DNA of 64,000 nucleotides, taken from a virus. Taxonomy: Duplodnaviria > Heunggongvirae > Uroviricota > Caudoviricetes. The stretch lies in the IMG/VR virus record IMGVR_UViG_3300021387_000463, positions 107,001 through 171,000 of that record. One strand, 5' to 3'. The position numbers were made by a program, and so were the translations under genes. Positions 1 to 64,000 of this stretch are shown here, piece by piece. Below the pieces are notes generated by a model that was not told where the DNA came from, searched no databases, and saw only the letters and a list, made by a program, of their open reading frames with translations. Positions within the stretch are counted from its first letter, which is position 1. Each line of letters begins with the position of its first letter.

Positions 1-11
1 CTGTAGATAAA

Positions 12-251
12 ATGAAAGACTATAATATTAAGACTCCAAGCTTTCCAAAAATGCCAGACATCAGAATGGATAGTGGCTTAAGCTCTCTTAATCTTTACAT
101 GGATAGCATTGATGTGTATTTCGATACACTCGATTCTTCTCTGAGGTCACTTTCTAAGGACTTGAGTGGCATTTCTAAGATTATAGGTGTTGACCTTAAT
201 AATGCAAATATCAAGTCATCAAGTTCTATATTTGATATACTTAAACTTTAA
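12..251 (+). CDS. hypothetical protein (79 aa)
   Basis: ORF on the coding strand, tightly followed by the next gene. Confidence 0.4.
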   Translation: MKDYNIKTPSFPKMPDIRMDSGLSSLNLYMDSIDVYFDTLDSSLRSLSKDLSGISKIIGVDLNNANIKSSSSIFDILKL

Positions 252-262
252 AGAAATAAAAA

Positions 263-685
263 ATGGCAATTGTAAATTTTCCACAAGAAATTAATGGTAT
301 AAGAGTTGTACAGAGTGATGAAGAGGTTGTAAAAGCCTTGAAGAACGGAGAAACTGTATGCCGTTATGAGTGGGGTGATTCTATGACCCCAGTACTGAAG
401 AATGGTGAGTATGCAAATCTTACACCCATTAAGGATATTAACGAGGTACAGAGAGGTGATGCAGTGTTCTGTAGAATGCCAGAGGGCTATTACATGACCC
501 ATATGGTTTGGGAAATCTCTCGCTGTGGTCACAATGGTAGACCTTGGTTTAAGATTGGTAGCACTGGCACATCAATCTATGGTTGGACACAAGATGTTCT
601 TGCTATCGCAACTGGCACTGACCATTATCAGAAGTTCACAAGAGAATATCGCAAGATGCTGAAGGGAAGTATTTGGAATCATTAA
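263..685 (+). CDS. S24-like peptidase (LexA/UmuD/signal-peptidase fold), paralog of 24726-25052
   Basis: GDSMTP motif (catalytic Ser context of S24 peptidases); 140 aa; paralog shares GNSMTP. Confidence 0.5.
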   Translation: MAIVNFPQEINGIRVVQSDEEVVKALKNGETVCRYEWGDSMTPVLKNGEYANLTPIKDINEVQRGDAVFCRMPEGYYMTHMVWEISRCGHNGRPWFKIGSTGTSIYGWTQDVLAIATGTDHYQKFTREYRKMLKGSIWNH

Positions 686-708
686 AATTCGTTAATTTTT
701 AGCGAAAA

Positions 709-740
709 ATTTGGTTTTCTCAAATATTTTTCATATCTTT
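709..740 (+). promoter_or_regulatory. Bacteroidetes sigma-A type promoter (TTTG -33 / TAtcTTTG -7)
   Basis: aaaaatTTGgttttctcaaatatttttcaTATCTTTGcaa. Confidence 0.55.
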
Positions 741-1027
741 GCAATATAAAACTTGAAATTTTTAAAAAAGACATTATATTTATAATAAACAAATTAAACA
801 ACGAATAGTATTATGATTACATTTAGTCTACATATAGAAGAGCAGCAGCCTAGAGGACTTGGATATGGTTATCCAAGACATGAAGGTGTGTCCGTATTCT
901 AATGTAGATTTACGTCATTTTATTATTATTGTAATCGAGAAAAGTGTGATTATATATAATGTATAGGTGGGTAGTCTACGGATTATCCACCTTAAACCGT
1001 TTAAAGATGTTAAAAATTAGCGAAAAA

Positions 1028-1059
1028 TTTGGTTATCTCAAAAATTTTCCATATCTTTG
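1028..1059 (+). promoter_or_regulatory. Bacteroidetes-type promoter
   Basis: aaaTTTGgttatctcaaaaattttccaTATCTTTGca; near-identical to the module at 709. Confidence 0.55.
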
Positions 1060-1086
1060 CATCGTGAATGAAAAACTAAAGACAAG

Positions 1087-1248
1087 ATGAACTTAAGAGA
1101 AATATTTTCAAAGCTATTCAAAAGACATAAACACAGATATGTTATAAGGTATGATGATAGAGAAGACTTCGATGAAGGAAGACATACCTTTAGAGTGACA
1201 CTCTGTGAAGAATGCGGAAAGATTAAAAGTATAGAACAAATCGCTTAA
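1087..1248 (+). CDS. small Cys-containing protein (~53 aa)
   Basis: ATG 25 nt after the promoter; CEECGK motif; below the ORF-track size cutoff. Confidence 0.3.
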   Translation: MNLREIFSKLFKRHKHRYVIRYDDREDFDEGRHTFRVTLCEECGKIKSIEQIA

Positions 1249-1253
1249 GATAT

Positions 1254-1339
1254 GCTGGGTTCGACTAGTGGTTTAGGTCGCAAGATTTTCAATCTTGTAC
1301 AGTGGTAAACTGTCAGGGGTTCGAATCCCCTACCCAGTA
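1254..1339 (+). tRNA. type-II tRNA-like; anticodon loop uuuucaa (formally UUC; TCA one position out of register)
   Basis: 7-bp acceptor with G1-U72; T arm agggg/ttcgaat/cccct; 3-bp D stem; long variable hairpin acagt/actgt; anticodon identity inconsistent with type II. Confidence 0.4.
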
Positions 1340-1346
1340 CAAAAAT

Positions 1347-1420
1347 GGCGGTATAGGCGAACTGATTAAGCCGTTGCCCTCTCAAGGCAGAGATTGCGAG
1401 TTTGAGCCTCGCTACCGCTA
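1347..1420 (+). tRNA. tRNA-Glu(CTC)-like
   Basis: acceptor ggcggta/taccgct; T arm gcgag/tttgagc/ctcgc; anticodon loop ctctcaa. Confidence 0.4.
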
Positions 1421-1524
1421 CTAGGACACTAAAATTATCGTTAAAAAAGAGTTCGAAAAACATAGTTGATACTATTTATATATAGAAAATAATTCTTATA
1501 TTTTATATGTAAATTAGTGTTATT

Positions 1525-2400
1525 ATGAGAAAAGTTGAATCATATGATAATGTTTTTAGTGCTGAAGAAAAAAAACAAATAATAAAAGACTATGTTGAAA
1601 ATTTTCTTAGTTTAAGAGAAATATATAAAAAATACAATATAAGGTCTAAAATATGGGTAGATAAACTTCTAGATGGTAAAAAAAGAAGCGTTTCTGATGG
1701 GGTGAAAATCGCCCATAAAAAATATCCAAATAGTTTTAAACTTTCAGAGAAAACAAAGGATAAAATAAGAAGAGCACATCTTATATGGATGAAAGAGCAT
1801 CCAGAACAAACTGCTTGGAGGCTGAAAAATATGTCATATCCAGAAAAATGTTTTCAAAAGATACTTGAAGATAATGGTTTGGATAAAAAGTATCTCATCT
1901 ATAGAGAGTATTCAGTATTTCCATATTTTATAGACTTTGCGTTTATAAATGAAAAAGTGGCAGTTGAAATAGATGGGTCTCAACACCTAGAAGAGAATAG
2001 AAAGAAAAGAGACGATGAAAAAGATGCATTGTTATTGTCTAAAGGATGGAAAGTTCTTAGGATAGCTGCAAATGAGGTTACTCACGATGGGACTAAGGCT
2101 TTGGAAGCTGTGTTAGAAATGCTTGGGAAAACGGTTATAAACTATGAGAAAGTAGGGGTACTTAAAGCACCAAAGACACGTGAGAAAGTTGTTCGTGGAG
2201 AAGATGGGTTATCTGATAAGGAGAGACTAAGAGCTTTTAATCAAAGAAGGGTTGAGAGACCAAGTAAAGAAGAACTTGGTAGACTACTCCAAGAGAGTAA
2301 TTTCACTGTAATAGGAAAGACTTATGGTGTATCTGACAATGCAATAAGAAGGTGGTGTAAAACATATGGATTACCATATAGAAAAAAAGATATGAAATAG
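1525..2400 (+). CDS. DUF559/Vsr-like endonuclease domain protein with C-terminal HTH (homing-endonuclease-like)
   Basis: YLIYREYSVFPYFIDFAF..VAVEIDGSQH..LLSKGWKVLRI resembles the Vsr/DUF559 PD-(D/E)xK core; C-terminal YGVSDNAIRRWCKTYGL motif is shared with the HNH protein at 4617. Confidence 0.55.
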   Translation: MRKVESYDNVFSAEEKKQIIKDYVENFLSLREIYKKYNIRSKIWVDKLLDGKKRSVSDGVKIAHKKYPNSFKLSEKTKDKIRRAHLIWMKEHPEQTAWRLKNMSYPEKCFQKILEDNGLDKKYLIYREYSVFPYFIDFAFINEKVAVEIDGSQHLEENRKKRDDEKDALLLSKGWKVLRIAANEVTHDGTKALEAVLEMLGKTVINYEKVGVLKAPKTREKVVRGEDGLSDKERLRAFNQRRVERPSKEELGRLLQESNFTVIGKTYGVSDNAIRRWCKTYGLPYRKKDMK

Positions 2401-2411
2401 AAAAAGATAGT

Positions 2412-2494
2412 GGGAACATACAGCAAGTAATTATTTATAAAATTAGTTACTAGATTTGGGTTTTAGATAAACGATTTTTTATTGTTCCCTTTTC
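2412..2494. repeat. TACAGCAA element copy: 5' GGGAACA-TACAGCAA ... 3' TGTTCCC + T-run
   Basis: gggaacatacagcaa at 2412-2426 and complementary tgttccc at 2483-2489 followed by tttt; ends 3 nt before tRNA-Gln. Confidence 0.45.
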
Positions 2495-2496
2495 AT

Positions 2497-2570
2497 TGGG
2501 CTTTAGTGGAATTGGCTAACACGTCAGATTCTGGCTCTGAAGATTGGGGGTTCGAGTCCCTCAAGCCCAA
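2497..2570 (+). tRNA. tRNA-Gln(CTG)
   Basis: U1-A72 acceptor tgggctt/aagccca; anticodon stem tcaga/tctga with loop ttctggc; T arm ggggg/ttcgagt/ccctc. Confidence 0.55.
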
Positions 2571-2756
2571 CGTTGAGCTTATTAGTCCCTGAAGAAATTC
2601 AAACTATGTAAGCCTTGTCGGAGAGCAAGTCTTTTTGAGACGTACATCTTGATGCCGATTGGTCGGAGGTAAATGAGAGATTGTATTATGTCTTTAACGA
2701 CTCTAAAGATTACTTAATCAGAAACTACTCTCCTTGTTTTAGATAACATATAGAAT

Positions 2757-3194
2757 ATGAGTATAGAGAAAAGTTTCGATGGTGCTTTCAAACGAATGAG
2801 AGACCGCAATTGGGAGAAGATATATGTGTTGGTAGATATACACGACACCATATTAAAAGCTTGCTACAATGACGAGGAAACGCATCAGTGGTTTCCATAT
2901 GCTAAAGAGGCTTTGGACATCATGAGTCATGCGCAGCAAATATCGCTCATTCTCTGGACATCAACCTATGATGACATCATCGCTGACTATCTCAAGCACT
3001 TTAAGGAGAATGGCATCACATTCGACATGGTGAACGTAAACCATGAGACAAAGAACACAGATTTGTCTTGCTTCGATAAAAAGACCTATTTCAATGTGGG
3101 TATCGATGACAAGTTTGGTTTTGATGCTGAAACAGATTGGGAAATATTGTACAACTACCTCGTTGAAGGTATAAGACTTGGCAAATTCAAGTAA
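2757..3194 (+). CDS. hypothetical protein (145 aa), weak HAD-like N-terminus
   Basis: ORF; VLVDIHDTIL only loosely resembles HAD motif I. Confidence 0.45.
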   Translation: MSIEKSFDGAFKRMRDRNWEKIYVLVDIHDTILKACYNDEETHQWFPYAKEALDIMSHAQQISLILWTSTYDDIIADYLKHFKENGITFDMVNVNHETKNTDLSCFDKKTYFNVGIDDKFGFDAETDWEILYNYLVEGIRLGKFK

Positions 3195-3405
3195 AATGAG
3201 TGACAGAGACTTAAAGATACTAAACGACAGAAAGAGCACTCTAGTGAACAAGATTAATTGGCATAAAGATAAGCTTGCAGAACTTGAGGGAGAGTTAAAA
3301 GGAATAAATAGTTTTATAAACAGTTCAAAATAAATAAAAGATATGTATTATTACGATTATTATTATAGTGGATAAAGTTTGATGGAGCAGTCTCGCACTT
3401 TCCAT

Positions 3406-3494
3406 CAATAAGCTTCGGAAGGCAGCAACGATGGTGGTGTTGTGCTAGACTGTAAATCTGGTCCCACAGGGTAAACATTGGGGGTTCGAATCCC
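3406..3494 (+). tRNA. tRNA-Tyr(GTA)-like, type II
   Basis: acceptor cggaagg/ccttccg; anticodon stem ctaga/tctgg with loop ctgtaaa; T arm ggggg/ttcgaat/ccctc; long variable region. Confidence 0.45.
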
Positions 3495-3601
3495 TCCCTT
3501 CCGACAAATGCTAACACAAGTCTTTAGGCAACCTCTCTAAGAGCAGCATAAGACTATAGAGGTAATAATGCAAGAATTCTAGAGTGTTGGTATTTTTAAA
3601 T

Positions 3602-3694
3602 CGGAAGGTAACGGCAGTGGTCTGTAAAACCACCCTGCTTAACAAATTGTCGTAGTGGACTCGCAGTAAGGGGGTTCAAATCCCTCCCTTCCGA
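3602..3694 (+). tRNA. aberrant tRNA-like paralog of 3406 (D region too short, extra 36-nt segment)
   Basis: same acceptor cggaagg/ccttccg and T arm; gtggtctgtaaaaccac hairpin sits too close to the acceptor to be the anticodon arm. Confidence 0.3.
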
Positions 3695-3703
3695 CATACA
3701 GAC

Positions 3704-3784
3704 TGTGGAGTTCCAGAGTGGTCAAATGGGGGGGTCTGTAAAACCTCTGCTTCGGCTTCGTAGGTTCAAATCCTACCTCCACAA
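3704..3784 (+). tRNA. tRNA-Tyr(GTA)-like, 13-nt variable region
   Basis: acceptor tgtggag/ctccaca; anticodon stem ggggt/acctc with loop ctgtaaa at the expected position; T arm gtagg/ttcaaat/cctac. Confidence 0.45.
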
Positions 3785-3794
3785 CAAAATAAAT

Positions 3795-3875
3795 CTAGGT
3801 GTAACTGGTAATAGGTTTCCAACTGCATTTGGAATGCAGGCGTAATGCATGGGGGTTCGAGTCCCTTCGCCTAGA
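3795..3875 (+). tRNA. tRNA-Pro(TGG)-like
   Basis: acceptor ctaggtg/cgcctag (one G-U); anticodon stem ctgca/tgcag with loop tttggaa; T arm ggggg/ttcgagt/ccctt. Confidence 0.45.
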
Positions 3876-3909
3876 CAAAAAGGAATCTTGCAGCAATAGG
3901 TAAGACATC

Positions 3910-3979
3910 AGACATGTAGCTCAATGGTTAGAGCCTTGGATTTTACCAAGAGATTAGGGTTCGACTCCCTACGTATCTT
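3910..3979 (+). tRNA. tRNA-like with 6-nt anticodon loop auuuua (UUU or UUA)
   Basis: canonical D arm ta-gctc-aatggtta-gagc and T arm taggg/ttcgact/cccta; anticodon stem cttgg/ccaag encloses only 6 nt; acceptor has 1 mismatch. Confidence 0.35.
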
Positions 3980-4007
3980 TGTTTAAAAGGATTCCGATTT
4001 TTAACAT

Positions 4008-4081
4008 GGTGGTTGTAGCTCAGTTGGTAGAGTACCAGATTGTGGCTCTGAGGGTCATGGGTTCGAATCCCATCTTCCACC
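4008..4081 (+). tRNA. tRNA-His(GTG)
   Basis: loop ttgtggc; extra 5' G(-1) opposite C73, typical of tRNA-His; T arm atggg/ttcgaat/cccat. Confidence 0.55.
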
Positions 4082-4096
4082 CAAAAAATTGTTACG

Positions 4097-4279
4097 ATGG
4101 TAAAAGTATTAAATAAAAACATAGCTAGATGCTCAAGATGCAATTGCCTTTTGGAATATAATGCATCTGACATTGAAGAGAAAGAATGCGGATATAGTGT
4201 TCAATCATACGCTGGAGAAACATATATTGGAAAGTTTATTACTTGTCCAAACTGTGGAAATAAATTTGAAGTGTCTTGA
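4097..4279 (+). CDS. small zinc-ribbon protein (60 aa)
   Basis: CSRCNC...CPNCGN paired CxxC motifs. Confidence 0.45.
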   Translation: MVKVLNKNIARCSRCNCLLEYNASDIEEKECGYSVQSYAGETYIGKFITCPNCGNKFEVS

Positions 4280-4298
4280 ACACATTTTTCTAAAAAAA

Positions 4299-4330
4299 TT
4301 TGGAATTTAAGATTTTTTTATATATCTTTG
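4299..4330 (+). promoter_or_regulatory. Bacteroidetes-type promoter feeding the tRNA/TACAGCAA unit at 4361
   Basis: aaTTTGgaatttaagatttttttataTATCTTTGca. Confidence 0.5.
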
Positions 4331-4360
4331 CATAGTATTTCATAGGCAACAAATACACAA

Positions 4361-4487
4361 GGAAACATACAGCAACTATTAAAGGTATAGCATTAAACTG
4401 ATAATTTAAGGGTCGTTGGTTCGAGTCCAACTCACGCTACCAAGGTTGGCGTGATAGCTAAGATGGATAGAATGTTTCCGATTTTTT
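4361..4487 (+). ncRNA. permuted/split tRNA-Ile(GAT) unit inside a TACAGCAA element
   Basis: 5' ggaaacatacagcaa (4361-4375); D-stem 3' strand tagc; anticodon arm ttaaa/ctgataa/tttaa; variable gggtc; T arm gttgg/ttcgagt/ccaac; acceptor 3' tcacgct-a-CCA (4431-4441); 5-nt linker aggtt; acceptor 5' ggcgtga (4447-4453) + ta + D-stem 5' gcta; 3' aatgtttcc gattttttt (4468-4487). No matching 5' acceptor upstream in normal order. Confidence 0.4.
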
Positions 4488-4564
4488 TAGGGGAGTGGGC
4501 CAGAGGTCAACGCCGCTTGCTTTGGGAGCAAGTTTTATCGCAGGTTCGAATCCTGTCTCCCCTA
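4488..4564 (+). tRNA. tRNA-Pro(TGG)
   Basis: acceptor aggggag/ctcccct; anticodon stem cttgc/gcaag with loop tttggga; T arm gcagg/ttcgaat/cctgt. Confidence 0.5.
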
Positions 4565-4616
4565 CAACTTGATGTAAATCAATAAATTACATAAACGGTG
4601 TAAATTGTTTTGAATT

Positions 4617-5600
4617 TTGGCTGATTTTTATGCGAGTTCGACTCTATATTATATAGAAATATGTAATTATATGGATGAATTAACAAAAAAAATCAGAGAA
4701 TTAAAATTTGAAAAGGGGTATTCAAATAGTCAAATTTCAAAAGAATTGGGAGTAACAATAGAAAAAGCAAAAAGAGTTACTTGTAAAAGATATGATGAAA
4801 CATTAAAAAAGAAGGAAATTAGAAAAAATGCTGAAAAAGAATTTGTTGATTTAGTAAAACGATATTTACCATTGTCTAATTCTTTAAATCATTTATGTAA
4901 CAATTTAGGGTTGAGAGGTGTAGACGGATATTATAAGAAACTAAAACGAATAATATCAGAATATAATCTATCTACTGAACATTTTGGTACTATTAAAATT
5001 AGCCGATTTGGTGTAGCTAGAAACAAAGTAACCGCAATGACGGACGAAGAATTTTTTGTAAAAGGTTCTAAACGTAGCGGAGACTCAATAATTAAAAGAT
5101 TAATTGAAGGTGAATATAAAGAATATAAATGTGAAAATTGTGGTATAAGTGAGTGGGATGGAAAACCATTGAGGCTGCAAGTCCACCATATAAACGGAGA
5201 CCATAACGACAATAGAGTTGAGAACATTCAGTTATTATGCCCAAATTGTCATGCACAAACTGACACATATGCAAGGCATAACACTACTAAGAATGGTGGG
5301 TTTGTTGTTAAAAACATTGAAGAGCTAAAAGATAGTATTAATTATGTCAAGCCAAAATATTGCAAAAAATGTGGCAAAGAAATAACTAATGGCAGTAATG
5401 AATATTGTTCTCATGAATGTGCTCAAAAAGCCTCTAGAAGATTTGAAGTATCATCAGCACAGTTGATAGAAGACTTCAAAGAACTTAAATCATTCACAGC
5501 AGTAGGTAGAAAATATAATGTTAGCGATAATGCAATAAGAAGAAGAGTTAAAAAACTTGGAGTATATGAAGAAGTAAGACAATTTATCACTCCAAGGTAA
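4617..5600 (+). CDS. HNH homing endonuclease with zinc ribbon and C-terminal HTH
   Basis: HHINGDHNDNRVENIQLLCPNCH HNH motif; CKKCGKEITNGSNEYCSHEC zinc ribbon; C-terminal YNVSDNAIRRRVKKLGV. Confidence 0.7.
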   Translation: MADFYASSTLYYIEICNYMDELTKKIRELKFEKGYSNSQISKELGVTIEKAKRVTCKRYDETLKKKEIRKNAEKEFVDLVKRYLPLSNSLNHLCNNLGLRGVDGYYKKLKRIISEYNLSTEHFGTIKISRFGVARNKVTAMTDEEFFVKGSKRSGDSIIKRLIEGEYKEYKCENCGISEWDGKPLRLQVHHINGDHNDNRVENIQLLCPNCHAQTDTYARHNTTKNGGFVVKNIEELKDSINYVKPKYCKKCGKEITNGSNEYCSHECAQKASRRFEVSSAQLIEDFKELKSFTAVGRKYNVSDNAIRRRVKKLGVYEEVRQFITPR

Positions 5601-5614
5601 AGACATTTGATGTT

Positions 5615-5950
5615 ATGGGTGAATATAAAAAAATCACAAAGGAAGATATTAATTTTCCAAAATATTGCCTCTTCTTTATCAAGAAAATACAAGAGGCAAT
5701 CGACAAGTCAAAGAGTGATTTGAGTTATGTGGAGTTTTTAAAGGTTGAGGTTGAAACAACCTACCCATATTGCTCTGAGGCATTCGATTTGATTGCAAAG
5801 ACATTCACAAGGAAGGGTCTTGAAATGAGGACACCAACCTATAAAATGAACAAAGTGGATGGGATACCACATTATCTATATAATTGGGGTGTGAGGAAGG
5901 AGGTTGACTACGATGACCTCCCTTTTGACGAATACTATGATATTTGGTAA
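5615..5950 (+). CDS. hypothetical protein (111 aa)
   Basis: ORF on the coding strand. Confidence 0.45.
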   Translation: MGEYKKITKEDINFPKYCLFFIKKIQEAIDKSKSDLSYVEFLKVEVETTYPYCSEAFDLIAKTFTRKGLEMRTPTYKMNKVDGIPHYLYNWGVRKEVDYDDLPFDEYYDIW

Positions 5951-5975
5951 ACAAGTTTTATTGTTATCATATCTT

Positions 5976-6069
5976 GGGAACTTACAGCAAGGTTAAGAGG
6001 ATAATTTTTTATTTGTTCAAAATGAAAATAGATAGTTCGAGCCTATCAAATGATAGTTCCCTTTTTTTT
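5976..6069. repeat. TACAGCAA element copy with internal T-arm-like hairpin
   Basis: gggaacttacagcaa (5976-5990); hairpin gatag/ttcgagc/ctatc (6031-6047); complementary agttccc (6055-6061) + ttttttttt. Confidence 0.4.
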
Positions 6070-6115
6070 ACTGACTAATATTTCTAAAAAAAATAATATA
6101 AGTAAGAAAAAAGTT

Positions 6116-7132
6116 ATGAAGAAAATTCTTTTAATGTTGGCACTCTTTAGTGCCGTAGTGAGTGCAAATGCACAGATTGCAACTGAAAACAGCAACGCTC
6201 TCGATAATTTGAGTATTGGTGTAACTGGTGGAGTATCAACTCCGCTTGATTTTAACTCAATCTTCCCACTTAACACAAATGTGGGTTTGAAGATTGCAAA
6301 GGATTTCACTCCAGCATTTGGAGTAGAGGCTGAAGGTATCGCATTCCTTAATGACAATCACTTCAGTGACATCAAAACTGCTGTAAAGGCAACAAACGTT
6401 GGTCTTAGTGGTGTATTTAATCTATCAAATATCTTTGGCGGTTATCAAGGTACTCCACGTGTGTTTGAGGTTAAGACCGTAACAGGTATTGGTTGGCTAC
6501 ATAGTTGGGACACACCAAATAACTTCTTGACATCTAAGACTGGTCTTGATTTCGTATTCAATGTTGGTAAGAAAAAGGCTCACAGCTTTGTATTGACACC
6601 AGCAGTGTATTGGAATCTTAATAAGTTCGGTAATGTTAAGTTTAATAAGCATGACTCACAGTTAGCTATTAACTTATCATACATTTACCACTTTAAGACA
6701 AGCAATGGAACACATCATTTCAAGACATACGATGTTGGCGCAATGATTAGCGAGATTGACCGCTTGAATGGCGCATTATCAGAGTGTGAGAGTCGTGAGC
6801 CACAAGTTAAGGAGGTAGAGAGAGTTGTAGAAAAAACTGTTACAGTAAATGAGCCTAATACAAAGTGGATTGTTCCATTTGAGTTTGGTAAGTCAAGTTT
6901 GACACCAGCTGCTGTATTTATCCTTAATCAGATTGGCGAGGATTCAATAGTAGAGATTACAGCAACGGCATCTCCAGAGGGTAGTAAGGAGTTTAATCAG
7001 AAGCTTTCTGAAATGAGAGCTGCAAAGGTTTCTGACTTTTTGACTAAGCGTGGAGTTAAGGTTGCAAGTGCTGAAGGTAAGGGAGTTGACTCTGAGAAGG
7101 GTAGGACTGCCATTGTGATAACTGTACAGTAG
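6116..7132 (+). CDS. OmpA-family outer-membrane protein (beta-barrel + peptidoglycan-binding domain)
   Basis: signal peptide MKKILLMLALFSAVVSANA; C-terminal SKEFNQKLSEMRAAKVSDFLTKRGV...GKGV resembles the OmpA_C motif; ORF-track start 6050 trimmed to the signal-peptide Met. Confidence 0.6.
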   Translation: MKKILLMLALFSAVVSANAQIATENSNALDNLSIGVTGGVSTPLDFNSIFPLNTNVGLKIAKDFTPAFGVEAEGIAFLNDNHFSDIKTAVKATNVGLSGVFNLSNIFGGYQGTPRVFEVKTVTGIGWLHSWDTPNNFLTSKTGLDFVFNVGKKKAHSFVLTPAVYWNLNKFGNVKFNKHDSQLAINLSYIYHFKTSNGTHHFKTYDVGAMISEIDRLNGALSECESREPQVKEVERVVEKTVTVNEPNTKWIVPFEFGKSSLTPAAVFILNQIGEDSIVEITATASPEGSKEFNQKLSEMRAAKVSDFLTKRGVKVASAEGKGVDSEKGRTAIVITVQ

Positions 7133-7332
7133 TGATTATGGTAGGAGAATAACGACAAACGCTTTGGCGGTGTTAATGCATGAAAACCGCAAGTTTGTCA
7201 GTCATCAAAAACTGTCTACATTCTCCTTTTCTTCAGATGACTAGATAAACGGTTGCTGCGAAAGGTAAACAGCTCACGGACTAATACCAAACCAGATTTG
7301 CTAATGGTAAATCACTAAGTTAGTTCACTTAT

Positions 7333-7403
7333 GCGAGTATCGTTCAATGGTAGGATGGGACGCCTCCAACGTTCAGATGTCGGTTCGATTCCGATTATTC
7401 GCT
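7333..7403 (+). tRNA. tRNA-Gly(TCC)
   Basis: acceptor gcgagta/tattcgc; anticodon stem ggacg/cgttc with loop cctccaa; T arm gtcgg/ttcgatt/ccgat. Confidence 0.55.
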
Positions 7404-7476
7404 CTTTTGAAAATAATTTGTCTTTCGAGACACATTTTTTGCTCTTTTGAAATATTTATATGTAAAGAGCTATATT

Positions 7477-8169
7477 ATGGAAATTGATATAAAAAGTGTT
7501 TTAGATAAATCAAAAACAATAAGTGATATTGCTAGAATAATTTTTGGAAAGCCTAACTATACAAACAGAGAAAAATGCAAAAAAATTCTTTCTGAGTATG
7601 GAATTGATTGGGAAAAATGGTTAGAAGAAAAAAAGATTAAGCCTAAGAAGTTTTGTCTTAATTGTGGGAAGGAAATAATTAATGGCGATTCTAGAAAAAA
7701 ATTTTGCAATTCATCTTGTGCAGCATCTTATAACAATTTAGGTATCGCTAGAAACTATAAAGGTGGTAAGAGAAAGGATGAAAAATCTTATTGCTTAAAC
7801 TGTGGTAAAGAAATAAAACGAGGTAAATTTTGTAATAATACTTGTCGTGCAGAATATAATGCAAAACAATATATTGAACGTTGGAAAAGAGGTGAAGAAA
7901 GTGGGTTAAAGGGTAAGTATGGCATTGCTTCTGCTGTTAGGCATTATATTTTTGAGAAAAACGAAAACAAATGTGAAATTTGTGGAAAAAGTTATGTAAA
8001 TCCGTATACTGGGTTGTCTGTTCTTCAAATTCATCATAAGGATGGCGATTGTACAAATAATAGAGAGGAAAACTTACAGTTATTATGTCCAACACATCAT
8101 GCAATGACCGAGAATTTTGGCAGTAGAAATCCAAATGCCACAAGAAAGGATAATAGAATGAGATATTAA
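7477..8169 (+). CDS. HNH homing endonuclease with two zinc ribbons
   Basis: HHKDGDCTNNREENLQLLCPTHH; CLNCGKEIINGDSRKKFCNSSC and CLNCGKEIKRGKFCNNTC; start moved to the internal Met after the promoter-like region. Confidence 0.65.
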   Translation: MEIDIKSVLDKSKTISDIARIIFGKPNYTNREKCKKILSEYGIDWEKWLEEKKIKPKKFCLNCGKEIINGDSRKKFCNSSCAASYNNLGIARNYKGGKRKDEKSYCLNCGKEIKRGKFCNNTCRAEYNAKQYIERWKRGEESGLKGKYGIASAVRHYIFEKNENKCEICGKSYVNPYTGLSVLQIHHKDGDCTNNREENLQLLCPTHHAMTENFGSRNPNATRKDNRMRY

Positions 8170-8171
8170 AT

Positions 8172-8243
8172 GACGGTGTAGCACAGTGGTTAGTGCGTCT
8201 GCTTGCCATGCAGAGGACGCCAGTTCGATTCTGGTCATCGTCT
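8172..8243 (+). tRNA. tRNA-Gly(GCC)
   Basis: acceptor gacggtg/catcgtc; anticodon stem ctgc/gcag with loop ttgccat; T arm gccag/ttcgatt/ctggt. Confidence 0.6.
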
Positions 8244-8267
8244 CATTAGACTAGAGAGTTGCACCAT

Positions 8268-8383
8268 GCCGTGTTAGTGTAAGATGGACAGCACAGCGCA
8301 AACAAGGCGACCCCAGTTTGGTACCAGCATATGCGTAAAGGGGTGTTTAAGTACTAACGTTGGTTCGAATCCAGCACACGGCT
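8268..8383 (+). tRNA. oversized tRNA-like gene (116 nt), anticodon unresolved
   Basis: perfect 7-bp acceptor gccgtgt/acacggc and T arm gttgg/ttcgaat/ccagc; body of ~95 nt contains acagc and caagg motifs. Confidence 0.35.
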
Positions 8384-8406
8384 CTATGAAACTGAAAACT
8401 GACAAT

Positions 8407-8604
8407 ATGGAAAAATGTATGCGTTGTGGGCATGAACTAATTATCGGAGGTAATTTCATGCTCAGTGACTTCAACGGAGAGGATTTAGCTGAAGATGATG
8501 ACGCAATGGTAACAAATGCTCATTGTCCACACTGCGGAGCTAGTTATGAGATATATGATACTCCTGAATCTGAAAAGAAGAATTATCCATATTGGAGTAA
8601 CTAG
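8407..8604 (+). CDS. small zinc-ribbon protein (65 aa)
   Basis: MEKCMRCGHE...CPHCGAS; the N-terminal part of ORF 8284-8604 overlaps a tRNA-like gene and was trimmed. Confidence 0.45.
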   Translation: MEKCMRCGHELIIGGNFMLSDFNGEDLAEDDDAMVTNAHCPHCGASYEIYDTPESEKKNYPYWSN

Positions 8605-8679
8605 CGGTGTATCCCCTCTGCCTTATACGCTGTTGAAAGGGTAATTGGTCACATGTGGGTTCAAGCCCCACCATCGCCA
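8603..8679 (+). tRNA. tRNA-like (good acceptor/T arm, non-canonical body)
   Basis: acceptor agcggtg/catcgcc (6/7 paired); T arm gtggg/ttcaagc/cccac; no clean D or anticodon arm found. Confidence 0.3.
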
Positions 8680-8722
8680 CGAAAAGAAAGTTCTTTCGTC
8701 TGACGGTTTACGTCAATAACAA

Positions 8723-8869
8723 GGAAACATCCAGCAAATACAGAGTTGTTATTAGAAATTGCTACCGAAACGGTATGTGGGTTCGACTCCCACACGTCTA
8801 TCTTAACGAGGGCGTTGGTGAAATTGGTATACACGGCTATTGTAGAACAAAATGTTTCCGAATTTTTTT
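8723..8869. repeat. TACAGCAA element copy with internal T-arm hairpin
   Basis: ggaaacatccagcaa (8723-8737); internal gtggg/ttcgact/cccac; complementary atgtttcc (8852-8859) + gaatttttttat. Confidence 0.4.
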
Positions 8870-8924
8870 ATATCAAAACGTATACACTTTTTGAAATTCA
8901 TGATATTTATATAAAAAGAATATT

Positions 8925-9377
8925 ATGAATAGCAAATTAGAGTATATAAAGGAAAATTTGGATATTATCAATGAAATGATTAAAGATAATAGACCTAAGT
9001 TTGAGATAGCTAGGATTTTGGGCGTTAAGTATGATACATTAAATAAGAATCTTAAGCTATTAGGAATTGAGTATGCAGGTAATCCAAACAGAAAAGGAAT
9101 GAAACATGAGGATGGTAAAATTTCTGCATATGAATACTTAGGTACTAACAAATTTATAACTGCTCCTAAACTAAGAAATAAATTAATAGAAGAGGGTATC
9201 AAAGGGGAAATATGTGAAAGGTGTGGAAATAGTACCTGGATGGGTGAGAAAATACCATTAGAGTTACATCATATAAATGGAAATCACTATGATAATAGAT
9301 TAGAGAATTTACAAATTCTATGTCCGAATTGTCATATGCAAGTACATGGTTATTCTAACACTAAGCACAAAGAATAG
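8925..9377 (+). CDS. HNH homing endonuclease (150 aa)
   Basis: CERCGNS...HHINGNHYDNRLENLQILCPNCH. Confidence 0.7.
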   Translation: MNSKLEYIKENLDIINEMIKDNRPKFEIARILGVKYDTLNKNLKLLGIEYAGNPNRKGMKHEDGKISAYEYLGTNKFITAPKLRNKLIEEGIKGEICERCGNSTWMGEKIPLELHHINGNHYDNRLENLQILCPNCHMQVHGYSNTKHKE

Positions 9378-9379
9378 AT

Positions 9380-9466
9380 GGGGTTGTGGCGCAACTGGTT
9401 GAGACGCACCACACTTAGGATGTGGAAGTCGAGAGACTTGTGGGGGTTCGAATCCCTTCAACCCTA
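9380..9466 (+). tRNA. tRNA-Leu(TAG), type II
   Basis: anticodon stem ccaca/tgtgg with loop cttagga; variable hairpin aagtc-gaga-gactt; acceptor ggggttg/caaccct. Confidence 0.55.
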
Positions 9467-9492
9467 CAAAATTCTAAATAAATCTTAAAATA

Positions 9493-9524
9493 TTTGGTTA
9501 TATCAGATTTTTTTAGTATCTTTG
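9493..9524 (+). promoter_or_regulatory. Bacteroidetes-type promoter
   Basis: taTTTGgttatatcagatttttttagTATCTTTGca. Confidence 0.55.
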
Positions 9525-9550
9525 CATCACGAAATTGAAAAACAAATGTT

Positions 9551-9730
9551 ATGGGAAGAATACTTTTTATATTGTTTGTGGCTTTTGTAATGGTGGTTGT
9601 AATCATGTTGATTAACAACTATCTCAACAAGAGAAATGGGAATAGAATGTCAAAGGAAGAGAAGAGAAAGTCTTTCAACGATGACATCGAGGCAGTAGCC
9701 AAGGAAATTAAAATGAGAAGAGAAGCATGA
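9551..9730 (+). CDS. small membrane protein (59 aa)
   Basis: ATG 26 nt after the -7 box; hydrophobic N-terminus ILFILFVAFVMVVVIML; overlaps the next ORF by ATGA. Confidence 0.45.
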   Translation: MGRILFILFVAFVMVVVIMLINNYLNKRNGNRMSKEEKRKSFNDDIEAVAKEIKMRREA

Positions 9731-10014
9731 TGTGGTATTTTATAATTGGATTCTTTGTTCTCATTACGATAGTATTCATGATACTGTTGTTACGTGAGAT
9801 TAAGAATGCCCCATTGGTTCCAGATACAATGCCTTTCTTAAGAGGTGATTACGTTCCAACTGGAGAAGAGTATTTCAAATACTTTAATACCTTCTGCAAG
9901 AATTGCAAATTCTTTGATGGAACTGCTACATGTTTGGCAGAACATAGTTTTGGTATCATTAATGAGCATAACACAAACACATGCAAAACAGAAAGTTTGT
10001 TTGAGCCGAAGTAA
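9727..10014 (+). CDS. small membrane protein (95 aa), Cys-rich C-terminus
   Basis: ORF; TM helix FIIGFFVLITIVFMILLL. Confidence 0.5.
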   Translation: MMWYFIIGFFVLITIVFMILLLREIKNAPLVPDTMPFLRGDYVPTGEEYFKYFNTFCKNCKFFDGTATCLAEHSFGIINEHNTNTCKTESLFEPK

Positions 10015-10020
10015 AAGAAT

Positions 10021-10095
10021 GGTGGGGTAGCTCAGTTGGATAGTAGCAACTGCCTTCTAAGCAGTAGGTCGAGGGTTCGAGTCCCTCCCTCATCA
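10021..10095 (+). tRNA. tRNA-Arg(TCT)
   Basis: D arm ta-gctc-agttggata-gtagc; anticodon stem actgc/gcagt with loop cttctaa; T arm gaggg/ttcgagt/ccctc. Confidence 0.6.
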
Positions 10096-10274
10096 CGAAT
10101 GCGGTTCGAGTCCGCTTCAGTGACCGAGATTAGGTAAATTCAACAAAGCAGTGTTCGATTCTTGCTTATCTCCACACTATGAGTTTCCAATGTTAACTCG
10201 TGGGGATTATGGTTAAGTTGAGGTCAAAAAAACGGTGTATCTAGGATGCCCAGTTGCGCCTAGCTGCATCAGTA

Positions 10275-10430
10275 GGAACGTACAGCAACATTTACTTATT
10301 TAAAAGATTTTGTATTAGATTCGTAAATGAGGATAAGAGAAGCACTAAATCATAATTGCGAGGCACTTATCCATGCTCTTCGGAGCAAATGTCTAGTCAT
10401 GACAGTAAATTGACCGTTCCTTTTTCTTTT
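10275..10430. repeat. TACAGCAA element copy (no tRNA body)
   Basis: ggaacgtacagcaa (10275-10288) ... complementary cgttcc (10415-10420) + tttttctttt; interior has the UUCG hairpin gctc-ttcg-gagc. Confidence 0.35.
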
Positions 10431-10750
10431 GTCGCAATTGACACAAAACATAGTGGAAGCGTACAGCATGTACTTAATCATCTTGTTACTAACGATTGCT
10501 GATTTTAGAGGTTTCCAATTAAACACTTGCAAGGGCAACCAGTAAGCGTACCTCTCTAATCTTTAATCACACTAGGCAAAGGGTTGAGGTAACGTATTAC
10601 TCTTGTGAAGATAGTAGCAAAGGCATGTGAGTGTAGGATAGGCGAGAGACGTTGAAGCATCTTCGCAAGGAGTTGTGGAGTCAACCTTGAAATATCGCCC
10701 TCATCGTAATAGCTGAATCTCCAACTAGAATAAACCTACGCTTCCTTCAT

Positions 10751-10824
10751 GCACCCATAGCTCAATGGATTAGAGCTTTTGATTACGAATCAAAGGGTTG
10801 TAGGTTCGAGTCCTACTGGGTGTA
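10751..10824 (+). tRNA. tRNA-Arg(ACG)
   Basis: ta-gctc-aatggatta-gagc D arm; anticodon stem tttga/tcaaa with loop ttacgaa; T arm gtagg/ttcgagt/cctac. Confidence 0.6.
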
Positions 10825-10848
10825 CACACTTTTTTTAAGGAGAATGTT

Positions 10849-11211
10849 ATGGTTATAGAGATAAATAAGAAACTTATTCTCAATGTATTTGAACAATGTT
10901 TAGTTGTTAAAGATGGTAAGTTGTTCAATACAAATACTAACGAGTATGAAGCCATTGAGGGTGATAAAGTTAAGTTTTGTTTCACCAATTATTTCGGAGT
11001 AGATTGTTGGGTTAGTGGAACAGTCGATGGATATACTTGTAATAGAAGAATCAAGTTAAGGGGTGTCCATGATTTATATGCAATTAAACATGGCACTAAG
11101 AAAACCATCAAGCATTTATCTGTAATAACAGACAGCGATTGCGAAGATGATGAAACAAACGCTTATGATGAAATGATGAAAGCTGAGTGGGAAGCTGCCT
11201 TAAGCGAATAA
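10849..11211 (+). CDS. hypothetical protein (120 aa)
   Basis: ORF with ribosome-binding-site-like aggagaa upstream. Confidence 0.5.
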   Translation: MVIEINKKLILNVFEQCLVVKDGKLFNTNTNEYEAIEGDKVKFCFTNYFGVDCWVSGTVDGYTCNRRIKLRGVHDLYAIKHGTKKTIKHLSVITDSDCEDDETNAYDEMMKAEWEAALSE

Positions 11212-11232
11212 ATAAAAAAAGTTCTCAAAAAA

Positions 11233-11264
11233 TTTGGAATTCTCAAATATTATCTATATCTTTG
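11233..11264 (+). promoter_or_regulatory. Bacteroidetes-type promoter
   Basis: aaTTTGgaattctcaaatattatctaTATCTTTGca. Confidence 0.55.
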
Positions 11265-11688
11265 CAATGTCAAAAGGTAATAATGAAGTAAGAATTTAAG
11301 AAAAATACAAAAAAATTCGTCAAAAACGAAACTTTTTGAATTTAAATATATAATTATAGAAAAAAATCAATACATTTTATATTATGATTACAGTAGTTAA
11401 AAATATCGTCAAAGCCAATGCTAGTTCATTTACATCAAGTAAGTGGAATGATGCCATTGTATCTAATTTTGATGCAAAAGGTAAGCAACAGCTATGCGGT
11501 GATATGGAAGTCTGATATAAGATGTAAGAAAATCTAGGCACTTACTTCACTATATATTTCCCAAGCTGTTGATGAACTCCTAAAAAAAGTAATCAGCAGC
11601 TTTTTTTGTTTGCTTAACTTTTCTTAACTCAGAAAATTTGGATAATAAAAAAATTTTTAGTATCTTTGCAAAAAAAATTGTGTTCGGA

Positions 11689-12027
11689 ATGAAAGTAGTA
11701 GTATGTATAGAGAGGCTTGAGGGACACGGAATAACATTTAGAGAGGGAGAGACATACTTTGCTAATATGGTGAATCCGCACTATTGGATAGTTGATTCGG
11801 TAGGTGTTAAGTCAGAGGACTTCTTGCTTCATTTCGAGGTTGTAGAGGAACTTATTGGGGATAAAGTTAGTGGAGGTACAGATGATGTAAATAAGAAGTT
11901 TGTAGAGGAAGAGAATGACTTCAAAGAGTTTCTTAAGAACTTCGGTTTCAATGATGATACAGAAGAGAAAAAAGAAGAAGATAAGGAATCATTACTCAAT
12001 AAAATAAAGGATTACATATTTGCGTAA
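11689..12027 (+). CDS. hypothetical acidic protein
   Basis: start moved to the Met after the -7 box (tatctttgca at 11661-11670). Confidence 0.45.
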   Translation: MKVVVCIERLEGHGITFREGETYFANMVNPHYWIVDSVGVKSEDFLLHFEVVEELIGDKVSGGTDDVNKKFVEEENDFKEFLKNFGFNDDTEEKKEEDKESLLNKIKDYIFA

Positions 12028-12034
12028 TCCATAT

Positions 12035-12107
12035 GGGTCGGTAGCAAAGATGGTCAATGCACCAGACTGAAAATCTGGCAATGGTGGTTCGAGTCCACCC
12101 CTACCCA
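12035..12107 (+). tRNA. tRNA-Phe(GAA)
   Basis: anticodon stem ccaga/tctgg with loop ctgaaaa; T arm ggtgg/ttcgagt/ccacc; acceptor 6/7 paired. Confidence 0.55.
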
Positions 12108-12124
12108 CATAAATAATAAATCAT

Positions 12125-12196
12125 AGTGGCGTAGTTCAGTGGTAGAGCACCTGTCTGTCTAACAGGGTGTCGTGGGTTCGAATCCCATCGTCACTG
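12125..12196 (+). tRNA. tRNA-Asp(GTC)
   Basis: anticodon stem cctgt/acagg with loop ctgtcta; acceptor agtggcg/cgtcact; T arm gtggg/ttcgaat/cccat. Confidence 0.6.
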
Positions 12197-12204
12197 CAAA
12201 ATAT

Positions 12205-12278
12205 GTGGGAGTAGCTGAGATGGTTTAGCGGTGGGTTGAAGCCCCACGTCAACGGTGGTTCGATTCCATCCTCTCACA
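12205..12278 (+). tRNA. tRNA-Phe(GAA)-like second copy (loop uugaagc)
   Basis: anticodon stem gtggg/cccac with loop ttgaagc; acceptor gtgggag/ctctcac. Confidence 0.4.
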
Positions 12279-12414
12279 CAAAGACCAGATTCAGAATGAG
12301 GCATTAGGATGACTACGAGGAGGAGGCTGAGAGACTGAAATCTAGAGCAGTTGAGCCGAATGTCTACTAAGTAAGTCCGCATCTGTGAGTTGCAACATCT
12401 GGTCTTTACTAAAT

Positions 12415-12506
12415 GGATGCACGCTGCGAAGAGAAACATAGCAATATGCCTCTACGGAGAACGACGTGGAAATGCGATTCCGCAGGTTCGAATCCTGCTG
12501 CATCCA
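12415..12506 (+). tRNA. type-II-length tRNA-like (92 nt), anticodon unresolved
   Basis: perfect acceptor ggatgca/tgcatcc and T arm gcagg/ttcgaat/cctgc; body contains gaaacatagcaa, a TACAGCAA-motif variant. Confidence 0.35.
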
Positions 12507-12612
12507 CAAGTTTGTCTAGCTAGATTTGATATCGGTTGAAACTAGATGCCACACTTAAAGGTTTCTCTATAGTCCAAGGTAGAGAGTGAAAATGAATTGC
12601 TTGGGCGCATAT

Positions 12613-12687
12613 AGGAGGTTAGCTCAGTTGGTTTAGAGCGATAGTCTTACAAACTATAGGTCATCGGTTCGACTCCGTTACCTCCTA
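12613..12687 (+). tRNA. tRNA-Val(TAC)
   Basis: acceptor aggaggt/acctcct; anticodon stem atagt/actat with loop cttacaa. Confidence 0.6.
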
Positions 12688-12694
12688 CAAACAT

Positions 12695-12767
12695 TGGGAG
12701 ATAGCACAGCGGTTAGTGCAGCGGACTGTTAATCCGCAGGTCGTGGGTTCGAATCCCACTCTCCCAG
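12695..12767 (+). tRNA. tRNA-Asn(GTT)
   Basis: anticodon stem gcgga/tccgc with loop ctgttaa; acceptor tgggaga/tctccca. Confidence 0.65.
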
Positions 12768-12782
12768 CAAAAAAATATAAAT

Positions 12783-12974
12783 ATGCATAAGATACGTAAT
12801 ACAAAACATCTGGAGCTCCTAGAGAAGTTGAAGGGTATAATCCCTACTGGTTGTAGTGAGCCGTTGTCCAAGAGAGTGTTGAGAGACCTTCTTGTAAGTA
12901 ACAATTGGGACGAACATAAAGTTCTACAATTGATTAAAAACGATGAATGGTGGTATCGTTATGCAAATGATTAA
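12783..12974 (+). CDS. hypothetical protein (63 aa)
   Basis: ORF between tRNAs. Confidence 0.35.
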   Translation: MHKIRNTKHLELLEKLKGIIPTGCSEPLSKRVLRDLLVSNNWDEHKVLQLIKNDEWWYRYAND

Positions 12975-12981
12975 AACATAT

Positions 12982-13069
12982 GTTTGGATGGCCGAGTGGT
13001 TTAAGGCAGCAGGCTGTTAACCTGCCGTGTGGTTTCGCTACACCATAGGTTCGAATCCTACTCCAAACG
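12982..13069 (+). tRNA. type-II tRNA (Ser/Tyr-like D arm, long variable arm) with anticodon GTT
   Basis: D arm tg-gcc-gagtggtttaa-ggc; anticodon stem gcagg/cctgc with loop ctgttaa; variable hairpin gtgt...acac; acceptor gtttgga/tccaaac. Confidence 0.4.
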
Positions 13070-13075
13070 CAATTA

Positions 13076-13158
13076 GGAGGCTGAGAGCACTGGAGAATAG
13101 TGTGCTATGCCATTGTTGAGGTGAGCATAGAAGATGGGTTCGATTCCCATAGCCCCCA
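13076..13158 (+). tRNA. tRNA-like (acceptor and T arm good, anticodon arm replaced by a 6-bp stem with 14-nt loop)
   Basis: T arm atggg/ttcgatt/cccat; acceptor ggaggct/agccccc; ctatgc...gcatag stem. Confidence 0.3.
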
Positions 13159-13339
13159 CTCCCAGACGTGGGTCTCAAACAACACTCAAAGATGTACATA
13201 TGAGTGGCTAGAGTTGTTAGACTGTGAAGTGGGACGAAGTAACCCACAACGTTAGCCATACGTCCGTTCAAGGTAGCAGCCATTTTATCTAGCCGTAAGG
13301 AAGCACTAAGCCAACGATACTGCTGCTGTGCATTGCTTG

Positions 13340-13410
13340 GGTCATGTAGTGTAACGGCTAGCACTTCACATTTGCAATGTGACAGAGGGGTTCAAATCCC
13401 ACATGTATCC
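13340..13410 (+). pseudogene. tRNA-Ala(TGC)-like pseudogene/fragment
   Basis: D arm and anticodon arm tcaca/tttgcaa/tgtga present; T stem weak; acceptor strands do not pair. Confidence 0.25.
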
Positions 13411-13426
13411 ACTTAATGTACACAAT

Positions 13427-13517
13427 GGAGGTGTACTCAAATTGGTGAAGAGGACGGTCTTGAAAACCGTTAGGTCGGTGATGAGTCGGCATGGGGGTTC
13501 GAATCCCTCCACCTCCG
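13427..13517 (+). tRNA. tRNA-Ser(TGA), type II
   Basis: anticodon stem acggt/accgt with loop cttgaaa; acceptor ggaggtg/cacctcc; long variable arm. Confidence 0.6.
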
Positions 13518-13543
13518 CAAGTTTAACTCATAAATTGAGAATA

Positions 13544-13939
13544 ATGGCAAAGAATATACACTTCAATATTAGTGAATATCGTAATATCTTTTGGATTATA
13601 GCTTCTGACAAAGAGAGTGGGTTATGGTATGGCACATTGACAGCAAGCTATGATGTCGAATATAATAGATATAAGCATCTTTGCAATGGCGATAAGATGT
13701 TGAAGATTGTTCGACTAGAAACAAGTCCAAATTATGTTGGAGAAGGTATTGCAAGTTCGTTGATGAATAAGTTCATTGATTATTATAAAGATTACAATAT
13801 GTATCTTCTTGTAAGTCCACAAGCACGAGAAAAGGACACTCTCAGGAGTGTAACGGATTTGAAGAAATTCTATGAGAAGTTTGGATTCCGTAAAACTGGA
13901 GAATTACTTCCAACGATGATTAGAAAGGCAACAATATAA
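13544..13939 (+). CDS. GNAT-family N-acetyltransferase (131 aa)
   Basis: C-terminal ...VTDLKKFYEKFGFRKTG resembles the GNAT acetyl-CoA binding/beta-bulge region; start trimmed to the Met after the tRNAs. Confidence 0.45.
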   Translation: MAKNIHFNISEYRNIFWIIASDKESGLWYGTLTASYDVEYNRYKHLCNGDKMLKIVRLETSPNYVGEGIASSLMNKFIDYYKDYNMYLLVSPQAREKDTLRSVTDLKKFYEKFGFRKTGELLPTMIRKATI

Positions 13940-14072
13940 TCGTTCTAGAAGGACACGCTAGGAACAGCAACCTAGAGAAGTTATCGTAGGCAACGAACAG
14001 ATTAGTATCATACAATCAAGGCTAAAAGGTTATAGTTGTACGAGATAGTGGAATGTAAGGAATCGATTCAAT

Positions 14073-14160
14073 GGAGAGTTACCCAAGTTGGTGAAGGGGG
14101 CACATTGCTAACGTGCTAGGTCTGTAAAAGGGCGCAGGGGTTCGAGTCCCTTACTCTCCG
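14073..14160 (+). tRNA. tRNA-Ser(GCT), type II
   Basis: anticodon stem gcaca/cgtgc with loop ttgctaa; acceptor ggagagt/actctcc; variable arm contains ggtctgtaaaa. Confidence 0.55.
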
Positions 14161-14179
14161 CAAGTTAAAAGGAAATGTT

Positions 14180-14485
14180 ATGGTTAGTTCCACGTTGAAC
14201 ATGGTCTCTTTGGGATTCATAATCATAGGAATGTTTATGTCCATGATAATAATGGAGAACAGAAGGGGACGATATATTGGATGGCTATTACTTTCAATAG
14301 GTATGTTTATCAATGCGTATGCACTGATATTTCTTGAGGGAAGATGGATATTATCTTTGTTCAACATAGGTGCAGGTATACTTGATTTATATCTATTCTT
14401 CTTTTGGAAGAGGAAATACAATGAGAGCAAGTTGTCCAATAGGGAAAAGTTTTTAGAAGAAATAATGAGTTTAAAAAAGAAATAA
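14180..14485 (+). CDS. small membrane protein (101 aa)
   Basis: three predicted TM segments. Confidence 0.5.
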   Translation: MVSSTLNMVSLGFIIIGMFMSMIIMENRRGRYIGWLLLSIGMFINAYALIFLEGRWILSLFNIGAGILDLYLFFFWKRKYNESKLSNREKFLEEIMSLKKK

Positions 14486-14489
14486 ACCA

Positions 14490-14735
14490 ATGGTTGTACA
14501 AGATATAAAGTCAATTGTGAAGGGTATTGCAGAGCTTCAGTATATAATGTCTGGGGGTATTGCAGTATATCATATCACATCAGTTGATAACAAGAAATAT
14601 CAGCTTGAGATTGACCTTAGTGACAAGAAAGATGTTGGGGAAACAGCAGCCTTTAAGCCAACTGAAAAAGCAATCCTTCTTATGAGGTGGATTAGAAAGG
14701 CAAACGAAAATGATACATTAATTGAAATAAAGTAA
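14490..14735 (+). CDS. hypothetical protein (81 aa)
   Basis: ORF. Confidence 0.45.
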   Translation: MVVQDIKSIVKGIAELQYIMSGGIAVYHITSVDNKKYQLEIDLSDKKDVGETAAFKPTEKAILLMRWIRKANENDTLIEIK

Positions 14736-14861
14736 AACGAATTTAAATATTAAATAAGCATATGAGAATGGTTAAAGTCATAAAACGTAAAAAGCGAAAG
14801 TAACGCTCTATAAGTTTCAACCACGTTGAGCTTCGAGCGTTATAGAAAGATACAAACAAAT

Positions 14862-14933
14862 GCGCTTGTAGCTTAGTGGTAGAGCACGTGTCTCTTAAAC
14901 ATGGGGTCAAGGGTTCGAATCCCTTCAGGCGCA
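14862..14933 (+). tRNA. tRNA-Lys(CTT)
   Basis: anticodon stem cgtgt/acatg with loop ctcttaa; acceptor gcgcttg/caggcgc. Confidence 0.55.
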
Positions 14934-14966
14934 CACTAATGTATATATGTATCTTACATGCAATTT

Positions 14967-15039
14967 GCGCCCATAGCTCAGTTGGTAGAGTACATGACTT
15001 TTAATCTTGGGGTCGAGGGTTCGAGTCCCTCTGGGCGTA
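14967..15039 (+). tRNA. tRNA-Lys(TTT)
   Basis: loop cttttaa; ta-gctc-agttggta-gagt D arm; acceptor gcgccca/tgggcgt. Confidence 0.6.
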
Positions 15040-15051
15040 CTGATTTTCTAA

Positions 15052-15141
15052 CCTCCGTTAGTTCATCGGTGAGTGCTCGAAAGAGACGAGAACACTAGTC
15101 TTTTAAACTAGGTGTGGTTGGTTCGACTCCAACACGGAGGA
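15052..15141 (+). tRNA. tRNA-Lys(TTT) variant with 25-nt D-loop containing an extra hairpin
   Basis: perfect acceptor cctccgt/acggagg; D stem gttc/gaac encloses atcggtgagtg-ctcg-aaagaga-cgag; anticodon stem ctagt/actag with loop cttttaa; T arm gttgg/ttcgact/ccaac. Confidence 0.5.
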
Positions 15142-15153
15142 CATTTTTCATAT

Positions 15154-15225
15154 GCTCCTATGGCAGAAGGGATTATGCACCAGACTCTTAATCTGGCTAT
15201 CAAGGTTCGAGTCCTTGTGGGAGTA
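15154..15225 (+). tRNA. tRNA-Lys(CTT)-like second copy
   Basis: anticodon stem ccaga/tctgg with loop ctcttaa; T arm caagg/ttcgagt/ccttg. Confidence 0.45.
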
Positions 15226-15246
15226 CCAATTTTAAAATGTTACGAA

Positions 15247-15735
15247 ATGGCAAATTGTGATAAAAACAATTGTAAGTTAGAAGAAAACTCTAGCTCAAGG
15301 TGGTCAAAGGAAGAGATAGAGAAAACTTTAAAAGAGTATTGGTCACGTGTTGACTATAAGGTTGGTGATTGGGTAGAAACATGTAGTTTCCTTCCAGGAA
15401 TTGTACAGAAGATAAACATTCGTTTCAATGATGACCCAAAGTACGATTGTTTTGAGGATGATGTGTTGATATTCTATCCGCATTATGCTTTCACTGAAAA
15501 GGAAGAATGGAAGGGCAAGTATTGTGGCGGTAGCTGTTGTTCAGCAAAACACTGCGGAGTACACAAGATAACTCCAGAATATGCTTGCAAGCTTATGTCA
15601 CTTGGTCATGACCGTCTTGAGAAGCTTTGGGATAAAGCCATCAAGGAAAAAGAGAAAGACATTAACACTGATAAAAAGTGGTCTGAATACGTAGAAGAAT
15701 TATATGCTAAAGAGTTCCCAAAGGGATTTGAGTAA
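15247..15735 (+). CDS. Cys-rich hypothetical protein (162 aa)
   Basis: MANCDKNNCK...YCGGSCCSAKHCG; start trimmed to avoid the tRNA overlap. Confidence 0.5.
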   Translation: MANCDKNNCKLEENSSSRWSKEEIEKTLKEYWSRVDYKVGDWVETCSFLPGIVQKINIRFNDDPKYDCFEDDVLIFYPHYAFTEKEEWKGKYCGGSCCSAKHCGVHKITPEYACKLMSLGHDRLEKLWDKAIKEKEKDINTDKKWSEYVEELYAKEFPKGFE

Positions 15736-15744
15736 CATACTCAT

Positions 15745-15817
15745 GCCTCGTTAGCTCAGTTGGTAGAGCACCACCCTTGTAATGTGGCTGTCGTGGGTTC
15801 GATTCCCTCACGAGGCT
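15745..15817 (+). tRNA. tRNA-Thr(TGT)
   Basis: loop cttgtaa; perfect acceptor gcctcgt/acgaggc. Confidence 0.6.
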
Positions 15818-15951
15818 CGATGCTAGGAGAAGTCATACAATAGACGTACAGACGTAATTTTGTGTGGTGAGGAATCTAGAACAGAACATACTAGTCTGTA
15901 ATGGTATGCCAAAGGTTCAATATCAGGGAAGGTTACTTTGGATTTAATAGT

Positions 15952-16088
15952 GGGTACACACAGCAAGTATAAATTTACACTTCAAACAGACTGTCAATTT
16001 GTGTAACGTGGGTTCGATTCCCACCCCCTCCGCAAAGAGAATTAAATAAACTGGAGGGGTTGAAATGTTGGTTTTATGTACCCTTTTA
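15952..16088 (+). ncRNA. permuted/split tRNA-Asp(GTC) unit inside a TACAGCAA element
   Basis: 5' gggtacacacagcaa (15952-15966); D-stem 3' strand ttca; anticodon arm acaga/ctgtcaa/tttgt; T arm gtggg/ttcgatt/cccac; acceptor 3' cccctcc-g (16025-16032); 20-nt linker; acceptor 5' ggagggg (16053-16059) + D-stem 5' tgaa; complementary tgtaccc (16076-16082) + ttttat. Confidence 0.4.
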
Positions 16089-16161
16089 TGGCTCGATAGT
16101 TCAGTTGGTAAAATACTCGATTTGTAATCCTGAGTCCTCAGTTCGAATCTGGGTCGAGCCT
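16089..16161 (+). tRNA. tRNA-like, anticodon arm irregular (loop contains uuuguaa; TGT or GTA)
   Basis: perfect acceptor ggctcga/tcgagcc; T arm ctcag/ttcgaat/ctggg; D arm ta-gttc-agttggtaa. Confidence 0.4.
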
Positions 16162-16166
16162 CAAAC

Positions 16167-16293
16167 GGTGACGTAGCTCAGTCGGTAGAGCACTAAAAAA
16201 TCAACGTGTTGCCTCGTGTGCGCAACCCACAGCAAATATTATGATGAATGGCTGTTAACCAAGGGGTCTGTGGTTCGAGTCCACACGTCACCG
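16167..16293 (+). tRNA. oversized tRNA-like gene (127 nt) with ~75-nt insertion after the D arm
   Basis: perfect acceptor ggtgacg/cgtcacc; canonical D arm ta-gctc-agtcggta-gagc and T arm tgtgg/ttcgagt/ccaca; insertion carries gcgcaac-CCACAGCAA and gctgttaacc. Confidence 0.35.
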
Positions 16294-16299
16294 CAACTT

Positions 16300-16372
16300 G
16301 CCTCGTTAGCTCAGTTGGTAGAGCGATTCTGTGGTATGGAATAGGTCGTGGGTTCAAGTCCCTCACGTGGCT
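16300..16372 (+). tRNA. tRNA-Thr(GGT)
   Basis: anticodon stem attct/ggaat with loop gtggtat; same acceptor/D arm family as 15745. Confidence 0.5.
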
Positions 16373-16374
16373 CA

Positions 16375-16572
16375 ATGGAAGAAAGGAAATGTTATTACGT
16401 CTGTTGCTTCATCGAGGGCAGAGAAAAGACGATTGAAATGCCTCCTAGAACTGGCCCTTTGACCTTATCAGAGGCTGAAGATGTGAGAAAGAAGAAGAGT
16501 AGTGGTAGGTATCGTAGGAAACTAAGATATAGGATTCTCGATGCAGAAAAAAACGAAATAGTAAAGTTATGA
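16375..16572 (+). CDS. small basic protein (65 aa)
   Basis: ORF starting right after the tRNA; KKKSSGRYRRKLRYR. Confidence 0.4.
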   Translation: MEERKCYYVCCFIEGREKTIEMPPRTGPLTLSEAEDVRKKKSSGRYRRKLRYRILDAEKNEIVKL

Positions 16573-16769
16573 GTCTTTGGACATTTTACACGATAGGATG
16601 CTTGATTGCGTTTGTATGGGGTACAAATGATTACTACGAGTTCAAGGTTAGAAATCGCATGTACAATGGGCGCATATTTGACGATATGGAAGATGCGTTT
16701 AATATGATGGTGTTTTCCCTAGGTTCATGGATTGCTGTTATCACACTTTTATTCAGTGATGATGATTAA
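16569..16769 (+). CDS. small membrane protein (66 aa)
   Basis: ORF with two hydrophobic helices; ATGA overlap. Confidence 0.45.
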   Translation: MSLWTFYTIGCLIAFVWGTNDYYEFKVRNRMYNGRIFDDMEDAFNMMVFSLGSWIAVITLLFSDDD

Positions 16770-16783
16770 TAAATCTTAAAAAA

Positions 16784-16815
16784 TTTGGTTGTTCCATTTT
16801 TTTTTCGTATCTTTG
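16784..16815 (+). promoter_or_regulatory. Bacteroidetes-type promoter
   Basis: aaaTTTGgttgttccatttttttttcgTATCTTTGca. Confidence 0.55.
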
Positions 16816-16843
16816 CATCATAATAACGTAATCTACGAATAAT

Positions 16844-17125
16844 ATGTTAGAAATAACAGAGAAAATATTGGCTAGCATCCATGCCACACCAATGACATAT
16901 AGCGAAATAAGTGATTTGCCATATCTTAAGACAATATCTCATTATGGTATTGATTTTTCAATTGAGACGTTGATTAAGAGAGACTTTATAATTGAGAAGA
17001 TTGTCGATAGACATCCATACCGTACAAAAGAGTATAGGAGAAAGTATGGCGAAGTTGTGAGAGTAAAATATCGTGCAACGAAGAAAGGTGAGAAGTATCT
17101 TGCTGAACATGGATATTTAGACTAA
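16844..17125 (+). CDS. hypothetical protein (93 aa)
   Basis: ORF 28 nt downstream of the promoter. Confidence 0.55.
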   Translation: MLEITEKILASIHATPMTYSEISDLPYLKTISHYGIDFSIETLIKRDFIIEKIVDRHPYRTKEYRRKYGEVVRVKYRATKKGEKYLAEHGYLD

Positions 17126-17278
17126 TCTATTAAAAAAATTTACTATATGGATAAGATTAAATGTGCGAAATGTGGAAAGGAAACTGAGATTGACATTAGC
17201 AAGGCCATCGATGCCGATGGTGAGGTGTTCAAATGTAATCATTGTGGTTATCCGTTTAGATACGCAAAATAATAATTT

Positions 17279-17668
17279 ATGAGAGAGTTAGACAAGTTTT
17301 CGAGGAATGGTGCAGAGTTATATAGTAACGCTGTAAAGGAGAGAGCAAATATCAACATCGAAAAAGCTGCCAACAGAATTATCAAGTATATCGCCTCAAG
17401 ATATGAGGGAGAAATCAAGGCAGCAATTGACCGTAATTACAATTGTAAGAAAATTGATATATCTTTGCCTAGAGGATGTAACCCTGAAAAGCTTAGCCCA
17501 AATAAGGCTGCATGGGGGAACATCTTGAATGAACTAGACAAGAGAGTGAATAAGCATTTTGGAGAACTTGGTTTCCATATTACCTTGTGTAATGGGAACT
17601 CATGTAACTGTTTGTTTGATTGCATCTGTAACAGAGGTGAGTTCGTTGCTAAAATAGTATGGGAATAG
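17279..17668 (+). CDS. Cys-rich hypothetical protein (129 aa)
   Basis: ORF; CNGNSCNCLFDCICNRG. Confidence 0.5.
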   Translation: MRELDKFSRNGAELYSNAVKERANINIEKAANRIIKYIASRYEGEIKAAIDRNYNCKKIDISLPRGCNPEKLSPNKAAWGNILNELDKRVNKHFGELGFHITLCNGNSCNCLFDCICNRGEFVAKIVWE

Positions 17669-17680
17669 TAACCCATAAAT

Positions 17681-17753
17681 GGGGCCATAGCTCAGTTGGC
17701 TAGAGCGTTACCCTTGCAAGGTAAATGTCGTGGGTTCGAGTCCCACTGGCTCC
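17681..17753 (+). tRNA. tRNA-Ala(TGC)
   Basis: G3-U70 pair present; anticodon stem ttacc/ggtaa with loop cttgcaa; T arm gtggg/ttcgagt/cccac. Confidence 0.65.
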
Positions 17754-17761
17754 ACTTAATT

Positions 17762-17833
17762 GGTAGATAGCACAGTAGGTTAGTGCAGCGGACTGTTAAT
17801 CCGCAGGTCGTGGGTTCGAGTCCCACTCTTCCA
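17762..17833 (+). tRNA. tRNA-Asn(GTT), second copy
   Basis: near-identical body to 12695 (gcgga/ctgttaa/tccgc). Confidence 0.6.
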
Positions 17834-17915
17834 GCAATATTTTTAGGCTTTTATGAAGCATTATGGGTTAATATATCGTTCTGTTCTAGTAATAGAGATA
17901 TGTTACTCGCTTCTG

Positions 17916-17985
17916 ATGCGGATAGTACAATGGTTAGTACAAGTTCTTATATAACTAAATTAGGGTTCGAGTCCCTATTCGCATG
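17916..17985 (+). tRNA. tRNA-Ile(TAT) candidate (AUA decoder)
   Basis: acceptor atgcgga/ttcgcat; D arm ta-gtac-aatggttag-tac; 4-bp anticodon stem agtt/aact with loop cttatat; T arm taggg/ttcgagt/cccta. Confidence 0.35.
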
Positions 17986-18006
17986 CTAATTTAAATAAGA
18001 AAAGGA

Positions 18007-18669
18007 ATGATAGCTGCTTTTGATACATATTATTATAATGGATATTCTTATACTGTAGCTGGAGTATTTAAGTCATGGAATGATAAAGATATTGCTTACT
18101 ATGCTACTAGTAAGAGGATGTGTATTGACGCAGAATACAAACCAGGAGAACTATATAAGCGTGAGCTTCCATGCATTATGCAATGTTTGGCATTATTACC
18201 ACTTAAGGATATTACGCTTATTATGGTAGATGGTTTTGTATGGCTTTCTGAGGATGGTAAAACCTTAACGAAGGGTTTGGGTGCTCACCTTCAAGATGCA
18301 ATCTTTAAGAAATATGGTGAGAAAATTACTGTTGTTGGTGTCGCAAAGAACAGATACCATGTAAATATACCAGATTGCTATGATATAGAGCGTGGTTTGG
18401 AATCAGCAAAGCCATTGTTTGTAACATGTAGTGAACACTGTCTTGCAGAACATTATTCAAACATGGTCAAGATTATGTATGGTGATTATAGAATACCAAA
18501 AATCTTGAAAGATGTAGACACTAGGACAAGAGAACTTGGGCATGAACATTCTGAGGAGATAGAAGCAGAACTTGAAAAAGAATATAACTCCAAACCCATA
18601 GATATATCAATTGGTGATTTTGATGAATTTATGGCAACTTGTGAAAAAAATGGTTTTAAATATAGATAG
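18007..18669 (+). CDS. nfi: endonuclease V (deoxyinosine 3' endonuclease; also cuts inosine-containing RNA)
   Basis: RELP, MVDGFVW, GLGAHL and VVGVAKNR align with E. coli Nfi blocks REYP, FVDGHGI, GVASHFG and IGVAKKR. Confidence 0.6.
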   Translation: MIAAFDTYYYNGYSYTVAGVFKSWNDKDIAYYATSKRMCIDAEYKPGELYKRELPCIMQCLALLPLKDITLIMVDGFVWLSEDGKTLTKGLGAHLQDAIFKKYGEKITVVGVAKNRYHVNIPDCYDIERGLESAKPLFVTCSEHCLAEHYSNMVKIMYGDYRIPKILKDVDTRTRELGHEHSEEIEAELEKEYNSKPIDISIGDFDEFMATCEKNGFKYR

Positions 18670-18782
18670 AAAAAAAATGAAGAAATGTGAAAAAAGAAAT
18701 AAAACTTGTGGACTATGTAAGTCTCTTTTGATAATCGCAGTGGCATATACAATGTCTATTCTTTTGGCTTTATATTTATAAT

Positions 18783-18853
18783 AGGTGGTTATGTTAATGG
18801 TAAACGGCATCTCTCCAAAAGATGAGAAAGGGGTTCGAATCCTCTACCGCCTG
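18783..18853 (+). tRNA. tRNA-Trp(CCA)
   Basis: anticodon stem catct/agatg with loop ctccaaa; acceptor aggtggt/accgcct. Confidence 0.55.
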
Positions 18854-18966
18854 CGATAATCCTTATCGAGTTTACCTCATTTTATGGGGGAGGAAAGCAC
18901 TACTTGCAGAGTCTAGAGATAGACTAAAACTTTAAGTGACGTGGTAGGCCGAGGAAGCTTACCTTT

Positions 18967-19206
18967 ATGAAAAGGAAATTTAATATCACTATGCAAATAC
19001 AGTATATAGCAATTATGGTGTATCTCCTAGTTGGTTTCGTACTATCATATTATTGGTTTATACGTGACTATGAAAAGGAATACAAAAAGAGTATTGAGGA
19101 TGGCGAAGCTGAAGAAAAAGGAATGTTCAGTTTAGTGATGTTACTTATGACAGTTTTATGGCTATTCATTTTGATTAAAAATCTAATAACGCAGAAAACT
19201 TTATGA
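18967..19206 (+). CDS. small membrane protein (79 aa)
   Basis: ORF, two TM helices. Confidence 0.45.
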   Translation: MKRKFNITMQIQYIAIMVYLLVGFVLSYYWFIRDYEKEYKKSIEDGEAEEKGMFSLVMLLMTVLWLFILIKNLITQKTL

Positions 19207-19385
19207 ATTTACCTAAATCATTCATCAAGAACAGAATGTTTGAAATTGGTAGGACTGTTATAACACATCCTAGAAAAAAAATTATTGAATTTTACCACAA
19301 AAAGATATCTTGGTGGATTGAAATTTATGGCATAAGACTTAAGCATAGTGGATATTATCTAATGTTAAAAAAGATTTGTTTCTAA
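19203..19385 (+). CDS. hypothetical protein (60 aa)
   Basis: ORF, ATGA overlap. Confidence 0.35.
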   Translation: MNLPKSFIKNRMFEIGRTVITHPRKKIIEFYHKKISWWIEIYGIRLKHSGYYLMLKKICF

Positions 19386-19972
19386 TGGAAGTTACAGTAT
19401 TTGACAAAAATCATATCAAGGTTGCTTATGGTGGGATTAGCAAAACTGATAGCAAACCAAAGGTTTCTTGGACTACTTTTCGTGAAAGAGTATTCCCAAA
19501 AGGTATGTCCATTACCACGATAAAGGAGAAATCTGAAGATGTGGTCAAAGAATCGCCACTAGGTTTCTATTATGAGTCAATACAAAAGGTAAAATATGAG
19601 GAACAAACTCCAGTTAGTGCAACTATTGAATTTCACAAAATACATATAAATCTATTTACAAAATATTATGTGATTACCTATCCAATATCTTGTAATGATG
19701 TTAAGATAGGATTTGATGCAAGACCTTGGGATATATGTATTGGCGATATGTCAATGAGAGAAAATTTTATAAAAGCTTTGAATAAAATTCTTGACAATAT
19801 ATTTGTATCTGCTGCCCCAATCAAGGGTATCGCTAGAACTAGGGAGAAGGTTTTCAAGGAAGTCTTTGGTAATACAAAGGGTTATAGCACTGTTGATAAC
19901 GAGGTAAAAATTATCTCTCATGGTTTTGACCCAAAGGAATCTTTTAGAAAGGTTAAAAAGAAGAAGAAATGA
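19376..19972 (+). CDS. hypothetical protein (198 aa)
   Basis: ORF. Confidence 0.5.
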   Translation: MFLMEVTVFDKNHIKVAYGGISKTDSKPKVSWTTFRERVFPKGMSITTIKEKSEDVVKESPLGFYYESIQKVKYEEQTPVSATIEFHKIHINLFTKYYVITYPISCNDVKIGFDARPWDICIGDMSMRENFIKALNKILDNIFVSAAPIKGIARTREKVFKEVFGNTKGYSTVDNEVKIISHGFDPKESFRKVKKKKK

Positions 19973-20589
19973 AGCATACAAAGAGATATATGGTGATATT
20001 CCAGAAATGGGGTAGGATAAAGTTTCACGAGGATAAGACTGAATATGACACGATTACTGAAGCAATGGAAGAAGCCAAACTCCTAGAGGAATTCTATGCT
20101 GATACTCCATGTCCAAAAAAACTTACTAATTATAATTGGTCTACTAAGAAGTATACCAACTATTACGAATGGGGTGAGACATATTTGGATGAAGCTCTTT
20201 GGGGGTATGTCATTCTAGACTTTGATGAAGAGAAAGTTGTAAAGTGGGGACATGACCAACTTAAGTATATCACCAAGGATGAAGATATAAGAAAAGTCAA
20301 AGACAGATTCTTCAGAAAAGAGGGTGAAGTACCAGATGACTACAAATGGGATATAGGCGAATATGAAGGTTGGCTTCAGTTCCGTTGGGGCAATGGTAGA
20401 AACTCAGTTGAATTCGGAGAGAATGCTGTTATAGACAGCAAAAATAATACTCAGAAGTGTGTGAGACGTTGCAGCATTAAAAAGAAGAAGTATCGCAATT
20501 TTACATATGATGAGAATGAAGAGTTAGAACTTGACAAACTTAATGAGGAAATATTGGCAGAATCTAAGGTTAGCGTAGATGGAAATTGA
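19969..20589 (+). CDS. hypothetical protein (206 aa)
   Basis: ORF, ATGA overlap. Confidence 0.5.
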   Translation: MKHTKRYMVIFQKWGRIKFHEDKTEYDTITEAMEEAKLLEEFYADTPCPKKLTNYNWSTKKYTNYYEWGETYLDEALWGYVILDFDEEKVVKWGHDQLKYITKDEDIRKVKDRFFRKEGEVPDDYKWDIGEYEGWLQFRWGNGRNSVEFGENAVIDSKNNTQKCVRRCSIKKKKYRNFTYDENEELELDKLNEEILAESKVSVDGN

Positions 20590-21003
20590 TAATGCACAGC
20601 TCAGTGACTTATACAAAATTAAGGGTAATATATTGAATGACATTTTGAATCTTAATGAGCAACTTAGCAAAAAGAAATTAGCCCTTTCAATAGTCAATAG
20701 CAGAATTAAGAAATTAGAAGAGAAATGAAAAATTGTTAAAAGATTTGGAAATCTCAAAAATTATATATATCTTTGCATTGTTAAACAATTTAATATCAAA
20801 TATTATGTTAGAATTTATTATCGGTTTAGTTGGTGGTTGGTTCGCCTACAAGTATAAGGATAAGGTGGGGCTGTAACCAAAAGGTATAGTGGGACAAGAG
20901 AACTGTAATAGTGGAATCTGAAACATAGCGAACAACGTGCCATAAGAAGCCTCAGGTCTTGTTGAAAGGGCGAATCACACTTTAAAAACAAACGCCCCCA
21001 AAT

Positions 21004-21087
21004 GCTTGAAGACATATGAATAGGTAACATCTACGAGACCCACAAGGGTTGACGGAATAGTAGGTTCAAATCCTACCGCAAGCACCA
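21004..21087 (+). pseudogene. tRNA 3' fragment ending in encoded CCA (T arm gtagg/ttcaaat/cctac, acceptor 3' cgcaagc-a-cca); 5' half degenerate
   Basis: no complementary acceptor 5' strand (gcttgaa pairs only 5/7); CCA is directly followed by the TACAGCAA 5' motif. Confidence 0.3.
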
Positions 21088-21088
21088 A

Positions 21089-21230
21089 GGAAACAGACAG
21101 CAATGGTTATTTTTTTAATAAGCCTTGTAAGCAGTGGGTCATGGGTTCGAATCCCATCGAGGGGTGTAAGCTCCTTGTAGCTCAGTCTGGTCTAGAGCAA
21201 CTTAAAATGTTAAAAACGTTTCCGATTTTT
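21089..21230 (+). ncRNA. permuted/split tRNA-like unit inside a TACAGCAA element
   Basis: 5' ggaaacagacagcaa; T arm atggg/ttcgaat/cccat; acceptor 3' cgagggg-t; 5-nt linker gtaag; acceptor 5' ctccttg (all 7 pair, 2 G-U) + complete D arm ta-gctc-agtctggtcta-gagc; 3' acgtttcc gattttt. Confidence 0.35.
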
Positions 21231-21248
21231 AATTAAAACGAAATAACA

Positions 21249-21809
21249 ATGGCAGTAGGTGTAATTATCGCAAGGCTTCAGCCAATACACAAGGGACACC
21301 TTGAGTTGGTCAGACAAGCTCTTAATGAGAATGACGAGGTTCTTATCCTTGTTGGTTCAGCAGACAAACTGAATAAGCGTAACCCAATTCCTATCGCAAT
21401 GCGTTTGGATTTGGCAAAGAGAGCAATAACTGAGGAGTTTGGTGAGGGCGCTGGCAAAGTTAAAGTAATGCCACTCAATGACCTTACAGATGAATCAGAT
21501 AATTCTCATGATTGGGGATTTTATCTCTACAGCCATATAGTTGGAATCACTAAGTCACTTGAATTTACCATTTATTATTCAGATGGATTTGAGATTATCA
21601 TGCAGTGGTTTCCTCCATTCATTACAAGAGACTTCGTTTCTTTTAAATTGAATGCTAGAGGTGCAATCCACAACAACTTGTCTGCAACAAAGGTAAGACA
21701 GATGATTCTCAAGGGTGATGAAAATGCTCTCGCAGAGGCAGTACCAACTTGTGTTGCTGAAAATGCGGTAATATTGAAACATTTCATTGAAGCATTTCAA
21801 GATGTATGA
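21249..21809 (+). CDS. nadM: nicotinamide/nicotinate mononucleotide adenylyltransferase (NadM-type NMNAT)
   Basis: ARLQPIHKGHLELV = (H/T)xGH nucleotidyltransferase motif in the archaeal/phage NMNAT context GRFQPxHKGH. Confidence 0.6.
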   Translation: MAVGVIIARLQPIHKGHLELVRQALNENDEVLILVGSADKLNKRNPIPIAMRLDLAKRAITEEFGEGAGKVKVMPLNDLTDESDNSHDWGFYLYSHIVGITKSLEFTIYYSDGFEIIMQWFPPFITRDFVSFKLNARGAIHNNLSATKVRQMILKGDENALAEAVPTCVAENAVILKHFIEAFQDV

Positions 21810-22024
21810 ATTATCAGTATGGAGAAGCGTTTTTGGAGATAACTTTCAAAGATGGCAATAAGGCACGAATTAAAAGGGATGCAATAACTGATATCTACTC
21901 ATACAAAGAAAATGGTGTTAGCATTGTAAAAGTATCCTTTGATAGAGGAAATAGTTCACATTATTATAGATTCGATGGAACTCTAGAAGAATTTGAACAA
22001 AATTCCAAGATTGTATATTTATAA
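21806..22024 (+). CDS. hypothetical protein (72 aa)
   Basis: ORF, ATGA overlap. Confidence 0.45.
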   Translation: MNYQYGEAFLEITFKDGNKARIKRDAITDIYSYKENGVSIVKVSFDRGNSSHYYRFDGTLEEFEQNSKIVYL

Positions 22025-22163
22025 TAGCTAGTTCCGTAGTACGATATATAAATTGGCAAGCGTATAACGTAGTTGTTCCTATAACGAACTCATAGCATAT
22101 TAGGAGGTTCAGAGAAACTTGTGTGGTGAAGAATCGGAAATCCGCAGACTAGCTTTTTTTCAT

Positions 22164-22237
22164 GTTGATGTAGCTCAGTAGGTTAGAGCACGTGACTGAT
22201 ACTCACGAGGTCAGGGGTTCAACTCCCTTCATCAACA
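22164..22237 (+). tRNA. tRNA-Ile(GAT)
   Basis: perfect acceptor gttgatg/catcaac; anticodon stem cgtga/tcacg with loop ctgatac; canonical D arm. Confidence 0.65.
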
Positions 22238-22780
22238 CAAAACATAATGGGCTTGAATGGTATAGAACGTTATGCGTCTGGTAAAGGACAAGCAGTGGGC
22301 ATACACTTCAAATAGCAAAAAAAACAAACGCAGAGAACGTAGATTCTCCTGCTTATGAGTACGCTATAGCTGCGTAAGCATGAGCCGAGAGGCTAGGCTC
22401 TTAGGAACAGAACATCCTAGCAAACTTTTTTTAGCTTCGTGCTAGATGGTGGAATCGGTGACTCTAGTCATCCCCCAAGTTTTCCTTGTTTTCTCAAAAT
22501 AAGGTGGCGGATTTTCGACAGCAATGTCAACTTTCCAATTTAAGCTTGTATAATCCTTTATGGGATGGTAATTGTGACGAGGGTTCGAATCCCTCCAGGT
22601 CCACTTAATAATCAGTCAGGGTTGGATGATGAAGTAAACTTTTACAGTAAAGTTATGCTATATTAGGATAAAAGTCATGTATTAATCTGTATAACATACA
22701 TGGAAGGGAATCTTTCATAAGTACATTGAAGAGGTTCGTGTAGCTGATTATTTTATAAAAGAAAAAAAGTTCTTTGAAAA

Positions 22781-22812
22781 TTTGGAAATCTCAAAAATTA
22801 TCTATATCTTTG
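22781..22812 (+). promoter_or_regulatory. Bacteroidetes-type promoter
   Basis: aaaTTTGgaaatctcaaaaattatctaTATCTTTGca. Confidence 0.6.
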
Positions 22813-22836
22813 CACTGTTAAACAAAACAATACATT

Positions 22837-23088
22837 ATGAGTAAGATATTAGAGAGCGAATTTAGAAAAGAGTTGTATAAGTCTCTTACTGAGGCTGGCT
22901 ACGAGAAGAAAGAAGCTCAAGCCATTGTAGGCAAGAAGTATTATGAGGCACTTAAAGTTGACCTTGTAGATAGAATGAAGAGACAGATTGCAAACATAGA
23001 AAGTGAGAATTCTGAGTTGGTACTCAGTGCAGAGGAATATAACAATGCTCTTACTGAGTTAGAAAAATTAAAAGAATTTGCAAAATGA
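22837..23088 (+). CDS. hypothetical coiled-coil protein (83 aa)
   Basis: ORF 25 nt after the promoter. Confidence 0.55.
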   Translation: MSKILESEFRKELYKSLTEAGYEKKEAQAIVGKKYYEALKVDLVDRMKRQIANIESENSELVLSAEEYNNALTELEKLKEFAK

Positions 23089-23332
23089 TGAAAAAAAGTT
23101 CCTAAAAAATTTGGAATTCTCGAAAATTATCTATATCTTTGCAAAGTGAAAAGAAATAAATGAGGAAACTAACAGCAAACATTTAAACATCAAACTGTAA
23201 ATTTGAACAACGTTTAAAAAGTTTCCGTTTTATTATATAACATAGCGGCAGAGTGAAACAGATTACACGCTAGGCTCATAACCTAGAAACACCAAGTGCG
23301 ACTCTTGCGTGCCGCCACTTGATTTGGAAGAT

Positions 23333-23443
23333 ACCAGAGGAGAACAGTCGTAAGGCTGATGTAGACAAATGGGCACTAAGTTCGTGCTTAGTGTGCTTCT
23401 TCAGAAGCTTCGTGGTGTGCAAATCCCACTCTTCCAACAAGGG
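23333..23443 (+). ncRNA. structured RNA repeat unit, copy 1
   Basis: direct ~111-nt repeat of 23504-23617; hairpin cactaag-ttcgtg-cttagtg vs catcaag-ttcgtg-cttgatg in copy 2 (compensatory changes). Confidence 0.4.
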
Positions 23444-23503
23444 AAATGCTTAAGGAAGCGAATAATTTGTGGTGTACAAAGTAAAAAAACACCTTTTGGT
23501 AAG

Positions 23504-23617
23504 TACCAGAGGAGAACTGTCAGCAATGGCAGATGTAGACAAATGGGCATCAAGTTCGTGCTTGATGTGGCTCTTCGGAGTCTTCAGCAGTGCAAATCTG
23601 CTCTTACCAACGATTCC
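23504..23617 (+). ncRNA. structured RNA repeat unit, copy 2
   Basis: see copy 1; shared taccagaggagaac...gatgtagacaaatgggca...gtgcaaatc. Confidence 0.4.
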
Positions 23618-24440
23618 AACATTGTAGGCTTCGGCTGAAAATGAGGAGTTTGGCTAGCTTTCGTAGCCAAATGAAGGATAATCCAGTGATGGGACTAAAT
23701 GTGATGTGAAATTGACCATAGTAGCATTGCAGATATGTAGGGGCAACCCTATGTATTTCACTGAAAAGCATATGGCACGGTCTACGCTGGGGGTAACACC
23801 CTAGGCGTAGGTTCTCAAGGGCTGAATGTCTTTGAGTGAGTGGTAACACAATAGATTGCCATATGGAACTCGATGCAATAGTCACCAGTTGGCGTGTTGG
23901 GTTCAGTTATATGCTAGTCTCAAGTTGAAATGCTTGAGAACCGTAAGGCTGATAGTATGTAATAGCAATTGGACTTGTGGTGAGTCTTTGTAGGGAGGCG
24001 ATTTCGTGGGTCGTGCTCAAAAGGCACGAATGCGATGGGTCGCACCTCGTCTTCCAATGGTCGTGCAAATTTCCAAAATTTGATTTGAAATATGGTTCAA
24101 ATGTTTATTTAGCAAAAGTGTGCGACACTAGGCAGCTAAAATGCACTTATCCTTCTGCAATATGAAGGGGTTGGGGACTCGCAAGGAATCCAACAAGAGA
24201 GTAAAAGTACTCGTCTGAGTCAACAGGAGGCATCCTGTGAATCCGCAAGAGCTTGGCGAAGAACTGAAATCTATGATGCTGTACCGAAAGGTTTAAACTA
24301 GTAAGTGTTTGGTTGTTTTCGCAAAACCTCCGTGCATGGTGTCTACGGCTATCGTAAGGTAGCGTGTGAACAGCAACGTCCAACCGTTGTGAAATGACAT
24401 CTACAACAAGACAATGTTCTCAGTCTTTTGTTTTTACATA

Positions 24441-24564
24441 GGGAGTTAGCTTAATGGTCAGAGTAATTTTGTTGCGATTTAAGCTACAACACAGTCTCGA
24501 CTTCGGAACAGATTGATGCTTTAACTGATAATGAAAAAATGGTGGTTCGAGTCCATCACTCCCT
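24441..24564 (+). tRNA. oversized tRNA-like gene (124 nt)
   Basis: acceptor gggagtt/cactccc (6/7); T arm ggtgg/ttcgagt/ccatc; body contains ctgataa (Ile-type loop) and a UUCG hairpin. Confidence 0.3.
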
Positions 24565-24725
24565 GCGTACCGTTTTGGGGCACTTTTTGAGTAAACAAAG
24601 TGTTAAACTTTGGCACTAGATAGCTACTAGGTGTTATGGGTTGGAAAGTTTGAATCCCTTGGGGGTTTGTAGAATGTAATGTTTTTAACCAACTGTTTTT
24701 GATACGGCTTAATATTTAATTATAT

Positions 24726-25052
24726 ATGAGAGACTTTACTTATAGTGGTTTCGAAAACCAAGAGGCATGTAACCATTTAAGAAATGGAGAAACTTGTAAG
24801 GTTACTGGTATTGGAAACTCTATGACTCCCATATTAAAGTCGAGGCAAGCAGTAATATGCGAACCAGTAAAAGATGATACTAAACTTAACAAACGAGACA
24901 TTGTACTTTGTAAAGTAAGGGGTCATCATTATTTGCATTTAATACATGCCATCAAGAATGATAATGAATACCTTATTGGTAATAATCATGGTCATATGAA
25001 TGGTTGGGTATCCAAAAAGCAAATCTATGGTAAAGTCGTAGAAGTTCTCTAA
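24726..25052 (+). CDS. S24-like peptidase paralog (108 aa)
   Basis: GNSMTPILKS...VLCKVRG; homologous to 263-685. Confidence 0.5.
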   Translation: MRDFTYSGFENQEACNHLRNGETCKVTGIGNSMTPILKSRQAVICEPVKDDTKLNKRDIVLCKVRGHHYLHLIHAIKNDNEYLIGNNHGHMNGWVSKKQIYGKVVEVL

Positions 25053-25106
25053 GGTCACAAAAGGCAAATTAGGGTTCGATTCCCTAGTGACTGACAATAT
25101 GTTTAT

Positions 25107-25179
25107 GGGCTGTATGGTGTAGTTGGCTAACACGACTCCCTTGCACGGAGTAATTGCGGTTCGAATCCGATATGGTCCA
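25107..25179 (+). tRNA. tRNA-Ala(TGC)-like second copy
   Basis: anticodon stem actcc/ggagt with loop cttgcac; acceptor gggctgt/atggtcc pairs with 3 G-U; weak T stem. Confidence 0.4.
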
Positions 25180-25616
25180 CTAAGGTTTGGAATAATGCTA
25201 CGATGAGTAGGTAGAGAGTTTCGTAGTGTGGCTCTACCAGTTTCCAAAACCTTAAACAATAAACTTACGATAGAGGCGTAGATATACAAGCGTGGGTACA
25301 TTTGTCGCAAGGGTACACACTAAGAAGAATGTAGATTGAGGTATGTAACAATGTCTATATAGTTCCACTAGCATATGGAATACTATCTCATTCGATGCTA
25401 CCTAATGGTGTGTGAAGCACTCTGTGAAGTTCCTATGAGTGGATGGGTAAAAATAAGTCTTCAGCAGAGAAAGCCAGATTCCTGATAAAGTATATCCGTA
25501 AGTTTTTAAACATTGCGAGTTAGACTGGAGGTAGTCCCAGCACGGTCTCATAAGCCGTTCTACGTGAGTGCAACTCTCACACTCGCTACAACACTAATGT
25601 TTTGTGAACATTATTA

Positions 25617-25677
25617 AGGAAGCTTACAGCAATGTAAAAAGACCGCAACTCTTGGCCTAAGACTAGCTTCCGATTTT
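25617..25677. repeat. TACAGCAA element, minimal copy (no tRNA body)
   Basis: ggaagcttacagcaa ... complementary agcttcc + gattttt. Confidence 0.4.
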
Positions 25678-25789
25678 TAATAACAATTTTAAAGTTTAAT
25701 TAATTATGAAGAAAATTAGTAATTGGTAGGGCTTTGACCAATTTTGGTAGCTGAGCACGATTCGTGGTCCTGATGTATTCTTAATTTGG

Positions 25790-26167
25790 ATGGGAAAAGT
25801 AGTGAATAAGTTAAAATCATTAGTTAATAACAAACAAATTAAAGAATATATTAATATGGAAAAGAAAATTTTTACAGAAAAGGAAACCACTAGAGAACAG
25901 TATCTTAAGTTTAAGGAATTCATTAAGTCAGACGCATATAAAGACCATTCTGACTATGTAGCTTACTACATTTTTAAACATCGTATCGAGGGTGCAGACC
26001 GTGACGCATATCTTGAGGATGAGGTTAGAAACCGTTGTTACAAGATGTTGCACAGTGGTCGTTGGGGTGTAAGCGGTGGTGACATGACCGAGAGTTATGT
26101 CATTCCAGCATTCAAGAACGCAGTAATCAAGGTGTATAACAAGTATGCAGACCCAACAGAAGAATAA
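25790..26167 (+). CDS. hypothetical protein (125 aa; start uncertain, internal Met at 25856)
   Basis: ORF. Confidence 0.45.
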   Translation: MGKVVNKLKSLVNNKQIKEYINMEKKIFTEKETTREQYLKFKEFIKSDAYKDHSDYVAYYIFKHRIEGADRDAYLEDEVRNRCYKMLHSGRWGVSGGDMTESYVIPAFKNAVIKVYNKYADPTEE

Positions 26168-26466
26168 TGGAGAAGAGAAAGTTATACGTTTTGATTGACA
26201 AGTCGCTCAAACCTGTGTACGGTTGCGTACAAGGTGGTCATGCAGTTGCGCAATGGATGCTAGAACATCCTCACAGTAGAGAGTGGCAAAATGATTATTT
26301 GATTTACTTAAGTGCTGATGTACCTAAGTGGAGGAGAAAGCTAGAAAGCTTAGATGTTGAGTACACAGAGTTCAAAGAACCTGACCTCGATTTCAAAGTA
26401 ACAGCTCTAGCAGTCTTCGGACACGAAGAGTTATTCAAAAGGTTGAAGGTTGTTACCGAAGACTAA
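26167..26466 (+). CDS. hypothetical protein (99 aa)
   Basis: ORF, TAATGG overlap. Confidence 0.5.
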   Translation: MEKRKLYVLIDKSLKPVYGCVQGGHAVAQWMLEHPHSREWQNDYLIYLSADVPKWRRKLESLDVEYTEFKEPDLDFKVTALAVFGHEELFKRLKVVTED

Positions 26467-26477
26467 CAACATACAAA

Positions 26478-26515
26478 AACGTCATAGGCTCTTGAGCTTG
26501 TGACGTTTTTTTGTT
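26478..26515 (+). terminator. rho-independent terminator
   Basis: cgtcataggctcttgagcttgtgacg hairpin + tttttttg. Confidence 0.5.
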
Positions 26516-26567
26516 TTTTTAATAATAAAAATTTGGTTATCTCAGATTTTTTTTGTATCTTTGCACT

Positions 26568-26813
26568 ATGAAGAAATTTTGGTTTTTGAACATAGTAATA
26601 ATATTTGTTACAGCATTAAGCTTCGTCAGTTGCGATGAGTGCGTTACTGACGATAAAGGTGTTGTTAGATGTGTCGAAACAACTGAGGGACATAATAACT
26701 ATGGTAAGAAATATAAGGTAGATATACGTATCAAATCTGGATACAACACATTTGATTATACTTTATATACCAATAAATCATATCGTGTAGGAGATTCAGT
26801 TTATATCAAATGA
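26568..26813 (+). CDS. small lipoprotein (81 aa)
   Basis: signal peptide + lipobox FVSC; start right after the -7 box. Confidence 0.5.
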   Translation: MKKFWFLNIVIIFVTALSFVSCDECVTDDKGVVRCVETTEGHNNYGKKYKVDIRIKSGYNTFDYTLYTNKSYRVGDSVYIK

Positions 26814-27130
26814 GAAAAGCAATAGATTTAAAAGTAGGTGAGGAAGTGATTTATCTCTATGCACATCAAGAGATAAAGACATCTACTGTTGTTGAGAAGC
26901 CTATAGATAACAATGAAAGACCAAAGTTTATGGTTGGTAGAATTGACCTTGCTAATGGTGATTATCTCATTCGTGGTGCATCGACAATATATGATTCAGT
27001 TGAAGAGGCAAAAGAAGAGTTGATAAAGAAACTTGAGGAACTAATAGAAACATATGAAGGTAAGAAAGATTTTATTGAGGCATCTATTTGTATCTTTAAG
27101 TCAAAAATTAGAAGTCTAAAGGGAGAATAA
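26810..27130 (+). CDS. hypothetical protein (106 aa)
   Basis: ORF, ATGA overlap. Confidence 0.5.
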   Translation: MRKAIDLKVGEEVIYLYAHQEIKTSTVVEKPIDNNERPKFMVGRIDLANGDYLIRGASTIYDSVEEAKEELIKKLEELIETYEGKKDFIEASICIFKSKIRSLKGE

Positions 27131-27141
27131 TCAATTAATAT

Positions 27142-27226
27142 GGGCATATGGCTGAGTGGTCGATAGCGGCAGTCTCTAAAACTGTTATGGCGAAAGTCAT
27201 CGTGGGTTCGAATCCTACTATGCTCA
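27142..27226 (+). tRNA. amber suppressor tRNA, anticodon CTA, type II (Ser/Leu/Tyr-like body)
   Basis: acceptor gggcata/tatgctc all paired; D arm tg-gctg-agtggtcgata-gcgg; anticodon stem gcagt/actgt with loop ctctaaa at the expected position; long variable arm; T arm gtggg/ttcgaat/cctac. Confidence 0.5.
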
Positions 27227-27454
27227 CTACGGCTGGTGTATCCATAGTGGATGCTGAAATAAGTGAGACAGCGCAAGCCATGTAAGAAGTGGCAGATGAA
27301 GCAGCAATGCGGTGCGAGGATTAGTCCCTTGCCCTAGTTCCTTGATGGTTAAGAGGATACCTTCATGGTTGATACAGGTAAACCTAATTTACTATTATGA
27401 TAGAATATCTCAAAAAATTAGAAGCAACGATGTGCAAGCATAAATGGGAGGATT

Positions 27455-27685
27455 ATGGATATGAAGTTGGTAATCCTTTCGTTAAGATGTATCGTTGTAA
27501 AAAGTGTGGGGAAGTTAAAAGAGTTAATGTTGACCCTTGGTGATATGGCAAGCGAAAATAAAAAGAAAAAAGGAAAGAACTCTTATTTGGCAAAAGCCAA
27601 TAAGACTACTGACAAGTTGAAGAGAATTAACTTCTACAACAAGGTGAATAGAGCCGAGAACAAGTGTAAGGTTAATGAGTGTTAA
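27455..27685 (+). CDS. small Lys-rich protein (76 aa); an alternative 37-aa zinc-ribbon frame starts at 27431
   Basis: ORF; frame choice ambiguous. Confidence 0.35.
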   Translation: MDMKLVILSLRCIVVKSVGKLKELMLTLGDMASENKKKKGKNSYLAKANKTTDKLKRINFYNKVNRAENKCKVNEC

Positions 27686-27720
27686 AGTTGAATTAATCAT
27701 TTGGTTAGTTCAACTTTTTT
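27684..27720 (+). terminator. terminator hairpin + T-run, doubling as the spacer of the next promoter
   Basis: agttgaa-ttaatcatttggttag-ttcaact + tttttttcg, then tatctttaca. Confidence 0.45.
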
Positions 27721-27757
27721 TCGTATCTTTACATCAGAAATTTAAAAACAAGGAAAT

Positions 27758-28243
27758 ATGAAGAAAGGAATTTTATTTGTATTTGTTTCAGTGGTAATGT
27801 GTCTAACATCTTGTAATCATGATGTTATTATGGCTGATTTCATGTATGCATTTTGTGATTATGAGTGTAGGGAGAGCCAAGTCAATTGTGAGTGCATCCA
27901 AAAGGTATATGATACAAAGGGTGGGTATAGACCAAATGCAAAGGAACTGAGTGATTCACTTACCTATGTTTTCGAGAATATTGCAACTGAGTGCTTTGAC
28001 TCGCTGTATATCAAGTATGGTGATGCCATAGTGAAGAAGTTGGTATATAGGCAAAACGGTATTGTTCTTGAGAATAAGGAAATGTTGCATAAGTTCTACG
28101 TCAATAAATCCGTATCAAAGATAATGAACAACGTAGCTTTGCAGATTAAGACACAGACCATCCTTAACCCTTCTGAAGAGGATAAACTAGAGGAAATCAG
28201 AGAGGCTTTCGGAGAAGGTGGGTATAATTATTACAGTGACTAG
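27758..28243 (+). CDS. lipoprotein (161 aa)
   Basis: signal peptide MKKGILFVFVSVVMCLTSC, lipobox LTSC. Confidence 0.55.
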   Translation: MKKGILFVFVSVVMCLTSCNHDVIMADFMYAFCDYECRESQVNCECIQKVYDTKGGYRPNAKELSDSLTYVFENIATECFDSLYIKYGDAIVKKLVYRQNGIVLENKEMLHKFYVNKSVSKIMNNVALQIKTQTILNPSEEDKLEEIREAFGEGGYNYYSD

Positions 28244-28336
28244 ACTGTTAATGTCCTATAATTAATGTTAATATTGAGGAAGGTATTTGCCTTTCTCAAT
28301 TTTTTTTAATATATTTGCCTAAAATATTGTTTAATC

Positions 28337-28726
28337 ATGAAATGCGTAGAATATAAGATTGTAAACAGTTTCGAGGAAGCCATAAGTAAGAGGGGTATTT
28401 TTTTCGAAGTACTCATTCTTAGTAATAATGGATATGGGGTTAGGAGACGTTTGATGACAGCAAAGTATCAAAATCATGACCGTAAGTATCTCACAGTAAC
28501 CATATATGACAAGTGGGGTAGATGGTTGAATGATTTCAGCATTTATGTGAAGCGTGATAATGACCAAGATAATGATGTTAAAAACAATGTATTGCATTAT
28601 TATGGAGGTATGTTAACCACATCTAGGGACTACGCATATACTTATGTAATGGGCGTATTAAAAAACAAGATGGCAGACTTAAGGCGTAAAGCCAATCAAT
28701 TACATGAAACCGTATACTCGATATAA
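28337..28726 (+). CDS. hypothetical protein (129 aa)
   Basis: ORF. Confidence 0.5.
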   Translation: MKCVEYKIVNSFEEAISKRGIFFEVLILSNNGYGVRRRLMTAKYQNHDRKYLTVTIYDKWGRWLNDFSIYVKRDNDQDNDVKNNVLHYYGGMLTTSRDYAYTYVMGVLKNKMADLRRKANQLHETVYSI

Positions 28727-28729
28727 AAG

Positions 28730-29158
28730 ATGGCAAAAGAGAAAGTTACAATAAAGTATAAAACAGCTAATACATTTGCTGACATCTTCAATGATAAGAG
28801 TGGCACCTTCTATGAGGTGTTCTTAAAACCAACAAAGGGAAATACAGTTAAGAGATATTTGGCTATGGGAACAATAAGTTCTTATGGTGATAGAAGATGT
28901 GTATGCCAATGCTACTCAAAGGTTGGACGACCAGTTTTTAGTTGGTACAATGGCATAAAATCTTTTGAAGTCAATAAGGATGCTGAGAAAGGTTTAGAGA
29001 TAACATCTGCAAAGGTTCAGTGCGACTATCACCTTTACACGGCATATGTCTCAAGGGAAGATGCTTTTCATGCAGCCATGCATGGTCTTAAGTTACAGAA
29101 ACTTAAGATTAACAAGCAAATTATCAAGTTACAGAACGATTTATATTCAGAAGAATAA
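28730..29158 (+). CDS. hypothetical protein (142 aa)
   Basis: ORF. Confidence 0.5.
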   Translation: MAKEKVTIKYKTANTFADIFNDKSGTFYEVFLKPTKGNTVKRYLAMGTISSYGDRRCVCQCYSKVGRPVFSWYNGIKSFEVNKDAEKGLEITSAKVQCDYHLYTAYVSREDAFHAAMHGLKLQKLKINKQIIKLQNDLYSEE

Positions 29159-29649
29159 TGGAGATAGAAGAATTAGCAAAGAGAGTGGCAATAGCCTTAA
29201 TGGATAAGAACTATAAGATTGCTACTGCTGAAGAATGTACAGCTGGGTTGATTGGTGCTGCAATTGCAAGCCAAGACTATGCTCAGAGGTGGTACAAGGG
29301 TACAGTTGTGGCATACGATGAAACAATCGCTTGCAAGGTTCTTGATGTCCAAGACTATACCATTAAGAGAAATGACTTTGTTAGTCCTCAAGTGGTTAGT
29401 CAGATGGCTTTGACAACACTGTATAAGTTTGATGTTAACGTAGCCCTTGCTATCACTGGTTATGTAGATGGATATGGAAGCACGGATATTCCAGCTGGTG
29501 ATGTTCAAATATGTGTTGCTAGACTTGTCAACAAATCAGTGTCATTTAGCTATAAGAAGGTAAGAGTTAAGAACAAAGAGAGAGGTAAGAACATTGAGGA
29601 AGCAATCAAGGAGTCTCTTATCCTCATAATGGAAACAATAGTAGGGTAG
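29158..29649 (+). CDS. pncC: CinA C-terminal domain protein / NMN deamidase (PncC-like)
   Basis: KIATAEECTAGLIGAAIAS matches the conserved CinA_C block (..ATAESCTGGL..). Confidence 0.55.
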   Translation: MEIEELAKRVAIALMDKNYKIATAEECTAGLIGAAIASQDYAQRWYKGTVVAYDETIACKVLDVQDYTIKRNDFVSPQVVSQMALTTLYKFDVNVALAITGYVDGYGSTDIPAGDVQICVARLVNKSVSFSYKKVRVKNKERGKNIEEAIKESLILIMETIVG

Positions 29650-29651
29650 AT

Positions 29652-30035
29652 ATGGAAAAATGTCCGTTTTGTGAAATAGAAAAAAGAATTGATGAATCTA
29701 GAATCATTTATCAAGATTCGACTTGGATTGCGATATTAGACAATTATCCAGTGTCAGAAGGTCATACTCTCTTAATACCAAAGAGACACTGTAAAAGCTA
29801 TTTCGATTTAAATTTTATTGAACTTGAGAGTGTCGGTGTTACAATTGGTATTGTTAAGAGAATATTAGACACAAAGTATAAGCCAGATGGTTATAACATT
29901 GGAATAAATTGTGGCGAGGCTGCTGGTCAAACCGTTATGCATTGTCACATCCATATTATACCTCGTTATAATGGGGACTGTGAAAATCCTAGAGGTGGCG
30001 TAAGGAGAGTAATTCCAGAGAAACAGCATTACTAA
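29652..30035 (+). CDS. HIT-family hydrolase
   Basis: histidine triad HCHIHIIPR; SEGHTLLIPKRH. Confidence 0.6.
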   Translation: MEKCPFCEIEKRIDESRIIYQDSTWIAILDNYPVSEGHTLLIPKRHCKSYFDLNFIELESVGVTIGIVKRILDTKYKPDGYNIGINCGEAAGQTVMHCHIHIIPRYNGDCENPRGGVRRVIPEKQHY

Positions 30036-30403
30036 TGAAACGCATATTGATATTATTCTTATTAGCTCTGACTCTTGGGACAGTAAATGCCACTGAAAAT
30101 ACTGTGAAGCCATTTACTGAATCTTGTGTTAAAATCGGATATAAACTTGATGAGTTTAGTCCAACAAAACAAGAAAAGAGGGTGGAAAAAAAGGAGGAAG
30201 CTAAAACTGAAGAAACGGAAGGACTTACTCCAGAGGAAAAGAGAAAAATTAAAGAGGCATTTAAGCATTTTGGGGTATCTTTCTTGGAAGCTTTTGTGTT
30301 TTGTCTCATGTGTGGTATTGCTTGCTTTATAGTAATGGTTGGATATTTCATTATCTTACGTATTATCATAAATTTACAGCACAAATATGCTAAAAAAGGT
30401 TAA
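30035..30403 (+). CDS. secreted/membrane protein with KE-rich linker (122 aa)
   Basis: signal peptide, C-terminal TM. Confidence 0.5.
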   Translation: MKRILILFLLALTLGTVNATENTVKPFTESCVKIGYKLDEFSPTKQEKRVEKKEEAKTEETEGLTPEEKRKIKEAFKHFGVSFLEAFVFCLMCGIACFIVMVGYFIILRIIINLQHKYAKKG

Positions 30404-30449
30404 CAAATTTTGATGTTTCAAGTATTTTTCGTATATTTGCATCGAAATC

Positions 30450-30523
30450 GGACTTGTAGCTCAGTTGGTTAGAGCAACAGACTCATAATCTGGAGGTCGT
30501 GGGTTCAAGCCCCTCCGAGTCCA
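30450..30523 (+). tRNA. tRNA-Met(CAT) (elongator or Ile2-type)
   Basis: loop ctcataa; canonical D arm ta-gctc-agttggtta-gagc; acceptor ggacttg/cgagtcc. Confidence 0.6.
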
Positions 30524-30647
30524 CAACACATAGACATTGTAAACAGAGCAAGATGGTAATAGGCCGTTACTCTCTTGAAGTTCGTTAACTTTGAAGTGTG
30601 TTCTAGGTATACTTAGGCTTCGTTTGTTGGGCGTTATCAGCAAACAT

Positions 30648-30723
30648 TGCGGAGTGGCGCAGTTGGCTAGCGTACTAGGGGTACATGTCCTAGGGGTCAG
30701 TGGTTCGAGTCCACTCTCCGCTA
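30648..30723 (+). tRNA. tRNA-like with unpaired 1-72 (initiator-like); anticodon loop contains acaug (CAT or ACA)
   Basis: T arm agtgg/ttcgagt/ccact perfect; acceptor tgcggag/ctccgct with 1:72 mismatch; tg-gcgc-agttggcta-gcgt D arm; anticodon stem register ambiguous. Confidence 0.35.
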
Positions 30724-30765
30724 CAACTAATATAAAATAAGTAAACTAATATAAAATAAGTAATT

Positions 30766-31149
30766 ATGAATTTTGCAGAAATTGACAGATTAAAGGGTAA
30801 GGATATTACGTTTGAGGAGTTTTACAAAGCACCTTACAAGCAAGATTCATTCTGCCCTATTTACGGATTCAGTTCGAATGGTATGAAGTGCTTCAGTGCT
30901 TTCACTGATAAGGCACAAGATGAACTTGCCAATATAATCAAACTCTTGAATGGTGAGGGTGGCAAAAAATACGACAAGAAAGACGTTGTAGTTGACAAAG
31001 CCGAACTTTATATCAAGGGTAATTTCATCCTTGTTCGTGGATGGGGAGAGTTAACTGGTAATGGAGCTTTGGCTCTACCAATTGACAAGGCATCTAAGAT
31101 ACAGAATGACTTCATTGATTGGATTGTCAAGACAATTACAAAGGATTAA
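30766..31149 (+). CDS. hypothetical protein (127 aa)
   Basis: ORF. Confidence 0.5.
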   Translation: MNFAEIDRLKGKDITFEEFYKAPYKQDSFCPIYGFSSNGMKCFSAFTDKAQDELANIIKLLNGEGGKKYDKKDVVVDKAELYIKGNFILVRGWGELTGNGALALPIDKASKIQNDFIDWIVKTITKD

Positions 31150-31226
31150 CAAGAATTAACGAAAATAATTTGGTTATATCAAATAAATTTCATATCTTTG
31201 CACCGAAATCCAAAAATAAAATAGAT

Positions 31227-31571
31227 ATGAACAACAACAACAATAATAAGATTGATAGAGCTATCGATGTTTTGAGAACTCTTCATAAAGTAGTTTTGGC
31301 TGAAGAAAATGGAAGTGCAGAACACGTTTCTGAATATTTTTCTTCTAAAGAGATTAGTAGAGTAATAAATGAACTTGGAGGGTGTATCGAATCCAATTTG
31401 TCTAATGCTGAAATAGAAGAAGCAGTTAATGACTTTGTTTCAGAGAACAAGGGTAAGACACTTGAAGAACTTCTAAAAATATCTAAGGGTTGGGTTGCTG
31501 ATTCAGACTTAAATAAAGCTGCAAGAAGTGGTTTTTACAATCGTTTGATGAAAAAGTTCCCCAAAAAATAG
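31227..31571 (+). CDS. hypothetical protein (start trimmed to the Met after the promoter)
   Basis: -7 box at ~31190; MNNNNNNKIDRAI. Confidence 0.5.
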   Translation: MNNNNNNKIDRAIDVLRTLHKVVLAEENGSAEHVSEYFSSKEISRVINELGGCIESNLSNAEIEEAVNDFVSENKGKTLEELLKISKGWVADSDLNKAARSGFYNRLMKKFPKK

Positions 31572-31598
31572 AAATTATTAACTTTTAAAATAAAGAAT

Positions 31599-32432
31599 AT
31601 GAAGAAGTTTTTAACAATGTTTTCATTCGTCATTATGTTGACGATGAGTATGACAATGACCTCTTGTATTGGCTGTACCACAGTTAATGCTGACGAGGAG
31701 ACAGTTCTGATTGACAAGCCTTGGTTCTTGGGTCATGGTGGCGTACAGAATGAGCCAGTTGAGACTGGTCTTGAGTGGATTTGGTGGTCTACTGACACAG
31801 AGACTTTCAAGATTGTACCTTTCAAGCATCAAGTAGACATGGATGACTTGTTCAGTGATGACAATACTCCGTTGGACTTCCATACCATTATCATCACACA
31901 GATTCAGAAGGGTAAGTCACCAATTCTCTTGCAGAACTACGGTACTGATTGGTTCAACACAAACCTTTACAACTACTACTGTAATCTTGTGCGAGACCAT
32001 ATCTCACAGCACAGTCCCTTTGACCTCATGTCCAATCGAGCGATTCTGAATGAGATTGATACAAAGGTACTCAAGCAGATGCGGAGCTATGTAGCAGAGT
32101 TGTCCAAGGAGAAGGAGTTCCCTGTAACGATTCGTCAGGTAACGATTGGTAAGGCAATTCCTAATAAGGAGCAGCTTGCGGAAATGAATAAGACAGCGAA
32201 GGCAGTGCAAGCAAAGCAGACTCAAGAGCGACAGGTTGAGGTTGAGTTAGCTCGTGAGAAAGCTGAACGTCAGAGGGCAAAGGCTGATAAGGCTTATCGA
32301 GAGGAACTTGGTCTTAGTACGCAAGACTTCATTAGTCTGAAGTGGATTGAGACTATTGCAGCTAAGAATGGCGCAAATATTGATGTGATGGTTGGTGGTG
32401 GTTCTACCCCAATGTGGAACATCAAGCATTAA
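31599..32432 (+). CDS. lipoprotein (277 aa) with C-terminal coiled/charged region
   Basis: signal peptide + lipobox MTSC; ...QVEVELAREKAERQRAKADKAYREE. Confidence 0.5.
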   Translation: MKKFLTMFSFVIMLTMSMTMTSCIGCTTVNADEETVLIDKPWFLGHGGVQNEPVETGLEWIWWSTDTETFKIVPFKHQVDMDDLFSDDNTPLDFHTIIITQIQKGKSPILLQNYGTDWFNTNLYNYYCNLVRDHISQHSPFDLMSNRAILNEIDTKVLKQMRSYVAELSKEKEFPVTIRQVTIGKAIPNKEQLAEMNKTAKAVQAKQTQERQVEVELAREKAERQRAKADKAYREELGLSTQDFISLKWIETIAAKNGANIDVMVGGGSTPMWNIKH

Positions 32433-32640
32433 CGATACAAGGATGGGCGAGTTTTCCTTTTTTTAAACAGATATTGAGGGTATGGTGTCTGTTAAACTCG
32501 CAGATTGGCTTGTCTTAAGAAGCTGAGTGGGTTGTCGGAATTCGGCTCTGTGGGGTAAATTAAACCGTCTCGTTGGCTGAGTACAGCCGTTGCTTTTAGG
32601 GGAAGTGAGCAACGCTAGCAAAATCATTTCCCCTTTTTAT

Positions 32641-32712
32641 ATCTCCTTCGTCTATCGGTTAGGACACGTGGCATCGCAAGTCGGAAGAGAGGTTCGATTC
32701 CTCTAGGAGATT
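32641..32712 (+). tRNA. tRNA-like (72 nt), anticodon arm irregular (loop caucgca)
   Basis: perfect acceptor atctcct/aggagat; T arm agagg/ttcgatt/cctct; D arm tc-gtc-tatcggttag-gac. Confidence 0.35.
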
Positions 32713-33069
32713 CAATAAAGTGATTTGGCATAATTTAAGGTAAATACTGCATGTGAAGTAAGCCATGTGGGATAGTGGTTTCAAATCCACTTGCACCATT
32801 GGAGACGATGGGTTCACAAACAATATAATTAGCTGTTGCGGACGTAATTTGATAAAGGTCTACCACAGGGCAGAGAAAGCAATAGGAGATAATTACGTAA
32901 TAAGACCTATGGGCGTACTCAGTTAAGAGGGGATAATGGTTAAAACTAGCCTGCCCCTAGCAGCTAATTTACCAAAAGTCATGGTGGTGTAGCACGTGAT
33001 ACTCAATAAGACTTCGGTTAACCATCATAGTTCGTGAGACATACGTATATCGTTTATAGCGAACAAACT

Positions 33070-33208
33070 GTGCGGTTCGTCTAGTGGTTTAGGACAACGT
33101 TTAAAAAAGTTTTTTAACGTTTCCGTTAGGAAATAGACAGCAGATGTATTATTGAAAAATTATGCATTCCAAGCCGTAAACAGAGGTTCGAATCCTTTAC
33201 CGCACTCT
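33070..33208 (+). tRNA. oversized tRNA-like gene (139 nt), paralog of 32641 with ~85-nt insertion
   Basis: perfect acceptor gtgcggt/accgcac; same D arm tc-gtc-tagtggtttag-gac; insertion has the palindrome aacgtttaaaaaagttttttaacgtt and hairpin tttcc-gtta-ggaaa followed by TAGACAGCAG. Confidence 0.3.
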
Positions 33209-33228
33209 AATCATTTATTTTATTAATA

Positions 33229-34200
33229 ATGGCAGAATTAACAGACATCTTTAGTGCAATGACAGCCAACGAGACCATCGAAGTTGCCAAAGAGCAAAAG
33301 AATCCGAAGAAACTCTACAAGGAGTTTTGGTTTGAGAACGAGGTGTGCTGCTTATTTGCAGATGCTAATGTCGGTAAGAGTATCCTTGCCGTACAGATTA
33401 GCAATGCCATTGCTGAAAAACTACCAAAGGATGAATACATATTATATTATGACTTTGAGTTAAGTAAGAAGCAGTTTGAGCTTCGTTACACTGACGAGAA
33501 GAATAAGAGTACTTTCAAGTTCAATGATAGGTTCATCCGAGTGGAGCTTAACGCTGATAAGGTGAAAGAATATTGTGAGACCACAAAGGCTAGTTTTGAT
33601 GACATCATCATGGATGCAATCGAAGCCAACATCAAGAAATACAACTCGAAGATTCTGATTGTTGATAACCTCAGTTGGTTGGTCAATATGAAAGATACCG
33701 CCACTACTGCTGGTAAACTCATGCAGAAACTTTGTACAATTAAGAAGAAATATGGTGCTAGCATCTTAGTTCTTTCTCATACACCGAAGAGAAACTTGGG
33801 TTCTCCGTTGACTCAGAACAGTTTGAGTGGTAGCAAGAAATTGACTAATTTCTTTGATGCGATGTTCGCAGTTGGAATGAGTATCAAAGACCCTTCAGTT
33901 AGATACATCAAGCAGATTAAGGTGCGTACTGGTGAGTTCAAGTATGGTGCTAACCATGTTTACCTCTGCAAGATTGAGAAGAGTGGTAGTTTCTTAGGAT
34001 TTACTCATATTGGTTTCTCTAGTGAGGATGAACAACTCAAGAAAGAGACTGTTTCTAGAGCTACAAAGGCTGTAAAGGCTCATAAGGTAAAGAGAGGTCG
34101 TAAATCTAGAAGAATGTATCGCAGTGAGTTAGCAGCAGCACAGATAGACTTGGTAAGTCAGATGGCAGATGAAGCTTTTGATATTTTTTACAAAAGTTAA
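33229..34200 (+). CDS. RecA-like P-loop ATPase (AAA_25/DnaB-like fold)
   Basis: Walker A ADANVGKS; Walker B ILIVDNLSWL; LVLSHTPK. Confidence 0.5.
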   Translation: MAELTDIFSAMTANETIEVAKEQKNPKKLYKEFWFENEVCCLFADANVGKSILAVQISNAIAEKLPKDEYILYYDFELSKKQFELRYTDEKNKSTFKFNDRFIRVELNADKVKEYCETTKASFDDIIMDAIEANIKKYNSKILIVDNLSWLVNMKDTATTAGKLMQKLCTIKKKYGASILVLSHTPKRNLGSPLTQNSLSGSKKLTNFFDAMFAVGMSIKDPSVRYIKQIKVRTGEFKYGANHVYLCKIEKSGSFLGFTHIGFSSEDEQLKKETVSRATKAVKAHKVKRGRKSRRMYRSELAAAQIDLVSQMADEAFDIFYKS

Positions 34201-34467
34201 CATTTAAAATTTGGAAATTACAAAAATTACCTATATCTTTGCACTGTCAATAAGACAATAAAACAGTATTATTAATAACACATTATCTAATACTATGATA
34301 AACACACAAAGAAAAATCCTTAAGAGATTTTAACAAAAAAAACTTCTCAAAAATTTGGAAATCACAAAAAAAGGATATATCTTTGCAATGTCAAACAGAG
34401 ACAACAAACAAACAACAAACAAATAACATTTATAGTTCACATTATTAACTTTTAAAACTTAAACAAA

Positions 34468-34821
34468 ATGGGAAAGTTTTTGCAGATGATGAGTCAGAAT
34501 GACTCAAAGGCTCTTGTAGCACGTGCGTCACAGATTAATGTGCAGGCTCAGATTGCACAGGACAATATCGTTCAGAAGCTGAAGAACGACATTGCCGAGG
34601 TAGAGATTGAGATTCAGAATCTCACCGACTTCGCACCAGACACAACTCAGTCACTCCGTCCAGGCGTGAAGGGTTGGAATCCAACCAAGTGGGCATCTGA
34701 CCTTCAGGATGCTAAGACTCGTCTTTACGAGTTGAACATCGAGCTGAAGATTGCCGAGGCTACCAAGAAGGAGTTCTTCGGTGATGACGAGGATGCAGCA
34801 CTCGCACCTGCTGAGGATTAA
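34468..34821 (+). CDS. hypothetical coiled-coil protein (117 aa)
   Basis: ORF preceded by two tandem promoter modules (34205-34250, 34345-34390). Confidence 0.55.
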   Translation: MGKFLQMMSQNDSKALVARASQINVQAQIAQDNIVQKLKNDIAEVEIEIQNLTDFAPDTTQSLRPGVKGWNPTKWASDLQDAKTRLYELNIELKIAEATKKEFFGDDEDAALAPAED

Positions 34822-34857
34822 GAACTAGCAATAGCTCTTATTACTGAGTGAAAACAA

Positions 34858-34889
34858 GGTGGGCATTCAGCCTTGAATGTCCACCTTTA
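34858..34889 (+). terminator. rho-independent terminator
   Basis: ggtgggcattca-gcct-tgaatgtccacc hairpin + tttag. Confidence 0.5.
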
Positions 34890-34969
34890 GTCTAAAAATT
34901 AGTTATTAACAAACAAACACGAAGAGACTTATGTGGAATTACAGACAACTTAGTCGCAGAGAGAGTCCA

Positions 34970-35461
34970 ATGGCTGAAATTCTTAGCCGTTGCTCTAGCA
35001 AAGCTAACATCAATCTAGTGATTTACCACCTCTCTGAGAATCATGTGGAGTGTGCGACAGTACCTGATGTGGACAAGTTCCGTCTTGGTGAGACTGCACG
35101 TACAATTAAGGCTGATTCACAGCACAATCACGCAATTCTTGCATACGACCTTGGTACTAACGAGGTTTACAAGATTGAGGATGTTCCAGAGTTGCCAGTA
35201 GCATCTGCGGTACTGCTTTGCGTAGTTACCGAGTTGATGAACGGTGCAGTTCTGCCTCGTGAGAATCAGTATGGTACTCCAGTTGCTCGTAGAACAGCAG
35301 CTCCTACAAACAACGTTGCTCGTGGAGCTAACGGACGTTTCGTAAGACAAGAGCCTCAGTTCGAGGAGACAGATGAGGAGCAAGCTCCTAGACCTACTAG
35401 AGTCGTTGACGAGGGCGCACCTGTTATTAGGGGACACCGCTTCCGTCTTGGTAAGCACTAA
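34970..35461 (+). CDS. hypothetical protein (163 aa)
   Basis: ORF; GC-richer than its neighbours. Confidence 0.5.
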   Translation: MAEILSRCSSKANINLVIYHLSENHVECATVPDVDKFRLGETARTIKADSQHNHAILAYDLGTNEVYKIEDVPELPVASAVLLCVVTELMNGAVLPRENQYGTPVARRTAAPTNNVARGANGRFVRQEPQFEETDEEQAPRPTRVVDEGAPVIRGHRFRLGKH

Positions 35462-35520
35462 AAACCAAACAAAGGTTTATCATTTCGGAGAATGGATGGT
35501 AAACCTTTTATTTTTTAAAT

Positions 35521-35593
35521 GCCCCATTAGTTCAGATGGATAGAGCATTTGTTTCCTAAACAAACTGTCACTGGTTCGAGCCCAGTATGGGGT
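35521..35593 (+). tRNA. tRNA-Arg(CCT)
   Basis: anticodon stem tttgt/acaaa with loop ttcctaa; ta-gttc-agatggata-gagc; acceptor gccccat/atggggt. Confidence 0.6.
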
Positions 35594-35610
35594 ACATAAA
35601 CTTAAGAAAT

Positions 35611-35796
35611 ATGAATAGACCGCATGAAGAAGAATTTCAGAAATACTTATGGAATATGCACTGCAATGGTGATATATTTGCTGAGTATTGGAGGCCATTT
35701 ACATACGATGAATGGTTGAGAAACGGAAAACCTATTGAAGATGGTGGAGTTAAACTAAGTGATGGTACAGAGCACTTAACCACATTCCGTTATTAA
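35611..35796 (+). CDS. hypothetical protein (61 aa)
   Basis: ORF trimmed to avoid the tRNA. Confidence 0.35.
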   Translation: MNRPHEEEFQKYLWNMHCNGDIFAEYWRPFTYDEWLRNGKPIEDGGVKLSDGTEHLTTFRY

Positions 35797-35821
35797 TACT
35801 TTTCAAAATCTATTTATATTT

Positions 35822-36124
35822 ATGAGCAAGAAACGAGGTAGAGCTTACAGAAGGTGGAAGACCTTCATAAAATATGTAGCCAAGCTTAAGGAACGCATGG
35901 GATGGTATGTAGATGACCCAAATGCACCAAGAGGACATAGGCATCCAAGCAGTTGGAAGGAACTAGATAAGGATGAAAATAACAGCTATGTTAAAATGCT
36001 CAAGAAAACATCTACAAAGTGGTCTTCTAAATGGGAAGATGCATATGACAATTTACGCATCAAAAAGCTCCGTAGAGAGGATAAAACCCTAATAGACGAA
36101 GAGTTGAGGGGAAAAGAAGAATAA
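35822..36124 (+). CDS. basic hypothetical protein (100 aa)
   Basis: ORF. Confidence 0.45.
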   Translation: MSKKRGRAYRRWKTFIKYVAKLKERMGWYVDDPNAPRGHRHPSSWKELDKDENNSYVKMLKKTSTKWSSKWEDAYDNLRIKKLRREDKTLIDEELRGKEE

Positions 36125-36475
36125 TCGTCTTAAAATTGAATTCTCATGATTATTTGCAACGAAACTTGCCAACTATACTACAAATGTGATTGTAGGAACT
36201 TACGCCAAAGATGTGTCTTTGATATGGGTATTCCTTTTGACAAGGAAGAGGATGATGATGAATTCATTGATAGGCTTACTTATTGAAAGTAACGATAAAA
36301 GTCTTAGGATTGAGATATAAACAAATATAATGATTAAAATTAATGAATGATAGAATAATAAAATTAATGTAGAGGTTTATATCGATTTCCGTTTGTTTCA
36401 CCTACTTACACGTGGAGAGATTGGGAAGCATGGACTTCGTGGCTAATGTGGCAGCATTAGCCATTTAAAGAGAAA

Positions 36476-36754
36476 ATGTTGTGTAAACTAAATATAAACG
36501 TTATGTTAAAACTTATTTCAAAAGCACTATTGCCCATTGCAATGATATTTGCGGCTTTATTTGGAGCTTCATGGGCTGAAGGATGCCCTCAGTATTGGTA
36601 CATCGTTGGTATTGTGATTCTCTTCTTAATGAGTTGTGCAATAGACTATGTTATAGATAAGTTAGGTAGTGTAGAGTTCTACAAGAACTGTGGATTATCT
36701 ATGTGGGAAATGACTAAGAAAATAAATAATAAAAAGAAAGGAAAAGTAAAATGA
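36476..36754 (+). CDS. small membrane protein (92 aa)
   Basis: 2-3 TM helices; ATGA overlap with the next gene. Confidence 0.5.
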   Translation: MLCKLNINVMLKLISKALLPIAMIFAALFGASWAEGCPQYWYIVGIVILFLMSCAIDYVIDKLGSVEFYKNCGLSMWEMTKKINNKKKGKVK

Positions 36755-38058
36755 AGAAAATTGTTTTATTTATGCTTGCAATGATTGCTTTTGGTTCTTG
36801 TTCAAAGCATGATTTTGCAGAGTATTCTTACGCTGAACAGCAGAAGGATAAGTTCGAGTCTGCATTTGTTGAGGAGTTCGGAACACCAGCTTCTGACCAA
36901 GATTGGGGTTTTGACAACGTAACATTGTTTGACTACACGCAAGCAAGTACACGTGGCCATGATGTGAATCGTAATCAGTGGCAAGGAAAATACATTATTC
37001 CTGCAAATGTAACTGCTGAAGAAGAGCAAGCTGTTCTTGACAAACTTGCAGAAGGTTCTGGTGACAGAGATTCTAAGATGATTGAGGATTGGCCTAATTT
37101 CTTTGTTTACCATGTTCATAAGGGAACAGATGTTTATTACGACCATGCTGGACAAAGCATTGGCGTTGCATCAGACCATATGAATCACTTACAAGCAGTG
37201 TTCCCAGATGGTACAATGGACCATATCAACGACTTCAACAGTGGTCAGCAGAATGCTAATTGGTGGACGATTGAGGGTGCAACTCTTATGTTGAATTCGT
37301 CAACATCAGATTTCGCTTACCACAATTCAACCGACAGCAAATATCATAACAACTATGTTGTGATTGATGGTGCTACTATTGGTTATCCTGGTTTCTATTA
37401 CATTTGTTTCGATTTTTTGGCAAATGGTGACATTGAGCAGCCTAGCAACAAGAATATGGGTGTTGATAGAAACTACAACTACACTGATTGGATTATTCGT
37501 ATTAGTCCAGCTGTTTTTGATATGACTGGTGCTGTTCGTATTATTGCTGAAGACTTGGGTGCTGACCAAGGAAGTGACTTTGACTACAATGATGTTGTAT
37601 TCGATGTAAAGCTTGCTAATGATTGGGATGCATCTTGGGGTTCAAATGGAGATAACAGACTTAAGGCTTATATAACACTACGTGCAGCAGGTGGTACTCT
37701 TCCTCTTACAGTGGCTGGGGTTGAGGTACACAGCAAGTTTGGCGTTGCCGCAAACCATATGCACAATACAAATGCTTATGGCGAAGGAATCAATTATAAC
37801 AGTGGCGTTAGTTTCGTAGCAGACCTCGGTCCTGCTGAATGGAACTTACAAGGAAGTGACATTGCTAAGAATCTTATTCCTATTGTCGTAACATACAAGA
37901 ATGGAGAGACAGCAACTCTTAGCTGCGAGACTGGTAAAGCTCCAGAAAAGATTTGTGTTAAGCCTGATTTCAAATGGCAAGAGGAATACATCAACATTAG
38001 AAAGAAGTATCCTTTGTTCTCTGCTTGGGTTCTCGACAAAACTGTTAATTGGCAGTAA
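36751..38058 (+). CDS. lipoprotein, paralog A (435 aa)
   Basis: signal peptide + lipobox FGSC; shared motifs DFDYNDVVFDV and KICVKPDFKWQ with 38111-39355. Confidence 0.6.
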   Translation: MKKIVLFMLAMIAFGSCSKHDFAEYSYAEQQKDKFESAFVEEFGTPASDQDWGFDNVTLFDYTQASTRGHDVNRNQWQGKYIIPANVTAEEEQAVLDKLAEGSGDRDSKMIEDWPNFFVYHVHKGTDVYYDHAGQSIGVASDHMNHLQAVFPDGTMDHINDFNSGQQNANWWTIEGATLMLNSSTSDFAYHNSTDSKYHNNYVVIDGATIGYPGFYYICFDFLANGDIEQPSNKNMGVDRNYNYTDWIIRISPAVFDMTGAVRIIAEDLGADQGSDFDYNDVVFDVKLANDWDASWGSNGDNRLKAYITLRAAGGTLPLTVAGVEVHSKFGVAANHMHNTNAYGEGINYNSGVSFVADLGPAEWNLQGSDIAKNLIPIVVTYKNGETATLSCETGKAPEKICVKPDFKWQEEYINIRKKYPLFSAWVLDKTVNWQ

Positions 38059-38110
38059 ACTATCAACAGCCACACTGTACCCCCACAAGGGGACAATGTG
38101 GCTTTAATAT

Positions 38111-39355
38111 TTGTTTAATATGCATAGAATCTTATATTATATCATATTATTGGCTGTATTTATCTCTTGTGAAAAGCAAATGACTATATCACAAGAGTCT
38201 CAAAACATATCTAGTTATAACGAAGACTTTAGGAATAAAGTTGGAAATCCTAGTGGTTCACAAGAATGGGGAGATTGGTGTCTTCACATTCCGTCATTCA
38301 CTAGGTCTGTTAATAGCGATACTACAACATGGGATAGATACAGAGAAGTCACATATCCATCTGATGAAGATATAAACGATATTATATCTACGTTTAATGA
38401 ATACTATGATGGTATTAATATGGTAACATTACCAGAAGGGGATTATTGGGTTAAAACAATATATAAGGATACTTTACACCTTTATATATCTCCAGATTGG
38501 CATGGTGCTTGGTTTTATGCATATGAGAAAATGCCTACTATAAGCGTATATAGTCAATCTGAGAAAAGATATGAACCAATAGAAGGTATTGATTCATTAG
38601 TTCTCATTGAAAACCTTGATGAATATGATAGTATAATGCCTCAATTCGCATATTTCAATGAGTTATACAGTGAAAATCATTTTGAACAAAGAACTATTGA
38701 ATACAATGGTATATACTATGTTGGATTTGATTTTTACGCTGATGGCTTTATAGAGGGTGGTGGAGACGATTACTTTATCATGAATGTTGTAGAAAGAGAC
38801 TACATATATCGTGATATGATAATCATGTTAATACCAGCATATAAATTAGGACAAGAAGAGGTGTATGATGAAAAAAGGGTAATGTGCGAAGATTTGTCAA
38901 ACAATCATGATTTTGATTTCAATGACCTTGTATATGATGTTGCTATCGTCAAATTAGATGACGTTCTAAAGACTAAAATCACAGTGCAAGCAGTTGGTAC
39001 AAATCAATCGATAATAATAGCCACTAAGGAGGCACATGAATTATTCGGTACACAAGAGGCAATTATTAACACTAACCCAAGTATGCCTAGAAGAGAACCA
39101 CAGTCTTTCTATATTGATGAAGTTATAGAGGATATAAGGGATATTGAAGTCTCTACATTTTACAATAACAAAATCTACTTTCTTGGAAATGAAAAGGGAG
39201 AACCAACACAGAGAATATGTGTAGATACTAACACAAAATGGGGAAATGAAGGATATGTTTTCTGGATAACTTATCCTAGATTTAAGGAATGGGTCAGCGA
39301 CCCTTCAGTTACTGATTGGGAAAAATATTGCAATACCGAGCTTGTTTTTAAATGA
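38111..39355 (+). CDS. lipoprotein, paralog B (414 aa)
   Basis: signal peptide + FISC; DFDFNDLVYDV and RICVDTNTKWG. Confidence 0.6.
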   Translation: MFNMHRILYYIILLAVFISCEKQMTISQESQNISSYNEDFRNKVGNPSGSQEWGDWCLHIPSFTRSVNSDTTTWDRYREVTYPSDEDINDIISTFNEYYDGINMVTLPEGDYWVKTIYKDTLHLYISPDWHGAWFYAYEKMPTISVYSQSEKRYEPIEGIDSLVLIENLDEYDSIMPQFAYFNELYSENHFEQRTIEYNGIYYVGFDFYADGFIEGGGDDYFIMNVVERDYIYRDMIIMLIPAYKLGQEEVYDEKRVMCEDLSNNHDFDFNDLVYDVAIVKLDDVLKTKITVQAVGTNQSIIIATKEAHELFGTQEAIINTNPSMPRREPQSFYIDEVIEDIRDIEVSTFYNNKIYFLGNEKGEPTQRICVDTNTKWGNEGYVFWITYPRFKEWVSDPSVTDWEKYCNTELVFK

Positions 39356-39413
39356 AAGCAACATTATATTTATTATATACATGGGTAAATAATAAGTATA
39401 AAGGTAAGACAAA

Positions 39414-40010
39414 ATGATAATCGGTTCAACTAACTCCTTAACATATAGCCGCCCAAGCAGTTGGTGGCACAATATGCTATGGTGGCGTACTAGACACCAA
39501 GAAGTAGACTATGAGCTACAATATAGGTTCTATGGTGTAAGATTATTCGAATTCAAATTATACGTAAACAAGAATAAACGAATAGTAGTTAGAAGTGAGA
39601 ATGCGATATACTCTATATTCTCATTCTATGAGATATTGGATTTCTTCAATAAGATGGGTGATGTAACTCTTTTAATTACTCTCAATGAAACACTTGATGA
39701 ATACATGTTGGATTATAATCATGCGATTGAGAAGAAGTTTATAGAATCTTGTCGTATTATGGAAACCATCTACAAAGATATAATGTTTTGTGGAGGCTAT
39801 AGAGAATATGATGAAAAGCAGTTATATGAATTTGAATGGGAAAAGAAGAATGGCATGCCTAACATACTAGCTCCAGATGACTGGTCAGTAGCATATAGAT
39901 TTGTTCAGAAATGGTGTCCATTCCTACTCAAGAAGCTCAATAGGTACTACATTAAGAAATATGAGTATTTCAAAGGATTCTTAATGCTCAGTTACGTAAA
40001 CAGACGTTAG
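39414..40010 (+). CDS. hypothetical protein (198 aa)
   Basis: ORF. Confidence 0.5.
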   Translation: MIIGSTNSLTYSRPSSWWHNMLWWRTRHQEVDYELQYRFYGVRLFEFKLYVNKNKRIVVRSENAIYSIFSFYEILDFFNKMGDVTLLITLNETLDEYMLDYNHAIEKKFIESCRIMETIYKDIMFCGGYREYDEKQLYEFEWEKKNGMPNILAPDDWSVAYRFVQKWCPFLLKKLNRYYIKKYEYFKGFLMLSYVNRR

Positions 40011-40021
40011 GAATATTTATA

Positions 40022-40141
40022 TTAGGGGATAGTGTAATGGTAACACGCTGTAATTTCCGTTACCTTTGAGGTAACATTACAGCAATCATTAGGAAAATAG
40101 CTTTTGGTGCCAGTATTGGAGGTTCGAATCCTTCTCCCCTA
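40022..40141 (+). tRNA. oversized tRNA-Gln(TTG)-like gene (120 nt) with insertions flanking the anticodon arm
   Basis: perfect acceptor tagggga/tccccta; D arm ta-gtg-taatggtaa-cac; anticodon arm gttac/ctttgag/gtaac; preceded by gtaatttccg and followed by ATTACAGCAA; T arm ggagg/ttcgaat/ccttc. Confidence 0.35.
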
Positions 40142-40148
40142 GCAAACA

Positions 40149-40234
40149 TGGCGAGGTGCCAGAGTGGACAATTGGGGCACTCTCATAAGGTGTTAGTTTC
40201 GGCTACCGTTGGTTCGAATCCAACCCTCGCTACC
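40149..40234 (+). tRNA. type-II tRNA with anticodon CAT and encoded CCA
   Basis: acceptor ggcgagg/cctcgct; D arm tg-cca-gagtggacaat-tgg; anticodon stem gcact/ggtgt with loop ctcataa; variable arm; T arm gttgg/ttcgaat/ccaac; a-cca. Confidence 0.4.
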
Positions 40235-40235
40235 A

Positions 40236-40344
40236 AGGGAACTTACAGCAAGTATAACTCGTGAAGGAATGGTCTACTTGAAAGTCTAAAAAACTTTTGC
40301 GCAGTTTGCGCTTGTGGGTTCGAATCCCACCGAAAATCAGTTCC
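40236..40344. repeat. TACAGCAA element copy abutting the CCA end; internal T-arm hairpin
   Basis: gggaacttacagcaa (40236-40250); gtggg/ttcgaat/cccac; complementary agttccc (40338-40344). Confidence 0.35.
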
Positions 40345-40859
40345 CTAACTTATACTTAACCATAAGGTTTTAAGTTTTTGTATTATTTTATTTTTATCGA
40401 AAGGAGCATCCAGCAATGGGTGCTCTGATTTTTTATGCAACTTGATGTAAATCAAAGGTCTGATATAAATCAAGATTGAGCGTGATTTTTATGTTTTTTC
40501 TTGGAATATTTTGGGTATTTGAGTTTTTTTTAATATCTTTGCATCGTTAATCAAAAACAGTGTGTTCGCACACAACTTAAATTGACATAGGTCAAATAGT
40601 GGTTAGTTTTTCATAAAAAATGCATTTTGAATGATTGACATTGTGGCGTTTGGTTATATATATTAAATGAAGTGCAAGACCAAATGTATGAGCAACGGCT
40701 TGGGAAATCAATAGTCTAGGCTAATTTGTAAGTAAGTGCATTGTGGTTGGGTATCGGTTAAAATTGGAGGAAGTAAGTGTACCGATTTCGGCCACAATTA
40801 ATTAAAAGTGAGAAGTAAGTAAAATAAGTAAGTGTAAAATTAAAGAAAGGGAAATTATT

Positions 40860-41234
40860 ATGAAGAAGTATTTTTTAATGTTGGTGATGTTGTTCACCAT
40901 GAGCGTATATTCATTCGCAGAGGATAATAACGCAACAGAGATTGAGCGTATCGAGAGATACAATGTTAAGGTTAATACCAAGAAATTGGCTAACTACCTT
41001 CAGTTGTCAAGTGACCAAATGGATGCTGTAGAGACAGTGGCAGACGAGTTTAGTAATGACTTGATGTTTGCAGCAGTACAAGATGGTGAGACAAGTCGTA
41101 AGGCAGTAACCAAGAACTTGATTGAGAAGAATGTTAAGTACATGTCTTACATTCTTAACAAGGTTCAGATGCATAAGTATCTTACAGTGCTTAATGCAAC
41201 TATGAACAATAGGAATATAACAGTAAACGAGTAA
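40860..41234 (+). CDS. secreted protein (124 aa)
   Basis: signal peptide MKKYFLMLVMLFTMSVYSFA. Confidence 0.5.
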   Translation: MKKYFLMLVMLFTMSVYSFAEDNNATEIERIERYNVKVNTKKLANYLQLSSDQMDAVETVADEFSNDLMFAAVQDGETSRKAVTKNLIEKNVKYMSYILNKVQMHKYLTVLNATMNNRNITVNE

Positions 41235-41513
41235 GAATTTTAAAGTGAAGTAATTTTATGAAGACAATAAAGAAGTGTTTAAGATGGTACATAAATGCGT
41301 TTGGTAACGCATACAATACAGAAAAATGCTATAGGTACTATAGATTATATTAAAATTTCTTTTCAATGGTCGGTGTTGTGAAACACTGACCATTTTATAA
41401 GTTAAACTGTGTTAATTAATTTGTTTATCTAGATTTTTTTATGTATCTTTGCATAAAGTACTAAATATATAAGATTTAATAGACAAAATATTTTTTATTA
41501 AGAGAAAATAAGA

Positions 41514-42077
41514 ATGGATAAGAAATTGGTTAACCAGCCTTGTTATGACAAAGAAGGCAATTTTATCGGATGGTTTAGCCGTTCAATGGCAGCAGCAATC
41601 TTCATCTATTGTAGAGACAAAGATGGCGATTGGTGCGTTCTTGCGTCAGAGCGAGGCGAGGAAGCTGCTGACTTTAGAGGTTTTTGGAATTGCACATGCG
41701 GTTACTTGGATTTTGGGGAAACCACCAAGGATTGCGCAATGAGGGAGCTGTATGAGGAAACTGGACTACTCATAGATGAAAAGCTAGTCAAGTTTGTGGC
41801 TTATGAGGATAGTCCAGAGGCGAATAAGCAGAATGTTACATTCCGTTTTGCAGCATTCATCGATGACGCAATTACAGACGAATTTACCTTCTCTAAAAAG
41901 CACAATGAGGGTAAGGAAGTAGGAGAAATCAAATGGATTAAGATATCAGACGTGGACAAATACATGTGGGCATTTAACCATGACAAAAGAATAAAAGAGA
42001 TTTTTGCAACTAGGGAAAAGAAACTTTCTTGGGTTGACAAAGTAAAACGTTTCATTGGCAAATTTCTTAAAAAATGA
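41514..42077 (+). CDS. Nudix hydrolase (ADP-ribose pyrophosphatase-like)
   Basis: Nudix box GYLDFGETTKDCAMRELYEETGL. Confidence 0.65.
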   Translation: MDKKLVNQPCYDKEGNFIGWFSRSMAAAIFIYCRDKDGDWCVLASERGEEAADFRGFWNCTCGYLDFGETTKDCAMRELYEETGLLIDEKLVKFVAYEDSPEANKQNVTFRFAAFIDDAITDEFTFSKKHNEGKEVGEIKWIKISDVDKYMWAFNHDKRIKEIFATREKKLSWVDKVKRFIGKFLKK

Positions 42078-42436
42078 AGTTCGAAAACATATTACCAACA
42101 ATCAGCATTGTTGAACAAGCAAGAAAGAACTCCAAATATAACACTAGGAAGAGTGCGCTTAACAAGAAATGGACTAGGTATCTCAAGAACAGAAAGCTGT
42201 TTGATGAATACATGGTGTATCTTGCAGGACACGATGCCATAGGAGTTGAACCTAAGACATATAAGCAGATTTCAAACATTTGCTATAATATGAATGGAAA
42301 ATCATTCAACGTTCCTTCAAGTTTCGGTAAACTCATCAGTGTTGATTGGGTTAATGAGTTTAAGAATTTTTTCGAGGAGAACGTTAAGTGGTACGAGTTC
42401 AAACACAAACTCTGGTTTGCAGCAAATTTTGGATAA
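42074..42436 (+). CDS. hypothetical protein (120 aa)
   Basis: ORF, ATGA overlap. Confidence 0.5.
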   Translation: MKFENILPTISIVEQARKNSKYNTRKSALNKKWTRYLKNRKLFDEYMVYLAGHDAIGVEPKTYKQISNICYNMNGKSFNVPSSFGKLISVDWVNEFKNFFEENVKWYEFKHKLWFAANFG

Positions 42437-42541
42437 TAAGCAAATTTTTATTAAAACATTTGGAATTCTCAAATATTTTGTATATCTTTGCATACTGAAA
42501 ATATAAACTAATTAAATAATAAATTAAAAAAGGATAAGAAA

Positions 42542-42715
42542 ATGAAGAAATTACTTTTTGCGTTCATTGCAACTGTAGCAATGACATTTGCAGCTTGCGG
42601 TGGTCAGACTGCATCAAATCAGACTGCAACAGATTCTGATAGTATTGCAGTAGTTGACTCTATCGACTCAATCGCAGTTGATTCTGCTGTTGTTGATAGT
42701 GTAGTTGCAGAGTAA
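42542..42715 (+). CDS. small lipoprotein (57 aa)
   Basis: promoter at ~42455-42490; lipobox FAACGG; below the ORF-track cutoff. Confidence 0.4.
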   Translation: MKKLLFAFIATVAMTFAACGGQTASNQTATDSDSIAVVDSIDSIAVDSAVVDSVVAE

Positions 42716-42800
42716 TCTAATTTAGACTACAAACACAACTTAAATAACGCTAGCTGATGGTATGGGACATATTATCAACTAGCGTTTATCTGTTTAATAT

Positions 42801-43553
42801 ATGGCAAAGAAAAATATAGCAAAATCCCAAAGGATTGGGGTTACGGAAAACGGTGAGGTTGCTTTCCACTTGGAGGCATTTGATAACCTCTATGAAGGTA
42901 ATATAATCATTACCAAAAGATTAAGCAATGGCTTGATTGATAAACTTATAGAACATCAAGACAAGATAATACTCCATCTTTCCATAACTGGTATGGGTCA
43001 AAGTCGTATTGAGCCATTTGTACCAAAGGCAGAGGAAACATATAAGAAACTCATAGAATTGCTTGAGAAGGGTTTTCCAATTACTCACGTTGTTCTTAGA
43101 GTTGACCCAATAGTCCCCACCAATAAAGGATTAGAGACTGCCCTAGGTGTTATAACAGCCTTTAGTGGACTTGGCATCAAGAGACTTAGATTCTCCTTCC
43201 TAGACAACTATAAACACGTTAAGAAGCGTTTTAAGGAGGAAGGTATAGCAGAGCTTTATGGTGGAGAATTTCACGCTCCATTGGAATTAAGACAAGAATA
43301 TGCAAAAAAGATTGAAGAAGTTGCTCACGATGGTGGTTTTGAAACAGTAGAGGCTTGTGGAGAACCTGGAATTGAAAGTGTTTCTTGTCTTTCGCAGAGA
43401 GACGTAGATATATTGGGTTTAACGGATAAGATAACTCTTGAGGGTTCAGCAGAACAAAGAGAGGGTTGTGGATGTCCAGCCAATAAATCAGAATTGTTAA
43501 GAATTAGACCACACCAATGTGAGAACAAATGTCTATATTGTTATTGGAGGTAA
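42801..43553 (+). CDS. hypothetical protein with C-terminal Cys cluster (250 aa)
   Basis: EGCGCPANKSEL...CENKCLYCYW. Confidence 0.5.
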   Translation: MAKKNIAKSQRIGVTENGEVAFHLEAFDNLYEGNIIITKRLSNGLIDKLIEHQDKIILHLSITGMGQSRIEPFVPKAEETYKKLIELLEKGFPITHVVLRVDPIVPTNKGLETALGVITAFSGLGIKRLRFSFLDNYKHVKKRFKEEGIAELYGGEFHAPLELRQEYAKKIEEVAHDGGFETVEACGEPGIESVSCLSQRDVDILGLTDKITLEGSAEQREGCGCPANKSELLRIRPHQCENKCLYCYWR

Positions 43554-43556
43554 CTT

Positions 43557-44351
43557 ATGAAAATTATAACACGAGGAAAAATCAAGGATTTTTATGACTA
43601 TCTAATGGGTGTCTTGGGGCAAGACGAATTGGTTGTATATGACCGTAGAGAATGTTTTCCAATTGACCCAACAAAGAAATGGGATAATTGCTACGACAGT
43701 AAGCACTGTTATCCTTGCTCTTGTTCTGATTATCAAAACAGCAACATAGAGAAATGGTTCAGTAAAAACCGTGTCTATGGTGATAAGAAAAGAGAAACCA
43801 TTCACAGATGGTCAACAAAGAAAGTTCTTGAGTATAAGGAACAGAAAGAGGCAACTGAAGGACTAAGCTGGCGTAAGAAAGACAGCGTTAGGAATTCTTG
43901 GCAAGACATCAAGGAAGGAGAAGTGTTTCATTTTGTTCTTGAGGTAGGCTACCACCATTATTATTTCGAGGTTGAAAGATACATCGATGATGAGGATGAA
44001 AACAGAATACACCTCAATTATGGACTTATAGAGAAGAAAGACATCAGCAAAGATGAAAAGATTTCTTATGCTCCAATATGTCTTTGTCCTATTTCACACC
44101 ACAAGTATTGGTATGCTGGTAGCAATGACCGTTTTGAGGTTAGTGAAAGGGATAGAGAACAAGCAATTGATAACCCTATCCTTTATTCTACATACATCCC
44201 CAAGTTCATTGATGCATATGAAATGTGGAATAACCTATATGAGTATATTTCATCATTGAGGGATAAGGATTTTGAAGATACAAGAACAAACGAACAACAC
44301 ATAGAATCACATGGATTTGACAAAAAAATCAGCTTCCGTCACAGAAAATGA
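43557..44351 (+). CDS. hypothetical protein (264 aa)
   Basis: ORF. Confidence 0.5.
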   Translation: MKIITRGKIKDFYDYLMGVLGQDELVVYDRRECFPIDPTKKWDNCYDSKHCYPCSCSDYQNSNIEKWFSKNRVYGDKKRETIHRWSTKKVLEYKEQKEATEGLSWRKKDSVRNSWQDIKEGEVFHFVLEVGYHHYYFEVERYIDDEDENRIHLNYGLIEKKDISKDEKISYAPICLCPISHHKYWYAGSNDRFEVSERDREQAIDNPILYSTYIPKFIDAYEMWNNLYEYISSLRDKDFEDTRTNEQHIESHGFDKKISFRHRK

Positions 44352-44406
44352 CTATAAACTTTTCATAAAACGTGTTGTGATACTGTTTTTGAAAGAGACT
44401 AAACTA

Positions 44407-44745
44407 ATGCATTATTGGTATGACTACACATTGTCAGCAGAATATTCTAATTTTCTTGATAATTATAGTCATACTCCAATTTGGTATGATAGGGAGGATT
44501 GTATGGAAGTCTTTGGTATGTGTGATTTCACTGGTTTTATAAATAAAAACTATAAAAAAATAGATTTTAATGTGTATTATCTCTTCGCTGTTTTTTTGGC
44601 GATATTTAATAAGGAAGAATACCAAAAATGGAACATTCGTCTTGGCAACGGTATAGATACTGAAGAATTCATTCTTAATATGAAGGGTGACTACTATTCT
44701 AAATTCATTGACAATTGGGTTAAACTTAAAAACGCCTTAGAATGA
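44407..44745 (+). CDS. hypothetical protein (start uncertain; ORF opens at 44311)
   Basis: ORF. Confidence 0.4.
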   Translation: MHYWYDYTLSAEYSNFLDNYSHTPIWYDREDCMEVFGMCDFTGFINKNYKKIDFNVYYLFAVFLAIFNKEEYQKWNIRLGNGIDTEEFILNMKGDYYSKFIDNWVKLKNALE

Positions 44746-45026
44746 AAATTAATATTGAACTTAGTGATGAAGATGTAGCAAACGTACTTGCAATATCCAA
44801 TTTCGTGACTGAGAAAGTGCTTGTTTGGTACAATAAACTAGATGATGATTGCTATCATCTTGAGGAACTAGGCAGTTATCAGATGGTGGTAGCTTATCCG
44901 AAGTATCATAGACCAGAAATTCTTGAGAAGGAAAAAATCATGGTCGATGATGTTAAGCACATGGGAGTAACAGAAGTTGTCAATGAGCTTTTCAATGAGT
45001 TGCTTATCAATAAACTTTGGAAATAA
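44742..45026 (+). CDS. hypothetical protein (94 aa)
   Basis: ORF, ATGA overlap. Confidence 0.45.
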   Translation: MKINIELSDEDVANVLAISNFVTEKVLVWYNKLDDDCYHLEELGSYQMVVAYPKYHRPEILEKEKIMVDDVKHMGVTEVVNELFNELLINKLWK

Positions 45027-45063
45027 CATCGCAGTTGACCCAAATAAATTTAAAATATAAGAA

Positions 45064-45399
45064 ATGAAAACGTTTTTAGATTATTACAAGACTTATCAAA
45101 AAGATAAAAGTTTTAGGTTTTCACTTTACTACATTGTAAAGGGTAAATCACCAAGAGTTGAAGAAAGTGATGGTTGCACATTTCGCACTGATAACGATGG
45201 GTGGATAAGTATCTGTAGACCACCACAAAAAGGATGGGGTTGGATGAGGCGTGTAATGCATAATGCGTGTCCAATGTATTTTGGATTGTTTAAAAAGGAA
45301 GAAGACCTTAATACTTCCATACTCAAAGACAATTGGAATCACACAGCAAAAACAGCATATCTAAACAAGGAGGATGCAGAAAAAGAATTAATAAAATAG
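45064..45399 (+). CDS. hypothetical protein (111 aa)
   Basis: ORF. Confidence 0.5.
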   Translation: MKTFLDYYKTYQKDKSFRFSLYYIVKGKSPRVEESDGCTFRTDNDGWISICRPPQKGWGWMRRVMHNACPMYFGLFKKEEDLNTSILKDNWNHTAKTAYLNKEDAEKELIK

Positions 45400-45446
45400 G
45401 TCAACACCTATATTATTACCTAAACTTTTTAGTTAACATAAATTAA

Positions 45447-45478
45447 CGTGGGATTTTTGGAAATCTCACGTTTTTTTT
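45447..45478 (+). terminator. terminator hairpin whose loop carries the -33 TTTG of the next promoter
   Basis: cgtgggatttttggaaatctcacg + tttttttt, then tatacctttgca. Confidence 0.5.
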
Positions 45479-45514
45479 ATACCTTTGCACAAAGTTTAAT
45501 CAAAAACATTTTTT

Positions 45515-46048
45515 ATGACCAATTTTAAGATTATTGCTTGCATTAACCAAAAGAGGGTTTTAGGTAACGATGGTAAGCTATTGTATCACATTGGTAACGA
45601 CTTAGCCAATTTCAAACGTATGACAGTTGGCAATGTTGTAATCATGGGTAGAAAGACCTTCGAATCACTGCCAAATGGTGCGCCATTGAAGGACAGAATT
45701 AACATTATTATTACTAGTAATGAGGAGTATGGTGTTGACGCAAATTTTGAAAATGTGTACATCGTACACTCAGTGGAAGATGCAATTGAGTTATGCGATG
45801 CTTTCTTCTCAGATAAGGAAGTATTCGTTATTGGAGGTGAGAGCATTTATCGTCAGTTCATGGAGAAAGACCTTGTTAATGAAATGAGGTTGACTATCGT
45901 AAACGATGATGCTGATGGTAATGCTGTGTTTCCAGAGTATAATGAAGAGGATTGGTATGTGTACTACAAATCAATGGCTCAAGTTAGCTCATGGGAGGGT
46001 GTTGATAAATCATTCTATTTTGAAGTTCTATTGAAAAAGAAAGAATAA
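45515..46048 (+). CDS. folA: dihydrofolate reductase
   Basis: IIACINQKRVLGNDGKLLYHIGNDLANFKRMTVGNVVIMGRKTFESLP...VFVIGGESIY matches DHFR signature blocks. Confidence 0.75.
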   Translation: MTNFKIIACINQKRVLGNDGKLLYHIGNDLANFKRMTVGNVVIMGRKTFESLPNGAPLKDRINIIITSNEEYGVDANFENVYIVHSVEDAIELCDAFFSDKEVFVIGGESIYRQFMEKDLVNEMRLTIVNDDADGNAVFPEYNEEDWYVYYKSMAQVSSWEGVDKSFYFEVLLKKKE

Positions 46049-46407
46049 TGGTTGAAAACAATGAAATCGCAGAAACATTATTGTCACGTGAGTCCATTGT
46101 AAGTAGGGCAAAGGAAAAATGGGATGCTAAACCTAGTGCTGAAAAAGTTCGTTCAAGTCACAAGTACAAGCATATCTTCGAGAAGCTTCAGTTACCATCT
46201 GTTGATTGGGACAATGAATTTTCCAAACTCTCTAAAAGTCAGACTAACATTCTGATAAAAGGTGAATTGATTCGTACATATGATTCAATGCCGAATAGGG
46301 TAAAAACAAAAATCAAAAACCAATTTGGATTATCATCTTTCTCAAGCAAGTGGTTCAGACTATCCCCTAGTGACAAAAAGATTTTGCTTAATTCTATACT
46401 AAGATGA
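46048..46407 (+). CDS. hypothetical protein (119 aa)
   Basis: ORF, TAATGG overlap. Confidence 0.45.
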   Translation: MVENNEIAETLLSRESIVSRAKEKWDAKPSAEKVRSSHKYKHIFEKLQLPSVDWDNEFSKLSKSQTNILIKGELIRTYDSMPNRVKTKIKNQFGLSSFSSKWFRLSPSDKKILLNSILR

Positions 46408-46655
46408 AGGAAAGCAAAAACGAAAAGTTTAAGAGAGATTATAGGGATATATGTTATTTCGTTGACCACGTTAAAAATGTAGATTTTAGGATTAGTCTTA
46501 TCAAGAGCCTTGGTTACAAAATCGGTGTTAACATCGTTAAGGAAGGATTCGATAAGGAGAAGACAATCACATTAGGTAAGCGAAAAGAGTACAGAATACA
46601 GATTGCTCCAGTTTTACCACATTCGCCATTAGTGCAGTGTGCAATAGTGGAATAA
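46404..46655 (+). CDS. hypothetical protein (83 aa)
   Basis: ORF. Confidence 0.45.
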   Translation: MKESKNEKFKRDYRDICYFVDHVKNVDFRISLIKSLGYKIGVNIVKEGFDKEKTITLGKRKEYRIQIAPVLPHSPLVQCAIVE

Positions 46656-46688
46656 CTTGTATTAATAAAAGTTAAAGTTTTGTCAATA

Positions 46689-46721
46689 TTTTGGTTTAAT
46701 TAAAAAAATACTATATCTTTG
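46689..46721 (+). promoter_or_regulatory. Bacteroidetes-type promoter
   Basis: aTTTGgtttaattaaaaaaatacTATATCTTTGca. Confidence 0.55.
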
Positions 46722-46748
46722 CAAAAAATAATCAAACGTATATTAGAA

Positions 46749-48299
46749 ATGAATGACTCTAAAGAATTAAATGAGAAGAAAGAGGGTATCGTTGATACCA
46801 CTCCAAAGGGAGAAGAGCAGACAACTACTCCTAAAGTAGATAATAACTCTGAGGGTACTAAGGAAGTATCTGGTGAGATTGTCTCAGTTATTCTCGACAA
46901 GGAAGTTTCCGTCCGTTTCGATGACAAGGAAGGGGCTGTATTACCTTATGACAAATTTAAGGAGAAGCCTATGGTTGGTGACACCGTAACGGTACGTCTT
47001 GAAAAGAAGAACAATGATATGGTGGTAACTGACATCGTATCACATGAGAGACCCAATAAGGAGTCTGAAACATCTAATGAGGAAGATGATGTGGAAGAGG
47101 TTGAAGTAGAGACCGACCCCATCGATGATGAAATGGACTTAGCCTATCTGGACAAGGACTTTGTTCTTGAAACTATGTCCGTTCCTAGTGATACCCACAA
47201 CGAGTTTCGTTTGGTAGTTTACGTCATTCAGTTTGCAAGACGTAACGGCATCAAGTATGAATTTGACGATTACGGTAACGTATATCTTACAAAGGGTGAG
47301 CTTGCCGAAGGTGAGTATTATCCTTGTGTAACCTCTCACCTTGATAGTGTTCAGCATAAGCAGCAGCCTTACATCTTTGCTGGTGTTCCTCTTGACCTTA
47401 AGTGTGAACGCACTAAGGACAATGAGCATAAGGTCTTTGTAGATACCAAGGGACAAGACCGAATTGGTATCGGTGCTGACGATAAGGGCGGTGTATGTAT
47501 CTGTCTTTCAATGTTTGAACACCTTGAGAAGCTTAAGGCTTGTTTCTTCCTTTGTGAAGAGATAGGTTGCCTTGGTTCTAAGGAGCTTAACAAGGAGTGG
47601 TTCAAAGACGTTGGTTACTGTATCGGTTATGACTCTCCAGATTTGATTCGTGCTGCATGGTCATGCGCAGGTGTCAAGCTCTTCTCCTACGAGTTCTATG
47701 AGAAGTGGATGAAGCCAGTGTGTGATGAGTGGGGTCTTAAGGACTGTTTCTACTCAGAGCCTATCACTGACGTGATGGAGATTCGTAAGCAAGTTGGTGT
47801 TATGTGTATGAACTTTGGTAATGGTGGTTACAACGCTCACTCAGAGAGCGAGTACATCATTCTAGAGCACATGGACCACGCTTGTGGTATGGGTCTTGCT
47901 CTTATTGACCATATCGGTTGTACACGTCACTACTTGAAGCACACATCTTCAACTTATGGTACATCTAAGGGTACATACAAGAAAGAGGGTGGCTTCTATA
48001 TCCGCACTGATGTGGATGATACCAAGCAGTTAGAGAGTCTTGGTGACAACAAGCGTAGAGGTACAACCACATATTACGGTGGTAGCGGTTATAACTCTAA
48101 TCGTAGCACTGTTACCAAGGATGAACAGCTCAACTTTGAGATTGTTAAGTATATTGTCAATCGTTACGATGGACATATCTTGGCAATCAAGGACGAGGTG
48201 CTTGAGGCAATCAAGGGCATCTGTGAGAAGTCAGGTGTTGACTACTCATTGTTCGAGACAGAGGTGAGTGAGAAATTCAGTAATGATATTAAATTTTAA
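46749..48299 (+). CDS. M20/M28/M42-like metallopeptidase with acidic N-terminal domain
   Basis: IGIGADDKGGVCI, HSESEYIILEHMDHACGMGL; start placed after the -7 box. Confidence 0.45.
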   Translation: MNDSKELNEKKEGIVDTTPKGEEQTTTPKVDNNSEGTKEVSGEIVSVILDKEVSVRFDDKEGAVLPYDKFKEKPMVGDTVTVRLEKKNNDMVVTDIVSHERPNKESETSNEEDDVEEVEVETDPIDDEMDLAYLDKDFVLETMSVPSDTHNEFRLVVYVIQFARRNGIKYEFDDYGNVYLTKGELAEGEYYPCVTSHLDSVQHKQQPYIFAGVPLDLKCERTKDNEHKVFVDTKGQDRIGIGADDKGGVCICLSMFEHLEKLKACFFLCEEIGCLGSKELNKEWFKDVGYCIGYDSPDLIRAAWSCAGVKLFSYEFYEKWMKPVCDEWGLKDCFYSEPITDVMEIRKQVGVMCMNFGNGGYNAHSESEYIILEHMDHACGMGLALIDHIGCTRHYLKHTSSTYGTSKGTYKKEGGFYIRTDVDDTKQLESLGDNKRRGTTTYYGGSGYNSNRSTVTKDEQLNFEIVKYIVNRYDGHILAIKDEVLEAIKGICEKSGVDYSLFETEVSEKFSNDIKF

Positions 48300-48308
48300 T
48301 CTAATATT

Positions 48309-50837
48309 ATGATAGGTACAAGCATTAGAAGCGTCAGACACTTATTCAGAGTGTCTGATGCCTCTTTGAAAACAGTTCTTATTAAGTTCAAGGAAAACGC
48401 ATGGGATATTTGTAAGGTAGTTAAATTCCCTAAAGGTAGTGCATTTGGAGAAACTATGTTTATCTTCAATAACTACATTCGTCAAAGCCATTGGAGTTTT
48501 GACTCAATTCTTGTGTCAAATGAATTCAGAAAACTTTTCAAAATAGAAGACGTAACTGCTTATGCTTGTCGTGCCATATCTGTTAACAGCAGTGAATTTT
48601 CCTCTTTGGCTGGATATTTCCAAGAGATTACCTTACTTCCAGATTCTTTCGAAAGTGATTACGAAAAGTTCTTGAAAGACAATAACAAGATGGTGACAAA
48701 CTTGTGCAGCAAGTATGGCATTGCCACAAGGGACATTAAGATGAAAAGACTATACATCTATTCTGATGGTTCTAAGAACTTCTTCCAGTGGGCAGTAAAC
48801 TCTTACTATCAGAATGGAACATCTATGTCTGTGCTCAAGAATATTCTCCTTTGGAACGAATCTTATAAACAGCTTTCAAAGAACTTAGAGAAGGGTACAA
48901 TTACGGCATATACGTCAAAGGATTCAATCGTTAAGCTCTTAAAGGAGTTGGTAGAGTTGAGAAAAGAGAAGAGAATTAACGACTCAATCAACTCATTCAA
49001 CACAGCGCAGAAGAAACTCTTCAAGAGCAATAAATTGGCTGATGCGGATAAGCAAGCCCTCTGGCGTCTTTCACGTCTTTCAGAGACAAAGAGAATTAAT
49101 TTCATCAAAAAAGTATCATCAATTACCGATTTCAATGAGTTATTGAGACAGCTTCGTTTTGCGACTAGCGTACATTTCTCATGGAATAAGGAATCATTCA
49201 TGGACTTTCTTGAGAATGTTGAGGGTATCAAATACGAGAAGATATACGACAACGAAAAAGTTGTTCTTGTTAAGGTTATCGATTACGAAACCATTAAGCA
49301 GCTTGGTAAGACCACTAACTGGTGTATCTCCAAGAACAAGTCATACTGGAACAACTATATCGAAAACTATCATGGTGTAACCACACAGTATATGATTTTC
49401 GACTTCTCTAAGTTAGAGGATGACAAATTATCTATTGTTGGATTCACCACAACTCGCAACAAGGGTATCACTTCAGCTCATAACTTTGTTAATGAGAATC
49501 TTATGGGTGGCGAAGAGGGAGAGCAAGTATTCCTTAACTCATTTATATCTAGGTTCAAGGAATCCAAGAACATCTATTCTGTGCTTGCAGATGATGGTAT
49601 CGATATTACCCTTGTTGTTCAGTATGACATGCCACCTTATAAGTGGGATGAAAACAGCCTCATGGACTACTTGTATGAGTGTGTAAATCCAGAGAATGTT
49701 GATGTCATTAAGAAGAGTGAAGGTAAAGTTGTTCTTTCCATCACGGATGAAAATATCCGTTACTTCCTTGGTGATGCATACCATGACAATATCCCAAGCG
49801 ATTATTGGAATTATCAGCACATCTTGTTCATTGATTTCAACAAGAGCGTATATGATGTTAACAAACTTCAGTTCGCAATTATTGAGGAAGGTGGCGGTGA
49901 TGAGGACTATTGCATGGGTCTGTACAATGAGAGGGCACTTGGTGCTAATCAGAACTTTGACACAAAACTTATTGAGTTCGGTTTGCCGTACAATACAATA
50001 AGACGTACAAATGACCCTTACGTAAGACTGAGAAATGGTTTGTTCTCATACAACACACCAATGATTAAGGCTTGTGTGGCTGAGTGTGGTAAGGATGTTA
50101 TCAAGAAGATGATTACTAAGGATGTTGGTACTGATACATTCTATGACATGATTCTCAGAACAGTAAGAAACCACATGTCATTTGACTATCTCAACCTTAT
50201 CTATGACAATGGTCTTAAGTTGACAGATATATTCTCAGCAAGTTATGTTGGTGATATACTCAAACAGTTTGTCCATGACATGAGGAACTTGAGTAGAGCA
50301 ACTACCATGTTCAAGAATATCAAGGCTGTAAGCGAAGAGAACATCAAGAACTTCTATGATGGGAATTATGGAAGGGATGATACCAAGTATATCGGTTTCT
50401 TTGTTGCAATCAAGATGATTATTGACAAGGAGAAAGGTCTATCGAGCCGAGACTATAATTCAATGTTCAAGAGGACTTTGAACTTTATAGCAAACGATAG
50501 CAAGAATTCCCAGCTCTATGACGAGTTGTTTAACATGTTCAAGGACAAGATGGATTATTCATTAGCAGATGACGCAACATATTGTATTATCAAGTATGCG
50601 ATTTACCGCGGTGGTGAAGAGACAAAGAAATTCATCGAAAACAAGACCAAGGAATCTTCGAATGTAAAGAAATACTATGAGACCATCAAGAGGGACTTTG
50701 AGAAATTAACTACCTCTTCAAAGGTGAATAGTGCTAGCGCAAGAAATAATGGAGTATATACAGTTCGTCTTGAGAATCCTATAGACCATCTTGAGTTTGA
50801 ATATGCAGTAGCTCCAAACGGTGATATTGGATTCTAA
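48309..50837 (+). CDS. large hypothetical protein, paralog A (842 aa)
   Basis: shares the central block TNWCISKNKSYWNNY...FDFSK...GFTTTRNKG with 51127-53187 (TKWCITREESYFRQY...FDFGR...GFTMENGRG). Confidence 0.65.
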   Translation: MIGTSIRSVRHLFRVSDASLKTVLIKFKENAWDICKVVKFPKGSAFGETMFIFNNYIRQSHWSFDSILVSNEFRKLFKIEDVTAYACRAISVNSSEFSSLAGYFQEITLLPDSFESDYEKFLKDNNKMVTNLCSKYGIATRDIKMKRLYIYSDGSKNFFQWAVNSYYQNGTSMSVLKNILLWNESYKQLSKNLEKGTITAYTSKDSIVKLLKELVELRKEKRINDSINSFNTAQKKLFKSNKLADADKQALWRLSRLSETKRINFIKKVSSITDFNELLRQLRFATSVHFSWNKESFMDFLENVEGIKYEKIYDNEKVVLVKVIDYETIKQLGKTTNWCISKNKSYWNNYIENYHGVTTQYMIFDFSKLEDDKLSIVGFTTTRNKGITSAHNFVNENLMGGEEGEQVFLNSFISRFKESKNIYSVLADDGIDITLVVQYDMPPYKWDENSLMDYLYECVNPENVDVIKKSEGKVVLSITDENIRYFLGDAYHDNIPSDYWNYQHILFIDFNKSVYDVNKLQFAIIEEGGGDEDYCMGLYNERALGANQNFDTKLIEFGLPYNTIRRTNDPYVRLRNGLFSYNTPMIKACVAECGKDVIKKMITKDVGTDTFYDMILRTVRNHMSFDYLNLIYDNGLKLTDIFSASYVGDILKQFVHDMRNLSRATTMFKNIKAVSEENIKNFYDGNYGRDDTKYIGFFVAIKMIIDKEKGLSSRDYNSMFKRTLNFIANDSKNSQLYDELFNMFKDKMDYSLADDATYCIIKYAIYRGGEETKKFIENKTKESSNVKKYYETIKRDFEKLTTSSKVNSASARNNGVYTVRLENPIDHLEFEYAVAPNGDIGF

Positions 50838-50842
50838 ACGCT

Positions 50843-51028
50843 ATGTTTAAAATAATTCTACTTTTTATAGCAATAGGCTTTACTGTTTTTTCAGTGAATT
50901 ATAAGTTTAGCAAAGCAGTAAGGTTTATTGCTTACAACGAAGAAGAAACCCAAGCTGGGGCTTATGCGGACATCTTTCTTTGTATAGGTATCACAGTTCT
51001 GTGGACAATATATTTTTCACTATTTTAA
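50843..51028 (+). CDS. small membrane protein (61 aa)
   Basis: two TM helices. Confidence 0.45.
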   Translation: MFKIILLFIAIGFTVFSVNYKFSKAVRFIAYNEEETQAGAYADIFLCIGITVLWTIYFSLF

Positions 51029-51126
51029 GGTTTGTTAACTTGAAAAATTTGTTATTCAATATTTTTTTGTATAACTTTGCATCGACAAACAATTTTTGAA
51101 ACAAAACATACTTAATAGAATAAAAC

Positions 51127-53187
51127 ATGACTTACAACAAGAAACAAATGCAGCCTTTGATTGATAAGTATGCTATCAATCCTGAGACTAACAAGCTGTT
51201 TGCTAGTGTTTGTGAAATGTTTGACGGACAGCCAAACTATCAGATTTGGGCAGTAAAGATGGTTTTCTCCAAATCATTAAACATGGACCAGCTTGAAGCA
51301 ATTCACGAATGGGTCACTAAGAACCAAACCCTAGTGAAATCACTTGAGAAACAGAACATTGTATCTTATTCAACAAAGAATGCTATTTCTCAGTTATTCA
51401 ACGAAATGAATGGTCTTGATAACCTTTCAGTTATTAAAGATACAATCAGTCGCTTCAATACTGACCAGAGAAAGATGCTTACTAGCAGCTTGCTTCCAAG
51501 AGAGTATACTGCATTAGAGGGATATTCTAACCCTAACATTAAAAAGTGGGCTGACATCTTTAGAAAGTTCAACCGTCTTCCATTTGACCGTAAGAACAAG
51601 TTCTTCAGTAACTGTTCTAAGTTGAGAGACCTTAACAATTTGCAGAGTGCCATCGTTACTTGTCTTGAGACATCATACGAATGGAACAAGGAAGACCTTT
51701 TGGCATACGTAGCAAACGTGACAACTGACTGTGAGGTTGTGCTCGACAATGGTAACTTCGTTATCGTTCATGTTCCTTCATTCAAGTCAAGTAAACTTCT
51801 TTGTGGTAATGGACGTACCAAATGGTGTATCACTCGTGAAGAGAGCTACTTCCGTCAGTACGTGACTGACCAGAGCAATAGAGACCAGTACTTCTTGTTC
51901 GACTTTGGCCGTAAGGAAAGTGATGCATTCGCACACATCGGTTTCACAATGGAGAATGGACGTGGCTTCTACTGCGCTCAGACTTGTAACAACTCTAGTA
52001 TGGTAGGTGGTTACACACAGAATGGTGAGACCCTTAACATCAGCCAAGCACTTGAGAGAGCTGGTTGTAAGATGTCTCTCTTCTTACGTCTTAACGCTCT
52101 TGTGAACTACAAGTGGGAACTTGATTCTATTGTGAATCTCATTAAGAGCAAACCAAACGATTTCGCCATTGCTTATGAGAAAGATGGACGTTTGATTATC
52201 AACGTTCTTAACACTCAAGCAGTTAAGACCCTTATCGGTCACTCACTCATTAACAATAGCAATTTCATAGTTGACAACAATAACAAGGTGTACGTATTCA
52301 TTGACACCAATGTTAAGTATAACGATGATAGGGCACTTATCGCAATGCACTATCAGAAAGACCAATACGGTACTCTCTCATTGAAGAGAATGTGTGACCC
52401 ATTCAACACCGATATTACCAAGGCTGGTTATTTGTCAAAGGTTGGTATTACCACTGACAACTATCTCAACCGTGAGGCTATCGACCCACAAGTATTGCTT
52501 CACAAGCTTATCGATGAGAACGATGAGATTGGCGCATTGAAACTTCTTGAGAAAGAGGGTAAGGACTTTAACGTCAACTACGAGTTCAATCAGAGAATTC
52601 CTATTATCTCTGCTGTGAACAACAAGATGTACAACTTGTTCGAGAAGATTGTAAGCCATCCTAAGTTTGATTCTTCAATCGAGGACGGTTTCGGTGAGAC
52701 CCTTCTTGAGTCACTTATTTATCTCTATGGTAGTGACGAGATTTCAGCCTCTAAAGAGGAAGAGAAGTCTCTTAAGAGAATGATTACCGCAATCTTGAAG
52801 TCTGATACATACGACTTCAACGCGAAAGACCTTAACTCTGACACTGCAATCAACATTGCATGTGAATATCCAAAGATGCTGTGGATTGTTGAGGCTCTTG
52901 CATCTAAGAAGAGTGTTGACATCAACATTGTTAATGATTTTGAGTGTGCAGCCCTTGGTGACTGTATCCGTAATAAGAACCTTGAAGCATTGAAGATTAT
53001 CGGTAAGAGACCTGATGTTAAGGTTAGGGAAGAGGATAAGAAACTCGCTAAGACCTATGGCATCAACTTGGGTGACTACATCAAGCCTGATGAGAAGATT
53101 TTCGGTAGTTTCAAGTTCGAGGAAACTGAGGACGATGGTAAGACCACATCTAAGTCAGAAATGGAAATGGCTATGGCTGCTTCATAA
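51127..53187 (+). CDS. large hypothetical protein, paralog B (686 aa), C-terminal ankyrin-like repeats
   Basis: paralog of 48309-50837; own promoter at ~51040-51090. Confidence 0.65.
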   Translation: MTYNKKQMQPLIDKYAINPETNKLFASVCEMFDGQPNYQIWAVKMVFSKSLNMDQLEAIHEWVTKNQTLVKSLEKQNIVSYSTKNAISQLFNEMNGLDNLSVIKDTISRFNTDQRKMLTSSLLPREYTALEGYSNPNIKKWADIFRKFNRLPFDRKNKFFSNCSKLRDLNNLQSAIVTCLETSYEWNKEDLLAYVANVTTDCEVVLDNGNFVIVHVPSFKSSKLLCGNGRTKWCITREESYFRQYVTDQSNRDQYFLFDFGRKESDAFAHIGFTMENGRGFYCAQTCNNSSMVGGYTQNGETLNISQALERAGCKMSLFLRLNALVNYKWELDSIVNLIKSKPNDFAIAYEKDGRLIINVLNTQAVKTLIGHSLINNSNFIVDNNNKVYVFIDTNVKYNDDRALIAMHYQKDQYGTLSLKRMCDPFNTDITKAGYLSKVGITTDNYLNREAIDPQVLLHKLIDENDEIGALKLLEKEGKDFNVNYEFNQRIPIISAVNNKMYNLFEKIVSHPKFDSSIEDGFGETLLESLIYLYGSDEISASKEEEKSLKRMITAILKSDTYDFNAKDLNSDTAINIACEYPKMLWIVEALASKKSVDINIVNDFECAALGDCIRNKNLEALKIIGKRPDVKVREEDKKLAKTYGINLGDYIKPDEKIFGSFKFEETEDDGKTTSKSEMEMAMAAS

Positions 53188-53212
53188 CCAACTCCATGAA
53201 AAACATAGAAAA

Positions 53213-53246
53213 AGTGATATGCAATGGACACATATCACTTTTTTTA
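53213..53246 (+). terminator. rho-independent terminator
   Basis: agtgatatg-caatggaca-catatcact + ttttttt. Confidence 0.55.
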
Positions 53247-53256
53247 TTCCCAAAAA

Positions 53257-53288
53257 TTTGGAAATTAACAAAAATATACATATCTTTG
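53257..53288 (+). promoter_or_regulatory. Bacteroidetes-type promoter
   Basis: aaaTTTGgaaattaacaaaaatatacaTATCTTTGca. Confidence 0.55.
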
Positions 53289-53327
53289 CATATATAAGCA
53301 ATATGTTGAACTTAAACCTAACAAAAA

Positions 53328-54803
53328 ATGAATGTTTATAATTTTAAGAAAATTGAGAAATGTTATGTGTTTGGAAACATAGACAGAAACATGGATAGGT
53401 TTATCAAAACCATAACATCTAATATTTCAAAATTTAAAAAAGAAGAGCATCCAAAGGAAATCGAAAGACAAGAGAGACTAAAAAAGCGTGAAGCAGATAG
53501 GCTAGCTAATGATGGGCTTGGTGGAGGTCTTGGTTTACATAATCCATATGACGCTCATTTACAACAGCGTAGAGTTAATAGACGTGACGCTGGTATGGAC
53601 CTAGACCCTTCACCATTTGCATGGAATATTGGGGATAGTGATAAGAAAATGTTTACTAGAAAGGTAGATTCAAGTTACAATGACAGTGTAATCATCGTTA
53701 GTGGTAACTGTGGTATTGGAAATAAGAGCAAGAAGTATTACGAGGAAACATTTAGTAAACTAGATAAGATTCTTGGTGATAACAATTGCTTTGTCTTATT
53801 CGTAAGAGGTAACAACGATAACCCTTCTATCTTCAACAACATGGAAATTGACTTTGAACATATTAAGGCAATTCCAGATTATTCAGTGGTTGCAATGAAG
53901 ACATTCAACTGTCTCTGTATCGGTGGTAGTGTCTCAATGGATAAGGAGTGGAAACTAGCTCAAGAAGAACTTTATGGAAAGAAACTCTATTGGGAGGATG
54001 AAGCCCCTAAATATCATGAAAAGCAACTGAAGGAAATACTTGATGCCTATAACATCAATTGTATTATTACAAGCACTTGTCCGAGCTTTGCATATCCTGG
54101 AACTAATGCTTTTAAGAAAAGCAAGTGGTTCTATCGTGATAAGAAAATTGTTTCTGAATTTTCAAAGGAGAGAAAAATCATGGACAAAATATATGAGCAG
54201 ATTATGGACTCTGAATCAAAACCATATATGTGGATTTATGGCAGATTTAAGATGTATCACACAGACAAGATTAACGATATTGTTTTCTGTTCATTGGCTT
54301 CTTATGGAATGATACAAGTTAACTCTCAACTGAGTGCTTTCTTCGGTGTTGATACATCCAAGACACTTGAGACCAATGCGCACACATTCGACCATATTCT
54401 CAATGAAGAACTAAACGGTGCTGCAAGACTAAGACCACATGAAATCGAAGATGAGGCGATGGAAATTGGTGATGAAGACATTGCAGAAGGTGATGATGAG
54501 GAAATGGCAAACGATGTAGCTGAAGAGGTTGAGGCTGCTCCAAGAGAGAATGTAGCTGCTACTGCAAATACAGTTGAAGAAGCAAGAGAAACACTTGACC
54601 GAATGATTCAAGAAATAAGAGCTGCTGACAACTACACATATGCCGATTATGCTACAATATTTAACCAAGCAAGGAATATGACAGTGGGGGGCAATGACAT
54701 ATACACAATAAGGGCACAAGCTCCTCAAGAACTAAGAGCTGTTACACTCGAAGATATAGACCGAGTTGCACCAGTCATGGGAAACGGAACTAGAAATGGC
54801 TAA
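53328..54803 (+). CDS. hypothetical protein (491 aa), weak phosphoesterase-like features, acidic C-terminus
   Basis: SGNCGIGNKS and VRGNNDNP only loosely resemble P-loop / GNHD motifs. Confidence 0.45.
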   Translation: MNVYNFKKIEKCYVFGNIDRNMDRFIKTITSNISKFKKEEHPKEIERQERLKKREADRLANDGLGGGLGLHNPYDAHLQQRRVNRRDAGMDLDPSPFAWNIGDSDKKMFTRKVDSSYNDSVIIVSGNCGIGNKSKKYYEETFSKLDKILGDNNCFVLFVRGNNDNPSIFNNMEIDFEHIKAIPDYSVVAMKTFNCLCIGGSVSMDKEWKLAQEELYGKKLYWEDEAPKYHEKQLKEILDAYNINCIITSTCPSFAYPGTNAFKKSKWFYRDKKIVSEFSKERKIMDKIYEQIMDSESKPYMWIYGRFKMYHTDKINDIVFCSLASYGMIQVNSQLSAFFGVDTSKTLETNAHTFDHILNEELNGAARLRPHEIEDEAMEIGDEDIAEGDDEEMANDVAEEVEAAPRENVAATANTVEEARETLDRMIQEIRAADNYTYADYATIFNQARNMTVGGNDIYTIRAQAPQELRAVTLEDIDRVAPVMGNGTRNG

Positions 54804-55563
54804 TACAAATAGTAAATTCTTCTCTGTGATGGTGATTGGAGAAAATCACAGAGATTTAATGTCAAAGTATTCACTTGACTTAGAGGTTGACTCTTATGTT
54901 AAGTATGAATATCTTAAAGCTGATAAATACCTAAACAGTTCAATCAAGGCTCTAGACAATATCTTATCCAATGCTGATAAGATAGGTCTAGAACCTTCAG
55001 TGAAGGAAAGTCTATCGAATAGGATTAAAATCCTTAATCAGATGACACCATTTGAATACTACAGAGAGTTGACAGATGGTATGTACTATGACGAGAATGG
55101 CAATGCCCTTTCAACAGAAAACCAAGAGGGACATTGGAAGACTGCTAGAATAGGTAGGAATTTCTCACTACCACTTAAACTAAAGGATGGCAGTGAGGTA
55201 TATTCAGCAAAAGTTGGCGATGTGGATTGGGAAATCATGAACGAGCCACCAAAACTATATGAGGCTGCATGGGAAATGGTAATGGAAGGACGAGAACCTA
55301 CTGATGAAGAGGAAGAACAAGTCTATAAGTCCATGAAGGATAAGACTGTATATTTCTCTAAGTTCAAAAGCAAGGAGGATTACGTCACATACAGCACCTC
55401 TTACTGGAATTATGCCTTTGTAGACGAAAACGGATGGGTAGATGTAGATAGTGATAAGGAAGGGGAACAACATTGGATTGCAACGTTTTATGACAGATTC
55501 ATAAAAAATTTAGACCCTAACCAATTGGTCACAATCTATGAATGTAGTGTTAATAATGGTTAA
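54796..55563 (+). CDS. hypothetical protein (256 aa)
   Basis: ATG overlapping the upstream stop; MANTNSKFF. Confidence 0.5.
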   Translation: MANTNSKFFSVMVIGENHRDLMSKYSLDLEVDSYVKYEYLKADKYLNSSIKALDNILSNADKIGLEPSVKESLSNRIKILNQMTPFEYYRELTDGMYYDENGNALSTENQEGHWKTARIGRNFSLPLKLKDGSEVYSAKVGDVDWEIMNEPPKLYEAAWEMVMEGREPTDEEEEQVYKSMKDKTVYFSKFKSKEDYVTYSTSYWNYAFVDENGWVDVDSDKEGEQHWIATFYDRFIKNLDPNQLVTIYECSVNNG

Positions 55564-55642
55564 GATTATTTAAAGGAATGGGATAACGTTTTGTTATCTC
55601 ATTTTTTTTTCATATATTTGCATAGAGAAATACTGTAGTGAA

Positions 55643-56026
55643 ATGGATAGTTTGTCTGAATATGGAGAAAAATATAGGAGAATCCTAACATATTTCCTTA
55701 AGAAAAAGGGAATATACGAGGATTTTGTTGCTAACGCCAAACACTTTAGTACTAAGATGATTAGTAAAAACAATCATCTTCGTGGGAGACAATACTATAA
55801 TGACATATTCAATCATACTGCTTGGGATAATGAGGGACTTGTTGGACTTTTCGAAAAGTTTTTCTCTTTCACAAGTGCTAAATATCCAAAAAACATTAAG
55901 GAACATGATGGTACATGTAAAGAATTAAATATATTCGCTAGATATAACTATTGGATTAGTCTGTTAAAAGAATGGCAAAACTTCATATATAGAAGAGAAT
56001 ACGAAGAAATAACAACATTAATATAA
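55643..56026 (+). CDS. hypothetical protein (127 aa)
   Basis: ORF after a promoter-like tcatatatttgca. Confidence 0.5.
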   Translation: MDSLSEYGEKYRRILTYFLKKKGIYEDFVANAKHFSTKMISKNNHLRGRQYYNDIFNHTAWDNEGLVGLFEKFFSFTSAKYPKNIKEHDGTCKELNIFARYNYWISLLKEWQNFIYRREYEEITTLI

Positions 56027-56977
56027 ATGGATTTATTACTTAAACAATTTAGAGGACGATTCATTGAAGATAATCAGCTACCAATTACAACAGTTGAAAA
56101 TCCCTACTTCGATGAAAGAATCAAGATGCTTGAGGGTGAATTCCATGCACAACTCAAATATCTCTTACTTATGGAAACAGTAAGGGATAACTTTGGCAGT
56201 AACATGCAGAAATTCCTTGAGCATAGACATAGCGTTAAAGACCAGATTTTGAGTCACATACTCAATTCTGAAGGCTACAAGACAATGTTGGCTGACAAGT
56301 CCCCATTGGAGGATTGTAAGCTTATTGTAGGCGCAAATGAGATTTACACAGAGCAGCAAGATGGTGGTTTGTTCTTGTCATTTGATATGATTAAGGCAAA
56401 CTTCCAAGCACTTCGCTATGTTGACCCAAGCATTGTGCGTGATTGTGATACTTGGGAAGAGTTCGTAGCTTGCTTCACTGATGTGAAATACCTCGCCTCC
56501 GCAAAGCAAGTAAGACAAGAGGTATTGGGTAAACTCAATGGTAAAAGATTGGCAGCTATTGAGAAATACCACTCTAACGAGTTTGCAAAAGAGTTCAAGT
56601 ATAGATTGGGAATATATGGTTTCTCACCATTCTCAATCAAGACTGACGAGATTATCTTCAAGTTTAATGGCACTGAGAAGGAATTTGAGTCATTCAACGC
56701 TGGAGACCAAGAGTATAAGGGTTTCAAGTTCCGTGTGAACAAATTCAAGCTCCATATGAGAACCTTCAAGAGAGCATTCTCTGATAAACTCATAAATGTA
56801 TTCGAAAAGGAAGACTTCTTAGATGGTCATAGACGCAATTTAAAGTGCGTTCCTGCCACTTATTACCCACAAGTGTATAAACTACTCAATGGGATGGAGA
56901 TAAGCGATTCTGACCTAGTTTTCACTAGCGACCATGAATTGTGTAAGTATATGAAGCCTATTGAGTTGGAGAAATGA
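56027..56977 (+). CDS. hypothetical protein (316 aa)
   Basis: ORF. Confidence 0.5.
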   Translation: MDLLLKQFRGRFIEDNQLPITTVENPYFDERIKMLEGEFHAQLKYLLLMETVRDNFGSNMQKFLEHRHSVKDQILSHILNSEGYKTMLADKSPLEDCKLIVGANEIYTEQQDGGLFLSFDMIKANFQALRYVDPSIVRDCDTWEEFVACFTDVKYLASAKQVRQEVLGKLNGKRLAAIEKYHSNEFAKEFKYRLGIYGFSPFSIKTDEIIFKFNGTEKEFESFNAGDQEYKGFKFRVNKFKLHMRTFKRAFSDKLINVFEKEDFLDGHRRNLKCVPATYYPQVYKLLNGMEISDSDLVFTSDHELCKYMKPIELEK

Positions 56978-57180
56978 CGAACATAAGTAAAGATTTTGCA
57001 TATTATCTTAAGCAAAGACGTGCATTCTCCAACTTCGTAAGATATACTAAAAGGGATGAGGGACACGTTACTTGGTGTTATTTCAATTGGGATGATACCA
57101 AAGAGGGAGTGGCTTATTGGCAAGACATATTCAATGGCTTTATACCTTTTATAGAAAAGAAATACGATTATATAAATTAG
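56974..57180 (+). CDS. hypothetical protein (68 aa)
   Basis: ORF, ATGA overlap. Confidence 0.4.
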   Translation: MTNISKDFAYYLKQRRAFSNFVRYTKRDEGHVTWCYFNWDDTKEGVAYWQDIFNGFIPFIEKKYDYIN

Positions 57181-57186
57181 AAATAG

Positions 57187-58581
57187 ATGGAAATATTCAA
57201 AGACGAAAGAATAAAGAAAGTCTTAGCGAAGATTCAGAATGCCATTAAACTGACTGCCTTTGAGGGGCATGTTTATGTGGTTGGTGGTGCGGTGAGAGAC
57301 GCACTGTTGAACCTTCCAGTCAAGGACTTGGATTTCGTGGTAGAGATACCTAATGGTGGAGTAATGCTTGCCCATCTTCTTGCTTCAAAGGAGAAGTGTT
57401 ATGTGATGGGTAAGAATCCAGTAATATTCGAGACCTATGGTACTGCAAAGCTGAATCTCTTTAAGGATGAAGACCTCAAAGACTTTGACCTTGAATTCGT
57501 TCAGACTAGAAAGGAGCAGTATCACAAGGAGAGCAGAAACCCAGATACAGTGTTTGGTTCAATCGAGGAAGATGCAGCACGTAGGGACTTAACCATTAAC
57601 TCATTGTACTACAATGTTACTGATGGTAAGTTGTACGATTTCAACCAAGGTGTTGATGACTTGGTTAACCAAGTGATTAAGACCCCAACTGACCCAGATG
57701 TTATCTTTGACGATGACCCACTACGTATCTTGAGAGTTATCAGATTCTCTTGCAGATATGGCTGGGGTATCGAGAAGAACACTTGGTTGGGCATGGTTAA
57801 GAATGCACATCGTATCAAGATTATCTCACAAGAGAGAATCACTGATGAGATTTCCAAGATTATAACTGGTCCAAACGCTTCTGTTGGTATCCGCAAGATG
57901 TTGTTCTGTGGCATCTTGAATAGGGTAATGCCAGACATCTACGACTTAACCAACGCATATGAATCAAAGAATCCAATGCTTACCTCATTTGACCACACAA
58001 TGTTAGTTCTTGATAAGGTACAGCCTTATATTGAGAATAGACTTGCTGCATTGTTTCATGATGTAGGTAGAATCGCAACTGAGGGAAATAGGGGTATCTC
58101 TCAAGATTCATTCAGTGCTGATGTTGCTAGCTGTGACTTGAAAGCGATGAAATTCCCAAAGAATATTATCAATTCTGTTGAGAACGCAATCAAATATCAC
58201 AGATTCTTCAGAAACTACGCTGATGGCACTGTTCCACCAGACAAGAAGATAAGAAAGTTTATCAACGAGTGTGGTGACAACATTGGAAACGTGGTTGACT
58301 TGATGAATGCTAACAACTTGTATCAGACCTACGATAAGAAGAAGAGACAAGTATTGGATATTCTGAATAGAATTGAAGAGCTAGATGAGCTTGAAGAGGC
58401 TAAGAACGTTAAGCTGCCTATCGATGGAAAAGATTTAATGGCAGAATTTAATCTTAAAAGTGGCCCTCAGATTGGTATACTCATGGAACACTTGAAAGAG
58501 GCTTATTTCGAGAATCCGAAGATTACCAAGGAAGAGTGCTTCAAGTTGGTTGAGGATAAGATTAAAGTCTTGGCAGTCTAA
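57187..58581 (+). CDS. cca: CCA-adding enzyme (tRNA nucleotidyltransferase, class II) with HD domain
   Basis: VVGGAVRDALLNLPVKDLDFVV head-domain motif; RDLTINSLYY; HD motif LFHDVGR. Confidence 0.7.
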   Translation: MEIFKDERIKKVLAKIQNAIKLTAFEGHVYVVGGAVRDALLNLPVKDLDFVVEIPNGGVMLAHLLASKEKCYVMGKNPVIFETYGTAKLNLFKDEDLKDFDLEFVQTRKEQYHKESRNPDTVFGSIEEDAARRDLTINSLYYNVTDGKLYDFNQGVDDLVNQVIKTPTDPDVIFDDDPLRILRVIRFSCRYGWGIEKNTWLGMVKNAHRIKIISQERITDEISKIITGPNASVGIRKMLFCGILNRVMPDIYDLTNAYESKNPMLTSFDHTMLVLDKVQPYIENRLAALFHDVGRIATEGNRGISQDSFSADVASCDLKAMKFPKNIINSVENAIKYHRFFRNYADGTVPPDKKIRKFINECGDNIGNVVDLMNANNLYQTYDKKKRQVLDILNRIEELDELEEAKNVKLPIDGKDLMAEFNLKSGPQIGILMEHLKEAYFENPKITKEECFKLVEDKIKVLAV

Positions 58582-58733
58582 CTCTGCCAAGTCTTTTTTC
58601 TTTATATATTATATTATTTAATATATTAATTAAAATATATAATAATATATTAAAATATAATAAATATTATATTAGTTATTTTTTTATTTAAAATATTTTT
58701 AGTATCTTTGCAAAAAGTATAAAGTATATCAAT

Positions 58734-58988
58734 ATGGGAACATTATGTAAAAATTGTCCTGTAAGGAATTCACATAAGGAAAATGGTCAACCGTGTACCG
58801 TTGCTTTTGCAATGAGGTACGGCAATAGTTGTGTCAATCTTGACATAACAGAACAGCTATTCAACAAAGAATTAGAAGAACTGTCCAAGAAAAAGGAAGA
58901 GGACAAAAAGAAAAAGACTGAGACCAAGAAGCCTAGAACAACAAAGAAGAAAGAAACGGAAAAAGTAGAAATTTTAAAAACAGAATAA
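58734..58988 (+). CDS. small Cys/Lys-rich protein (84 aa)
   Basis: ORF after the promoter at ~58690-58725. Confidence 0.45.
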   Translation: MGTLCKNCPVRNSHKENGQPCTVAFAMRYGNSCVNLDITEQLFNKELEELSKKKEEDKKKKTETKKPRTTKKKETEKVEILKTE

Positions 58989-58992
58989 ACAT

Positions 58993-59568
58993 ATGGGAAG
59001 AAAAATTTTAATTATCGTTGATGGTCAGTATGACTTTCTTGAGGGTGGTGCTCTTGCAGTAGAAGGTGGTAAAGATGCTATGACCAATCTCACCGAGTTC
59101 ATTGAGAAGCATTACAAGGAGTATGATGGCATATTCTTAACTGCTGATTGGCATCCAATCACTCACTGTTCATTCAAGGATAATGGTGGTATCTGGCCAA
59201 CTCACTGCGTACAGTTCTCACATGGTGCTGCAATATATCAGCCAATTCTTGATGTGTTAGACGATTTAAAGGTTGACTACGATGTTCTTACGAAGGGCTG
59301 TGACGAAGACCATGAGGAGTATTCTATCTTCAAGAATGTTACCTCAGAGGCATATCTCAAAGCCATGAACAAACACAACGAGATTGGTGTTGTTGACATT
59401 TGTGGTATCGCTGGAGACTACTGTGTGCTTGATACCATCAAGGATGGGCTTATGGAATTTCCGAATGCCGAGTTCCATGTTATCAAGGAGTGTGTTGCAT
59501 CAATCGATGGTGGCGCAACATTGAACAAGTTTATTGACGATAACGAAAGGGTTTTATGTCACGAATAG
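58993..59568 (+). CDS. pncA: isochorismatase-family hydrolase, nicotinamidase (PncA)-like
   Basis: ILIIVDGQYDF, catalytic Cys context DICGIAGDYCVLDT. Confidence 0.55.
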   Translation: MGRKILIIVDGQYDFLEGGALAVEGGKDAMTNLTEFIEKHYKEYDGIFLTADWHPITHCSFKDNGGIWPTHCVQFSHGAAIYQPILDVLDDLKVDYDVLTKGCDEDHEEYSIFKNVTSEAYLKAMNKHNEIGVVDICGIAGDYCVLDTIKDGLMEFPNAEFHVIKECVASIDGGATLNKFIDDNERVLCHE

Positions 59569-59804
59569 ATATGGACATTAAGGAATATCAAGGCATGAGG
59601 AACAAGATTAAAAACTTGGAATCTGCCTTGAATTCCGTTTCTATGGAGGCTGCTACCAACAAAGAGATTATCGAGAAAGTTAAGGCTCTAGTAGTAGACC
59701 TTGAGGGGGAAGGATTTTTTAACCGCTTGTTTAGATGGAAAAGTGTGATTGAACCTTTTAAGGAGTTGTTAGAGACACATGGGCAGATTCAAGAGGAAAA
59801 GTAA
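59556..59804 (+). CDS. hypothetical protein (82 aa)
   Basis: ORF. Confidence 0.4.
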   Translation: MSRIDMDIKEYQGMRNKIKNLESALNSVSMEAATNKEIIEKVKALVVDLEGEGFFNRLFRWKSVIEPFKELLETHGQIQEEK

Positions 59805-60459
59805 AAAGCGATACCATATACCCAAAAACGCAGTAGAGCAATATATTGAAAAGGTTAGAAAGCCAAAAAGCAAGATTGTAGTTTGGACTTCACCTATAAA
59901 AGACAATAGGAGATTGGTTGGCTTATTCAGAAAACTATTTTTGGTACTTAAGAAAAACAAGAAATTCGGAAACTTCATAGAATGTTTTAAGCCAATTGAG
60001 AAAAAAACGCAATACGGTACTGCTGATAGTGTACGAACATGCTTGGGTGGCAACTTTAATTATAGCCAAGCACGTATTCTGATTGGAAGCAACTTTTTTG
60101 TACCAATTGAAAGAAATATGTTGACACCAAATGGTATCGCAAATACACCAATTGGAAATGTGATATGGCTTGACTACTTGCTTGAAAAGAATTGGCATCA
60201 TAAAAGAGATACTGATTTAGGTAAACGAGACATAGCTGAAATGTATCTGAGGGATGCGTATGAGGAAAAAGGCATCACAAAGTCTAAAGTTCCAAACGAA
60301 ATGGCGTTTTCAATGCGAATGGGGACAATACTAGCCTCAATATTCTATTTGATAATTACCTTTATGCTCTATTGGTTTATATCGCCATTGGCTGCTTTGA
60401 TATACAGCTTGATTACGGCTTTTATAATTGTTTACTTCCTCTTCAGTTTCCCAAATTAA
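59779..60459 (+). CDS. basic protein with C-terminal TM helices (226 aa)
   Basis: ORF. Confidence 0.45.
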   Translation: MGRFKRKSKKRYHIPKNAVEQYIEKVRKPKSKIVVWTSPIKDNRRLVGLFRKLFLVLKKNKKFGNFIECFKPIEKKTQYGTADSVRTCLGGNFNYSQARILIGSNFFVPIERNMLTPNGIANTPIGNVIWLDYLLEKNWHHKRDTDLGKRDIAEMYLRDAYEEKGITKSKVPNEMAFSMRMGTILASIFYLIITFMLYWFISPLAALIYSLITAFIIVYFLFSFPN

Positions 60460-60515
60460 TTAACAACATTTAACACCATCCATTTGGTGAGTTCAAAAAT
60501 ATTTCGTATCTTTAC

Positions 60516-60992
60516 ATGGAGAAATTGACGATAGATGTATTCAGACATTTTAGGTTTTTCTTGAAAAAGAATAAACAGTATGACTTGTTCATGCGAAATT
60601 TCAGAAGACAGCCATTTCAGATTTATCACGTATTTGATTCGAAGATTCCGAATTACATACAGATAATGATGAAAGATTCTGTAGATGGGATTGGAAATCG
60701 ATACTTCAAGGAATTCGGTGCAATGCATCTTATCTTTAGGTCATTTAATTGGTCTGGAGATTGTTGCACAACCAAAACAAATTCGAAGCATTGGGCTACG
60801 GTTGGTCTTAAATGGGCGTTATATTGCATAAGGCATAACATCGACATATGCACAGATGAACGGCTTGGGAGACTTATAGAGTATTGGAATTCTAATGGAT
60901 GGATTAATATTAGCAAGCTATCCTTTGAAGATAAAATAATAGTAAATCAGTTAAAACGAAAATATAATAATTATGGGGTTACAAGTGTATGA
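60516..60992 (+). CDS. hypothetical protein (158 aa)
   Basis: promoter-like tcgtatctttaca upstream. Confidence 0.5.
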   Translation: MEKLTIDVFRHFRFFLKKNKQYDLFMRNFRRQPFQIYHVFDSKIPNYIQIMMKDSVDGIGNRYFKEFGAMHLIFRSFNWSGDCCTTKTNSKHWATVGLKWALYCIRHNIDICTDERLGRLIEYWNSNGWINISKLSFEDKIIVNQLKRKYNNYGVTSV

Positions 60993-61908
60993 TAAGATTG
61001 ATACAATCTATAAAAGATACCAGTTTGATGGTAAGGATTGTCCAAATAAGGATTGGTTAAAGTTCAAGAATAAGATTATTCTTGGTGAGTTCTCAAACAA
61101 GGAGGCTGAGTATCTGTTCAACTGTCTTTGGGAAGCATATAGTAAGTTAGACGGAACAAACTCTAAAATTGCATTCTTCCCCTCAACTAGTGAGATTCGT
61201 GTTGAGGGTAAGACCGAGAAAGCTCAGTCACAGCATGGACAGTTCGAAATGCTTGAGAAGATTGGTGAGCGTATCAAGCCACAGCTTTGCGCAATGTTCC
61301 CAAAGGAGTCAGCAAGGTTTGCTCCAGTTAAAGAGGGAAATAAGGTTCAGTATTATGCAACTAGGGTTGAGTATGCAACGGCATTTAATCCTATAGTTGA
61401 TTTTAAAAAGGCAGAACCTACTGCCAATGGATTGTATGGTGTTCAGCTAGAGGAAGTTCCTATATACATCTACGGTGAGTATTTCGGTACTGGTATTCAG
61501 AAGTATGGTTCTCGCTACATTCAGAATGGTAACGGTTTCCGTGTATTCGACATTAAACAGCAAGGTTGGTGGTTGCCAAAGGAGAATCGTGATGCAATGT
61601 GCAAAGGTCTTGGTCTTGAGACTGTGCCTTTCTTGGGTGTTATGACCTTGCGTGACATTGAGGATATGGTACGTAAGGGCTTCACTACCAAGTTTGAGGG
61701 AGCTGCTGACCCAACAATGCTTGAGGAGGGTATTGTAGCACGTCCCATCATTCCTCTTTACAGTGGCAATGGTAGTTCCACTCGTGTCATCGTTAAGGTG
61801 AAGTACTGTGATTACGTTGAGTATGATGCTGTACGCAAACAATTCTCTGATAAGGAGTTCACTGAGTTCGACACTTGGTATCATGAGAATATCGAAAGTA
61901 AAAAATAA
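60973..61908 (+). CDS. RNA ligase (Rnl2-like ATP-dependent nucleotidyltransferase)
   Basis: motif I KLDGTN (adenylylation lysine, cf. T4 Rnl2 KIHGTN); motif IV-like EEGIVARP; motif V-like RVIVKVKY. Confidence 0.55.
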   Translation: MGLQVYDKIDTIYKRYQFDGKDCPNKDWLKFKNKIILGEFSNKEAEYLFNCLWEAYSKLDGTNSKIAFFPSTSEIRVEGKTEKAQSQHGQFEMLEKIGERIKPQLCAMFPKESARFAPVKEGNKVQYYATRVEYATAFNPIVDFKKAEPTANGLYGVQLEEVPIYIYGEYFGTGIQKYGSRYIQNGNGFRVFDIKQQGWWLPKENRDAMCKGLGLETVPFLGVMTLRDIEDMVRKGFTTKFEGAADPTMLEEGIVARPIIPLYSGNGSSTRVIVKVKYCDYVEYDAVRKQFSDKEFTEFDTWYHENIESKK

Positions 61909-61911
61909 GAT

Positions 61912-62181
61912 ATGAGAGAGTTTACAAGAATTACATTGAGGTTGTTGATGTGTCTTTTCCTACTTGTAGGATGTGGTGCTAACATCTACTATTTGTCTGA
62001 AGTTACTGATGACAATGATTACGCTAGTTATCGGAGAAAAGCTAAGACACGTCACAGTGTTACCTATGATAGTAATGGCTACAATGAATATCAGCAGCCA
62101 CAATCTATCATAGAGTATGATACCCTCAAGGTAGACTTAACTGAGGATTATCCAATACAACTTAGAGAATTTCATTACTAA
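61912..62181 (+). CDS. small secreted/lipoprotein (89 aa)
   Basis: signal peptide LLMCLFLLVGCG. Confidence 0.45.
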   Translation: MREFTRITLRLLMCLFLLVGCGANIYYLSEVTDDNDYASYRRKAKTRHSVTYDSNGYNEYQQPQSIIEYDTLKVDLTEDYPIQLREFHY

Positions 62182-62639
62182 TGGGCGAAGTTATTGCAAA
62201 ATTGCGTGATAAGGAAGTAACTATGTACTCCAAATTTAACATTGGAGATTATGTGAAAGTGGTGAATACTGGACATCAGTATTCATCATATAACACAGCC
62301 TTCGAGTTCTTTTGGGGTAACACAGAAAGATTCTATCTTCCTTATAGTGTTGGTGAATATGAGAATGAAAGCGACTTTCAAGCAGCAATGGCAAGAATAC
62401 CGCAACGTTGGAAAGTCATTAACATGGCTGTTCATGACTTCTCACCAGACGTTATACTCTATCATATAAGAAGTGAAGAAGGTAAAAACTGTGTTGTGAA
62501 TGATGGGGCTATTGAGCTTATAGATTTCCACCATAGAAACAGAGAACATGTTAGCAAAATCATGATTTATCAATTACCTGCCAATGGTAGGGTCATGAAA
62601 CATAAATGGACAGAAAAATTATATAAAATAATAAAATAA
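62181..62639 (+). CDS. hypothetical protein (152 aa)
   Basis: ORF, TAATGG overlap. Confidence 0.5.
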   Translation: MGEVIAKLRDKEVTMYSKFNIGDYVKVVNTGHQYSSYNTAFEFFWGNTERFYLPYSVGEYENESDFQAAMARIPQRWKVINMAVHDFSPDVILYHIRSEEGKNCVVNDGAIELIDFHHRNREHVSKIMIYQLPANGRVMKHKWTEKLYKIIK

Positions 62640-62646
62640 CAGAATT

Positions 62647-63840
62647 ATGATTTATAGTATACTCGATTCAGACCTCTATAAATTTACGATGTCTAATGCT
62701 TATTTTCAGTTGTATCCTGATGCTGAAGGTACGTTTGCTTTTAATGACCGTAACAATGAGGTTTATGACAAGAAGTTCTTGGAAATGCTTCAATTAGAGT
62801 TCGCTCGTCTTTGTGAACTTAAGTTGACAACGGAAGAGTACATGTATGTGTCTCAGATTCGTTTTTTAGCAACCAACTACACTGAGTGGTTGAAGAACTT
62901 TAAGTTTGAGTTTGACAAGATTAAGTTCTGGCTCGATGACGAGGGACATCTTCACATTGAGGTAACTGACAAGATGTATAAGGTAACTCTTTACGAAGTA
63001 CCTATCCTTGCCACAGTTGCCGAGTGTCGTAACAAGTGGCTTGGTGTACACATTGATAATGCAAGGGTGATTGAAATCCTCGATAAGAAGATTGACTTTG
63101 CCAATGAGCATCAGTTGTATTTCTCTGAATTCGGTACAAGACGTAGAGCTTCTGCTGCAAGTCATGACCTCATTGTAAGACGTTTGAAGGAGCGTTGCCC
63201 AATCTATTGCGTTGGTACATCCAATGTGTATTTGGCAATGAAGTATAACATGATGCCTAGTGGAACTTGCGCACATGAGTGGATTATGTTCCACGCTGGT
63301 ATTGGCGGTTTTAAGACTGCTAACCTCACAGCCCTTAACGATTGGATTAAGGTGTATCAAGGTGACTTGGGTATTTCGTTGATTGATACCTATACCACAG
63401 CTTCATATCTCCACACACTTACGCTTAAGCAAGCTAAGTTGCTTGATGGCTTCCGTCAAGACAGTGGTGATGAATACCGCATCGGTAACATGATTATCGA
63501 TAAGCTGCATGAAATGCGCATCGACCCAACAAGCAAGACCATTGTCTTCAGCAATGCGCTTAACTTTGAGAAGTATGCTGAGATTGCTCGTTACTTTAAG
63601 GGACGCATCAAGGTATCCGCTGGTATTGGTACAAACCTTACTTGTGACCTTGGTATTGATGGCTACAAGCCAGCCAATATCGTGATGAAACTCGCTAAAT
63701 GCCGTTACAGTCCTCGTGATTTCTGGGAGTATGTCATCAAGATTTCCGATGACCTTGGAAAGCACATGGGTCGTAAAGACCTATTCGACATTGCTGCCAA
63801 GGAGTTGCACTTTGAAGAGCTTGGTGTTAAAGTAAATTAA
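62647..63840 (+). CDS. pncB: nicotinate phosphoribosyltransferase (NAPRTase, PncB-like)
   Basis: N-terminal ILDSDLYKFTM and C-terminal SAGIGTNLTCD are NAPRTase family hallmarks. Confidence 0.6.
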   Translation: MIYSILDSDLYKFTMSNAYFQLYPDAEGTFAFNDRNNEVYDKKFLEMLQLEFARLCELKLTTEEYMYVSQIRFLATNYTEWLKNFKFEFDKIKFWLDDEGHLHIEVTDKMYKVTLYEVPILATVAECRNKWLGVHIDNARVIEILDKKIDFANEHQLYFSEFGTRRRASAASHDLIVRRLKERCPIYCVGTSNVYLAMKYNMMPSGTCAHEWIMFHAGIGGFKTANLTALNDWIKVYQGDLGISLIDTYTTASYLHTLTLKQAKLLDGFRQDSGDEYRIGNMIIDKLHEMRIDPTSKTIVFSNALNFEKYAEIARYFKGRIKVSAGIGTNLTCDLGIDGYKPANIVMKLAKCRYSPRDFWEYVIKISDDLGKHMGRKDLFDIAAKELHFEELGVKVN

Positions 63841-63850
63841 ATAAAATTAA

Positions 63851-63882
63851 CGTGAGATATTTGGTTATCTCACGTTTTTTTT
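63851..63882 (+). terminator. terminator hairpin overlapping the next promoter's -33 element
   Basis: cgtgagatatttggttatctcacg + tttttttt. Confidence 0.5.
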
Positions 63883-63891
63883 ATATCTTTG
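63860..63891 (+). promoter_or_regulatory. Bacteroidetes-type promoter
   Basis: TTTGgttatctcacgttttttttaTATCTTTGca. Confidence 0.5.
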
Positions 63892-64000
63892 CAACTAAGA
63901 AACTGAATATTATTGTCGGCAAAGATGATATTGGAAAAAGATAAAGTATACAAAATAAGGCATAAAGGTGAACATTCATTAACCTATTTGAGAGATTACA

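Follow-up and report, generated by a model that had tools for sequence, protein, structure and literature searches.

The window analysed here, a stretch of 64,000 nucleotides, is part of a phage genome of ~410 kb and contains a tRNA region with about 40 ordinary tRNA genes. CCA is not encoded in most of the tRNA genes read in the window. Among the genes of the tRNA array lie three HNH genes and one DUF559 gene; several orphan T arms are present, and a tmRNA gene is also found, which indicates a bacterial host. The T-loop motif GGTTCGANTCC occurs in 58 copies, against 1.5 expected. All genes and units located below lie on the + strand.

Six tRNA-like loci in this region are oversized, namely 8268-8383, 12415-12506, 16167-16293, 24440-24565, 33070-33206 and 40023-40142 (refined coordinates, within 1-2 nt of those of the original prediction). 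The loci proved to be real: each is 92-137 nt long and has a perfect Watson-Crick 7-bp acceptor stem, and all six contain a T arm with a 5-bp T stem and a GTTCGANTC loop, directly followed by the acceptor strand. D arms, previously noted for several of these loci, are present in five of the six and absent from 12415. The Rfam tRNA model extends over the whole of 16167-16293 (45 bits) and of 24440-24565 (40.8 bits), leaving 65-67 nt unaligned in place of the anticodon arm. Oversized megaphage tRNAs with "enigmatic tRNA introns" were already reported in 2019 (PMC6784885).

Removal of one block of 49-64 nt yields a canonical tRNA at four of these loci: 16167 (Asn-GTT), 24440 (Ile-GAT), 33070 (Gly-TCC) and 40023 (Gln-TTG). 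The earlier suggestion of novel short intervening sequences therefore fits these four and does not explain 8268 and 12415; retained extra arms or regulatory or decoy RNAs, the other options offered then, are also conceivable. Each insert splits the 5' strand of the anticodon stem, at a site from 28/29 to 31/32, rather than the anticodon loop. When a single block is taken out, four of the five loci having a D arm gain a 5/5 anticodon stem, a 7-nt loop, U33 and R37, an outcome seen in 0.7-2.2% of trials per locus when the insert was shuffled. ARAGORN in standard mode called all in-silico spliced or un-permuted constructs (the permuted genes are described below), as Asn, Ile, Gly, Gln, Thr, Ile and Asp. 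The predicted exon-exon junctions, marked by a slash, are GAGCACT/TGGCTGTTAACC, GGACAACG/GCATTCCAAGCC, ACACGCTG/GCTTTTGGTGCC and GAGCAACT/GCCTTGTAAGCAG.

The interrupted tRNA-Asn(GTT) gene (16167..16293) consists of a 5' exon (16167-16194), a 54-nt insert between positions 28 and 29 (16195-16248) and a 3' exon (16249-16293); 35 of 5000 shuffles allow a single-block solution. Its insert forms the helix GTTGC (16208-16212)/GCAAC (16222-16226), followed by CC-ACAGCAA. The sequence gctgttaacc, once listed as an insertion motif, is actually the anticodon loop CTGTTAA (Asn GTT) in the 3' exon. In related phages the anticodon stem restored by block removal covaries across the insert (CTTGG/CCAAG, CTAGG/CCTAG, GCGGA/TCCGT), and in one relative 16167-16293 is 98% identical, against 78-89% for the flanks.

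In the interrupted tRNA-Ile(GAT) gene (24440..24565), exons 24440-24471 and 24525-24565 enclose a 53-nt insert (24472-24524) at 31/32 or 30/31. This insert represents a second class, a UUCG-capped rod of two covarying helices with a C(UUCG)G cap and without the ACAGCAA motif; a UUCG hairpin, as noted earlier for several insertions, is present here. In alignment A1, 95.5% of cells are paired and nine pairs are changed on both sides, a result matched by 0 of 500 shuffles.

The interrupted tRNA-Gly(TCC) gene (33070..33206; exons 33070-33099 and 33164-33206) carries a 64-nt insert (33100-33163) at 29/30, with GTTTCC (33119-33124), a GTTA loop and GGAAATAG-ACAGCAG (33129-33143), and its orthologs in the related loci L012 and L013 are 95-98% identical. 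This gene and the element at 32641-32713 had been regarded as an insertion/deletion pair, which they are not: they have a Glu-type D arm in common, but their acceptor stems (ATCTCCT at 32641, GTGCGGT at 33070) and other parts differ. A 73-nt element lacking both an insert and a usable anticodon arm occupies the orthologous position in another relative (L014:9906-9978). The interrupted tRNA-Gln(TTG) gene (40023..40142; exons 40023-40050 and 40100-40142) has a 49-nt insert (40051-40099), again at 29/30, containing GTTACC (40059-40064) and GGTAAC-ATT-ACAGCAA (40070-40085). A shared insertion motif, TACAGCAA, had been proposed; its exact form occurs only in 40023-40142, with CACAGCAA at 16167 and GACAGCAG at 33070, and all of these belong to the longer leader motif given below.

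The two remaining loci resist this description. The gene at 8268..8383 has an acceptor stem, a 3-bp D arm, a T arm and a 64-nt body, and a copy with 91% identity exists in a relative (L029:808-921); the single-block removal search gave no solution, and ARAGORN deletion and intron calls are discordant among its orthologs. The element at 12415..12506 (z = -3.4) has an acceptor stem and a T arm, and the intron-model search gave no solution for it either. Its body contains a leader-like motif, GAGAAACATAGCAA, at 12431-12444, and the complement GTTTCTC, read from the sequence, lies outside the element at 12561-12567.

Four further genes in the window are circularly permuted. In each, the half with the anticodon loop, T arm and 3' acceptor strand (3' half) precedes the half with the 5' acceptor strand and D arm (5' half), and the break falls either at 29/30 or within the D loop. 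In the permuted tRNA-Ile(GAT) gene (4361..4479), preceded by a TAnnTTTG promoter-like box, the leader GGAAACAT-ACAGCAA is followed by the 3' half (4376-4438), ACCA, a linker, the 5' half from 4448, the trailer ATGTTTCC and a T-run; the junction lies in the D loop, and in relatives the two acceptor strands change together (GGCGTGA/TCACGCT versus GGGGAGG/CCTCCCC). The permuted class-II tRNA-like gene at 8723..8859 is Leu-like, with the anticodon loop ATTAGAA (Leu-TAG type), the variable-arm hairpin ACCG-AAA-CGGT, the leader GGAAACAT-CCAGCAA, the trailer ATGTTTCC and an acceptor paired at six of seven positions. The permuted tRNA-Asp(GTC) gene (15953..16083) runs from the leader GGTACAC-ACAGCAA through the anticodon arm ACAGA-CTGTCAA-TTTGT, the T arm, CCCCTCC, a 21-nt linker, GGAGGGG (16053) and TTGAA to the trailer GTACCC, with the junction in the D-loop region; the acceptor of its ortholog is GGGTGGG/CCCACCC. 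Finally, the permuted tRNA-Thr(TGT) gene (21089..21224) comprises the leader GGAAACAG-ACAGCAA, the 3' exon (21122-21164), the linker TGTAAG, the 5' exon (21171-21202), a trailer, GTTTCC (21218-21223) and a T-run. Its junction at 29/30 is the site used in 33070 and 40023. Likewise, Gly(TCC) with the loop ATTCCAA is interrupted at 33070 and permuted in other phages, with an identical junction. Two Rfam models that are themselves based on a permuted tRNA-like order, YrlA and beta_tmRNA, give independent partial matches to 21089 and to 15953 (at 16008-16060), respectively.

One RNA module is common to three of the four inserts (not that of 24440) and to all four permuted genes. The leader motif GGRAAC-NN-ACAGCAA occurs in 11 copies, against 0.21 expected, exclusively on the + strand. 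The trailer GTTYCC pairs with the leader GGRAAC over 7 bp; after the leader come two variable bases and then ACAGCAA, which is unpaired and bulged. The spacers are mutually complementary and form a further, A/U-rich helix that leads to the exon ends. An exact complement of the site's own hexamer lies nearby at 44 of 58 distinct leader sites (window and related loci), against 8.7% for shuffled hexamers, and eleven helix variants are seen across leader sites. The seventh base pair, which the choice of sites did not impose, is AU, UA, CG or GU in 22 of 28 cases. No conserved boundary sequence was found at the exon ends, which lie at a varying distance from the module, between 5 and 19 nt on one side and between 8 and 20 nt on the other. 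Within an interrupted gene the module takes the form of a closed hairpin, whereas in a permuted gene the two ends of the transcript come together to build it; both layouts represent a single RNA architecture in circularly permuted form.

The same module flanks six further small RNA units without a complete tRNA. Unit 2412..2489, directly upstream of tRNA-Gln(CTG), has an A/U-rich cargo with no tRNA part, enclosed by GGGAACAT-ACAGCAA and a pairing TGTTCCC followed by a T-run. The cargo of 5976..6061 is only a T-arm-like hairpin (GATAG TTCGAGC CTATC), followed by AGTTCCC and T8. Unit 10275..10421 (GGAACGT-ACAGCAA ... CGTTCC, then a T-run) carries 118 nt that include a UUCG hairpin but nothing of a tRNA, and is kept in L025, L026, L027 and L029. 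A single anticodon-arm-like hairpin, TCAAA-CTGTAAA-TTTGA, constitutes the cargo of 23164..23226, which has a TAnnTTTG promoter-like box upstream, while that of 25618..25671 (GGAAGCTT-ACAGCAA ... AGCTTCC, T-run), kept in L012-L016, is short. Unit 40237..40346 (AGGGAACT/AGTTCCCT, 8 bp) begins 1 nt past the encoded CCA of tRNA-Met (40150-40235); its cargo resembles a class-II tRNA and has a T arm, but is degenerate. T-runs follow eight of ten trailers, with no clear run at 40237 and the permuted gene 15953.

Permuted genes are also found in related phages of ~400 kb and in many other IMG/VR contigs, with compensatory changes. Under a strict criterion (acceptor 7/7, at most one GU) there are 27 of them in 19 loci, against 4 of 72 in the reversed-strand control; only this strict set is to be counted, as we estimate a chance rate of ~45% for a loose criterion (6/7 pairs within 45 nt). 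Their acceptor strands covary between halves, and the stem of the permuted Thr genes varies across the break (ACTGC, ACGGG, ACGGA, ATGGA) with a matching 3' strand in each. Eleven permuted Thr genes of diverged phages all keep the anticodon TGT. Anticodons differ between orthologs in three families: 24440 (GAT here, GTT in four of five orthologs), 40023 (TTG here, GTG in L012 and L013) and 8723 (TAG here, TGT in the loop ATTGTAA of L025 and L026).

We consider the chances about even that the phage has a system of disrupted tRNA genes marked by an RNA signal of its own, with cutting and ligation as the most likely route of maturation. The module would bring both exon ends together and be recognized by nuclease(s); the leader and trailer, or the insert, would be removed, and an RNA ligase would close the nick left in the anticodon stem or D loop. 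The phage itself has a candidate for joining the exons, the product of the RNA ligase gene at 60973..61908 (Pfam PF09414, PHROG 548; no PDB or NCBIfam match). Phage RNA ligases are common, as tRNA-repair enzymes. In permuted precursors, the short linker between acceptor strands would be opened by RNase P and RNase Z, and the 3' end completed by the phage CCA-adding tRNA nucleotidyltransferase (57187..58581). A metallophosphoesterase-like protein is also encoded in the window. The end products would be ordinary tRNAs. This reading is weakened by the varying distance between module and exon ends, by the six units that lack a complete tRNA, by uninterrupted genes with the same anticodons in the window and by the anticodon changes between orthologs.

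A possible, though clearly less probable, alternative involves no splicing: the helix with ACAGCAA would be a protein-binding handle, and the products tRNA-shaped RNAs with an extra arm, not decoders. The arm would be closed in interrupted genes and, after the linker is cut by RNase P/RNase Z, open in permuted ones, giving a two-piece RNA, much as bacterial Y RNAs (YrlA) or two-piece tmRNA tether a tRNA mimic to a partner protein. Both forms would then give the same three-dimensional object with no ligation needed; the ACAGCAA bulge between two helices resembles a protein site, and the module also flanks non-tRNA cargo (2412, 10275, 23164, 25618), as a general handle would. Uninterrupted Asn-GTT, Ile-GAT, Gly-TCC, Thr-TGT and Asp-GTC genes exist in the window, so the disrupted copies are not obviously needed for decoding, and the anticodon drift in three families fits this alternative. 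[quoted passage not shown] However, although the YrlA model aligns to the T arm, acceptor hairpin and D arm of 21089, its score of 31.9 bits falls short of the threshold of 69, and its middle stem is unmatched. The YrlA motif GNCGAAN0-1G was not seen by eye in the leader of that unit, nor was a TROVE/Ro60 gene found among the 50 window ORFs scanned. Unlike the disrupted phage genes, YrlA RNAs have no anticodon arm (PMC4201824). The block-removed anticodon arm obeys full tRNA rules (5 bp, 7-nt loop, U33, R37) maintained by compensatory changes, and the invariant TGT of the permuted Thr genes likewise argues against non-decoders.

Given the T-run behind the trailer, serving as a terminator or a stabilising clamp may be an additional, or even the sole, role of the end-to-end helix. 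That this helix is solely a transcription-unit device of phage small RNA genes (5'-3' clamp plus intrinsic terminator), with the module in three tRNA genes a recombination by-product and the interrupted and permuted copies non-functional relics of a fast-evolving, homing-endonuclease-rich array, is a joint claim that we regard as unlikely. It accords with the T-runs, the promoter-like boxes before 4361 and 23164, the HNH and DUF559 genes, the orphan T arms and the 33070 slot, which is very variable among relatives and includes the version without a usable anticodon arm. Yet in many diverged phages compensatory substitutions across the break preserve the acceptor, D, anticodon and T stems, and inserts are better conserved than their flanks, neither of which relics would show; the hairpin inside 16167, 33070 and 40023 is not a terminator, since no T-run is present there, and neither clamp nor terminator explains the invariant ACAGCAA.

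Known introns are a very improbable explanation: non-canonical positions together with permuted genes sharing one processing motif are the hallmark of the bulge-helix-bulge (BHB) system of archaea and some algae (PMC4090602), and group I introns occur in bacterial tRNA genes (PMC13011429), but this reading is already contradicted by the absence of a 4-bp central BHB helix at any of five junctions tested, even when sites were slid by one base, of group I introns, group II introns or small ribozymes by Rfam (at the gathering threshold in the window and at E <= 0.5 in bases 1-41000), and of a splicing-endonuclease domain among the 50 window ORFs scanned, while the inserts, at 49-64 nt, lie in a stem rather than the anticodon loop and the tmRNA gene points to a bacterial host.

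The permuted genes and their shared module appear to be undescribed so far. If matured by cutting and ligation, disrupted tRNA genes with one conserved signal would imply a tRNA cut-and-rejoin route undescribed in bacteria or their viruses.

All six oversized tRNA-like loci, named here by their start coordinates (8268-8383, 12415-12506, 16167-16293, 24440-24565, 33070-33206, and 40023-40142), have a 7-bp acceptor stem, Watson-Crick throughout, directly next to a T stem of 5 bp with a GTTCGANTC loop, and the original prediction of a family of oversized genes is borne out in this respect. The T-loop word is present in 58 copies in the window against 1.5 expected, about a dozen of them outside called tRNAs, and a D arm was found in five of the loci, 12415 being the one without it. 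ARAGORN found 43 tRNA genes and one tmRNA in the window, each on the + strand, and Rfam confirmed the majority of them; in standard mode, ARAGORN called none of the six oversized loci. When the Rfam tRNA model RF00005 was run on the genomic sequence, 16167 (45 bits) and 24440 (40.8 bits) scored above the gathering threshold, and their alignments extend from end to end of 16167-16293 and 24440-24565, but skip 65-67 nt in place of the anticodon arm. Rfam reported no tRNA at 8268, 12415, 33070, or 40023.

In a structural test of each locus, the variable loop, the 3' strand of the anticodon stem, and a 7-nt loop were read backwards from the T stem, and the 5' strand of the stem was composed of the bases after the D arm plus those just before the loop. 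Four loci solve this test perfectly. Locus 16167 reads CT, a 54-nt insert, and TGG-CTGTTAA-CCAAG, which corresponds to a tRNA-Asn(GTT) broken at 28/29, with a predicted exon junction between GAGCACT on the 5' side and TGGCTGTTAACC on the 3' side. At 24440, a 53-nt insert separates TTTTG from CTGATAA-TGAAA, giving a tRNA-Ile(GAT) with a break at 31/32 or 30/31 and a predicted junction of TAATTTT(G) with (A)CTGATAATGAAA. The remaining two genes are both broken at 29/30: 33070 is a tRNA-Gly(TCC) composed of ACG, a 64-nt insert, and GC-ATTCCAA-GCCGT (predicted junction GGACAACG and GCATTCCAAGCC), and 40023 is a tRNA-Gln(TTG) composed of CTG, a 49-nt insert, and GC-TTTTGGT-GCCAG (predicted junction ACACGCTG and GCTTTTGGTGCC). 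Upon removal of the block, each of the four acquires a canonical anticodon arm (5 bp, 7-nt loop, U33, and R37) and a full cloverleaf, and the sequences spliced in silico are recognized as ordinary tRNAs by ARAGORN in standard mode. Shuffling of the inner region yielded a 5/5 stem together with U33 and R37 in 0.7-2.2% of trials per locus. The idea that these genes contain short intervening sequences thus fits 16167, 24440, 33070, and 40023, where removal of one block restores a canonical tRNA; it does not explain 8268 and 12415, which have no such structural solution.

Covariance was checked across relatives, and both the split stem of 16167 and the stems of the permuted genes described below keep their pairing through compensatory changes. 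The split stem of 16167 appears as CTTGG/CCAAG, CTAGG/CCTAG, and GCGGA/TCCGT with the anticodon GTT throughout, and the segment 16167-16293 is 98% identical in one relative genome, where its flanks are 78-89% identical. For 24440, the tRNA stems and two insert helices are supported by six orthologs; 95.5% of the cells of this alignment are paired, with nine pairs changed on both sides, a result reached by none of 500 shuffles. In a separate observation, the 31-nt core of the 24440 insert (CAGTCTCGACTTCGGAACAGATTGATGCTT) was found 100% identical in more distant phages (related IMG/VR loci L004:13450-13480, L005:13718-13748, L021, L022, and L023), where it sits within a ~190-nt leader RNA behind a TAnnTTTG promoter-like box. 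Behind that leader RNA comes an 85-nt tRNA-like gene in which the anticodon arm is replaced, and the whole arrangement lies just upstream of the RNA ligase gene of these phages.

Several other ways of reading the loci were rejected. In intron mode, ARAGORN proposes 'introns' for five of the loci, but both the anticodon and the position shift between orthologs (Arg/Asn, SeC/Asn, Cys/Leu, and Gly/Ile), and this mode was set aside because orthologous genes receive different anticodons. Exhaustive one-block deletion with ARAGORN gave hundreds of permissive solutions for 8268, inconsistent between orthologs, and none for 12415, 24989, and 3602. Mini reading frames resembling those of tmRNA, such as GCA...UAA in the inserts of 16167 and 8268, were rejected, since they were inconsistent between loci when compared by eye and that of 8268 starts inside the D stem. 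No intron-less near-identical paralog that could confirm the boundaries is present in the window, and in more distant relatives, where an intron-less version of 40023 was sought, the gene is absent. The pair 32641 and 33070, taken originally as a directly visible insertion or deletion, does not qualify as such, as the two acceptor stems differ. Between these two tRNA-like genes lies a 356-nt non-coding stretch (32714-33069) with stable-looking hairpins, including GACTTCGGTTAACC with a UUCG loop. The slot orthologous to 33070-33206 in the related locus L017 (9564-9673) holds a nested element without an anticodon arm, in which a 5' acceptor strand and D arm are followed by a permuted tRNA-like core (T arm, acceptor hairpin, and second D arm) and then by a T arm and 3' acceptor strand. 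Other tRNA-like pieces were also noted. One of them, 105 nt long, lies at 24989-25093 (+) and has a T arm as well as an acceptor-like stem rich in GU; six relatives conserve it at 77-98% identity, with 9-10 additional nt in two of them, and no tRNA reading was found for it. Further orphan T arms or tRNA-like pieces uncalled by ARAGORN lie at 3602-3693, 8603-8678, 10100-10123, 13134-13157, and 21060-21087; with the tRNA model, 3602-3694 reaches 32.1 bits, while 21060-21087 has an encoded ACCA at its end, and the permuted Thr gene begins with its leader directly afterwards.

In 16167, 33070, and 40023, the insert contains a hairpin whose 3' strand is followed by 2-3 bases and ACAGCA(A/G). The motif TACAGCAA, recognized earlier in several insertions, was extended to a 15-nt leader motif, GGRAAC-NN-ACAGCAA, which has 11 copies on the + strand of the window and none on the - strand, 0.21 copies being expected. 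Of the nine free-standing leaders tested, eight are followed, 40-140 nt further on, by a Watson-Crick complement (at least 7 bp) of the leader's own GGRAAC part; for the ninth (21089), the trailer is the 6-bp GTTTCC, and a T-run lies 3' of the trailer in seven of the nine copies. Among 58 distinct leader sites in the window and the fetched relatives, 44 lie near an exact complement of the hexamer they carry, compared with 8.7% when the hexamers were shuffled, and eleven helix sequences are represented, including GGAAAC, GGGAAC, GGAAGC, GGAACG, GGTAAC, and GGAATC. A seventh pair, which was not used for selection, forms in 22 of 28 cases as AU, UA, CG, or GU; the eighth position does not pair. 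When the inserts were folded alone, or the permuted units were re-closed with an artificial loop, the folds shared one architecture, consisting, from the exon ends, of an A/U-rich spacer helix, an asymmetric leader-strand bulge with ACAGCAA, and the 7-bp helix. In other phages, the complementarity of the spacer is kept with other sequences (TTAAAAA/TTTTTAA, TAAAC/GTTTA, and AATTA/TAATT). The distance from the exon ends to the module varies, and there is no conserved boundary sequence.

Four of the leader...trailer units (4361, 8723, 15953, and 21089) enclose a tRNA in swapped order. In unit 21089-21224, the leader is followed by GC-CTTGTAA-GCAGT-GGGTC, a T arm, CGAGGGG, the linker TGTAAG, CTCCTTG-TA-GCTC...GAGC-A-ACT, and the trailer. 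Joined at 29/30, these parts form a canonical tRNA-Thr(TGT), with a predicted exon junction between GAGCAACT on the 5' side and GCCTTGTAAGCAG on the 3' side. Units 4361-4479 and 15953-16083 are permuted Ile(GAT) and Asp(GTC) genes with the break in the D loop, and 8723-8859 is a permuted class-II tRNA-like gene with the loop ATTAGAA. After un-permutation, 4361, 15953, and 21089 show a canonical anticodon arm and a full cloverleaf by ARAGORN. In these genes, the 5' half thus follows the 3' half on the same strand after a short linker, and the cloverleaf can be rebuilt from the two. In orthologs, the acceptor stems change in a compensatory manner between the halves (GGCGTGA/TCACGCT versus GGGGAGG/CCTCCCC, and GGAGGGG/CCCCTCC versus GGGTGGG/CCCACCC), and the permuted Thr genes have anticodon stems ACTGC, ACGGG, ACGGA, and ATGGA, each matched by its 3' strand. 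A scan of IMG/VR with the pattern leader-N(92-122)-GTTTCC retrieved 49 stretches from many contigs. An initial loose criterion for permuted genes had, by our own estimate, about 45% false positives; under a strict criterion (acceptor 7/7 with no more than one GU), 27 of the 72 units with a T arm count as permuted, these 27 being spread over 19 loci, against 4 of 72 in the reversed control. Where the simple model resolves the junction, it falls at 29/30 (n=12), 28/29 (n=3), 27/28 (n=1), or upstream of the anticodon stem (n=11). A Gly(TCC) gene with the loop ATTCCAA is interrupted in the window and permuted in other phages, at the identical position.

The two gene architectures, the module, and its conservation are established at the level of sequence. 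Since the interrupted and the permuted forms can be converted into each other by circular permutation of one RNA, a common reaction would most likely act on both. According to the proposed mechanism, the module would keep the two exon ends together, the leader and trailer, or the insert, would be removed, and the exon ends would be joined. With breaks at 28/29 to 31/32, the state before joining would be a nick within a duplex. A candidate for sealing is the phage RNA ligase encoded at 60973-61908 (Pfam PF09414), a family that includes ligases sealing nicks in double-stranded RNA. In the permuted precursors, the 4-22-nt linker between the acceptor strands would also have to be opened by RNase P and RNase Z, as is known for algal permuted tRNAs and for YrlA of M. 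smegmatis (PMC4090602, PMC4201824). We hold this reading, that is, module-guided removal of leader and trailer or insert followed by end joining, with roughly even confidence.

The main alternative is that no ligation takes place and that the module serves as a protein-binding handle on a tRNA-shaped RNA. Six further units have module ends and no complete tRNA, and those among them with non-tRNA cargo favour this explanation: 5976 contains a T-arm hairpin only, 40237 a degenerate class-II tRNA-like RNA, 23164 a lone anticodon-arm-like hairpin, and 2412, 10275, and 25618 other cargo. While a handle would also be compatible with the intact tRNA genes with identical anticodons present in the window, and with the different anticodons seen between orthologs of 24440, 40023, and 8723, the canonical anticodon arm is strictly maintained and the anticodon TGT is held in 11 diverged Thr genes, and we consider this alternative less likely.

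Of the known intron and ribozyme types considered, none fits the inserts. For the bulge-helix-bulge (BHB) motif, defined as two 3-nt bulges around a 4-bp helix at both splice sites, the central helix scores at most 3/4 at all five junctions, sites slid by one base included, and no Pfam domain of the EndA/Sen splicing endonuclease family was found in the 50 window ORFs of at least 120 aa. To our knowledge, group I introns are the sole well-established kind of tRNA intron in the bacterial world. They occur in bacterial tRNA genes (e.g., PMC13011429), are self-splicing, measure at least 200 nt, and lie in the anticodon loop, whereas the phage inserts are 49-64 nt long, lie in a stem, and lack a group I core; judged by a P3-P9 catalytic core, a length of ~200 nt or more, and anticodon-loop insertion after U, a group I intron was rejected, with no Intron_gpI match. 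A group II intron would be far longer than these inserts, which occupy a stem. No Rfam intron or ribozyme family was found in the window at the gathering threshold, nor in bases 1-41000 at E <= 0.5. A hammerhead was rejected in the absence of a CUGAUGA core, as essential bases are missing both from UGAUGAA in 16167 and from CUGAUAA, the anticodon loop, in 24440. Random decay is excluded by the covariation in relatives.

Oversized tRNA genes have been described before in very large phages. Devoto et al. (2019) reported 'enigmatic introns' in the Lak megaphage tRNAs Phe-GAA, Gly-TCC, Thr-TGT, and Tyr-GTA without giving a mechanism; tRNAscan in eukaryote mode had placed these introns in the anticodon loop, and a tRNA was reported inside one of them (PMC6784885). 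A 2026 survey counts such intron tRNAs in jumbo phages (PMC13037316). The genes described here resemble them as oversized, unclassifiable tRNA genes of very large gut or rumen phages, with inserts strongly conserved between genomes and overlapping isotypes (Gly-TCC and Thr-TGT). In contrast to the Lak introns as described, the genes here are broken in the 5' strand of the anticodon stem or within the D loop, a helix-plus-ACAGCAA module is defined, and permuted genes are found. The more distant 236-kb phage contig L034 contains five tRNA genes of 151-167 nt (7925-8079, 8629-8795, 9572-9722, 10706-10858, and 16220-16370) with a different insert class, in which ~80 nt in the anticodon loop begin with a hairpin of the type CAGAGTAAACTG and include a T-arm-like hairpin, reminiscent of the Lak 'intron that encodes a tRNA'.

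A second comparison concerns disrupted tRNA genes, found in such organisms as C. merolae and Thermofilum pendens. Archaea and some algae possess non-canonical introns and split and circularly permuted genes, processed at BHB motifs (reviewed in PMC4090602). As in those systems, interrupted and permuted genes coexist in the phage, the permutation junction coincides with the intron position (29/30 in the phage), leader-trailer pairing recreates the intron structure, and a short linker separates the 3' and 5' acceptor strands. The differences are a phage genome in a bacterial host, the lack of BHB, which is the defining test there, and of an EndA-type gene in the window, and a signal, composed of a 7-bp helix and bulged ACAGCAA, whose distance to the exon ends varies. 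In bacteria and phages, permuted tRNA-like RNAs are represented by YrlA (Rfam RF02553; PMC4201824) and two-piece tmRNA (Rfam beta_tmRNA and tmRNA_permuted), which share with the phage units a T arm, closed acceptor stem, and D arm, RNA ends paired in a long stem, and an acceptor loop that can be opened by RNase P and then CCA-added. The permuted order receives independent support from the YrlA model, which describes a permuted-order tRNA-like domain: in unit 21089, it aligns the T arm, the hairpin of the acceptor, and the D arm, and leaves the middle stem unmatched; the score of 31.9 bits (E = 1.6e-5, local search) is far under the gathering threshold of 69, and membership was rejected. The two-piece tmRNA model partly matches unit 15953. 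Unlike these RNAs, the phage units keep a complete canonical anticodon arm, carry another conserved motif in the end stem, and have interrupted forms in normal gene order; with regard to YrlA, no Ro60 gene lies nearby in the window, the TROVE (Ro60/Rsr) domain being absent from the 50 ORFs scanned. In phage T4, Pnkp and Rnl1 repair tRNA halves broken in the anticodon region, the phage RNA ligase joining them; there, a host defence nuclease breaks a normal tRNA, whereas here the discontinuity is encoded in the gene. Our literature searches brought up nothing on tRNA genes of permuted or split form in phages or bacteria or on the mechanism of megaphage tRNA introns, and no description of the helix-plus-ACAGCAA module.

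The genome of this phage measures ~410 kb, of which the window covers 64 kb, and its nearest relatives are IMG/VR contigs of 401-412 kb (e.g., IMGVR_UViG_3300028048_000038 and 3300032007_000003), together with shorter contigs. Deposited phage genomes yielded no nucleotide match, and at the protein level the sole match, a weak one, was to an uncultured phage of 635 kb without annotation; a protein anchor (18007-18669) used as a query retrieved no related loci, and an exact word taken from the 16167 insert had no match. Apart from the RNA ligase, the phage encodes a CCA-adding enzyme (57187-58581) and a metallophosphoesterase-like protein. The tRNA region also includes the gene of an endonuclease V-like protein at 18007-18669 (+) (Pfam PF04493, E = 8.8e-7), a family of enzymes able to cut at inosine. 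One DUF559/REase-like gene and three HNH endonuclease genes lie among the tRNA genes (1525-2400, 4617-5600, 7447-8169, and 8925-9377); they are likely to be free-standing homing endonucleases and may drive rearrangement of the array. Genes for cytidylyltransferase-like (NMNAT-type), CinA, NUDIX, isochorismatase/nicotinamidase-like, and NAPRTase proteins (21249-21809, 29158-29649, 41514-42077, 58993-59568, and 62647-63840) suggest a phage NAD+ salvage pathway, and the window also encodes a HIT protein (29652-30035) together with DHFR (45515-46048). The phage tmRNA (22249-22604, +) lies directly 3' of a tRNA-Ile(GAT) and carries the tag AENVDSPAYEYAIAA, the ortholog in the related locus L014 having the tag GENIDSPAYAMAIAA. 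A suppressor-type tRNA with the anticodon CTA is encoded at 27142-27227 (+); TAG terminates 9 of the 38 long + strand frames in the window, which gives no clear sign of TAG reassignment. At 23993-24426 (+), the GOLLD RNA model (Rfam RF02032) is matched over its full length with 73.6 bits (E = 2.4e-17; gathering score 150), stopping 14 nt 5' of the interrupted gene 24440. GOLLD RNAs adjoin tRNAs in phages, and this segment looks like a divergent GOLLD-like RNA. TAnnTTTG boxes (TATCTTTG) at 4323-4330 and about 23134-23141 lie ~30 nt upstream of the leaders of units 4361 and 23164; Bacteroidota promoters have this sequence as their -7 element, and the boxes would accordingly suggest a host from this phylum.

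In textbooks, tRNA splicing by enzymes and tRNA genes in permuted or split form belong to archaea and eukaryotes, while bacteria and their viruses are not known to have tRNA introns other than self-splicing group I introns. The 'enigmatic introns' reported for megaphage tRNAs have gone unexplained since 2019, and the anatomy presented here supplies exact exon boundaries and a covarying, conserved RNA signal. For the permuted genes, a one-piece tRNA is impossible without joining of RNA ends, and a candidate ligase is encoded next door. The question of splicing thereby becomes testable through junction reads, circles, and a protein binding the ACAGCAA module. As standard tRNA finders miss all these genes, the tRNA repertoires of huge phages are under-counted, and the module itself may become a tool for RNA circularisation or RNA scaffolding. 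We tentatively propose, with somewhat less than even confidence, that a clade of very large phages, probably infecting Bacteroidota, possesses its own protein- or ribozyme-based tRNA splicing and circularisation pathway, which would use a non-BHB signal (a 7-bp leader/trailer helix with bulged ACAGCAA) to mature interrupted and permuted tRNA genes and possibly to produce small circular RNAs from the non-tRNA units. If true, this would be the first such tRNA pathway in the bacterial world, invented independently of the archaeal and eukaryotic splicing endonuclease.

Follow-up and report, generated by a model that had tools for sequence, protein, structure and literature searches.

In the textbook view, the long variable arm of bacterial tRNAs is confined to Leu, Ser, Tyr and Sec. 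In nematodes, the nev-tRNAs (tRNAGly(CCC) and tRNAIle(UAU)) combine type-II bodies with anticodons of type-I families and are conserved within the lineage (PMC3333845, PMC4300185). Bacterial allo-tRNAs and other irregular tRNAs, known from metagenomes and some phages, combine a long arm with non-Ser anticodons and in many cases G73 or U73; what defines the allo-tRNAs is a D arm like that of tRNASec and an acceptor/T branch of 8/4 or 9/3 (PMC5389517). Phage T5 encodes Lys, Thr and Asn tRNAs that are unlike the host copies and neutralise the tRNA-cutting AriB of the PARIS defence (PMC12409363, PMC11555353), whose targets are tRNALys(UUU), tRNAThr(UGU) and tRNAAsn(GUU) (PMC12409363). The jumbo phage phiKZ has a gene annotated as tRNA-Asn, PHIKZ_t02, which adjoins an HNH endonuclease gene and has copies in phiKZ-like phages. 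[quoted passage not shown] In the literature that we searched there was no description of long-arm Asn or Met tRNAs in phages, although one may exist.

We analysed a 64,000-nt stretch of a tailed-phage genome from a metagenome, hereafter the window, which carries two such tRNAs, with anticodons GUU and CAU. Megablast of the window against cultured phages gave no match, and tblastn of its largest ORF found only a remote match, in an uncultured 635-kb phage. The features used below are the following.

12982..13069, + strand, long-variable-arm (type-II) tRNA with anticodon GUU and G73 (ARAGORN, Rfam, family covariation)
40150..40235, + strand, long-variable-arm tRNA with anticodon CAU (ARAGORN, Rfam, family covariation)
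1254..1339, + strand, tRNAGlu(UUC) with Glu-type D arm, 17-nt variable hairpin, G1.U72 and A73 (ARAGORN)
12695..12767, + strand, canonical short-arm tRNAAsn(GUU) with U1-A72 and G73 (ARAGORN; Rfam, 75.4 bits)
17761..17834, + strand, second canonical tRNAAsn(GUU) with U1-A72 and G73 (ARAGORN, Rfam)
13427..13517, + strand, genuine tRNASer(UGA) for comparison, acceptor GGAGGUG, G73 (ARAGORN)
14073..14160, + strand, genuine tRNASer(GCU) for comparison, acceptor GGAGAGU, G73 (ARAGORN)
27142..27226, + strand, type-II amber suppressor tRNA (CUA) with A73 (ARAGORN)
30450..30523, + strand, canonical short-arm CAU tRNA of elongator Met or Ile2 type (ARAGORN, Rfam)
40236..40345, + strand, odd tRNA-like element directly after the CAU tRNA
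57187..58581, + strand, CCA-adding enzyme (Pfam PolyA_pol, PolyA_pol_RNAbd, tRNA_NucTran2_2)
60973..61908, + strand, RNA ligase of tRNA-repair type (Pfam RNA_ligase PF09414, E = 1.7e-15)

CCA is missing from most tRNA genes of the island. The RNA ligase provides context for phage-host conflict over tRNAs.

Re-folding with ARAGORN and Rfam bore out the type-II architecture and the GUU and CAU anticodon registers that a sequence-only reading of the window had proposed; its coordinates were right for the GUU tRNA and off by one for the CAU tRNA (given as 40149-40234). The Rfam tRNA model scores the two at 53.8 bits (E = 9e-9) and 48.4 bits (E = 2.8e-7), respectively. Inspection of identity elements, also proposed in that reading, gave G73, G1-C72 and a 19-nt variable region for the GUU tRNA, against A73, G1.U72 and 14 nt for the CAU tRNA.

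The GUU tRNA has a 7-bp acceptor stem (second pair U2-A71) and a 5-bp T stem. Its D arm is of type II, with a 3-bp stem (GCC/GGC), a non-Watson-Crick 13:22 pair, extra bases after G19 and an 11-nt loop, GAGUGGUUUAA. The anticodon loop reads CU-GUU-AA, and the variable region, well past the 10 nt above which a stem-loop marks class II, forms a 6-bp stem (GUGUGG/CUACAC) with 1-nt flanks, as in tRNASer. CCA is not encoded. PHIKZ_t02 shares the long variable arm, the 3-bp type-II D stem, the loop CUGUUAA, G73 and the 7/5 geometry. It differs in its D stem, CCC/GGG (Tyr-like), in its first pair, U1-A72, in its shorter variable stem of 3 bp, and in that CCA is encoded. The blastn matches that led to it have ~78-80% identity to another member of the GUU family rather than to the window copy. 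With their canonical 7/5 branch and Ser/Tyr-type D arm, neither the GUU nor the CAU tRNA is an allo-tRNA.

The GUU and CAU tRNAs are probably, though by no means certainly, functional phage tRNAs that keep the identity of their anticodons, Asn and Met, on a type-II body. The window GUU tRNA has the Asn identity set, G34-U35-U36 and G73, the elements by which Asn identity can be moved to another tRNA (PMC9976931). Its departures from a bacterial tRNAAsn are the 19-nt variable region in place of a 4-5 nt loop and the first pair, G1-C72 where U1-A72 is usual and is found in both canonical tRNAAsn of the window. Tyr and Leu identities fit poorly, since G73 is an anti-determinant for both TyrRS and LeuRS (PMC9976931): tRNATyr should have A73, G34 and U35, and tRNALeu should have A73, A15-U48 and A20a, where the GUU tRNA and its family have G73.

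The sequence-only reading had favoured misinsertion, which would make these tRNAs mistranslating or of dual identity: SerRS would charge the GUU tRNA, and SerRS or LeuRS the CAU tRNA, so that a share of AAY or AUG codons receives Ser or Leu, whether by design or as a low-level error that is tolerated. The nematode nev-tRNAs offer a precedent: despite their anticodons, these long-arm tRNAs accept Leu in vitro (PMC3333845, PMC4300185). For the GUU tRNA, the case lies in its body. Its best database matches are tRNASer, those among cultured phages being genuine cyanophage tRNASer, and in its D arm it agrees with the S-CBWM1 tRNASer (GCU). With bacterial tRNASer it shares the D arm GCCGAG-GG---AAGGC, C11-G24, G15 and C48 (both conserved in the GUU family), G73 and the long arm; variable-region lengths, 13-21 nt in the GUU family and 15-25 nt in tRNASer, overlap. 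E. coli SerRS is reported to read tertiary shape rather than specific bases (PMC9976931), so with a tRNASer-like body some serylation of the GUU tRNA is plausible.

The acceptor stem argues against it. Bacterial tRNASer conserve the pair G2-C71, and for E. coli SerRS the pair C2-G71 is an anti-determinant (PMC9976931). Of the genuine phage tRNASer, 19/19 begin with G1-G2-(A/C)3, whereas the window GUU tRNA has U2-A71 in place of the G2-C71 that follows G1-C72 in tRNASer, and pair 2:71 among the 23 distinct family sequences is UA in 10, CG in 7, GC in 5 and UG in 1, so that the anti-determinant is present in 7/23. The GUU-type tRNA moreover fills the Asn slot alone in five phage contigs with nearly one tRNA per amino acid (L016, L017, L018, L023, L030) and in a 25-tRNA cluster (L019), and the phiKZ copy has the Asn amidation determinant U1-A72. 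In the window itself, AAY codons stand at invariant Asn positions of the NAPRTase (motifs GTSN, GIGTN and PxNIV), by which AAY would still mean Asn in this phage. We therefore regard misinsertion as unlikely and no longer as the main reading: the SerRS determinants of the acceptor stem are not kept, the Asn and Met sets are, and the CAU tRNA has G15 instead of A15. A further step, in which host SerRS would read the body of the GUU tRNA and AsnRS its anticodon, giving programmed statistical Asn/Ser ambiguity at a phage-controlled fraction of AAY codons during infection, and the CAU tRNA would likewise put something other than Met at AUG, so that the phage remodels the proteome on purpose or poisons the translation of its host, seems a shade less likely still.

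The evidence instead favours a changed identity, which the sequence-only reading had held as an alternative, since GUU and G73 are kept while the SerRS acceptor determinants are not. The sequence of the GUU tRNA suggests a tRNASer body whose acceptor stem lost the SerRS determinants and which acquired those for Asn. The host AsnRS or a non-discriminating AspRS would read mainly the anticodon and G73, just as MetRS would read mainly CAU and A73, so that a foreign body could be tolerated; both tRNAs would then serve translation during infection, beside the ~40 other tRNAs of this huge phage's island. The class IIb enzymes AsnRS and LysRS approach the tRNA from the variable-loop side, so a long arm might clash with them.

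The first pair raises another alternative. If the host uses the indirect Asn pathway, its ND-AspRS might charge the window GUU tRNA with Asp that GatCAB then fails to amidate, owing to G1-C72 and the extra D-loop bases, so that Asp enters at Asn codons. U1-A72 is a positive determinant for GatCAB (PMC2330236) and a supernumerary D-loop base a negative one (PMC9976931); the window type-II copy has G1-C72 where the canonical copies have U1-A72. Across contigs, the first pair of the type-II GUU tRNA is that of the canonical tRNAAsn on its own contig in 9/10, a concordance in favour of Asn identity, the window being the sole exception. U1-A72 is found in the type-II GUU tRNAs of phiKZ, L038, L008, L021 and L026, but contigs whose canonical tRNAAsn have G1-C72 have G1-C72 in their type-II copies too, which points to hosts with AsnRS. 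Asp insertion also presupposes an indirect pathway in the host, and the GUU family is too conserved for a harmful product. We consider it very improbable.

A search with a pattern for the D arm and GUU loop found the GUU family in 25 viral contigs, and members also occur in a few tRNA arrays of metagenome-assembled genomes (MAGs) and in cultured phages including phiKZ. In the alignment of the 23 distinct sequences, 99.3% of cells are paired, and double (compensatory) changes occur at 16/20 pairs. G73 is present in 22/23, and GUU in 23/23, the latter having been part of the search pattern. A looser pattern for type-II tRNAAsn, run over the genomes of 185,579 species, gave 13 matches, of which ~7 are true tRNAs and the remainder 5' fragments of tRNASer. 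All ~7 come from MAG contigs; wherever the flanks extend beyond a few kb, the surroundings are a phage-like tRNA array. A bacterial lineage using a type-II tRNAAsn as its normal tRNAAsn was rejected on these grounds.

Could the two genes be pseudogenes, or could they derive from a local Tyr, Ser or Leu gene by a recent one-base change in the anticodon? GUU is indeed one base from GUA, and the window GUU tRNA has one flaw, an A49.C65 mismatch at the first T-stem pair. Yet its D loop and its T loop (UUCGAAU) are intact, both families covary strongly, and an identical copy of the CAU tRNA occurs in an independent metagenome contig (L059). The GUU tRNA has at most 67% identity to any other tRNA of the window, as against 83% to its orthologues in other contigs; identity to the two local tRNATyr (63-66%) is at background level. 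The 83% to orthologues elsewhere and at most 67% locally mark an old lineage rather than a recent GUA-to-GUU mutant, so a recent Tyr-to-Asn switch in this array was rejected and active anticodon switching gains no support. The covariation and the spread over many contigs effectively refute this alternative. The CUA suppressor of the window, which has a homologue in L068, differs from the Tyr anticodon at position 34 only. To judge from these comparisons, the GUU and CAU tRNAs are old conserved families of phage tRNAs and no local accident.

The CAU tRNA has a 7-bp acceptor stem (G1.U72, G2-C71, C3-G70, G4-C69), a 5-bp T stem and a type-II D arm, with stem CCA/UGG plus G13.U22. Its anticodon loop is CU-CAU-AA, its 14-nt variable region (UAGU-UUCG-GCUA-CC) forms the 4-bp stem and UUCG loop of a class II tRNA, and CCA is encoded at 40233-40235. 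Blastn against cultured phages gave no match for it. With the odd tRNA-like element that follows, it makes up a conserved module, in which the anticodon loop of the element varies among relatives. The 14 distinct sequences of the CAU family have 98.9% of cells paired and double changes at 16/25 pairs, including the variable-arm stem. Except for its body, where a 14-nt hairpin replaces the short variable loop of a type-I tRNA, the CAU tRNA carries the elongator tRNAMet set (CAU, A73, G2-C71 and C3-G70; PMC9976931), and a tRNAVal whose anticodon is changed to CAU is as good a MetRS substrate as tRNAMet itself (PMC9976931).

Serylation or leucylation of the CAU tRNA has in its favour an acceptor stem, GGCGAG, that resembles a phage tRNASer(CGA) in L008, but the family has A73 and a mostly weak 1:72 pair, not G73 and C72, and its invariant G15 stands where LeuRS needs A15. 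A73 apart, the tertiary determinants of tRNALeu (A15-U48, A20a) are absent, position 20a being C, and A35 takes the place of the Tyr anticodon base U35. A tRNAIle2 modified to lysidine was set aside, as the 4:69 and 5:68 pairs are G-C and A-U, and a tRNAIle(UAU) in the window serves AUA. The TilS enzyme of E. coli uses C4-G69 and C5-G68.

The weak first pair also suggests a special initiator-like Met tRNA, one that is formylatable, or a poor substrate for EF-Tu and peptidyl-tRNA hydrolase, and that might replace host initiator tRNA destroyed by toxins, VapC for example. Formyltransferase recognises an unpaired 1:72 together with A73, G2-C71, C3-G70 and G4-C69 (PMC9976931). The latter four, the minor determinants, are all present in the CAU tRNA, and the family has A73 in 14/14, G2-C71 in 13/14, C3-G70 in 10/14 and G4-C69 in 13/14, with a weak 1:72 in 12/14 (GU 6, UA 4, AU 2). 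True 1x72 mismatches do occur in further CAU tRNAs with a long arm (L001, L008), and ARAGORN found no canonical initiator tRNA within the 64-kb window. Against this, 1:72 of the window family is a weak pair and no mismatch. The anticodon stem (G.U/C-G/A-U/C-G/U.G) does not have the three consecutive G-C pairs at 29-31:39-41, U31.G39 being conserved instead, and 11:24 is C-G, of elongator type, not purine11:pyrimidine24. An initiator-like role is thus improbable, and an elongator Met tRNA on a type-II body remains our preferred reading.

The tRNAGlu(UUC) is the third long-arm tRNA of the window with an anticodon outside Leu, Ser and Tyr. In its L073 orthologue, the stem of the variable arm carries two compensatory changes, and in L019 an acceptor stem that differs by one base goes with a short variable region. 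The GUU and CAU tRNAs belong to a broader, minor group of phage tRNAs that have gained a variable arm, comprising Asn, Met, Lys, Thr, Arg, Glu, His and Cys. In other members the discriminator also follows the anticodon (A73 in Lys, U73 in Thr, C73 in His), and the phage long-arm tRNAs differ in this from the nev-tRNAs, having discriminator and acceptor features that fit the amino acid of the anticodon. The arm appears to have arisen by different routes: a hairpin was inserted into the cognate body in Glu (window, L073), Lys (L019) and His (L020), whereas Asn, the Lys tRNAs of L002, L007 and L026, and the Cys tRNA of L136 have Ser/Tyr-type bodies. The reverse case, a short-arm tRNALeu, also occurs in phages.

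With two canonical tRNAAsn and a canonical CAU tRNA already present in the window, the long-arm copies might be decoys that stay out of protein synthesis and act as competitors or sponges for host nucleases or toxins that target tRNA. The PARIS study raises competition by over-expressed viral tRNAs as a possible means of AriB inhibition (PMC12409363), and the phage encodes both an RNA ligase and a CCA-adding enzyme. We find decoys distinctly improbable: conservation with covariation extends over the acceptor stem, the discriminator, the T loop and the precise anticodon loop, as a translating tRNA needs, and several phage sets have no Asn tRNA other than the GUU type.

As for its purpose, the arm could have been kept to hinder host or phage tRNA-cutting nucleases that read the face formed by D loop and anticodon stem; this is speculative, and we hold it doubtful. 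T5 escapes AriB by single-base changes in the D loop and close to the site of cleavage, with no added arm. If PARIS or PrrC, which target the U36, t6A37 class, were the cause, the arm should be specific to readers of ANN codons. At the loci selected for the GUU and CAU families, a long arm is found in 14/103 U36 tRNAs as against 7/197 others, but among 119 control loci selected for canonical tRNAAsn, U36 is present in 5/12 long-arm tRNAs, about the background rate, and the long-arm tRNAs there also include Cys, Val, His and Pro. Specificity for ANN readers was therefore not upheld. The case for nuclease evasion is weak, since the ANN-reader excess was not reproduced and the UAAUC motif adjoining the AriB cleavage site is still present in many members of the long-arm families. 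Otherwise, and equally speculatively, the arm may have come from recombination between adjacent tRNA genes and simply be tolerated.

Phages thus maintain covarying long-arm tRNAs for Asn, Met, Glu, Lys, Thr and other amino acids, one of them unremarked in the model phage phiKZ. AsnRS or ND-AspRS, MetRS and LysRS must either tolerate the extra helix or be bypassed, and programmed mistranslation by the long-arm tRNAs is equally conceivable. Since phiKZ and Pseudomonas aeruginosa are tractable, the charging of PHIKZ_t02, and the effect of the arm on tRNA-cutting defences, are directly testable. For genome annotation, assignments by anticodon and by isotype model can disagree on such genes. Long-arm phage tRNAs could also be natural scaffolds for orthogonal tRNAs.

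The window (G+C 34-41%, all genes on the + strand) carries 43 tRNA genes plus a tmRNA by ARAGORN; Rfam at gathering score confirmed 41 tRNAs and the tmRNA. No close DNA match was found among cultured phages, the single remote protein match of its largest ORF is an uncultured 635-kb phage, and IMG/VR contigs holding orthologous tRNAs are 150-410 kb long; we therefore take the window to be a tRNA island of a large or huge phage. The features under study and the main protein genes are as follows.

12982-13069 (+): long-variable-arm (type-II) tRNA, anticodon GUU; Rfam 53.8 bits
21249-21809 (+): cytidylyltransferase-like protein (NAD salvage)
40150-40235 (+): type-II tRNA, anticodon CAU; Rfam 48.4 bits
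57187-58581 (+): CCA-adding enzyme
58993-59568 (+): isochorismatase-type amidase (NAD salvage)
60973-61908 (+): RNA ligase
62647-63840 (+): NAPRTase (NAD salvage)

Other protein genes encode DHFR, endonuclease V and HNH endonucleases. The CCA-adding enzyme and RNA ligase form a tRNA-repair kit and, with the NAD-salvage set, make up typical counter-defence cargo. The phage-encoded tmRNA (22249-22606; tag peptide AENVDSPAYEYAIAA) lies directly 3′ of tRNAIle(GAU).

Folds of the two type-II tRNAs
GUU, acceptor stem: GUUUGGA/UCCAAAC, then U8 G9
GUU, D arm: 3-bp stem GCC/GGC, loop GAGUGGUUUAA; A26 next
GUU, anticodon arm: stem GCAGG/CCUGC, loop CU-GUU-AA
GUU, variable region (19 nt): C-GUGUGG-UUUCG-CUACAC-C
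GUU, T arm: AUAGG-UUCGAAU-CCUAC, single A.C mismatch; discriminator G73
CAU, acceptor stem: GGCGAGG/CCUCGCU, G1.U72
CAU, D stem: CCA(G)/(U)UGG
CAU, anticodon arm: stem GCACU/GGUGU, loop CU-CAU-AA
CAU, variable region: UAGU-UUCG-GCUA-CC
CAU, T arm: GUUGG-UUCGAAU-CCAAC; A73 next, CCA encoded

The ARAGORN fold and Rfam bear out the type-II architecture and the GUU and CAU anticodons of the sequence-only reading; neither another register nor a mutated T loop was found. Its coordinates hold for the GUU tRNA, and the CAU tRNA begins at 40150, a single base further on than it had placed it.

A pattern combining the type-II D arm with the CUGUUAA loop matched 25 IMG/VR contigs (19-435 kb), every one holding a complete long-arm tRNA(GUU). 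Across the genomes of 185,579 species of bacteria and archaea, a looser pattern matched at only 13 places; about seven are true tRNAs, all on MAG contigs, and the remainder are tRNASer 5′ fragments. MAG copies whose flanks extend beyond a few kb lie in phage-like tRNA arrays. In bacterial chromosomes (fetched loci L027, L028, L034 and L033, at 5795-6021) the pattern falls mostly on duplicated tRNASer(GCU) 5′ halves with loop CUGUUAA, probably integrated-element junctions, not tRNAs. When 23 distinct family members were aligned, 99.3% of cells were paired (slid controls, just 32-43%), and double-sided changes occurred in 16 of 20 pairs versus 12.3 in shuffles, the observed 16 being reached in only 1 of 500 shuffles. 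The window copy is 83% identical to those of loci L019 and L032 and at most 67% identical to other window tRNAs, which argues against the active anticodon switching that had been proposed.

Its body is tRNASer-like, the best cultured-phage matches being genuine cyanophage tRNASer. That of S-CBWM1 (GCU) shares with the window copy its D arm GCCGAGUGGUUUAAGGC, A26 and the CGUGU with which the variable arm opens, and the family's variable region (13-21 nt) overlaps that of tRNASer (15-25 nt); partial serylation may occur on this account. Against it, the acceptor stem is unlike that of tRNASer: genuine phage tRNASer from the same loci start G1-G2-(A/C)3 in 19 of 19 cases, and pair 2:71 of the GUU family is UA (10), CG (7), GC (5) or UG (1), with 3:70 just as free. 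In most bacterial tRNASer, G1-C72 and G2-C71 are reported as invariant; for E. coli SerRS, C2-G71 acts as an anti-determinant, and G73 blocks LeuRS and TyrRS (PMC9976931). AAY codons of the window NAPRTase fall at invariant Asn residues, so the meaning of AAY is still Asn, and a tRNA that inserted Ser efficiently would do harm.

Anticodon and G73 alone suffice to transplant bacterial Asn identity to another tRNA (PMC9976931), and the family has GUU together with G73 in 22 of 23 members. The type-II gene is the sole Asn tRNA in the near one-tRNA-per-amino-acid phage sets of loci L016, L017, L018, L023 and L030, as it is in the L019 cluster of 25 tRNAs; most such sets also hold genuine Ser and Tyr tRNAs. 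Pair 1:72 is the same in type-II and canonical tRNAAsn in nine of the ten contigs holding both, the window being the discordant one; as a test this is weak (Fisher p ~0.07 by our own count).

With a family member as blastn query, 46 cultured-phage records were matched. The phiKZ match, PHIKZ_t02, is annotated as tRNA-Asn (89 nt; 87 nt by ARAGORN) and adjoins a second, canonical tRNAAsn. It has U1-A72, D arm CCCGAGUGGCAGCAGGG, loop CUGUUAA, variable region UGGCGAAAGCCCACC, G73 and an encoded CCA. [quoted passage not shown] An analogous tRNALys(CUU) with a long arm occurs in Caulobacter phages of the CcrBL9 group, so such tRNAs are already present in public annotation; a literature search of one library found no paper discussing the PHIKZ_t02-type architecture. 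Taken on these sequence features, we lean towards Asn as the identity of the GUU tRNA.

The D arm and CUCAUAA loop of the CAU tRNA were found on 2 viral and 23 metagenome contigs, with an identical copy in locus L059. Among 14 distinct sequences 98.9% of cells are paired, with double changes in 16 of 25 pairs, and in the variable arm in 3 of the 4 pairs tested.

Conserved positions in the CAU family
A73: 14/14
G2-C71: 13/14
C3-G70: 10/14
G4-C69: 13/14
U31.G39: 13/14
G27.U43: 11/14
Weak 1:72 pair (GU, UA or AU): 12/14

The CAU anticodon dominates MetRS identity, tRNAVal with CAU being charged as well as tRNAMet, and LeuRS requires A15-U48 and A20a (PMC9976931). In the family G15 is invariant and position 20a is C, U35 of the tyrosine anticodon GUA is absent from CAU, and SerRS would be presented with A73 and U72 in place of G73 and C72. 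With MetRS led by CAU and the Leu, Tyr and Ser elements missing, Met is the likeliest amino acid. An initiator-like role is a minority alternative: the weak 1:72 pair with A73, G2-C71, C3-G70 and G4-C69 resembles the determinants by which initiator tRNA is formylated, but the three G-C pairs are missing from the anticodon stem, and C-G stands at 11:24. For both tRNAs, then, the evidence favours the changed identity that had been offered as an alternative, here Asn and Met, over the mis-insertion of Ser or Leu that had been put foremost.

Directly 3′ of the CAU tRNA, in the window and in all relatives examined (L044, L047, L055, L058, L066, L067), lies an odd tRNA-like element (40236-40345) whose ends pair over a long stretch (GGGAACU/AGUUCCC). 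It has a D-like stem of 6 bp that closes a large loop, as well as a variable hairpin and a normal T arm, with ~8 nt between T stem and 3′ strand. Its body is kept and its anticodon arm varies (AAA in the window, ACA in L047, GCA in L044, GAU in the other four); it seems to be a site of real anticodon swapping on one scaffold.

Long arms extend to other tRNAs in the loci fetched: Lys (L002, L007, L019, L026, CcrBL9), Thr UGU (L006, L022, L039, L049, L104), Arg UCU and CCU, His, Glu, Cys, Val and Ile. In the first-seen Lys (A73), Thr (U73) and His (C73) cases the discriminator suits the anticodon's amino acid rather than matching Ser (G73) or Leu/Tyr (A73); an exception is the tRNALys of CcrBL9, apparently U73. 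There are at least two routes to a long arm: a hairpin inserted in a cognate body (Glu, His, Lys of L019), and a Ser/Tyr-type body given a cognate anticodon and discriminator (Asn; Lys of L002, L007 and L026; Cys of L136). The window's long-arm tRNAGlu(UUC) (1254-1339) combines a Glu-type D arm with G1.U72 and A73; its L073 orthologue (3772-3858) shows two compensatory changes in the variable-arm stem, and its L019 counterpart differs by one base in the acceptor stem and has a short variable region. Conversely, short-arm tRNALeu (type-I variable loop, 75-78 nt) occurs in L017-L020 and L026 (L019: 142-899). In a control of 119 loci picked for canonical tRNAAsn (L074 onwards), 24 of 54 Leu tRNAs were <81 nt and 14 of 585 distinct non-Leu/Ser/Tyr tRNAs (2.4%) were at least 81 nt; a few of the latter may be introns or miscalls.

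Other unusual genes lie in the island. The type-II amber-suppressor tRNA (CUA, 27142-27226, A73) differs from the Tyr anticodon solely at position 34 and is thus probably a supF-like Tyr suppressor; the D arm of its L068 homologue is near that of the CAU family. Relatives L017, L018 and L023 have suppressors too, short ones with CUA or UUA, which suggests stop-codon recoding in this phage group. ARAGORN's 'tRNA-Ser(aga)' at 15052-15142 is by eye tRNALys(UUU)-like (loop CUUUUAA, A73); its D loop is very large and apparently holds a hairpin of its own. Three ~125-nt tRNA-like genes have large insertions, which may be introns or expanded arms: 40023-40146 (acceptor UAGGGGA/UCCCCUA, good T arm) was missed by ARAGORN and Rfam, and 16167-16293 and 24440-24565 (126-127 nt) match Rfam tRNA and were missed by ARAGORN. 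ARAGORN also calls tRNAs at 3910-3979 (2-base 'anticodon' tt, conserved in L073) and 30648-30724 (anticodon ACA).

As to why the arm is there, AriB, the nuclease of the PARIS host defence, makes its cut between positions 40 and 41 of tRNALys(UUU), tRNAThr(UGU) and tRNAAsn(GUU), with its second subunit touching the D loop, and phage T5 escapes via variant tRNAs (PMC12409363). Nucleases of this sort might plausibly be impeded by the type-II D loop and by an arm that projects next to the anticodon stem; the tRNA-repair kit would fit such an escape. Counting against it, the excess of ANN-codon readers among long-arm tRNAs in the selected loci is gone in the control sample, and the UAAUC motif at the AriB site survives in many members of the family. 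Arm and D loop might equally serve a phage nuclease as a self mark on phage tRNAs. Equally simple would be chimeras from recombination between adjacent tRNA genes, tolerated where the synthetase reads chiefly the anticodon; selection would then only maintain helix pairing.

Both genes belong to conserved families of phage tRNAs, which most likely work as Asn and Met tRNAs. They extend known kinds, phage-encoded tRNAs and non-canonical long-arm tRNAs, and should be a moderate surprise to a tRNA specialist; phiKZ allows direct testing.

Follow-up and report, generated by a model that had tools for sequence, protein, structure and literature searches.

A phage gene that very likely encodes a tRNA-Lys-like RNA, maintained by selection together with an additional hairpin in its D-loop, is located at positions 15052-15141 of the stretch of DNA analysed here (64,000 nucleotides, hereafter the window). 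The gene is colinear, and all of its cloverleaf elements can be read from the sequence. Its 42 distinct homologues, found in phage contigs of about 90-410 kb and in rumen metagenomes, exhibit compensatory changes not only in the extra hairpin but also in three standard stems (acceptor, anticodon and T). The clade that carries this gene consists of very large rumen phages with a near-complete tRNA set of their own.

The Lys cluster and the layout of the hairpin-bearing gene

The window is a 64-kb one-strand gene array with a GC content of about 37%, in which ARAGORN identifies 43 tRNA genes and one tmRNA. Extra hairpins are also borne by other class I tRNAs of this phage, there in the variable region, and still other tRNAs of the window have insertions of 55-65 nt. 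The features that form the immediate and the functional surroundings of the gene are as follows:

14862-14934, + strand: tRNA-Lys(CUU), first gene of the Lys cluster (ARAGORN, Rfam)
14967-15039, + strand: canonical tRNA-Lys(UUU), 12 nt upstream of the hairpin-bearing gene (ARAGORN; Rfam, 68.3 bits)
15154-15226, + strand: second tRNA-Lys(CUU), 12 nt downstream of the hairpin-bearing gene (ARAGORN, Rfam)
57187-58581, + strand: ORF for a CCA-adding enzyme / tRNA nucleotidyltransferase (Pfam PolyA_pol, 2.5e-25; tRNA_NucTran2_2), relevant since CCA is not encoded in the tRNA genes
60973-61908, + strand: ORF for an RNA ligase (Pfam PF09414 RNA_ligase, 1.7e-15), of interest for repairing or joining tRNAs

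The order of the Lys cluster, Lys(CUU), Lys(UUU), hairpin-bearing Lys(UUU) and Lys(CUU), with spacers of 12-32 nt, is found again in relatives, and a promoter/terminator scan revealed no terminator inside the cluster. The preliminary description of this region had placed the canonical upstream tRNA-Lys(UUU) correctly, but had given the spacer to the hairpin-bearing gene as 13 nt, while it measures 12 nt. In the ORFs of the window, lysine ranks first among the amino acids (9.1% of the codons), with AAG as the commonest codon and AAA as the fifth. The window also encodes enzymes for NAD salvage (NAPRTase, a cytidylyltransferase-like protein, NUDIX and an isochorismatase-family protein). Among the deposited phage genomes, BLAST searches for near and distant relatives found no relative at the DNA level and returned generic tRNA matches only; relatives were reached via the ORF downstream of the Lys cluster and proved to be contigs of uncultivated viruses, the largest measuring 412 kb; one of these contigs has also been deposited as scaffold_25 of the rumen MAG RUG343. 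Judging from these contigs and from the gene content of the window, the setting is that of a huge phage that possesses a tRNA island of its own.

The hairpin-bearing gene itself is composed of the following elements:

15052-15058, + strand: acceptor 5' strand CCTCCGT, pairing at 7/7 positions with ACGGAGG (15134-15140)
15059-15060, + strand: connector, U8 (15059; T8 invariant in 42 sequences) and A9
15061-15064, + strand: D stem 5' strand GTTC, 4/4 Watson-Crick pairs with GAAC (15090-15093)
15065-15089, + strand: D-loop of 25 nt, enclosed by the GTTC/GAAC D stem
15065-15072, + strand: 5' part of the D-loop, ATCGGTGA, with A14, G18G19 (15068-69) and the hypervariable 20a (15071)
15073-15087, + strand: inserted hairpin, CUC (15076-78) with GAG (15083-85), GAAA tetraloop (15079-82)
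15088-15089, + strand: 3' part of the D-loop, G and A (equivalent of A21; the A at column 40 is invariant)
15090-15093, + strand: D stem 3' strand GAAC, pairing with GTTC (15061-15064)
15094, + strand: A26, read from the sequence
15095-15111, + strand: anticodon arm CTAGT-CTTTTAA-ACTAG, with the anticodon UUU at 15102-15104
15112-15116, + strand: variable loop GTGTG, of class I length
15117-15133, + strand: T arm GTTGG-TTCGACT-CCAAC
15134-15141, + strand: acceptor 3' strand ACGGAGG and discriminator A73 (invariant); CCA is not encoded

The cloverleaf in register that had been proposed at the outset, with a perfect acceptor, an anticodon arm displaying UUU and a T arm, is thus borne out, and so is the D stem gttc/gaac around a loop of 25 nt. 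The T arm has the 5-bp stem, the G53-C61 pair and the TTCRANY loop expected of a tRNA. A usual D arm, with a stem of 3-4 bp and a loop of 7-11 nt, is not what this gene possesses, as its D-loop comprises 25 nt with an internal hairpin.

Conservation in the homologue family and structure of the D-loop hairpin

Homologues were collected through two pattern scans of viral contigs, one of them with the anticodon left free, and through further pattern scans of metagenome contigs and of 185,579 species genomes. Together, these scans yielded 40 distinct sequences, and the covariance model built from them scores 42 members at 84-112 bits, whereas no ordinary tRNA from the same loci exceeds 55.6 bits. 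The sole match among the 185,579 species genomes is a 410-kb phage contig, scaffold_25 of the rumen MAG RUG343. On the alignment guided by the covariance model (42 sequences, 27 pairs), 94.5% of the cells are paired and changes on both sides are seen at 18 of the 27 pairs. None of 500 shuffles attains the observed paired fraction or covariation score, and pairing falls to 36-45% when the partners are slid against each other. The stems are diverse within the family: the acceptor occurs in 15 variants, the anticodon stem in 17 and the T stem in 10, and nearly all of these are paired. In this alignment, the acceptor (pairs 1-7/85-91) is 99% paired with double changes at six of seven pairs, the anticodon stem is 100% paired with compensatory changes at all five pairs and encloses a 7-nt loop with U33 and a purine at position 37, and the T stem is 99.5% paired with double changes at three of five pairs. 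The T loop TTCGACT is invariant across the family, as are U8, A14 and G18G19, which would hence be available for tertiary contacts. Conservation of the extra hairpin in related phages, on which the initial interpretation had been made to depend, is accordingly documented by 42 homologues and by compensatory changes within the hairpin.

Automated annotation treats these genes very differently. ARAGORN labels positions 15052-15142 as tRNA-Ser(AGA), the Rfam tRNA model RF00005 yields a partial match of 20.1 bits versus a threshold of 29, with the gene missing from the gathering-threshold scan, and the fold of the single sequence is no better than that of shuffles (z = -1.03). Because of this weak single-sequence fold and the disagreement with ARAGORN and Rfam, the reality of the gene was judged by comparison with its relatives. 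The ARAGORN call amounts to a class II tRNA-Ser in which the inner hairpin serves as anticodon arm and CTAGT-CTTTTAA-ACTAG as the long variable arm. We give this reading practically no credence and regard the label as an artefact refuted by the comparative data: the supposed anticodon loop would carry an A at position 33, what is conserved there is a GNRA loop of 4 nt and not a Ser anticodon in a loop of 7 nt, the CUUUUAA arm is kept and its stem covaries at 5/5 pairs, and the identity that ARAGORN assigns shifts among the homologues from Ser to Val(gac), Ala(ggc), Asn(gtt) or no call at all. The assignment to Lys(UUU) put forward earlier, in contrast, agrees with the UUU arm and the A73 kept in the family and with the covariation of all four standard stems.

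For the D stem, which is 79% paired in the family, two 3' strands come into consideration:

Distal strand: GAAC in the window; TTAC or TTAT in most relatives
Proximal strand: the invariant AGU (15072-74) and the next base

RNAalifold predicts neither of the two stems, so the family may be bistable. The distal strand fits at 4/4 positions in the window and at 3/4 in most relatives (U-U at 13:22), whereas the proximal one, although its AGU pairing is 92% paired in the family and gives a 4/4 but weak fit with a normal 8-nt D-loop in most relatives, is interrupted in the clade of the window by a U-U at 12:23. Calculated energies are better for the distal stem in the window and for the proximal stem in several relatives. 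Covariation is found in the distal stem, where pair 12:42 is AU in 34 sequences, UA in seven and GU in one, and where the switch from GTAT/TTAC to GTTC/GAAC requires four coordinated substitutions. We prefer the distal D stem with fair confidence, and more strongly still for the window's own sequence. The proximal stem, which may form in the GTAT-type relatives, is disfavoured, since it is broken in the window's clade, displays no double change, and is lost in the CUU paralogue, which has kept the distal strand.

The hairpin had originally been drawn as ctcg-aaagaga-cgag, with positions 15076-79 paired to 15087-90. This register has to be abandoned: it uses G15090 twice, as the D-stem strand gaac begins with this very nucleotide, and only 58% of the family cells are paired in it, the same as in shuffles. 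The conserved core is CUC-GAAA-GAG, three Watson-Crick pairs under a tetraloop, and the stem occurs in the variants CTC/GAG, CTG/CAG, CTA/TAG and GAG/CTG. The closing pair 28-33 is GC in 32 members, CG in six and AU in three, the middle pair 27-34 is UA in 40 and AU in one, and pair 26-35 is CG in 37. Below this core, the pairs U15074-A15086 and G15073-C15087 probably extend the hairpin, with G15075 bulged; this modelled register has the best mean energy, and in the RNAalifold prediction a C and an R on the 3' side are the partners of the invariant G and U in AGU, with one or two bases bulged. Two other registers of the hairpin base are possible. In the tandem Lys(CUU) paralogue at L014 568-656, whose architecture is otherwise identical, the base differs in that the helix is an uninterrupted 6-bp one.

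The hairpin starts 3-5 nt past G19 and stops 1-2 nt short of the D-stem strand, and its insertion site lies after G18G19, between position 20a and A21. Position 20a is free to vary (A in 27, C in seven, G in four and T in four members), and the flanking ATCGGT and A21' are invariant. Two competing helices were rejected: the minimum-free-energy helix UCG/CGA, which would bury G18, is devoid of covariation and broken in seven members, and in the GGUAA/UUAYC arm, the minimum-free-energy solution of some relatives, column 20 varies between A, C, G and T without compensation. Inspection by eye of the hairpin base for a kink-turn or a sarcin-ricin-like motif gave no fit.

The tetraloop conforms to GNRA in 39 of the 42 members (GAAA in 25, GAGA in 10, GCAA in three and GUGA in one), and it does so while its N and R positions drift. 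This pattern, together with the invariance of the flanks AUCGGU-N-AGU and of C37' amid varying stems, speaks in favour of a docking element. Such an element could act as an intramolecular brace, with the GNRA loop packing onto a helix of the same RNA, such as the T stem at its invariant G52G53/C61C62 end, and thereby bracing the elbow, so that folding would become independent of host modifications. Alternatively, it could be a handle for a phage protein that marks the tRNA as the phage's own, the candidate partners being the CCA-adding enzyme, the RNA ligase, a modification enzyme or a dedicated synthetase. The first two of these are encoded by the phage, and engineered tRNAs tolerate protein-recruiting hairpin handles (PMC7590224). 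A GNRA loop, however, also merely stabilises a stem of 3 bp, and two loops (GAAG and UAAA) and one shortened insert depart from the consensus. We consider docking in either form an unlikely explanation of the hairpin.

We attribute the same low likelihood to a palindromic insertion that is tolerated and has no function, and of which only compact variants would be harmless, a constraint that would generate the same covariation. In its favour, the insertion site coincides with the naturally variable positions 20a/20b, the part of the D-loop most tolerant of length changes, and further class I tRNAs of the same phages bear mini-hairpins in their variable region. Partial decay of the hairpin is seen in L075, where the insert is shrunken, and the close relative L003 lacks the gene and possesses other aberrant Lys genes instead. 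Moreover, a canonical Lys(UUU) gene usually adjoins the hairpin-bearing one (in about 24 of 42 loci), and the latter may therefore be dispensable. On the other hand, a useless insert of 15 nt would be expected to be deleted quickly, yet gene size is nearly constant at 89-91 nt and the insert is kept in 41 of 42 variants with very different acceptor and anticodon stems. The invariant flanks and the Lys(CUU) paralogue, which has retained the architecture with another hairpin base, likewise speak against an inert insertion.

Probable Lys decoding and the possible role of the hairpin

For class II LysRS, the identity of tRNA-Lys resides in the anticodon triplet and A73 (PMC9976931). Both elements are present in the family, with UUU in 41 of 42 members (CUU in the one paralogue) and A73 in 42 of 42. 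The anticodon loop reads CTTTTAA in 41 members and CTCTTAA in the paralogue, an invariance that was partly built into some of the search patterns; the anticodon-free scan of viral contigs recovered UUU only. In a motif-free scan of all collected loci, an expanded D region was found only in Lys genes, 41 with UUU and one with CUU.

On the basis of these sequence features, the RNA probably works as a Lys decoder. It would be cut from the transcript of the Lys cluster, would receive its CCA, possibly from the phage enzyme, would be charged by LysRS via anticodon and A73, and would decode AAA and AAG on the ribosome. Throughout these steps, the hairpin would be retained in the mature RNA. As a helix of about 15 nt inserted between 20a and A21, it would leave A14 and G18G19 free for the elbow contacts and would project from the D-loop in the way in which class II tRNAs extend their long variable arm from the core.

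Alternatively, the RNA might act outside translation as a tRNA-like decoy whose Lys anticodon arm sequesters a host nuclease or sensor. Its anticodon stem-loop is canonical, with the CTTTTAA loop in all members but one, and the gene is located in a cluster of diversified Lys tRNA variants. A decoy would, however, not explain why the perfect acceptor, A73, the T arm, U8, A14 and G18G19 are selected as well; this is the full set of elements needed for processing, charging and ribosome use, and the decoy is therefore disfavoured. In addition, the hairpin-bearing gene is the only Lys(UUU) gene seen at some loci: none of canonical type was found in L013, L018, L058 and L075, which are partial genomes of 11-13 kb each with 10-18 tRNAs. 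We regard a decoy as very improbable, slightly more so than the processing element considered below.

In structure, the Lys cluster varies strongly from one close relative to another, and some of their Lys(CUU) genes have GNRA-capped hairpins in the variable region.

Among the host defence nucleases, PrrC targets tRNA-Lys(UUU). The same tRNA is cleaved by PARIS AriB, and a variant tRNA-Lys of phage T5 escapes PARIS (PMC11464382); a bacterial Schlafen targets tRNA-Lys(UUU) as well (PMC13056530). Phage tRNAs that evade anticodon nucleases by means of an altered anticodon loop are a further conceptual precedent for counter-defence (PMC10264068). An RNA ligase and a CCA-adding enzyme, both encoded in the window, fit into the context of such an arms race.

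By analogy with these cases, a tRNA body unlike that of the host tRNA-Lys may be poorly bound or cut by defence nucleases directed at tRNA-Lys, and the hairpin may owe its existence to this evasion. This is the weakest step of the proposal. The nucleases characterised to date recognise the anticodon stem-loop (PMC11464382), which is fully canonical here, and an add-on to the D-loop is thus no obvious shield. The Rfam score below threshold, the weak and ambiguous D stem, the frequent canonical Lys(UUU) neighbour and the cases of L075 and L003 are further points against the proposal. We therefore view nuclease evasion as the reason for the hairpin with considerable doubt, if with less than we attach to docking or to an inert insertion. 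We nevertheless rank a Lys decoder in structural disguise first among the explanations, because of the lysine usage, the diversity of the Lys cluster and the status of tRNA-Lys(UUU) as a recurrent nuclease target; taken as a whole, this explanation is a tentative one, which in our estimate falls somewhat short of an even chance.

Permuted genes, known tRNA architectures and significance

About 20 T-arm motifs of the window lie outside the ARAGORN calls, and two of them parse by eye as circularly permuted tRNA genes:

4361-4479: permuted Ile(GAU), opened in the D-loop after G18G19 (parsed by eye)
15952-16083: permuted Asp(GUC), layout as in Ile(GAU) (parsed by eye)

The Ile(GAU) gene starts with the helix strand GGAAACAT and ACAGCAA, followed by the 3' half with an encoded CCA; a 5-nt linker leads to the 5' half, whose end falls within the D-loop just behind G18G19, and ATGTTTCC and a U-run form the end of the unit. 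The corresponding module GGRAWC-NNN-CAGCAR is present 14 times on the + strand of the window versus 1.4 times expected, and it also encloses non-permuted and tRNA-free units.

From the opening of the Ile and Asp genes in the D-loop, the preliminary description had suggested that the closed Lys hairpin and the open permuted helix are of related origin. The first part of this argument holds, as parsing by eye places both openings after G18G19, in the same part of the D-loop as the Lys hairpin. The common origin, in contrast, is unsupported, since the module is repeated 14 times, encloses non-permuted and tRNA-free units, and is dissimilar and differently spaced. The permuted units have a helix of the GGAAAC/GTTTCC type, a conserved ACAGCAA and a distance of 21-23 nt to the D-stem strand, as compared with 1-2 nt in the Lys gene. 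When the Lys hairpin was compared with the GGRAWC-NNN-CAGCAR module, only a short resemblance at chance level was found in some relatives, GGAGACAGAC versus GGAAACAGAC, and it falls in different structural roles.

These data also bear on the possibility that the hairpin is a processing element, either removed in an intron-like manner or acting as the closed counterpart of the joining helix of the permuted Ile and Asp genes, in the latter case within a phage-specific maturation pathway that involves the RNA ligase. The helix-clamped opening of the permuted genes in the same part of the D-loop, the RNA ligase gene within the window, and the 55-65-nt insertions in other tRNAs of the window are compatible with it. 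Against it stand the lack of sequence similarity to the GGAAAC...ACAGCAA module, the different spacing of helix and D stem, the colinearity of the hairpin-bearing gene, the absence of a bulge-helix-bulge motif, and the size of the insert, which is far below that of group I/II introns. We consider a role in processing highly improbable.

Slightly less so, but still quite improbable in our view, is the idea that a D-loop helix is a modular add-on of the tRNA system of this clade, closed by a GNRA loop in Lys and open in the permuted Ile and Asp genes. If this were true, the permuted tRNAs would work as two pieces or be sealed by the RNA ligase, the tRNAs would share a non-host body that is matured by phage enzymes and invisible to tRNA-directed defences of the host, and the phage would possess a partly orthogonal translation toolkit.

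The hairpin-bearing tRNA-Lys lies outside the class II, tRNA-Sec, intron-containing and permuted groups. Class II tRNAs (Ser, Leu and bacterial Tyr) likewise have a fifth helical arm that projects from the core and is compatible with translation, and the D-loop hairpin would act like such a variable arm placed elsewhere. It sits, however, in the D-loop between 20a and A21, and not where the anticodon arm is followed by the T arm; the variable loop is of class I length (4-5 nt), and the identity is that of Lys. Enlarged D arms are also known from tRNA-Sec and allo-tRNAs, in which they are recognised by dedicated proteins (PMC7609411). [quoted passage not shown]

Alterations away from position 37/38, those in the D arm included, are found in archaeal tRNAs with non-canonical introns, in split tRNAs and in permuted genes (PMC4033280), examples of the latter being those of Cyanidioschyzon merolae and Thermofilum pendens; permuted genes occur in the window, too. 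In these archaeal and permuted cases, the elements are bounded by a bulge-helix-bulge motif and removed by a splicing endonuclease, whereas the insert considered here is without this motif and the gene is colinear rather than circularly permuted. At 15073-15088, two 3-nt bulges around a 4-bp helix cannot be drawn. No such splicing endonuclease is known from bacteria or phages. A bacterial group I/II intron, with its hundreds of nt, does not account for the insert either, which measures about 15 nt, is situated in the D-loop and not at 37/38, and has no match among the Rfam introns.

The tRNA-Lys through which T5 neutralises PARIS is similar in that it is a phage Lys(UUU) tRNA unlike that of the host and part of a large tRNA set (PMC11464382). 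That variant and other nuclease-evading phage tRNAs carry point substitutions in the anticodon stem-loop, while the present gene, as known from its sequence, has a canonical anticodon loop and differs by a structured insertion into the D-loop. Aptamer-tagged tRNAs that have been engineered with an added small hairpin are translationally active and recruit proteins (PMC7590224); they are artificial, and the graft was made on the variable arm and not in the D-loop.

According to reviews, bacterial tRNA genes have a uniform structure (PMC4033280, PMC11551756), group I/II introns at 37/38 being the exception (PMC4033280), and a review of non-canonical natural tRNAs mentions no D-loop hairpin (PMC7609411). 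Within a literature search that had most subscription journals outside its scope, no precedent was found for natural tRNAs with a D-loop hairpin or for permuted tRNAs of phages. In the literature covered by this search, the five-arm shape with a hairpin in the D-loop has not been described for natural bacterial or phage tRNAs.

Genes of this type are missed or misnamed by standard tRNA finders, as illustrated by the Ser, Val, Ala and Asn labels given by ARAGORN and by the Rfam score below threshold, and censuses of phage tRNAs and the inferences on codon coverage drawn from them are consequently biased. If the RNA is a true natural five-arm tRNA, the known range of tRNA shapes compatible with RNase P, LysRS, EF-Tu and the ribosome would be wider, and the D-loop helix would represent a natural site for grafting handles onto tRNAs. 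Because tRNA-Lys(UUU) is a recurrent target of antiphage systems, the family would furthermore provide a test of whether phages can escape these systems via the body of the tRNA, and not through the anticodon loop alone.

Circularly permuted tRNA units and the repeated module that flanks them

The gene for tRNA-Ile(GAU) at positions 4361-4479 of the window is circularly permuted; its 3' half leads, running from the D-stem strand TAGC to the acceptor with an encoded CCA, and is separated by a 5-nt linker from the trailing 5' half, which stops within the D-loop, after G18G19. The helix GGAAACAT/ATGTTTCC serves as a clamp for the entire unit, and a U-run lies downstream of it. A second permuted unit, at 15952-16083, reads as tRNA-Asp(GUC) and possesses the same layout, with the D-loop likewise broken after G18G19; here the clamping helix is GGGTACA/TGTACCC, and the motif ACAGCAA is located 3' of its 5' strand.

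A module with the consensus GGRAWC-NNN-CAGCAR recurs on the plus strand of the window, where 14 sites were found and 1.4 would be expected. Relatives carry it too, and no Rfam family was matched by the motif. The complementary strand, together with a U-run, is usually found 70-130 nt downstream, and the enclosed content varies from permuted tRNAs to lone T-arm hairpins. The module at 3882-3996 encloses a whole odd tRNA, while nothing tRNA-like is found inside that at 23164-23235. The tRNA-like gene within the former (3910-3979) sits between the GGAATC and GGATTCC of the module, has an anticodon loop of 6 nt (ATTTTA), and is called by ARAGORN as tRNA-?(tt).

Example sites of GGRAWC-NNN-CAGCAR (window, plus strand)
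2412, 3882, 4361, 5976, 8723, 21089, 23164, 40237, 45335

Further unusual tRNA-like units and the neighbouring reading frames

The unit at 21089-21215, one of those with a T-arm motif that ARAGORN does not call, contains a complete 5' half, D arm included, and its break seems to lie in the anticodon loop. Two stretches for which ARAGORN made no call (16167-16293 and 24440-24565) are aligned by Rfam as tRNAs in which some 55-65 nt have been inserted around the anticodon arm; the insertion of the first contains the ACAGCAA motif. Additional matches to the T-arm motif GTTCRANYC whose stem is paired are located outside all ARAGORN calls.

T-arm motifs outside ARAGORN calls (window)
3674, 6035, 8363, 8659, 10104, 10153, 12486
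13138, 21064, 21145, 25074, 33186, 40122, 40318

A class II-shaped tRNA with the anticodon CUA (27142-27227), labeled "Pyl" by ARAGORN, is a putative amber suppressor. Recoding of TAG is not obvious, since this codon terminates 7 of the 33 long ORFs counted in the window. In four isoacceptors that normally belong to class I, the variable region contains an additional hairpin, and several of these hairpins have UUCG- or GNRA-like cap loops. Such a hairpin is likewise present in Lys(CUU) genes of the relatives L003, L004 and L005 (CUG-GAAA-CGG, GUGA-GUAA-UCAC).

tRNAs with an extra variable-region hairpin (window)
1254-1340, Glu(UUC)
3795-3876, Pro(UGG)
12982-13070, Asn(GUU)
40150-40235, Met(CAU)

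Several ORFs for HNH or DUF559 endonucleases are scattered among the tRNAs (1525-2400, 4617-5600, 7447-8169). Further NAD-salvage genes lie in the neighborhood of the NAPRTase ORF.

Other protein-coding ORFs (window)
18007-18669, endonuclease V-like protein
57187-58581, CCA-adding enzyme
60973-61908, RNA ligase (PF09414)
62647-63840, NAPRTase

The Lys genes and their counterparts in relatives

The Lys cluster is immediately preceded, at positions 14800-14848, by a long-range hairpin, GTAACGCTC...GAGCGTTA, which is conserved and is found in the close relative L003 as well. In the relative L014, a Lys(CUU) paralogue (568-656, equal to L160 2549-2637) lies in tandem with the UUU form and shares with it the architecture of a D-loop hairpin; the hairpin of the paralogue consists of a 6-bp helix without interruption and a GAGA loop.

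The D-loop-hairpin gene is absent from L003, in which its place is occupied by three other Lys genes (9655-9975): a truncated Lys(CUU), a Lys(UUU) lacking both the D-loop GG and the T-loop TTC, and a further Lys(CUU) with a hairpin in the variable region. Because one of these genes and the hairpin gene of the window (15052-15141) share exactly the same anticodon arm, CTAGT-CTTTTAA-ACTAG, their sequences suggest that modules have been exchanged between Lys genes.
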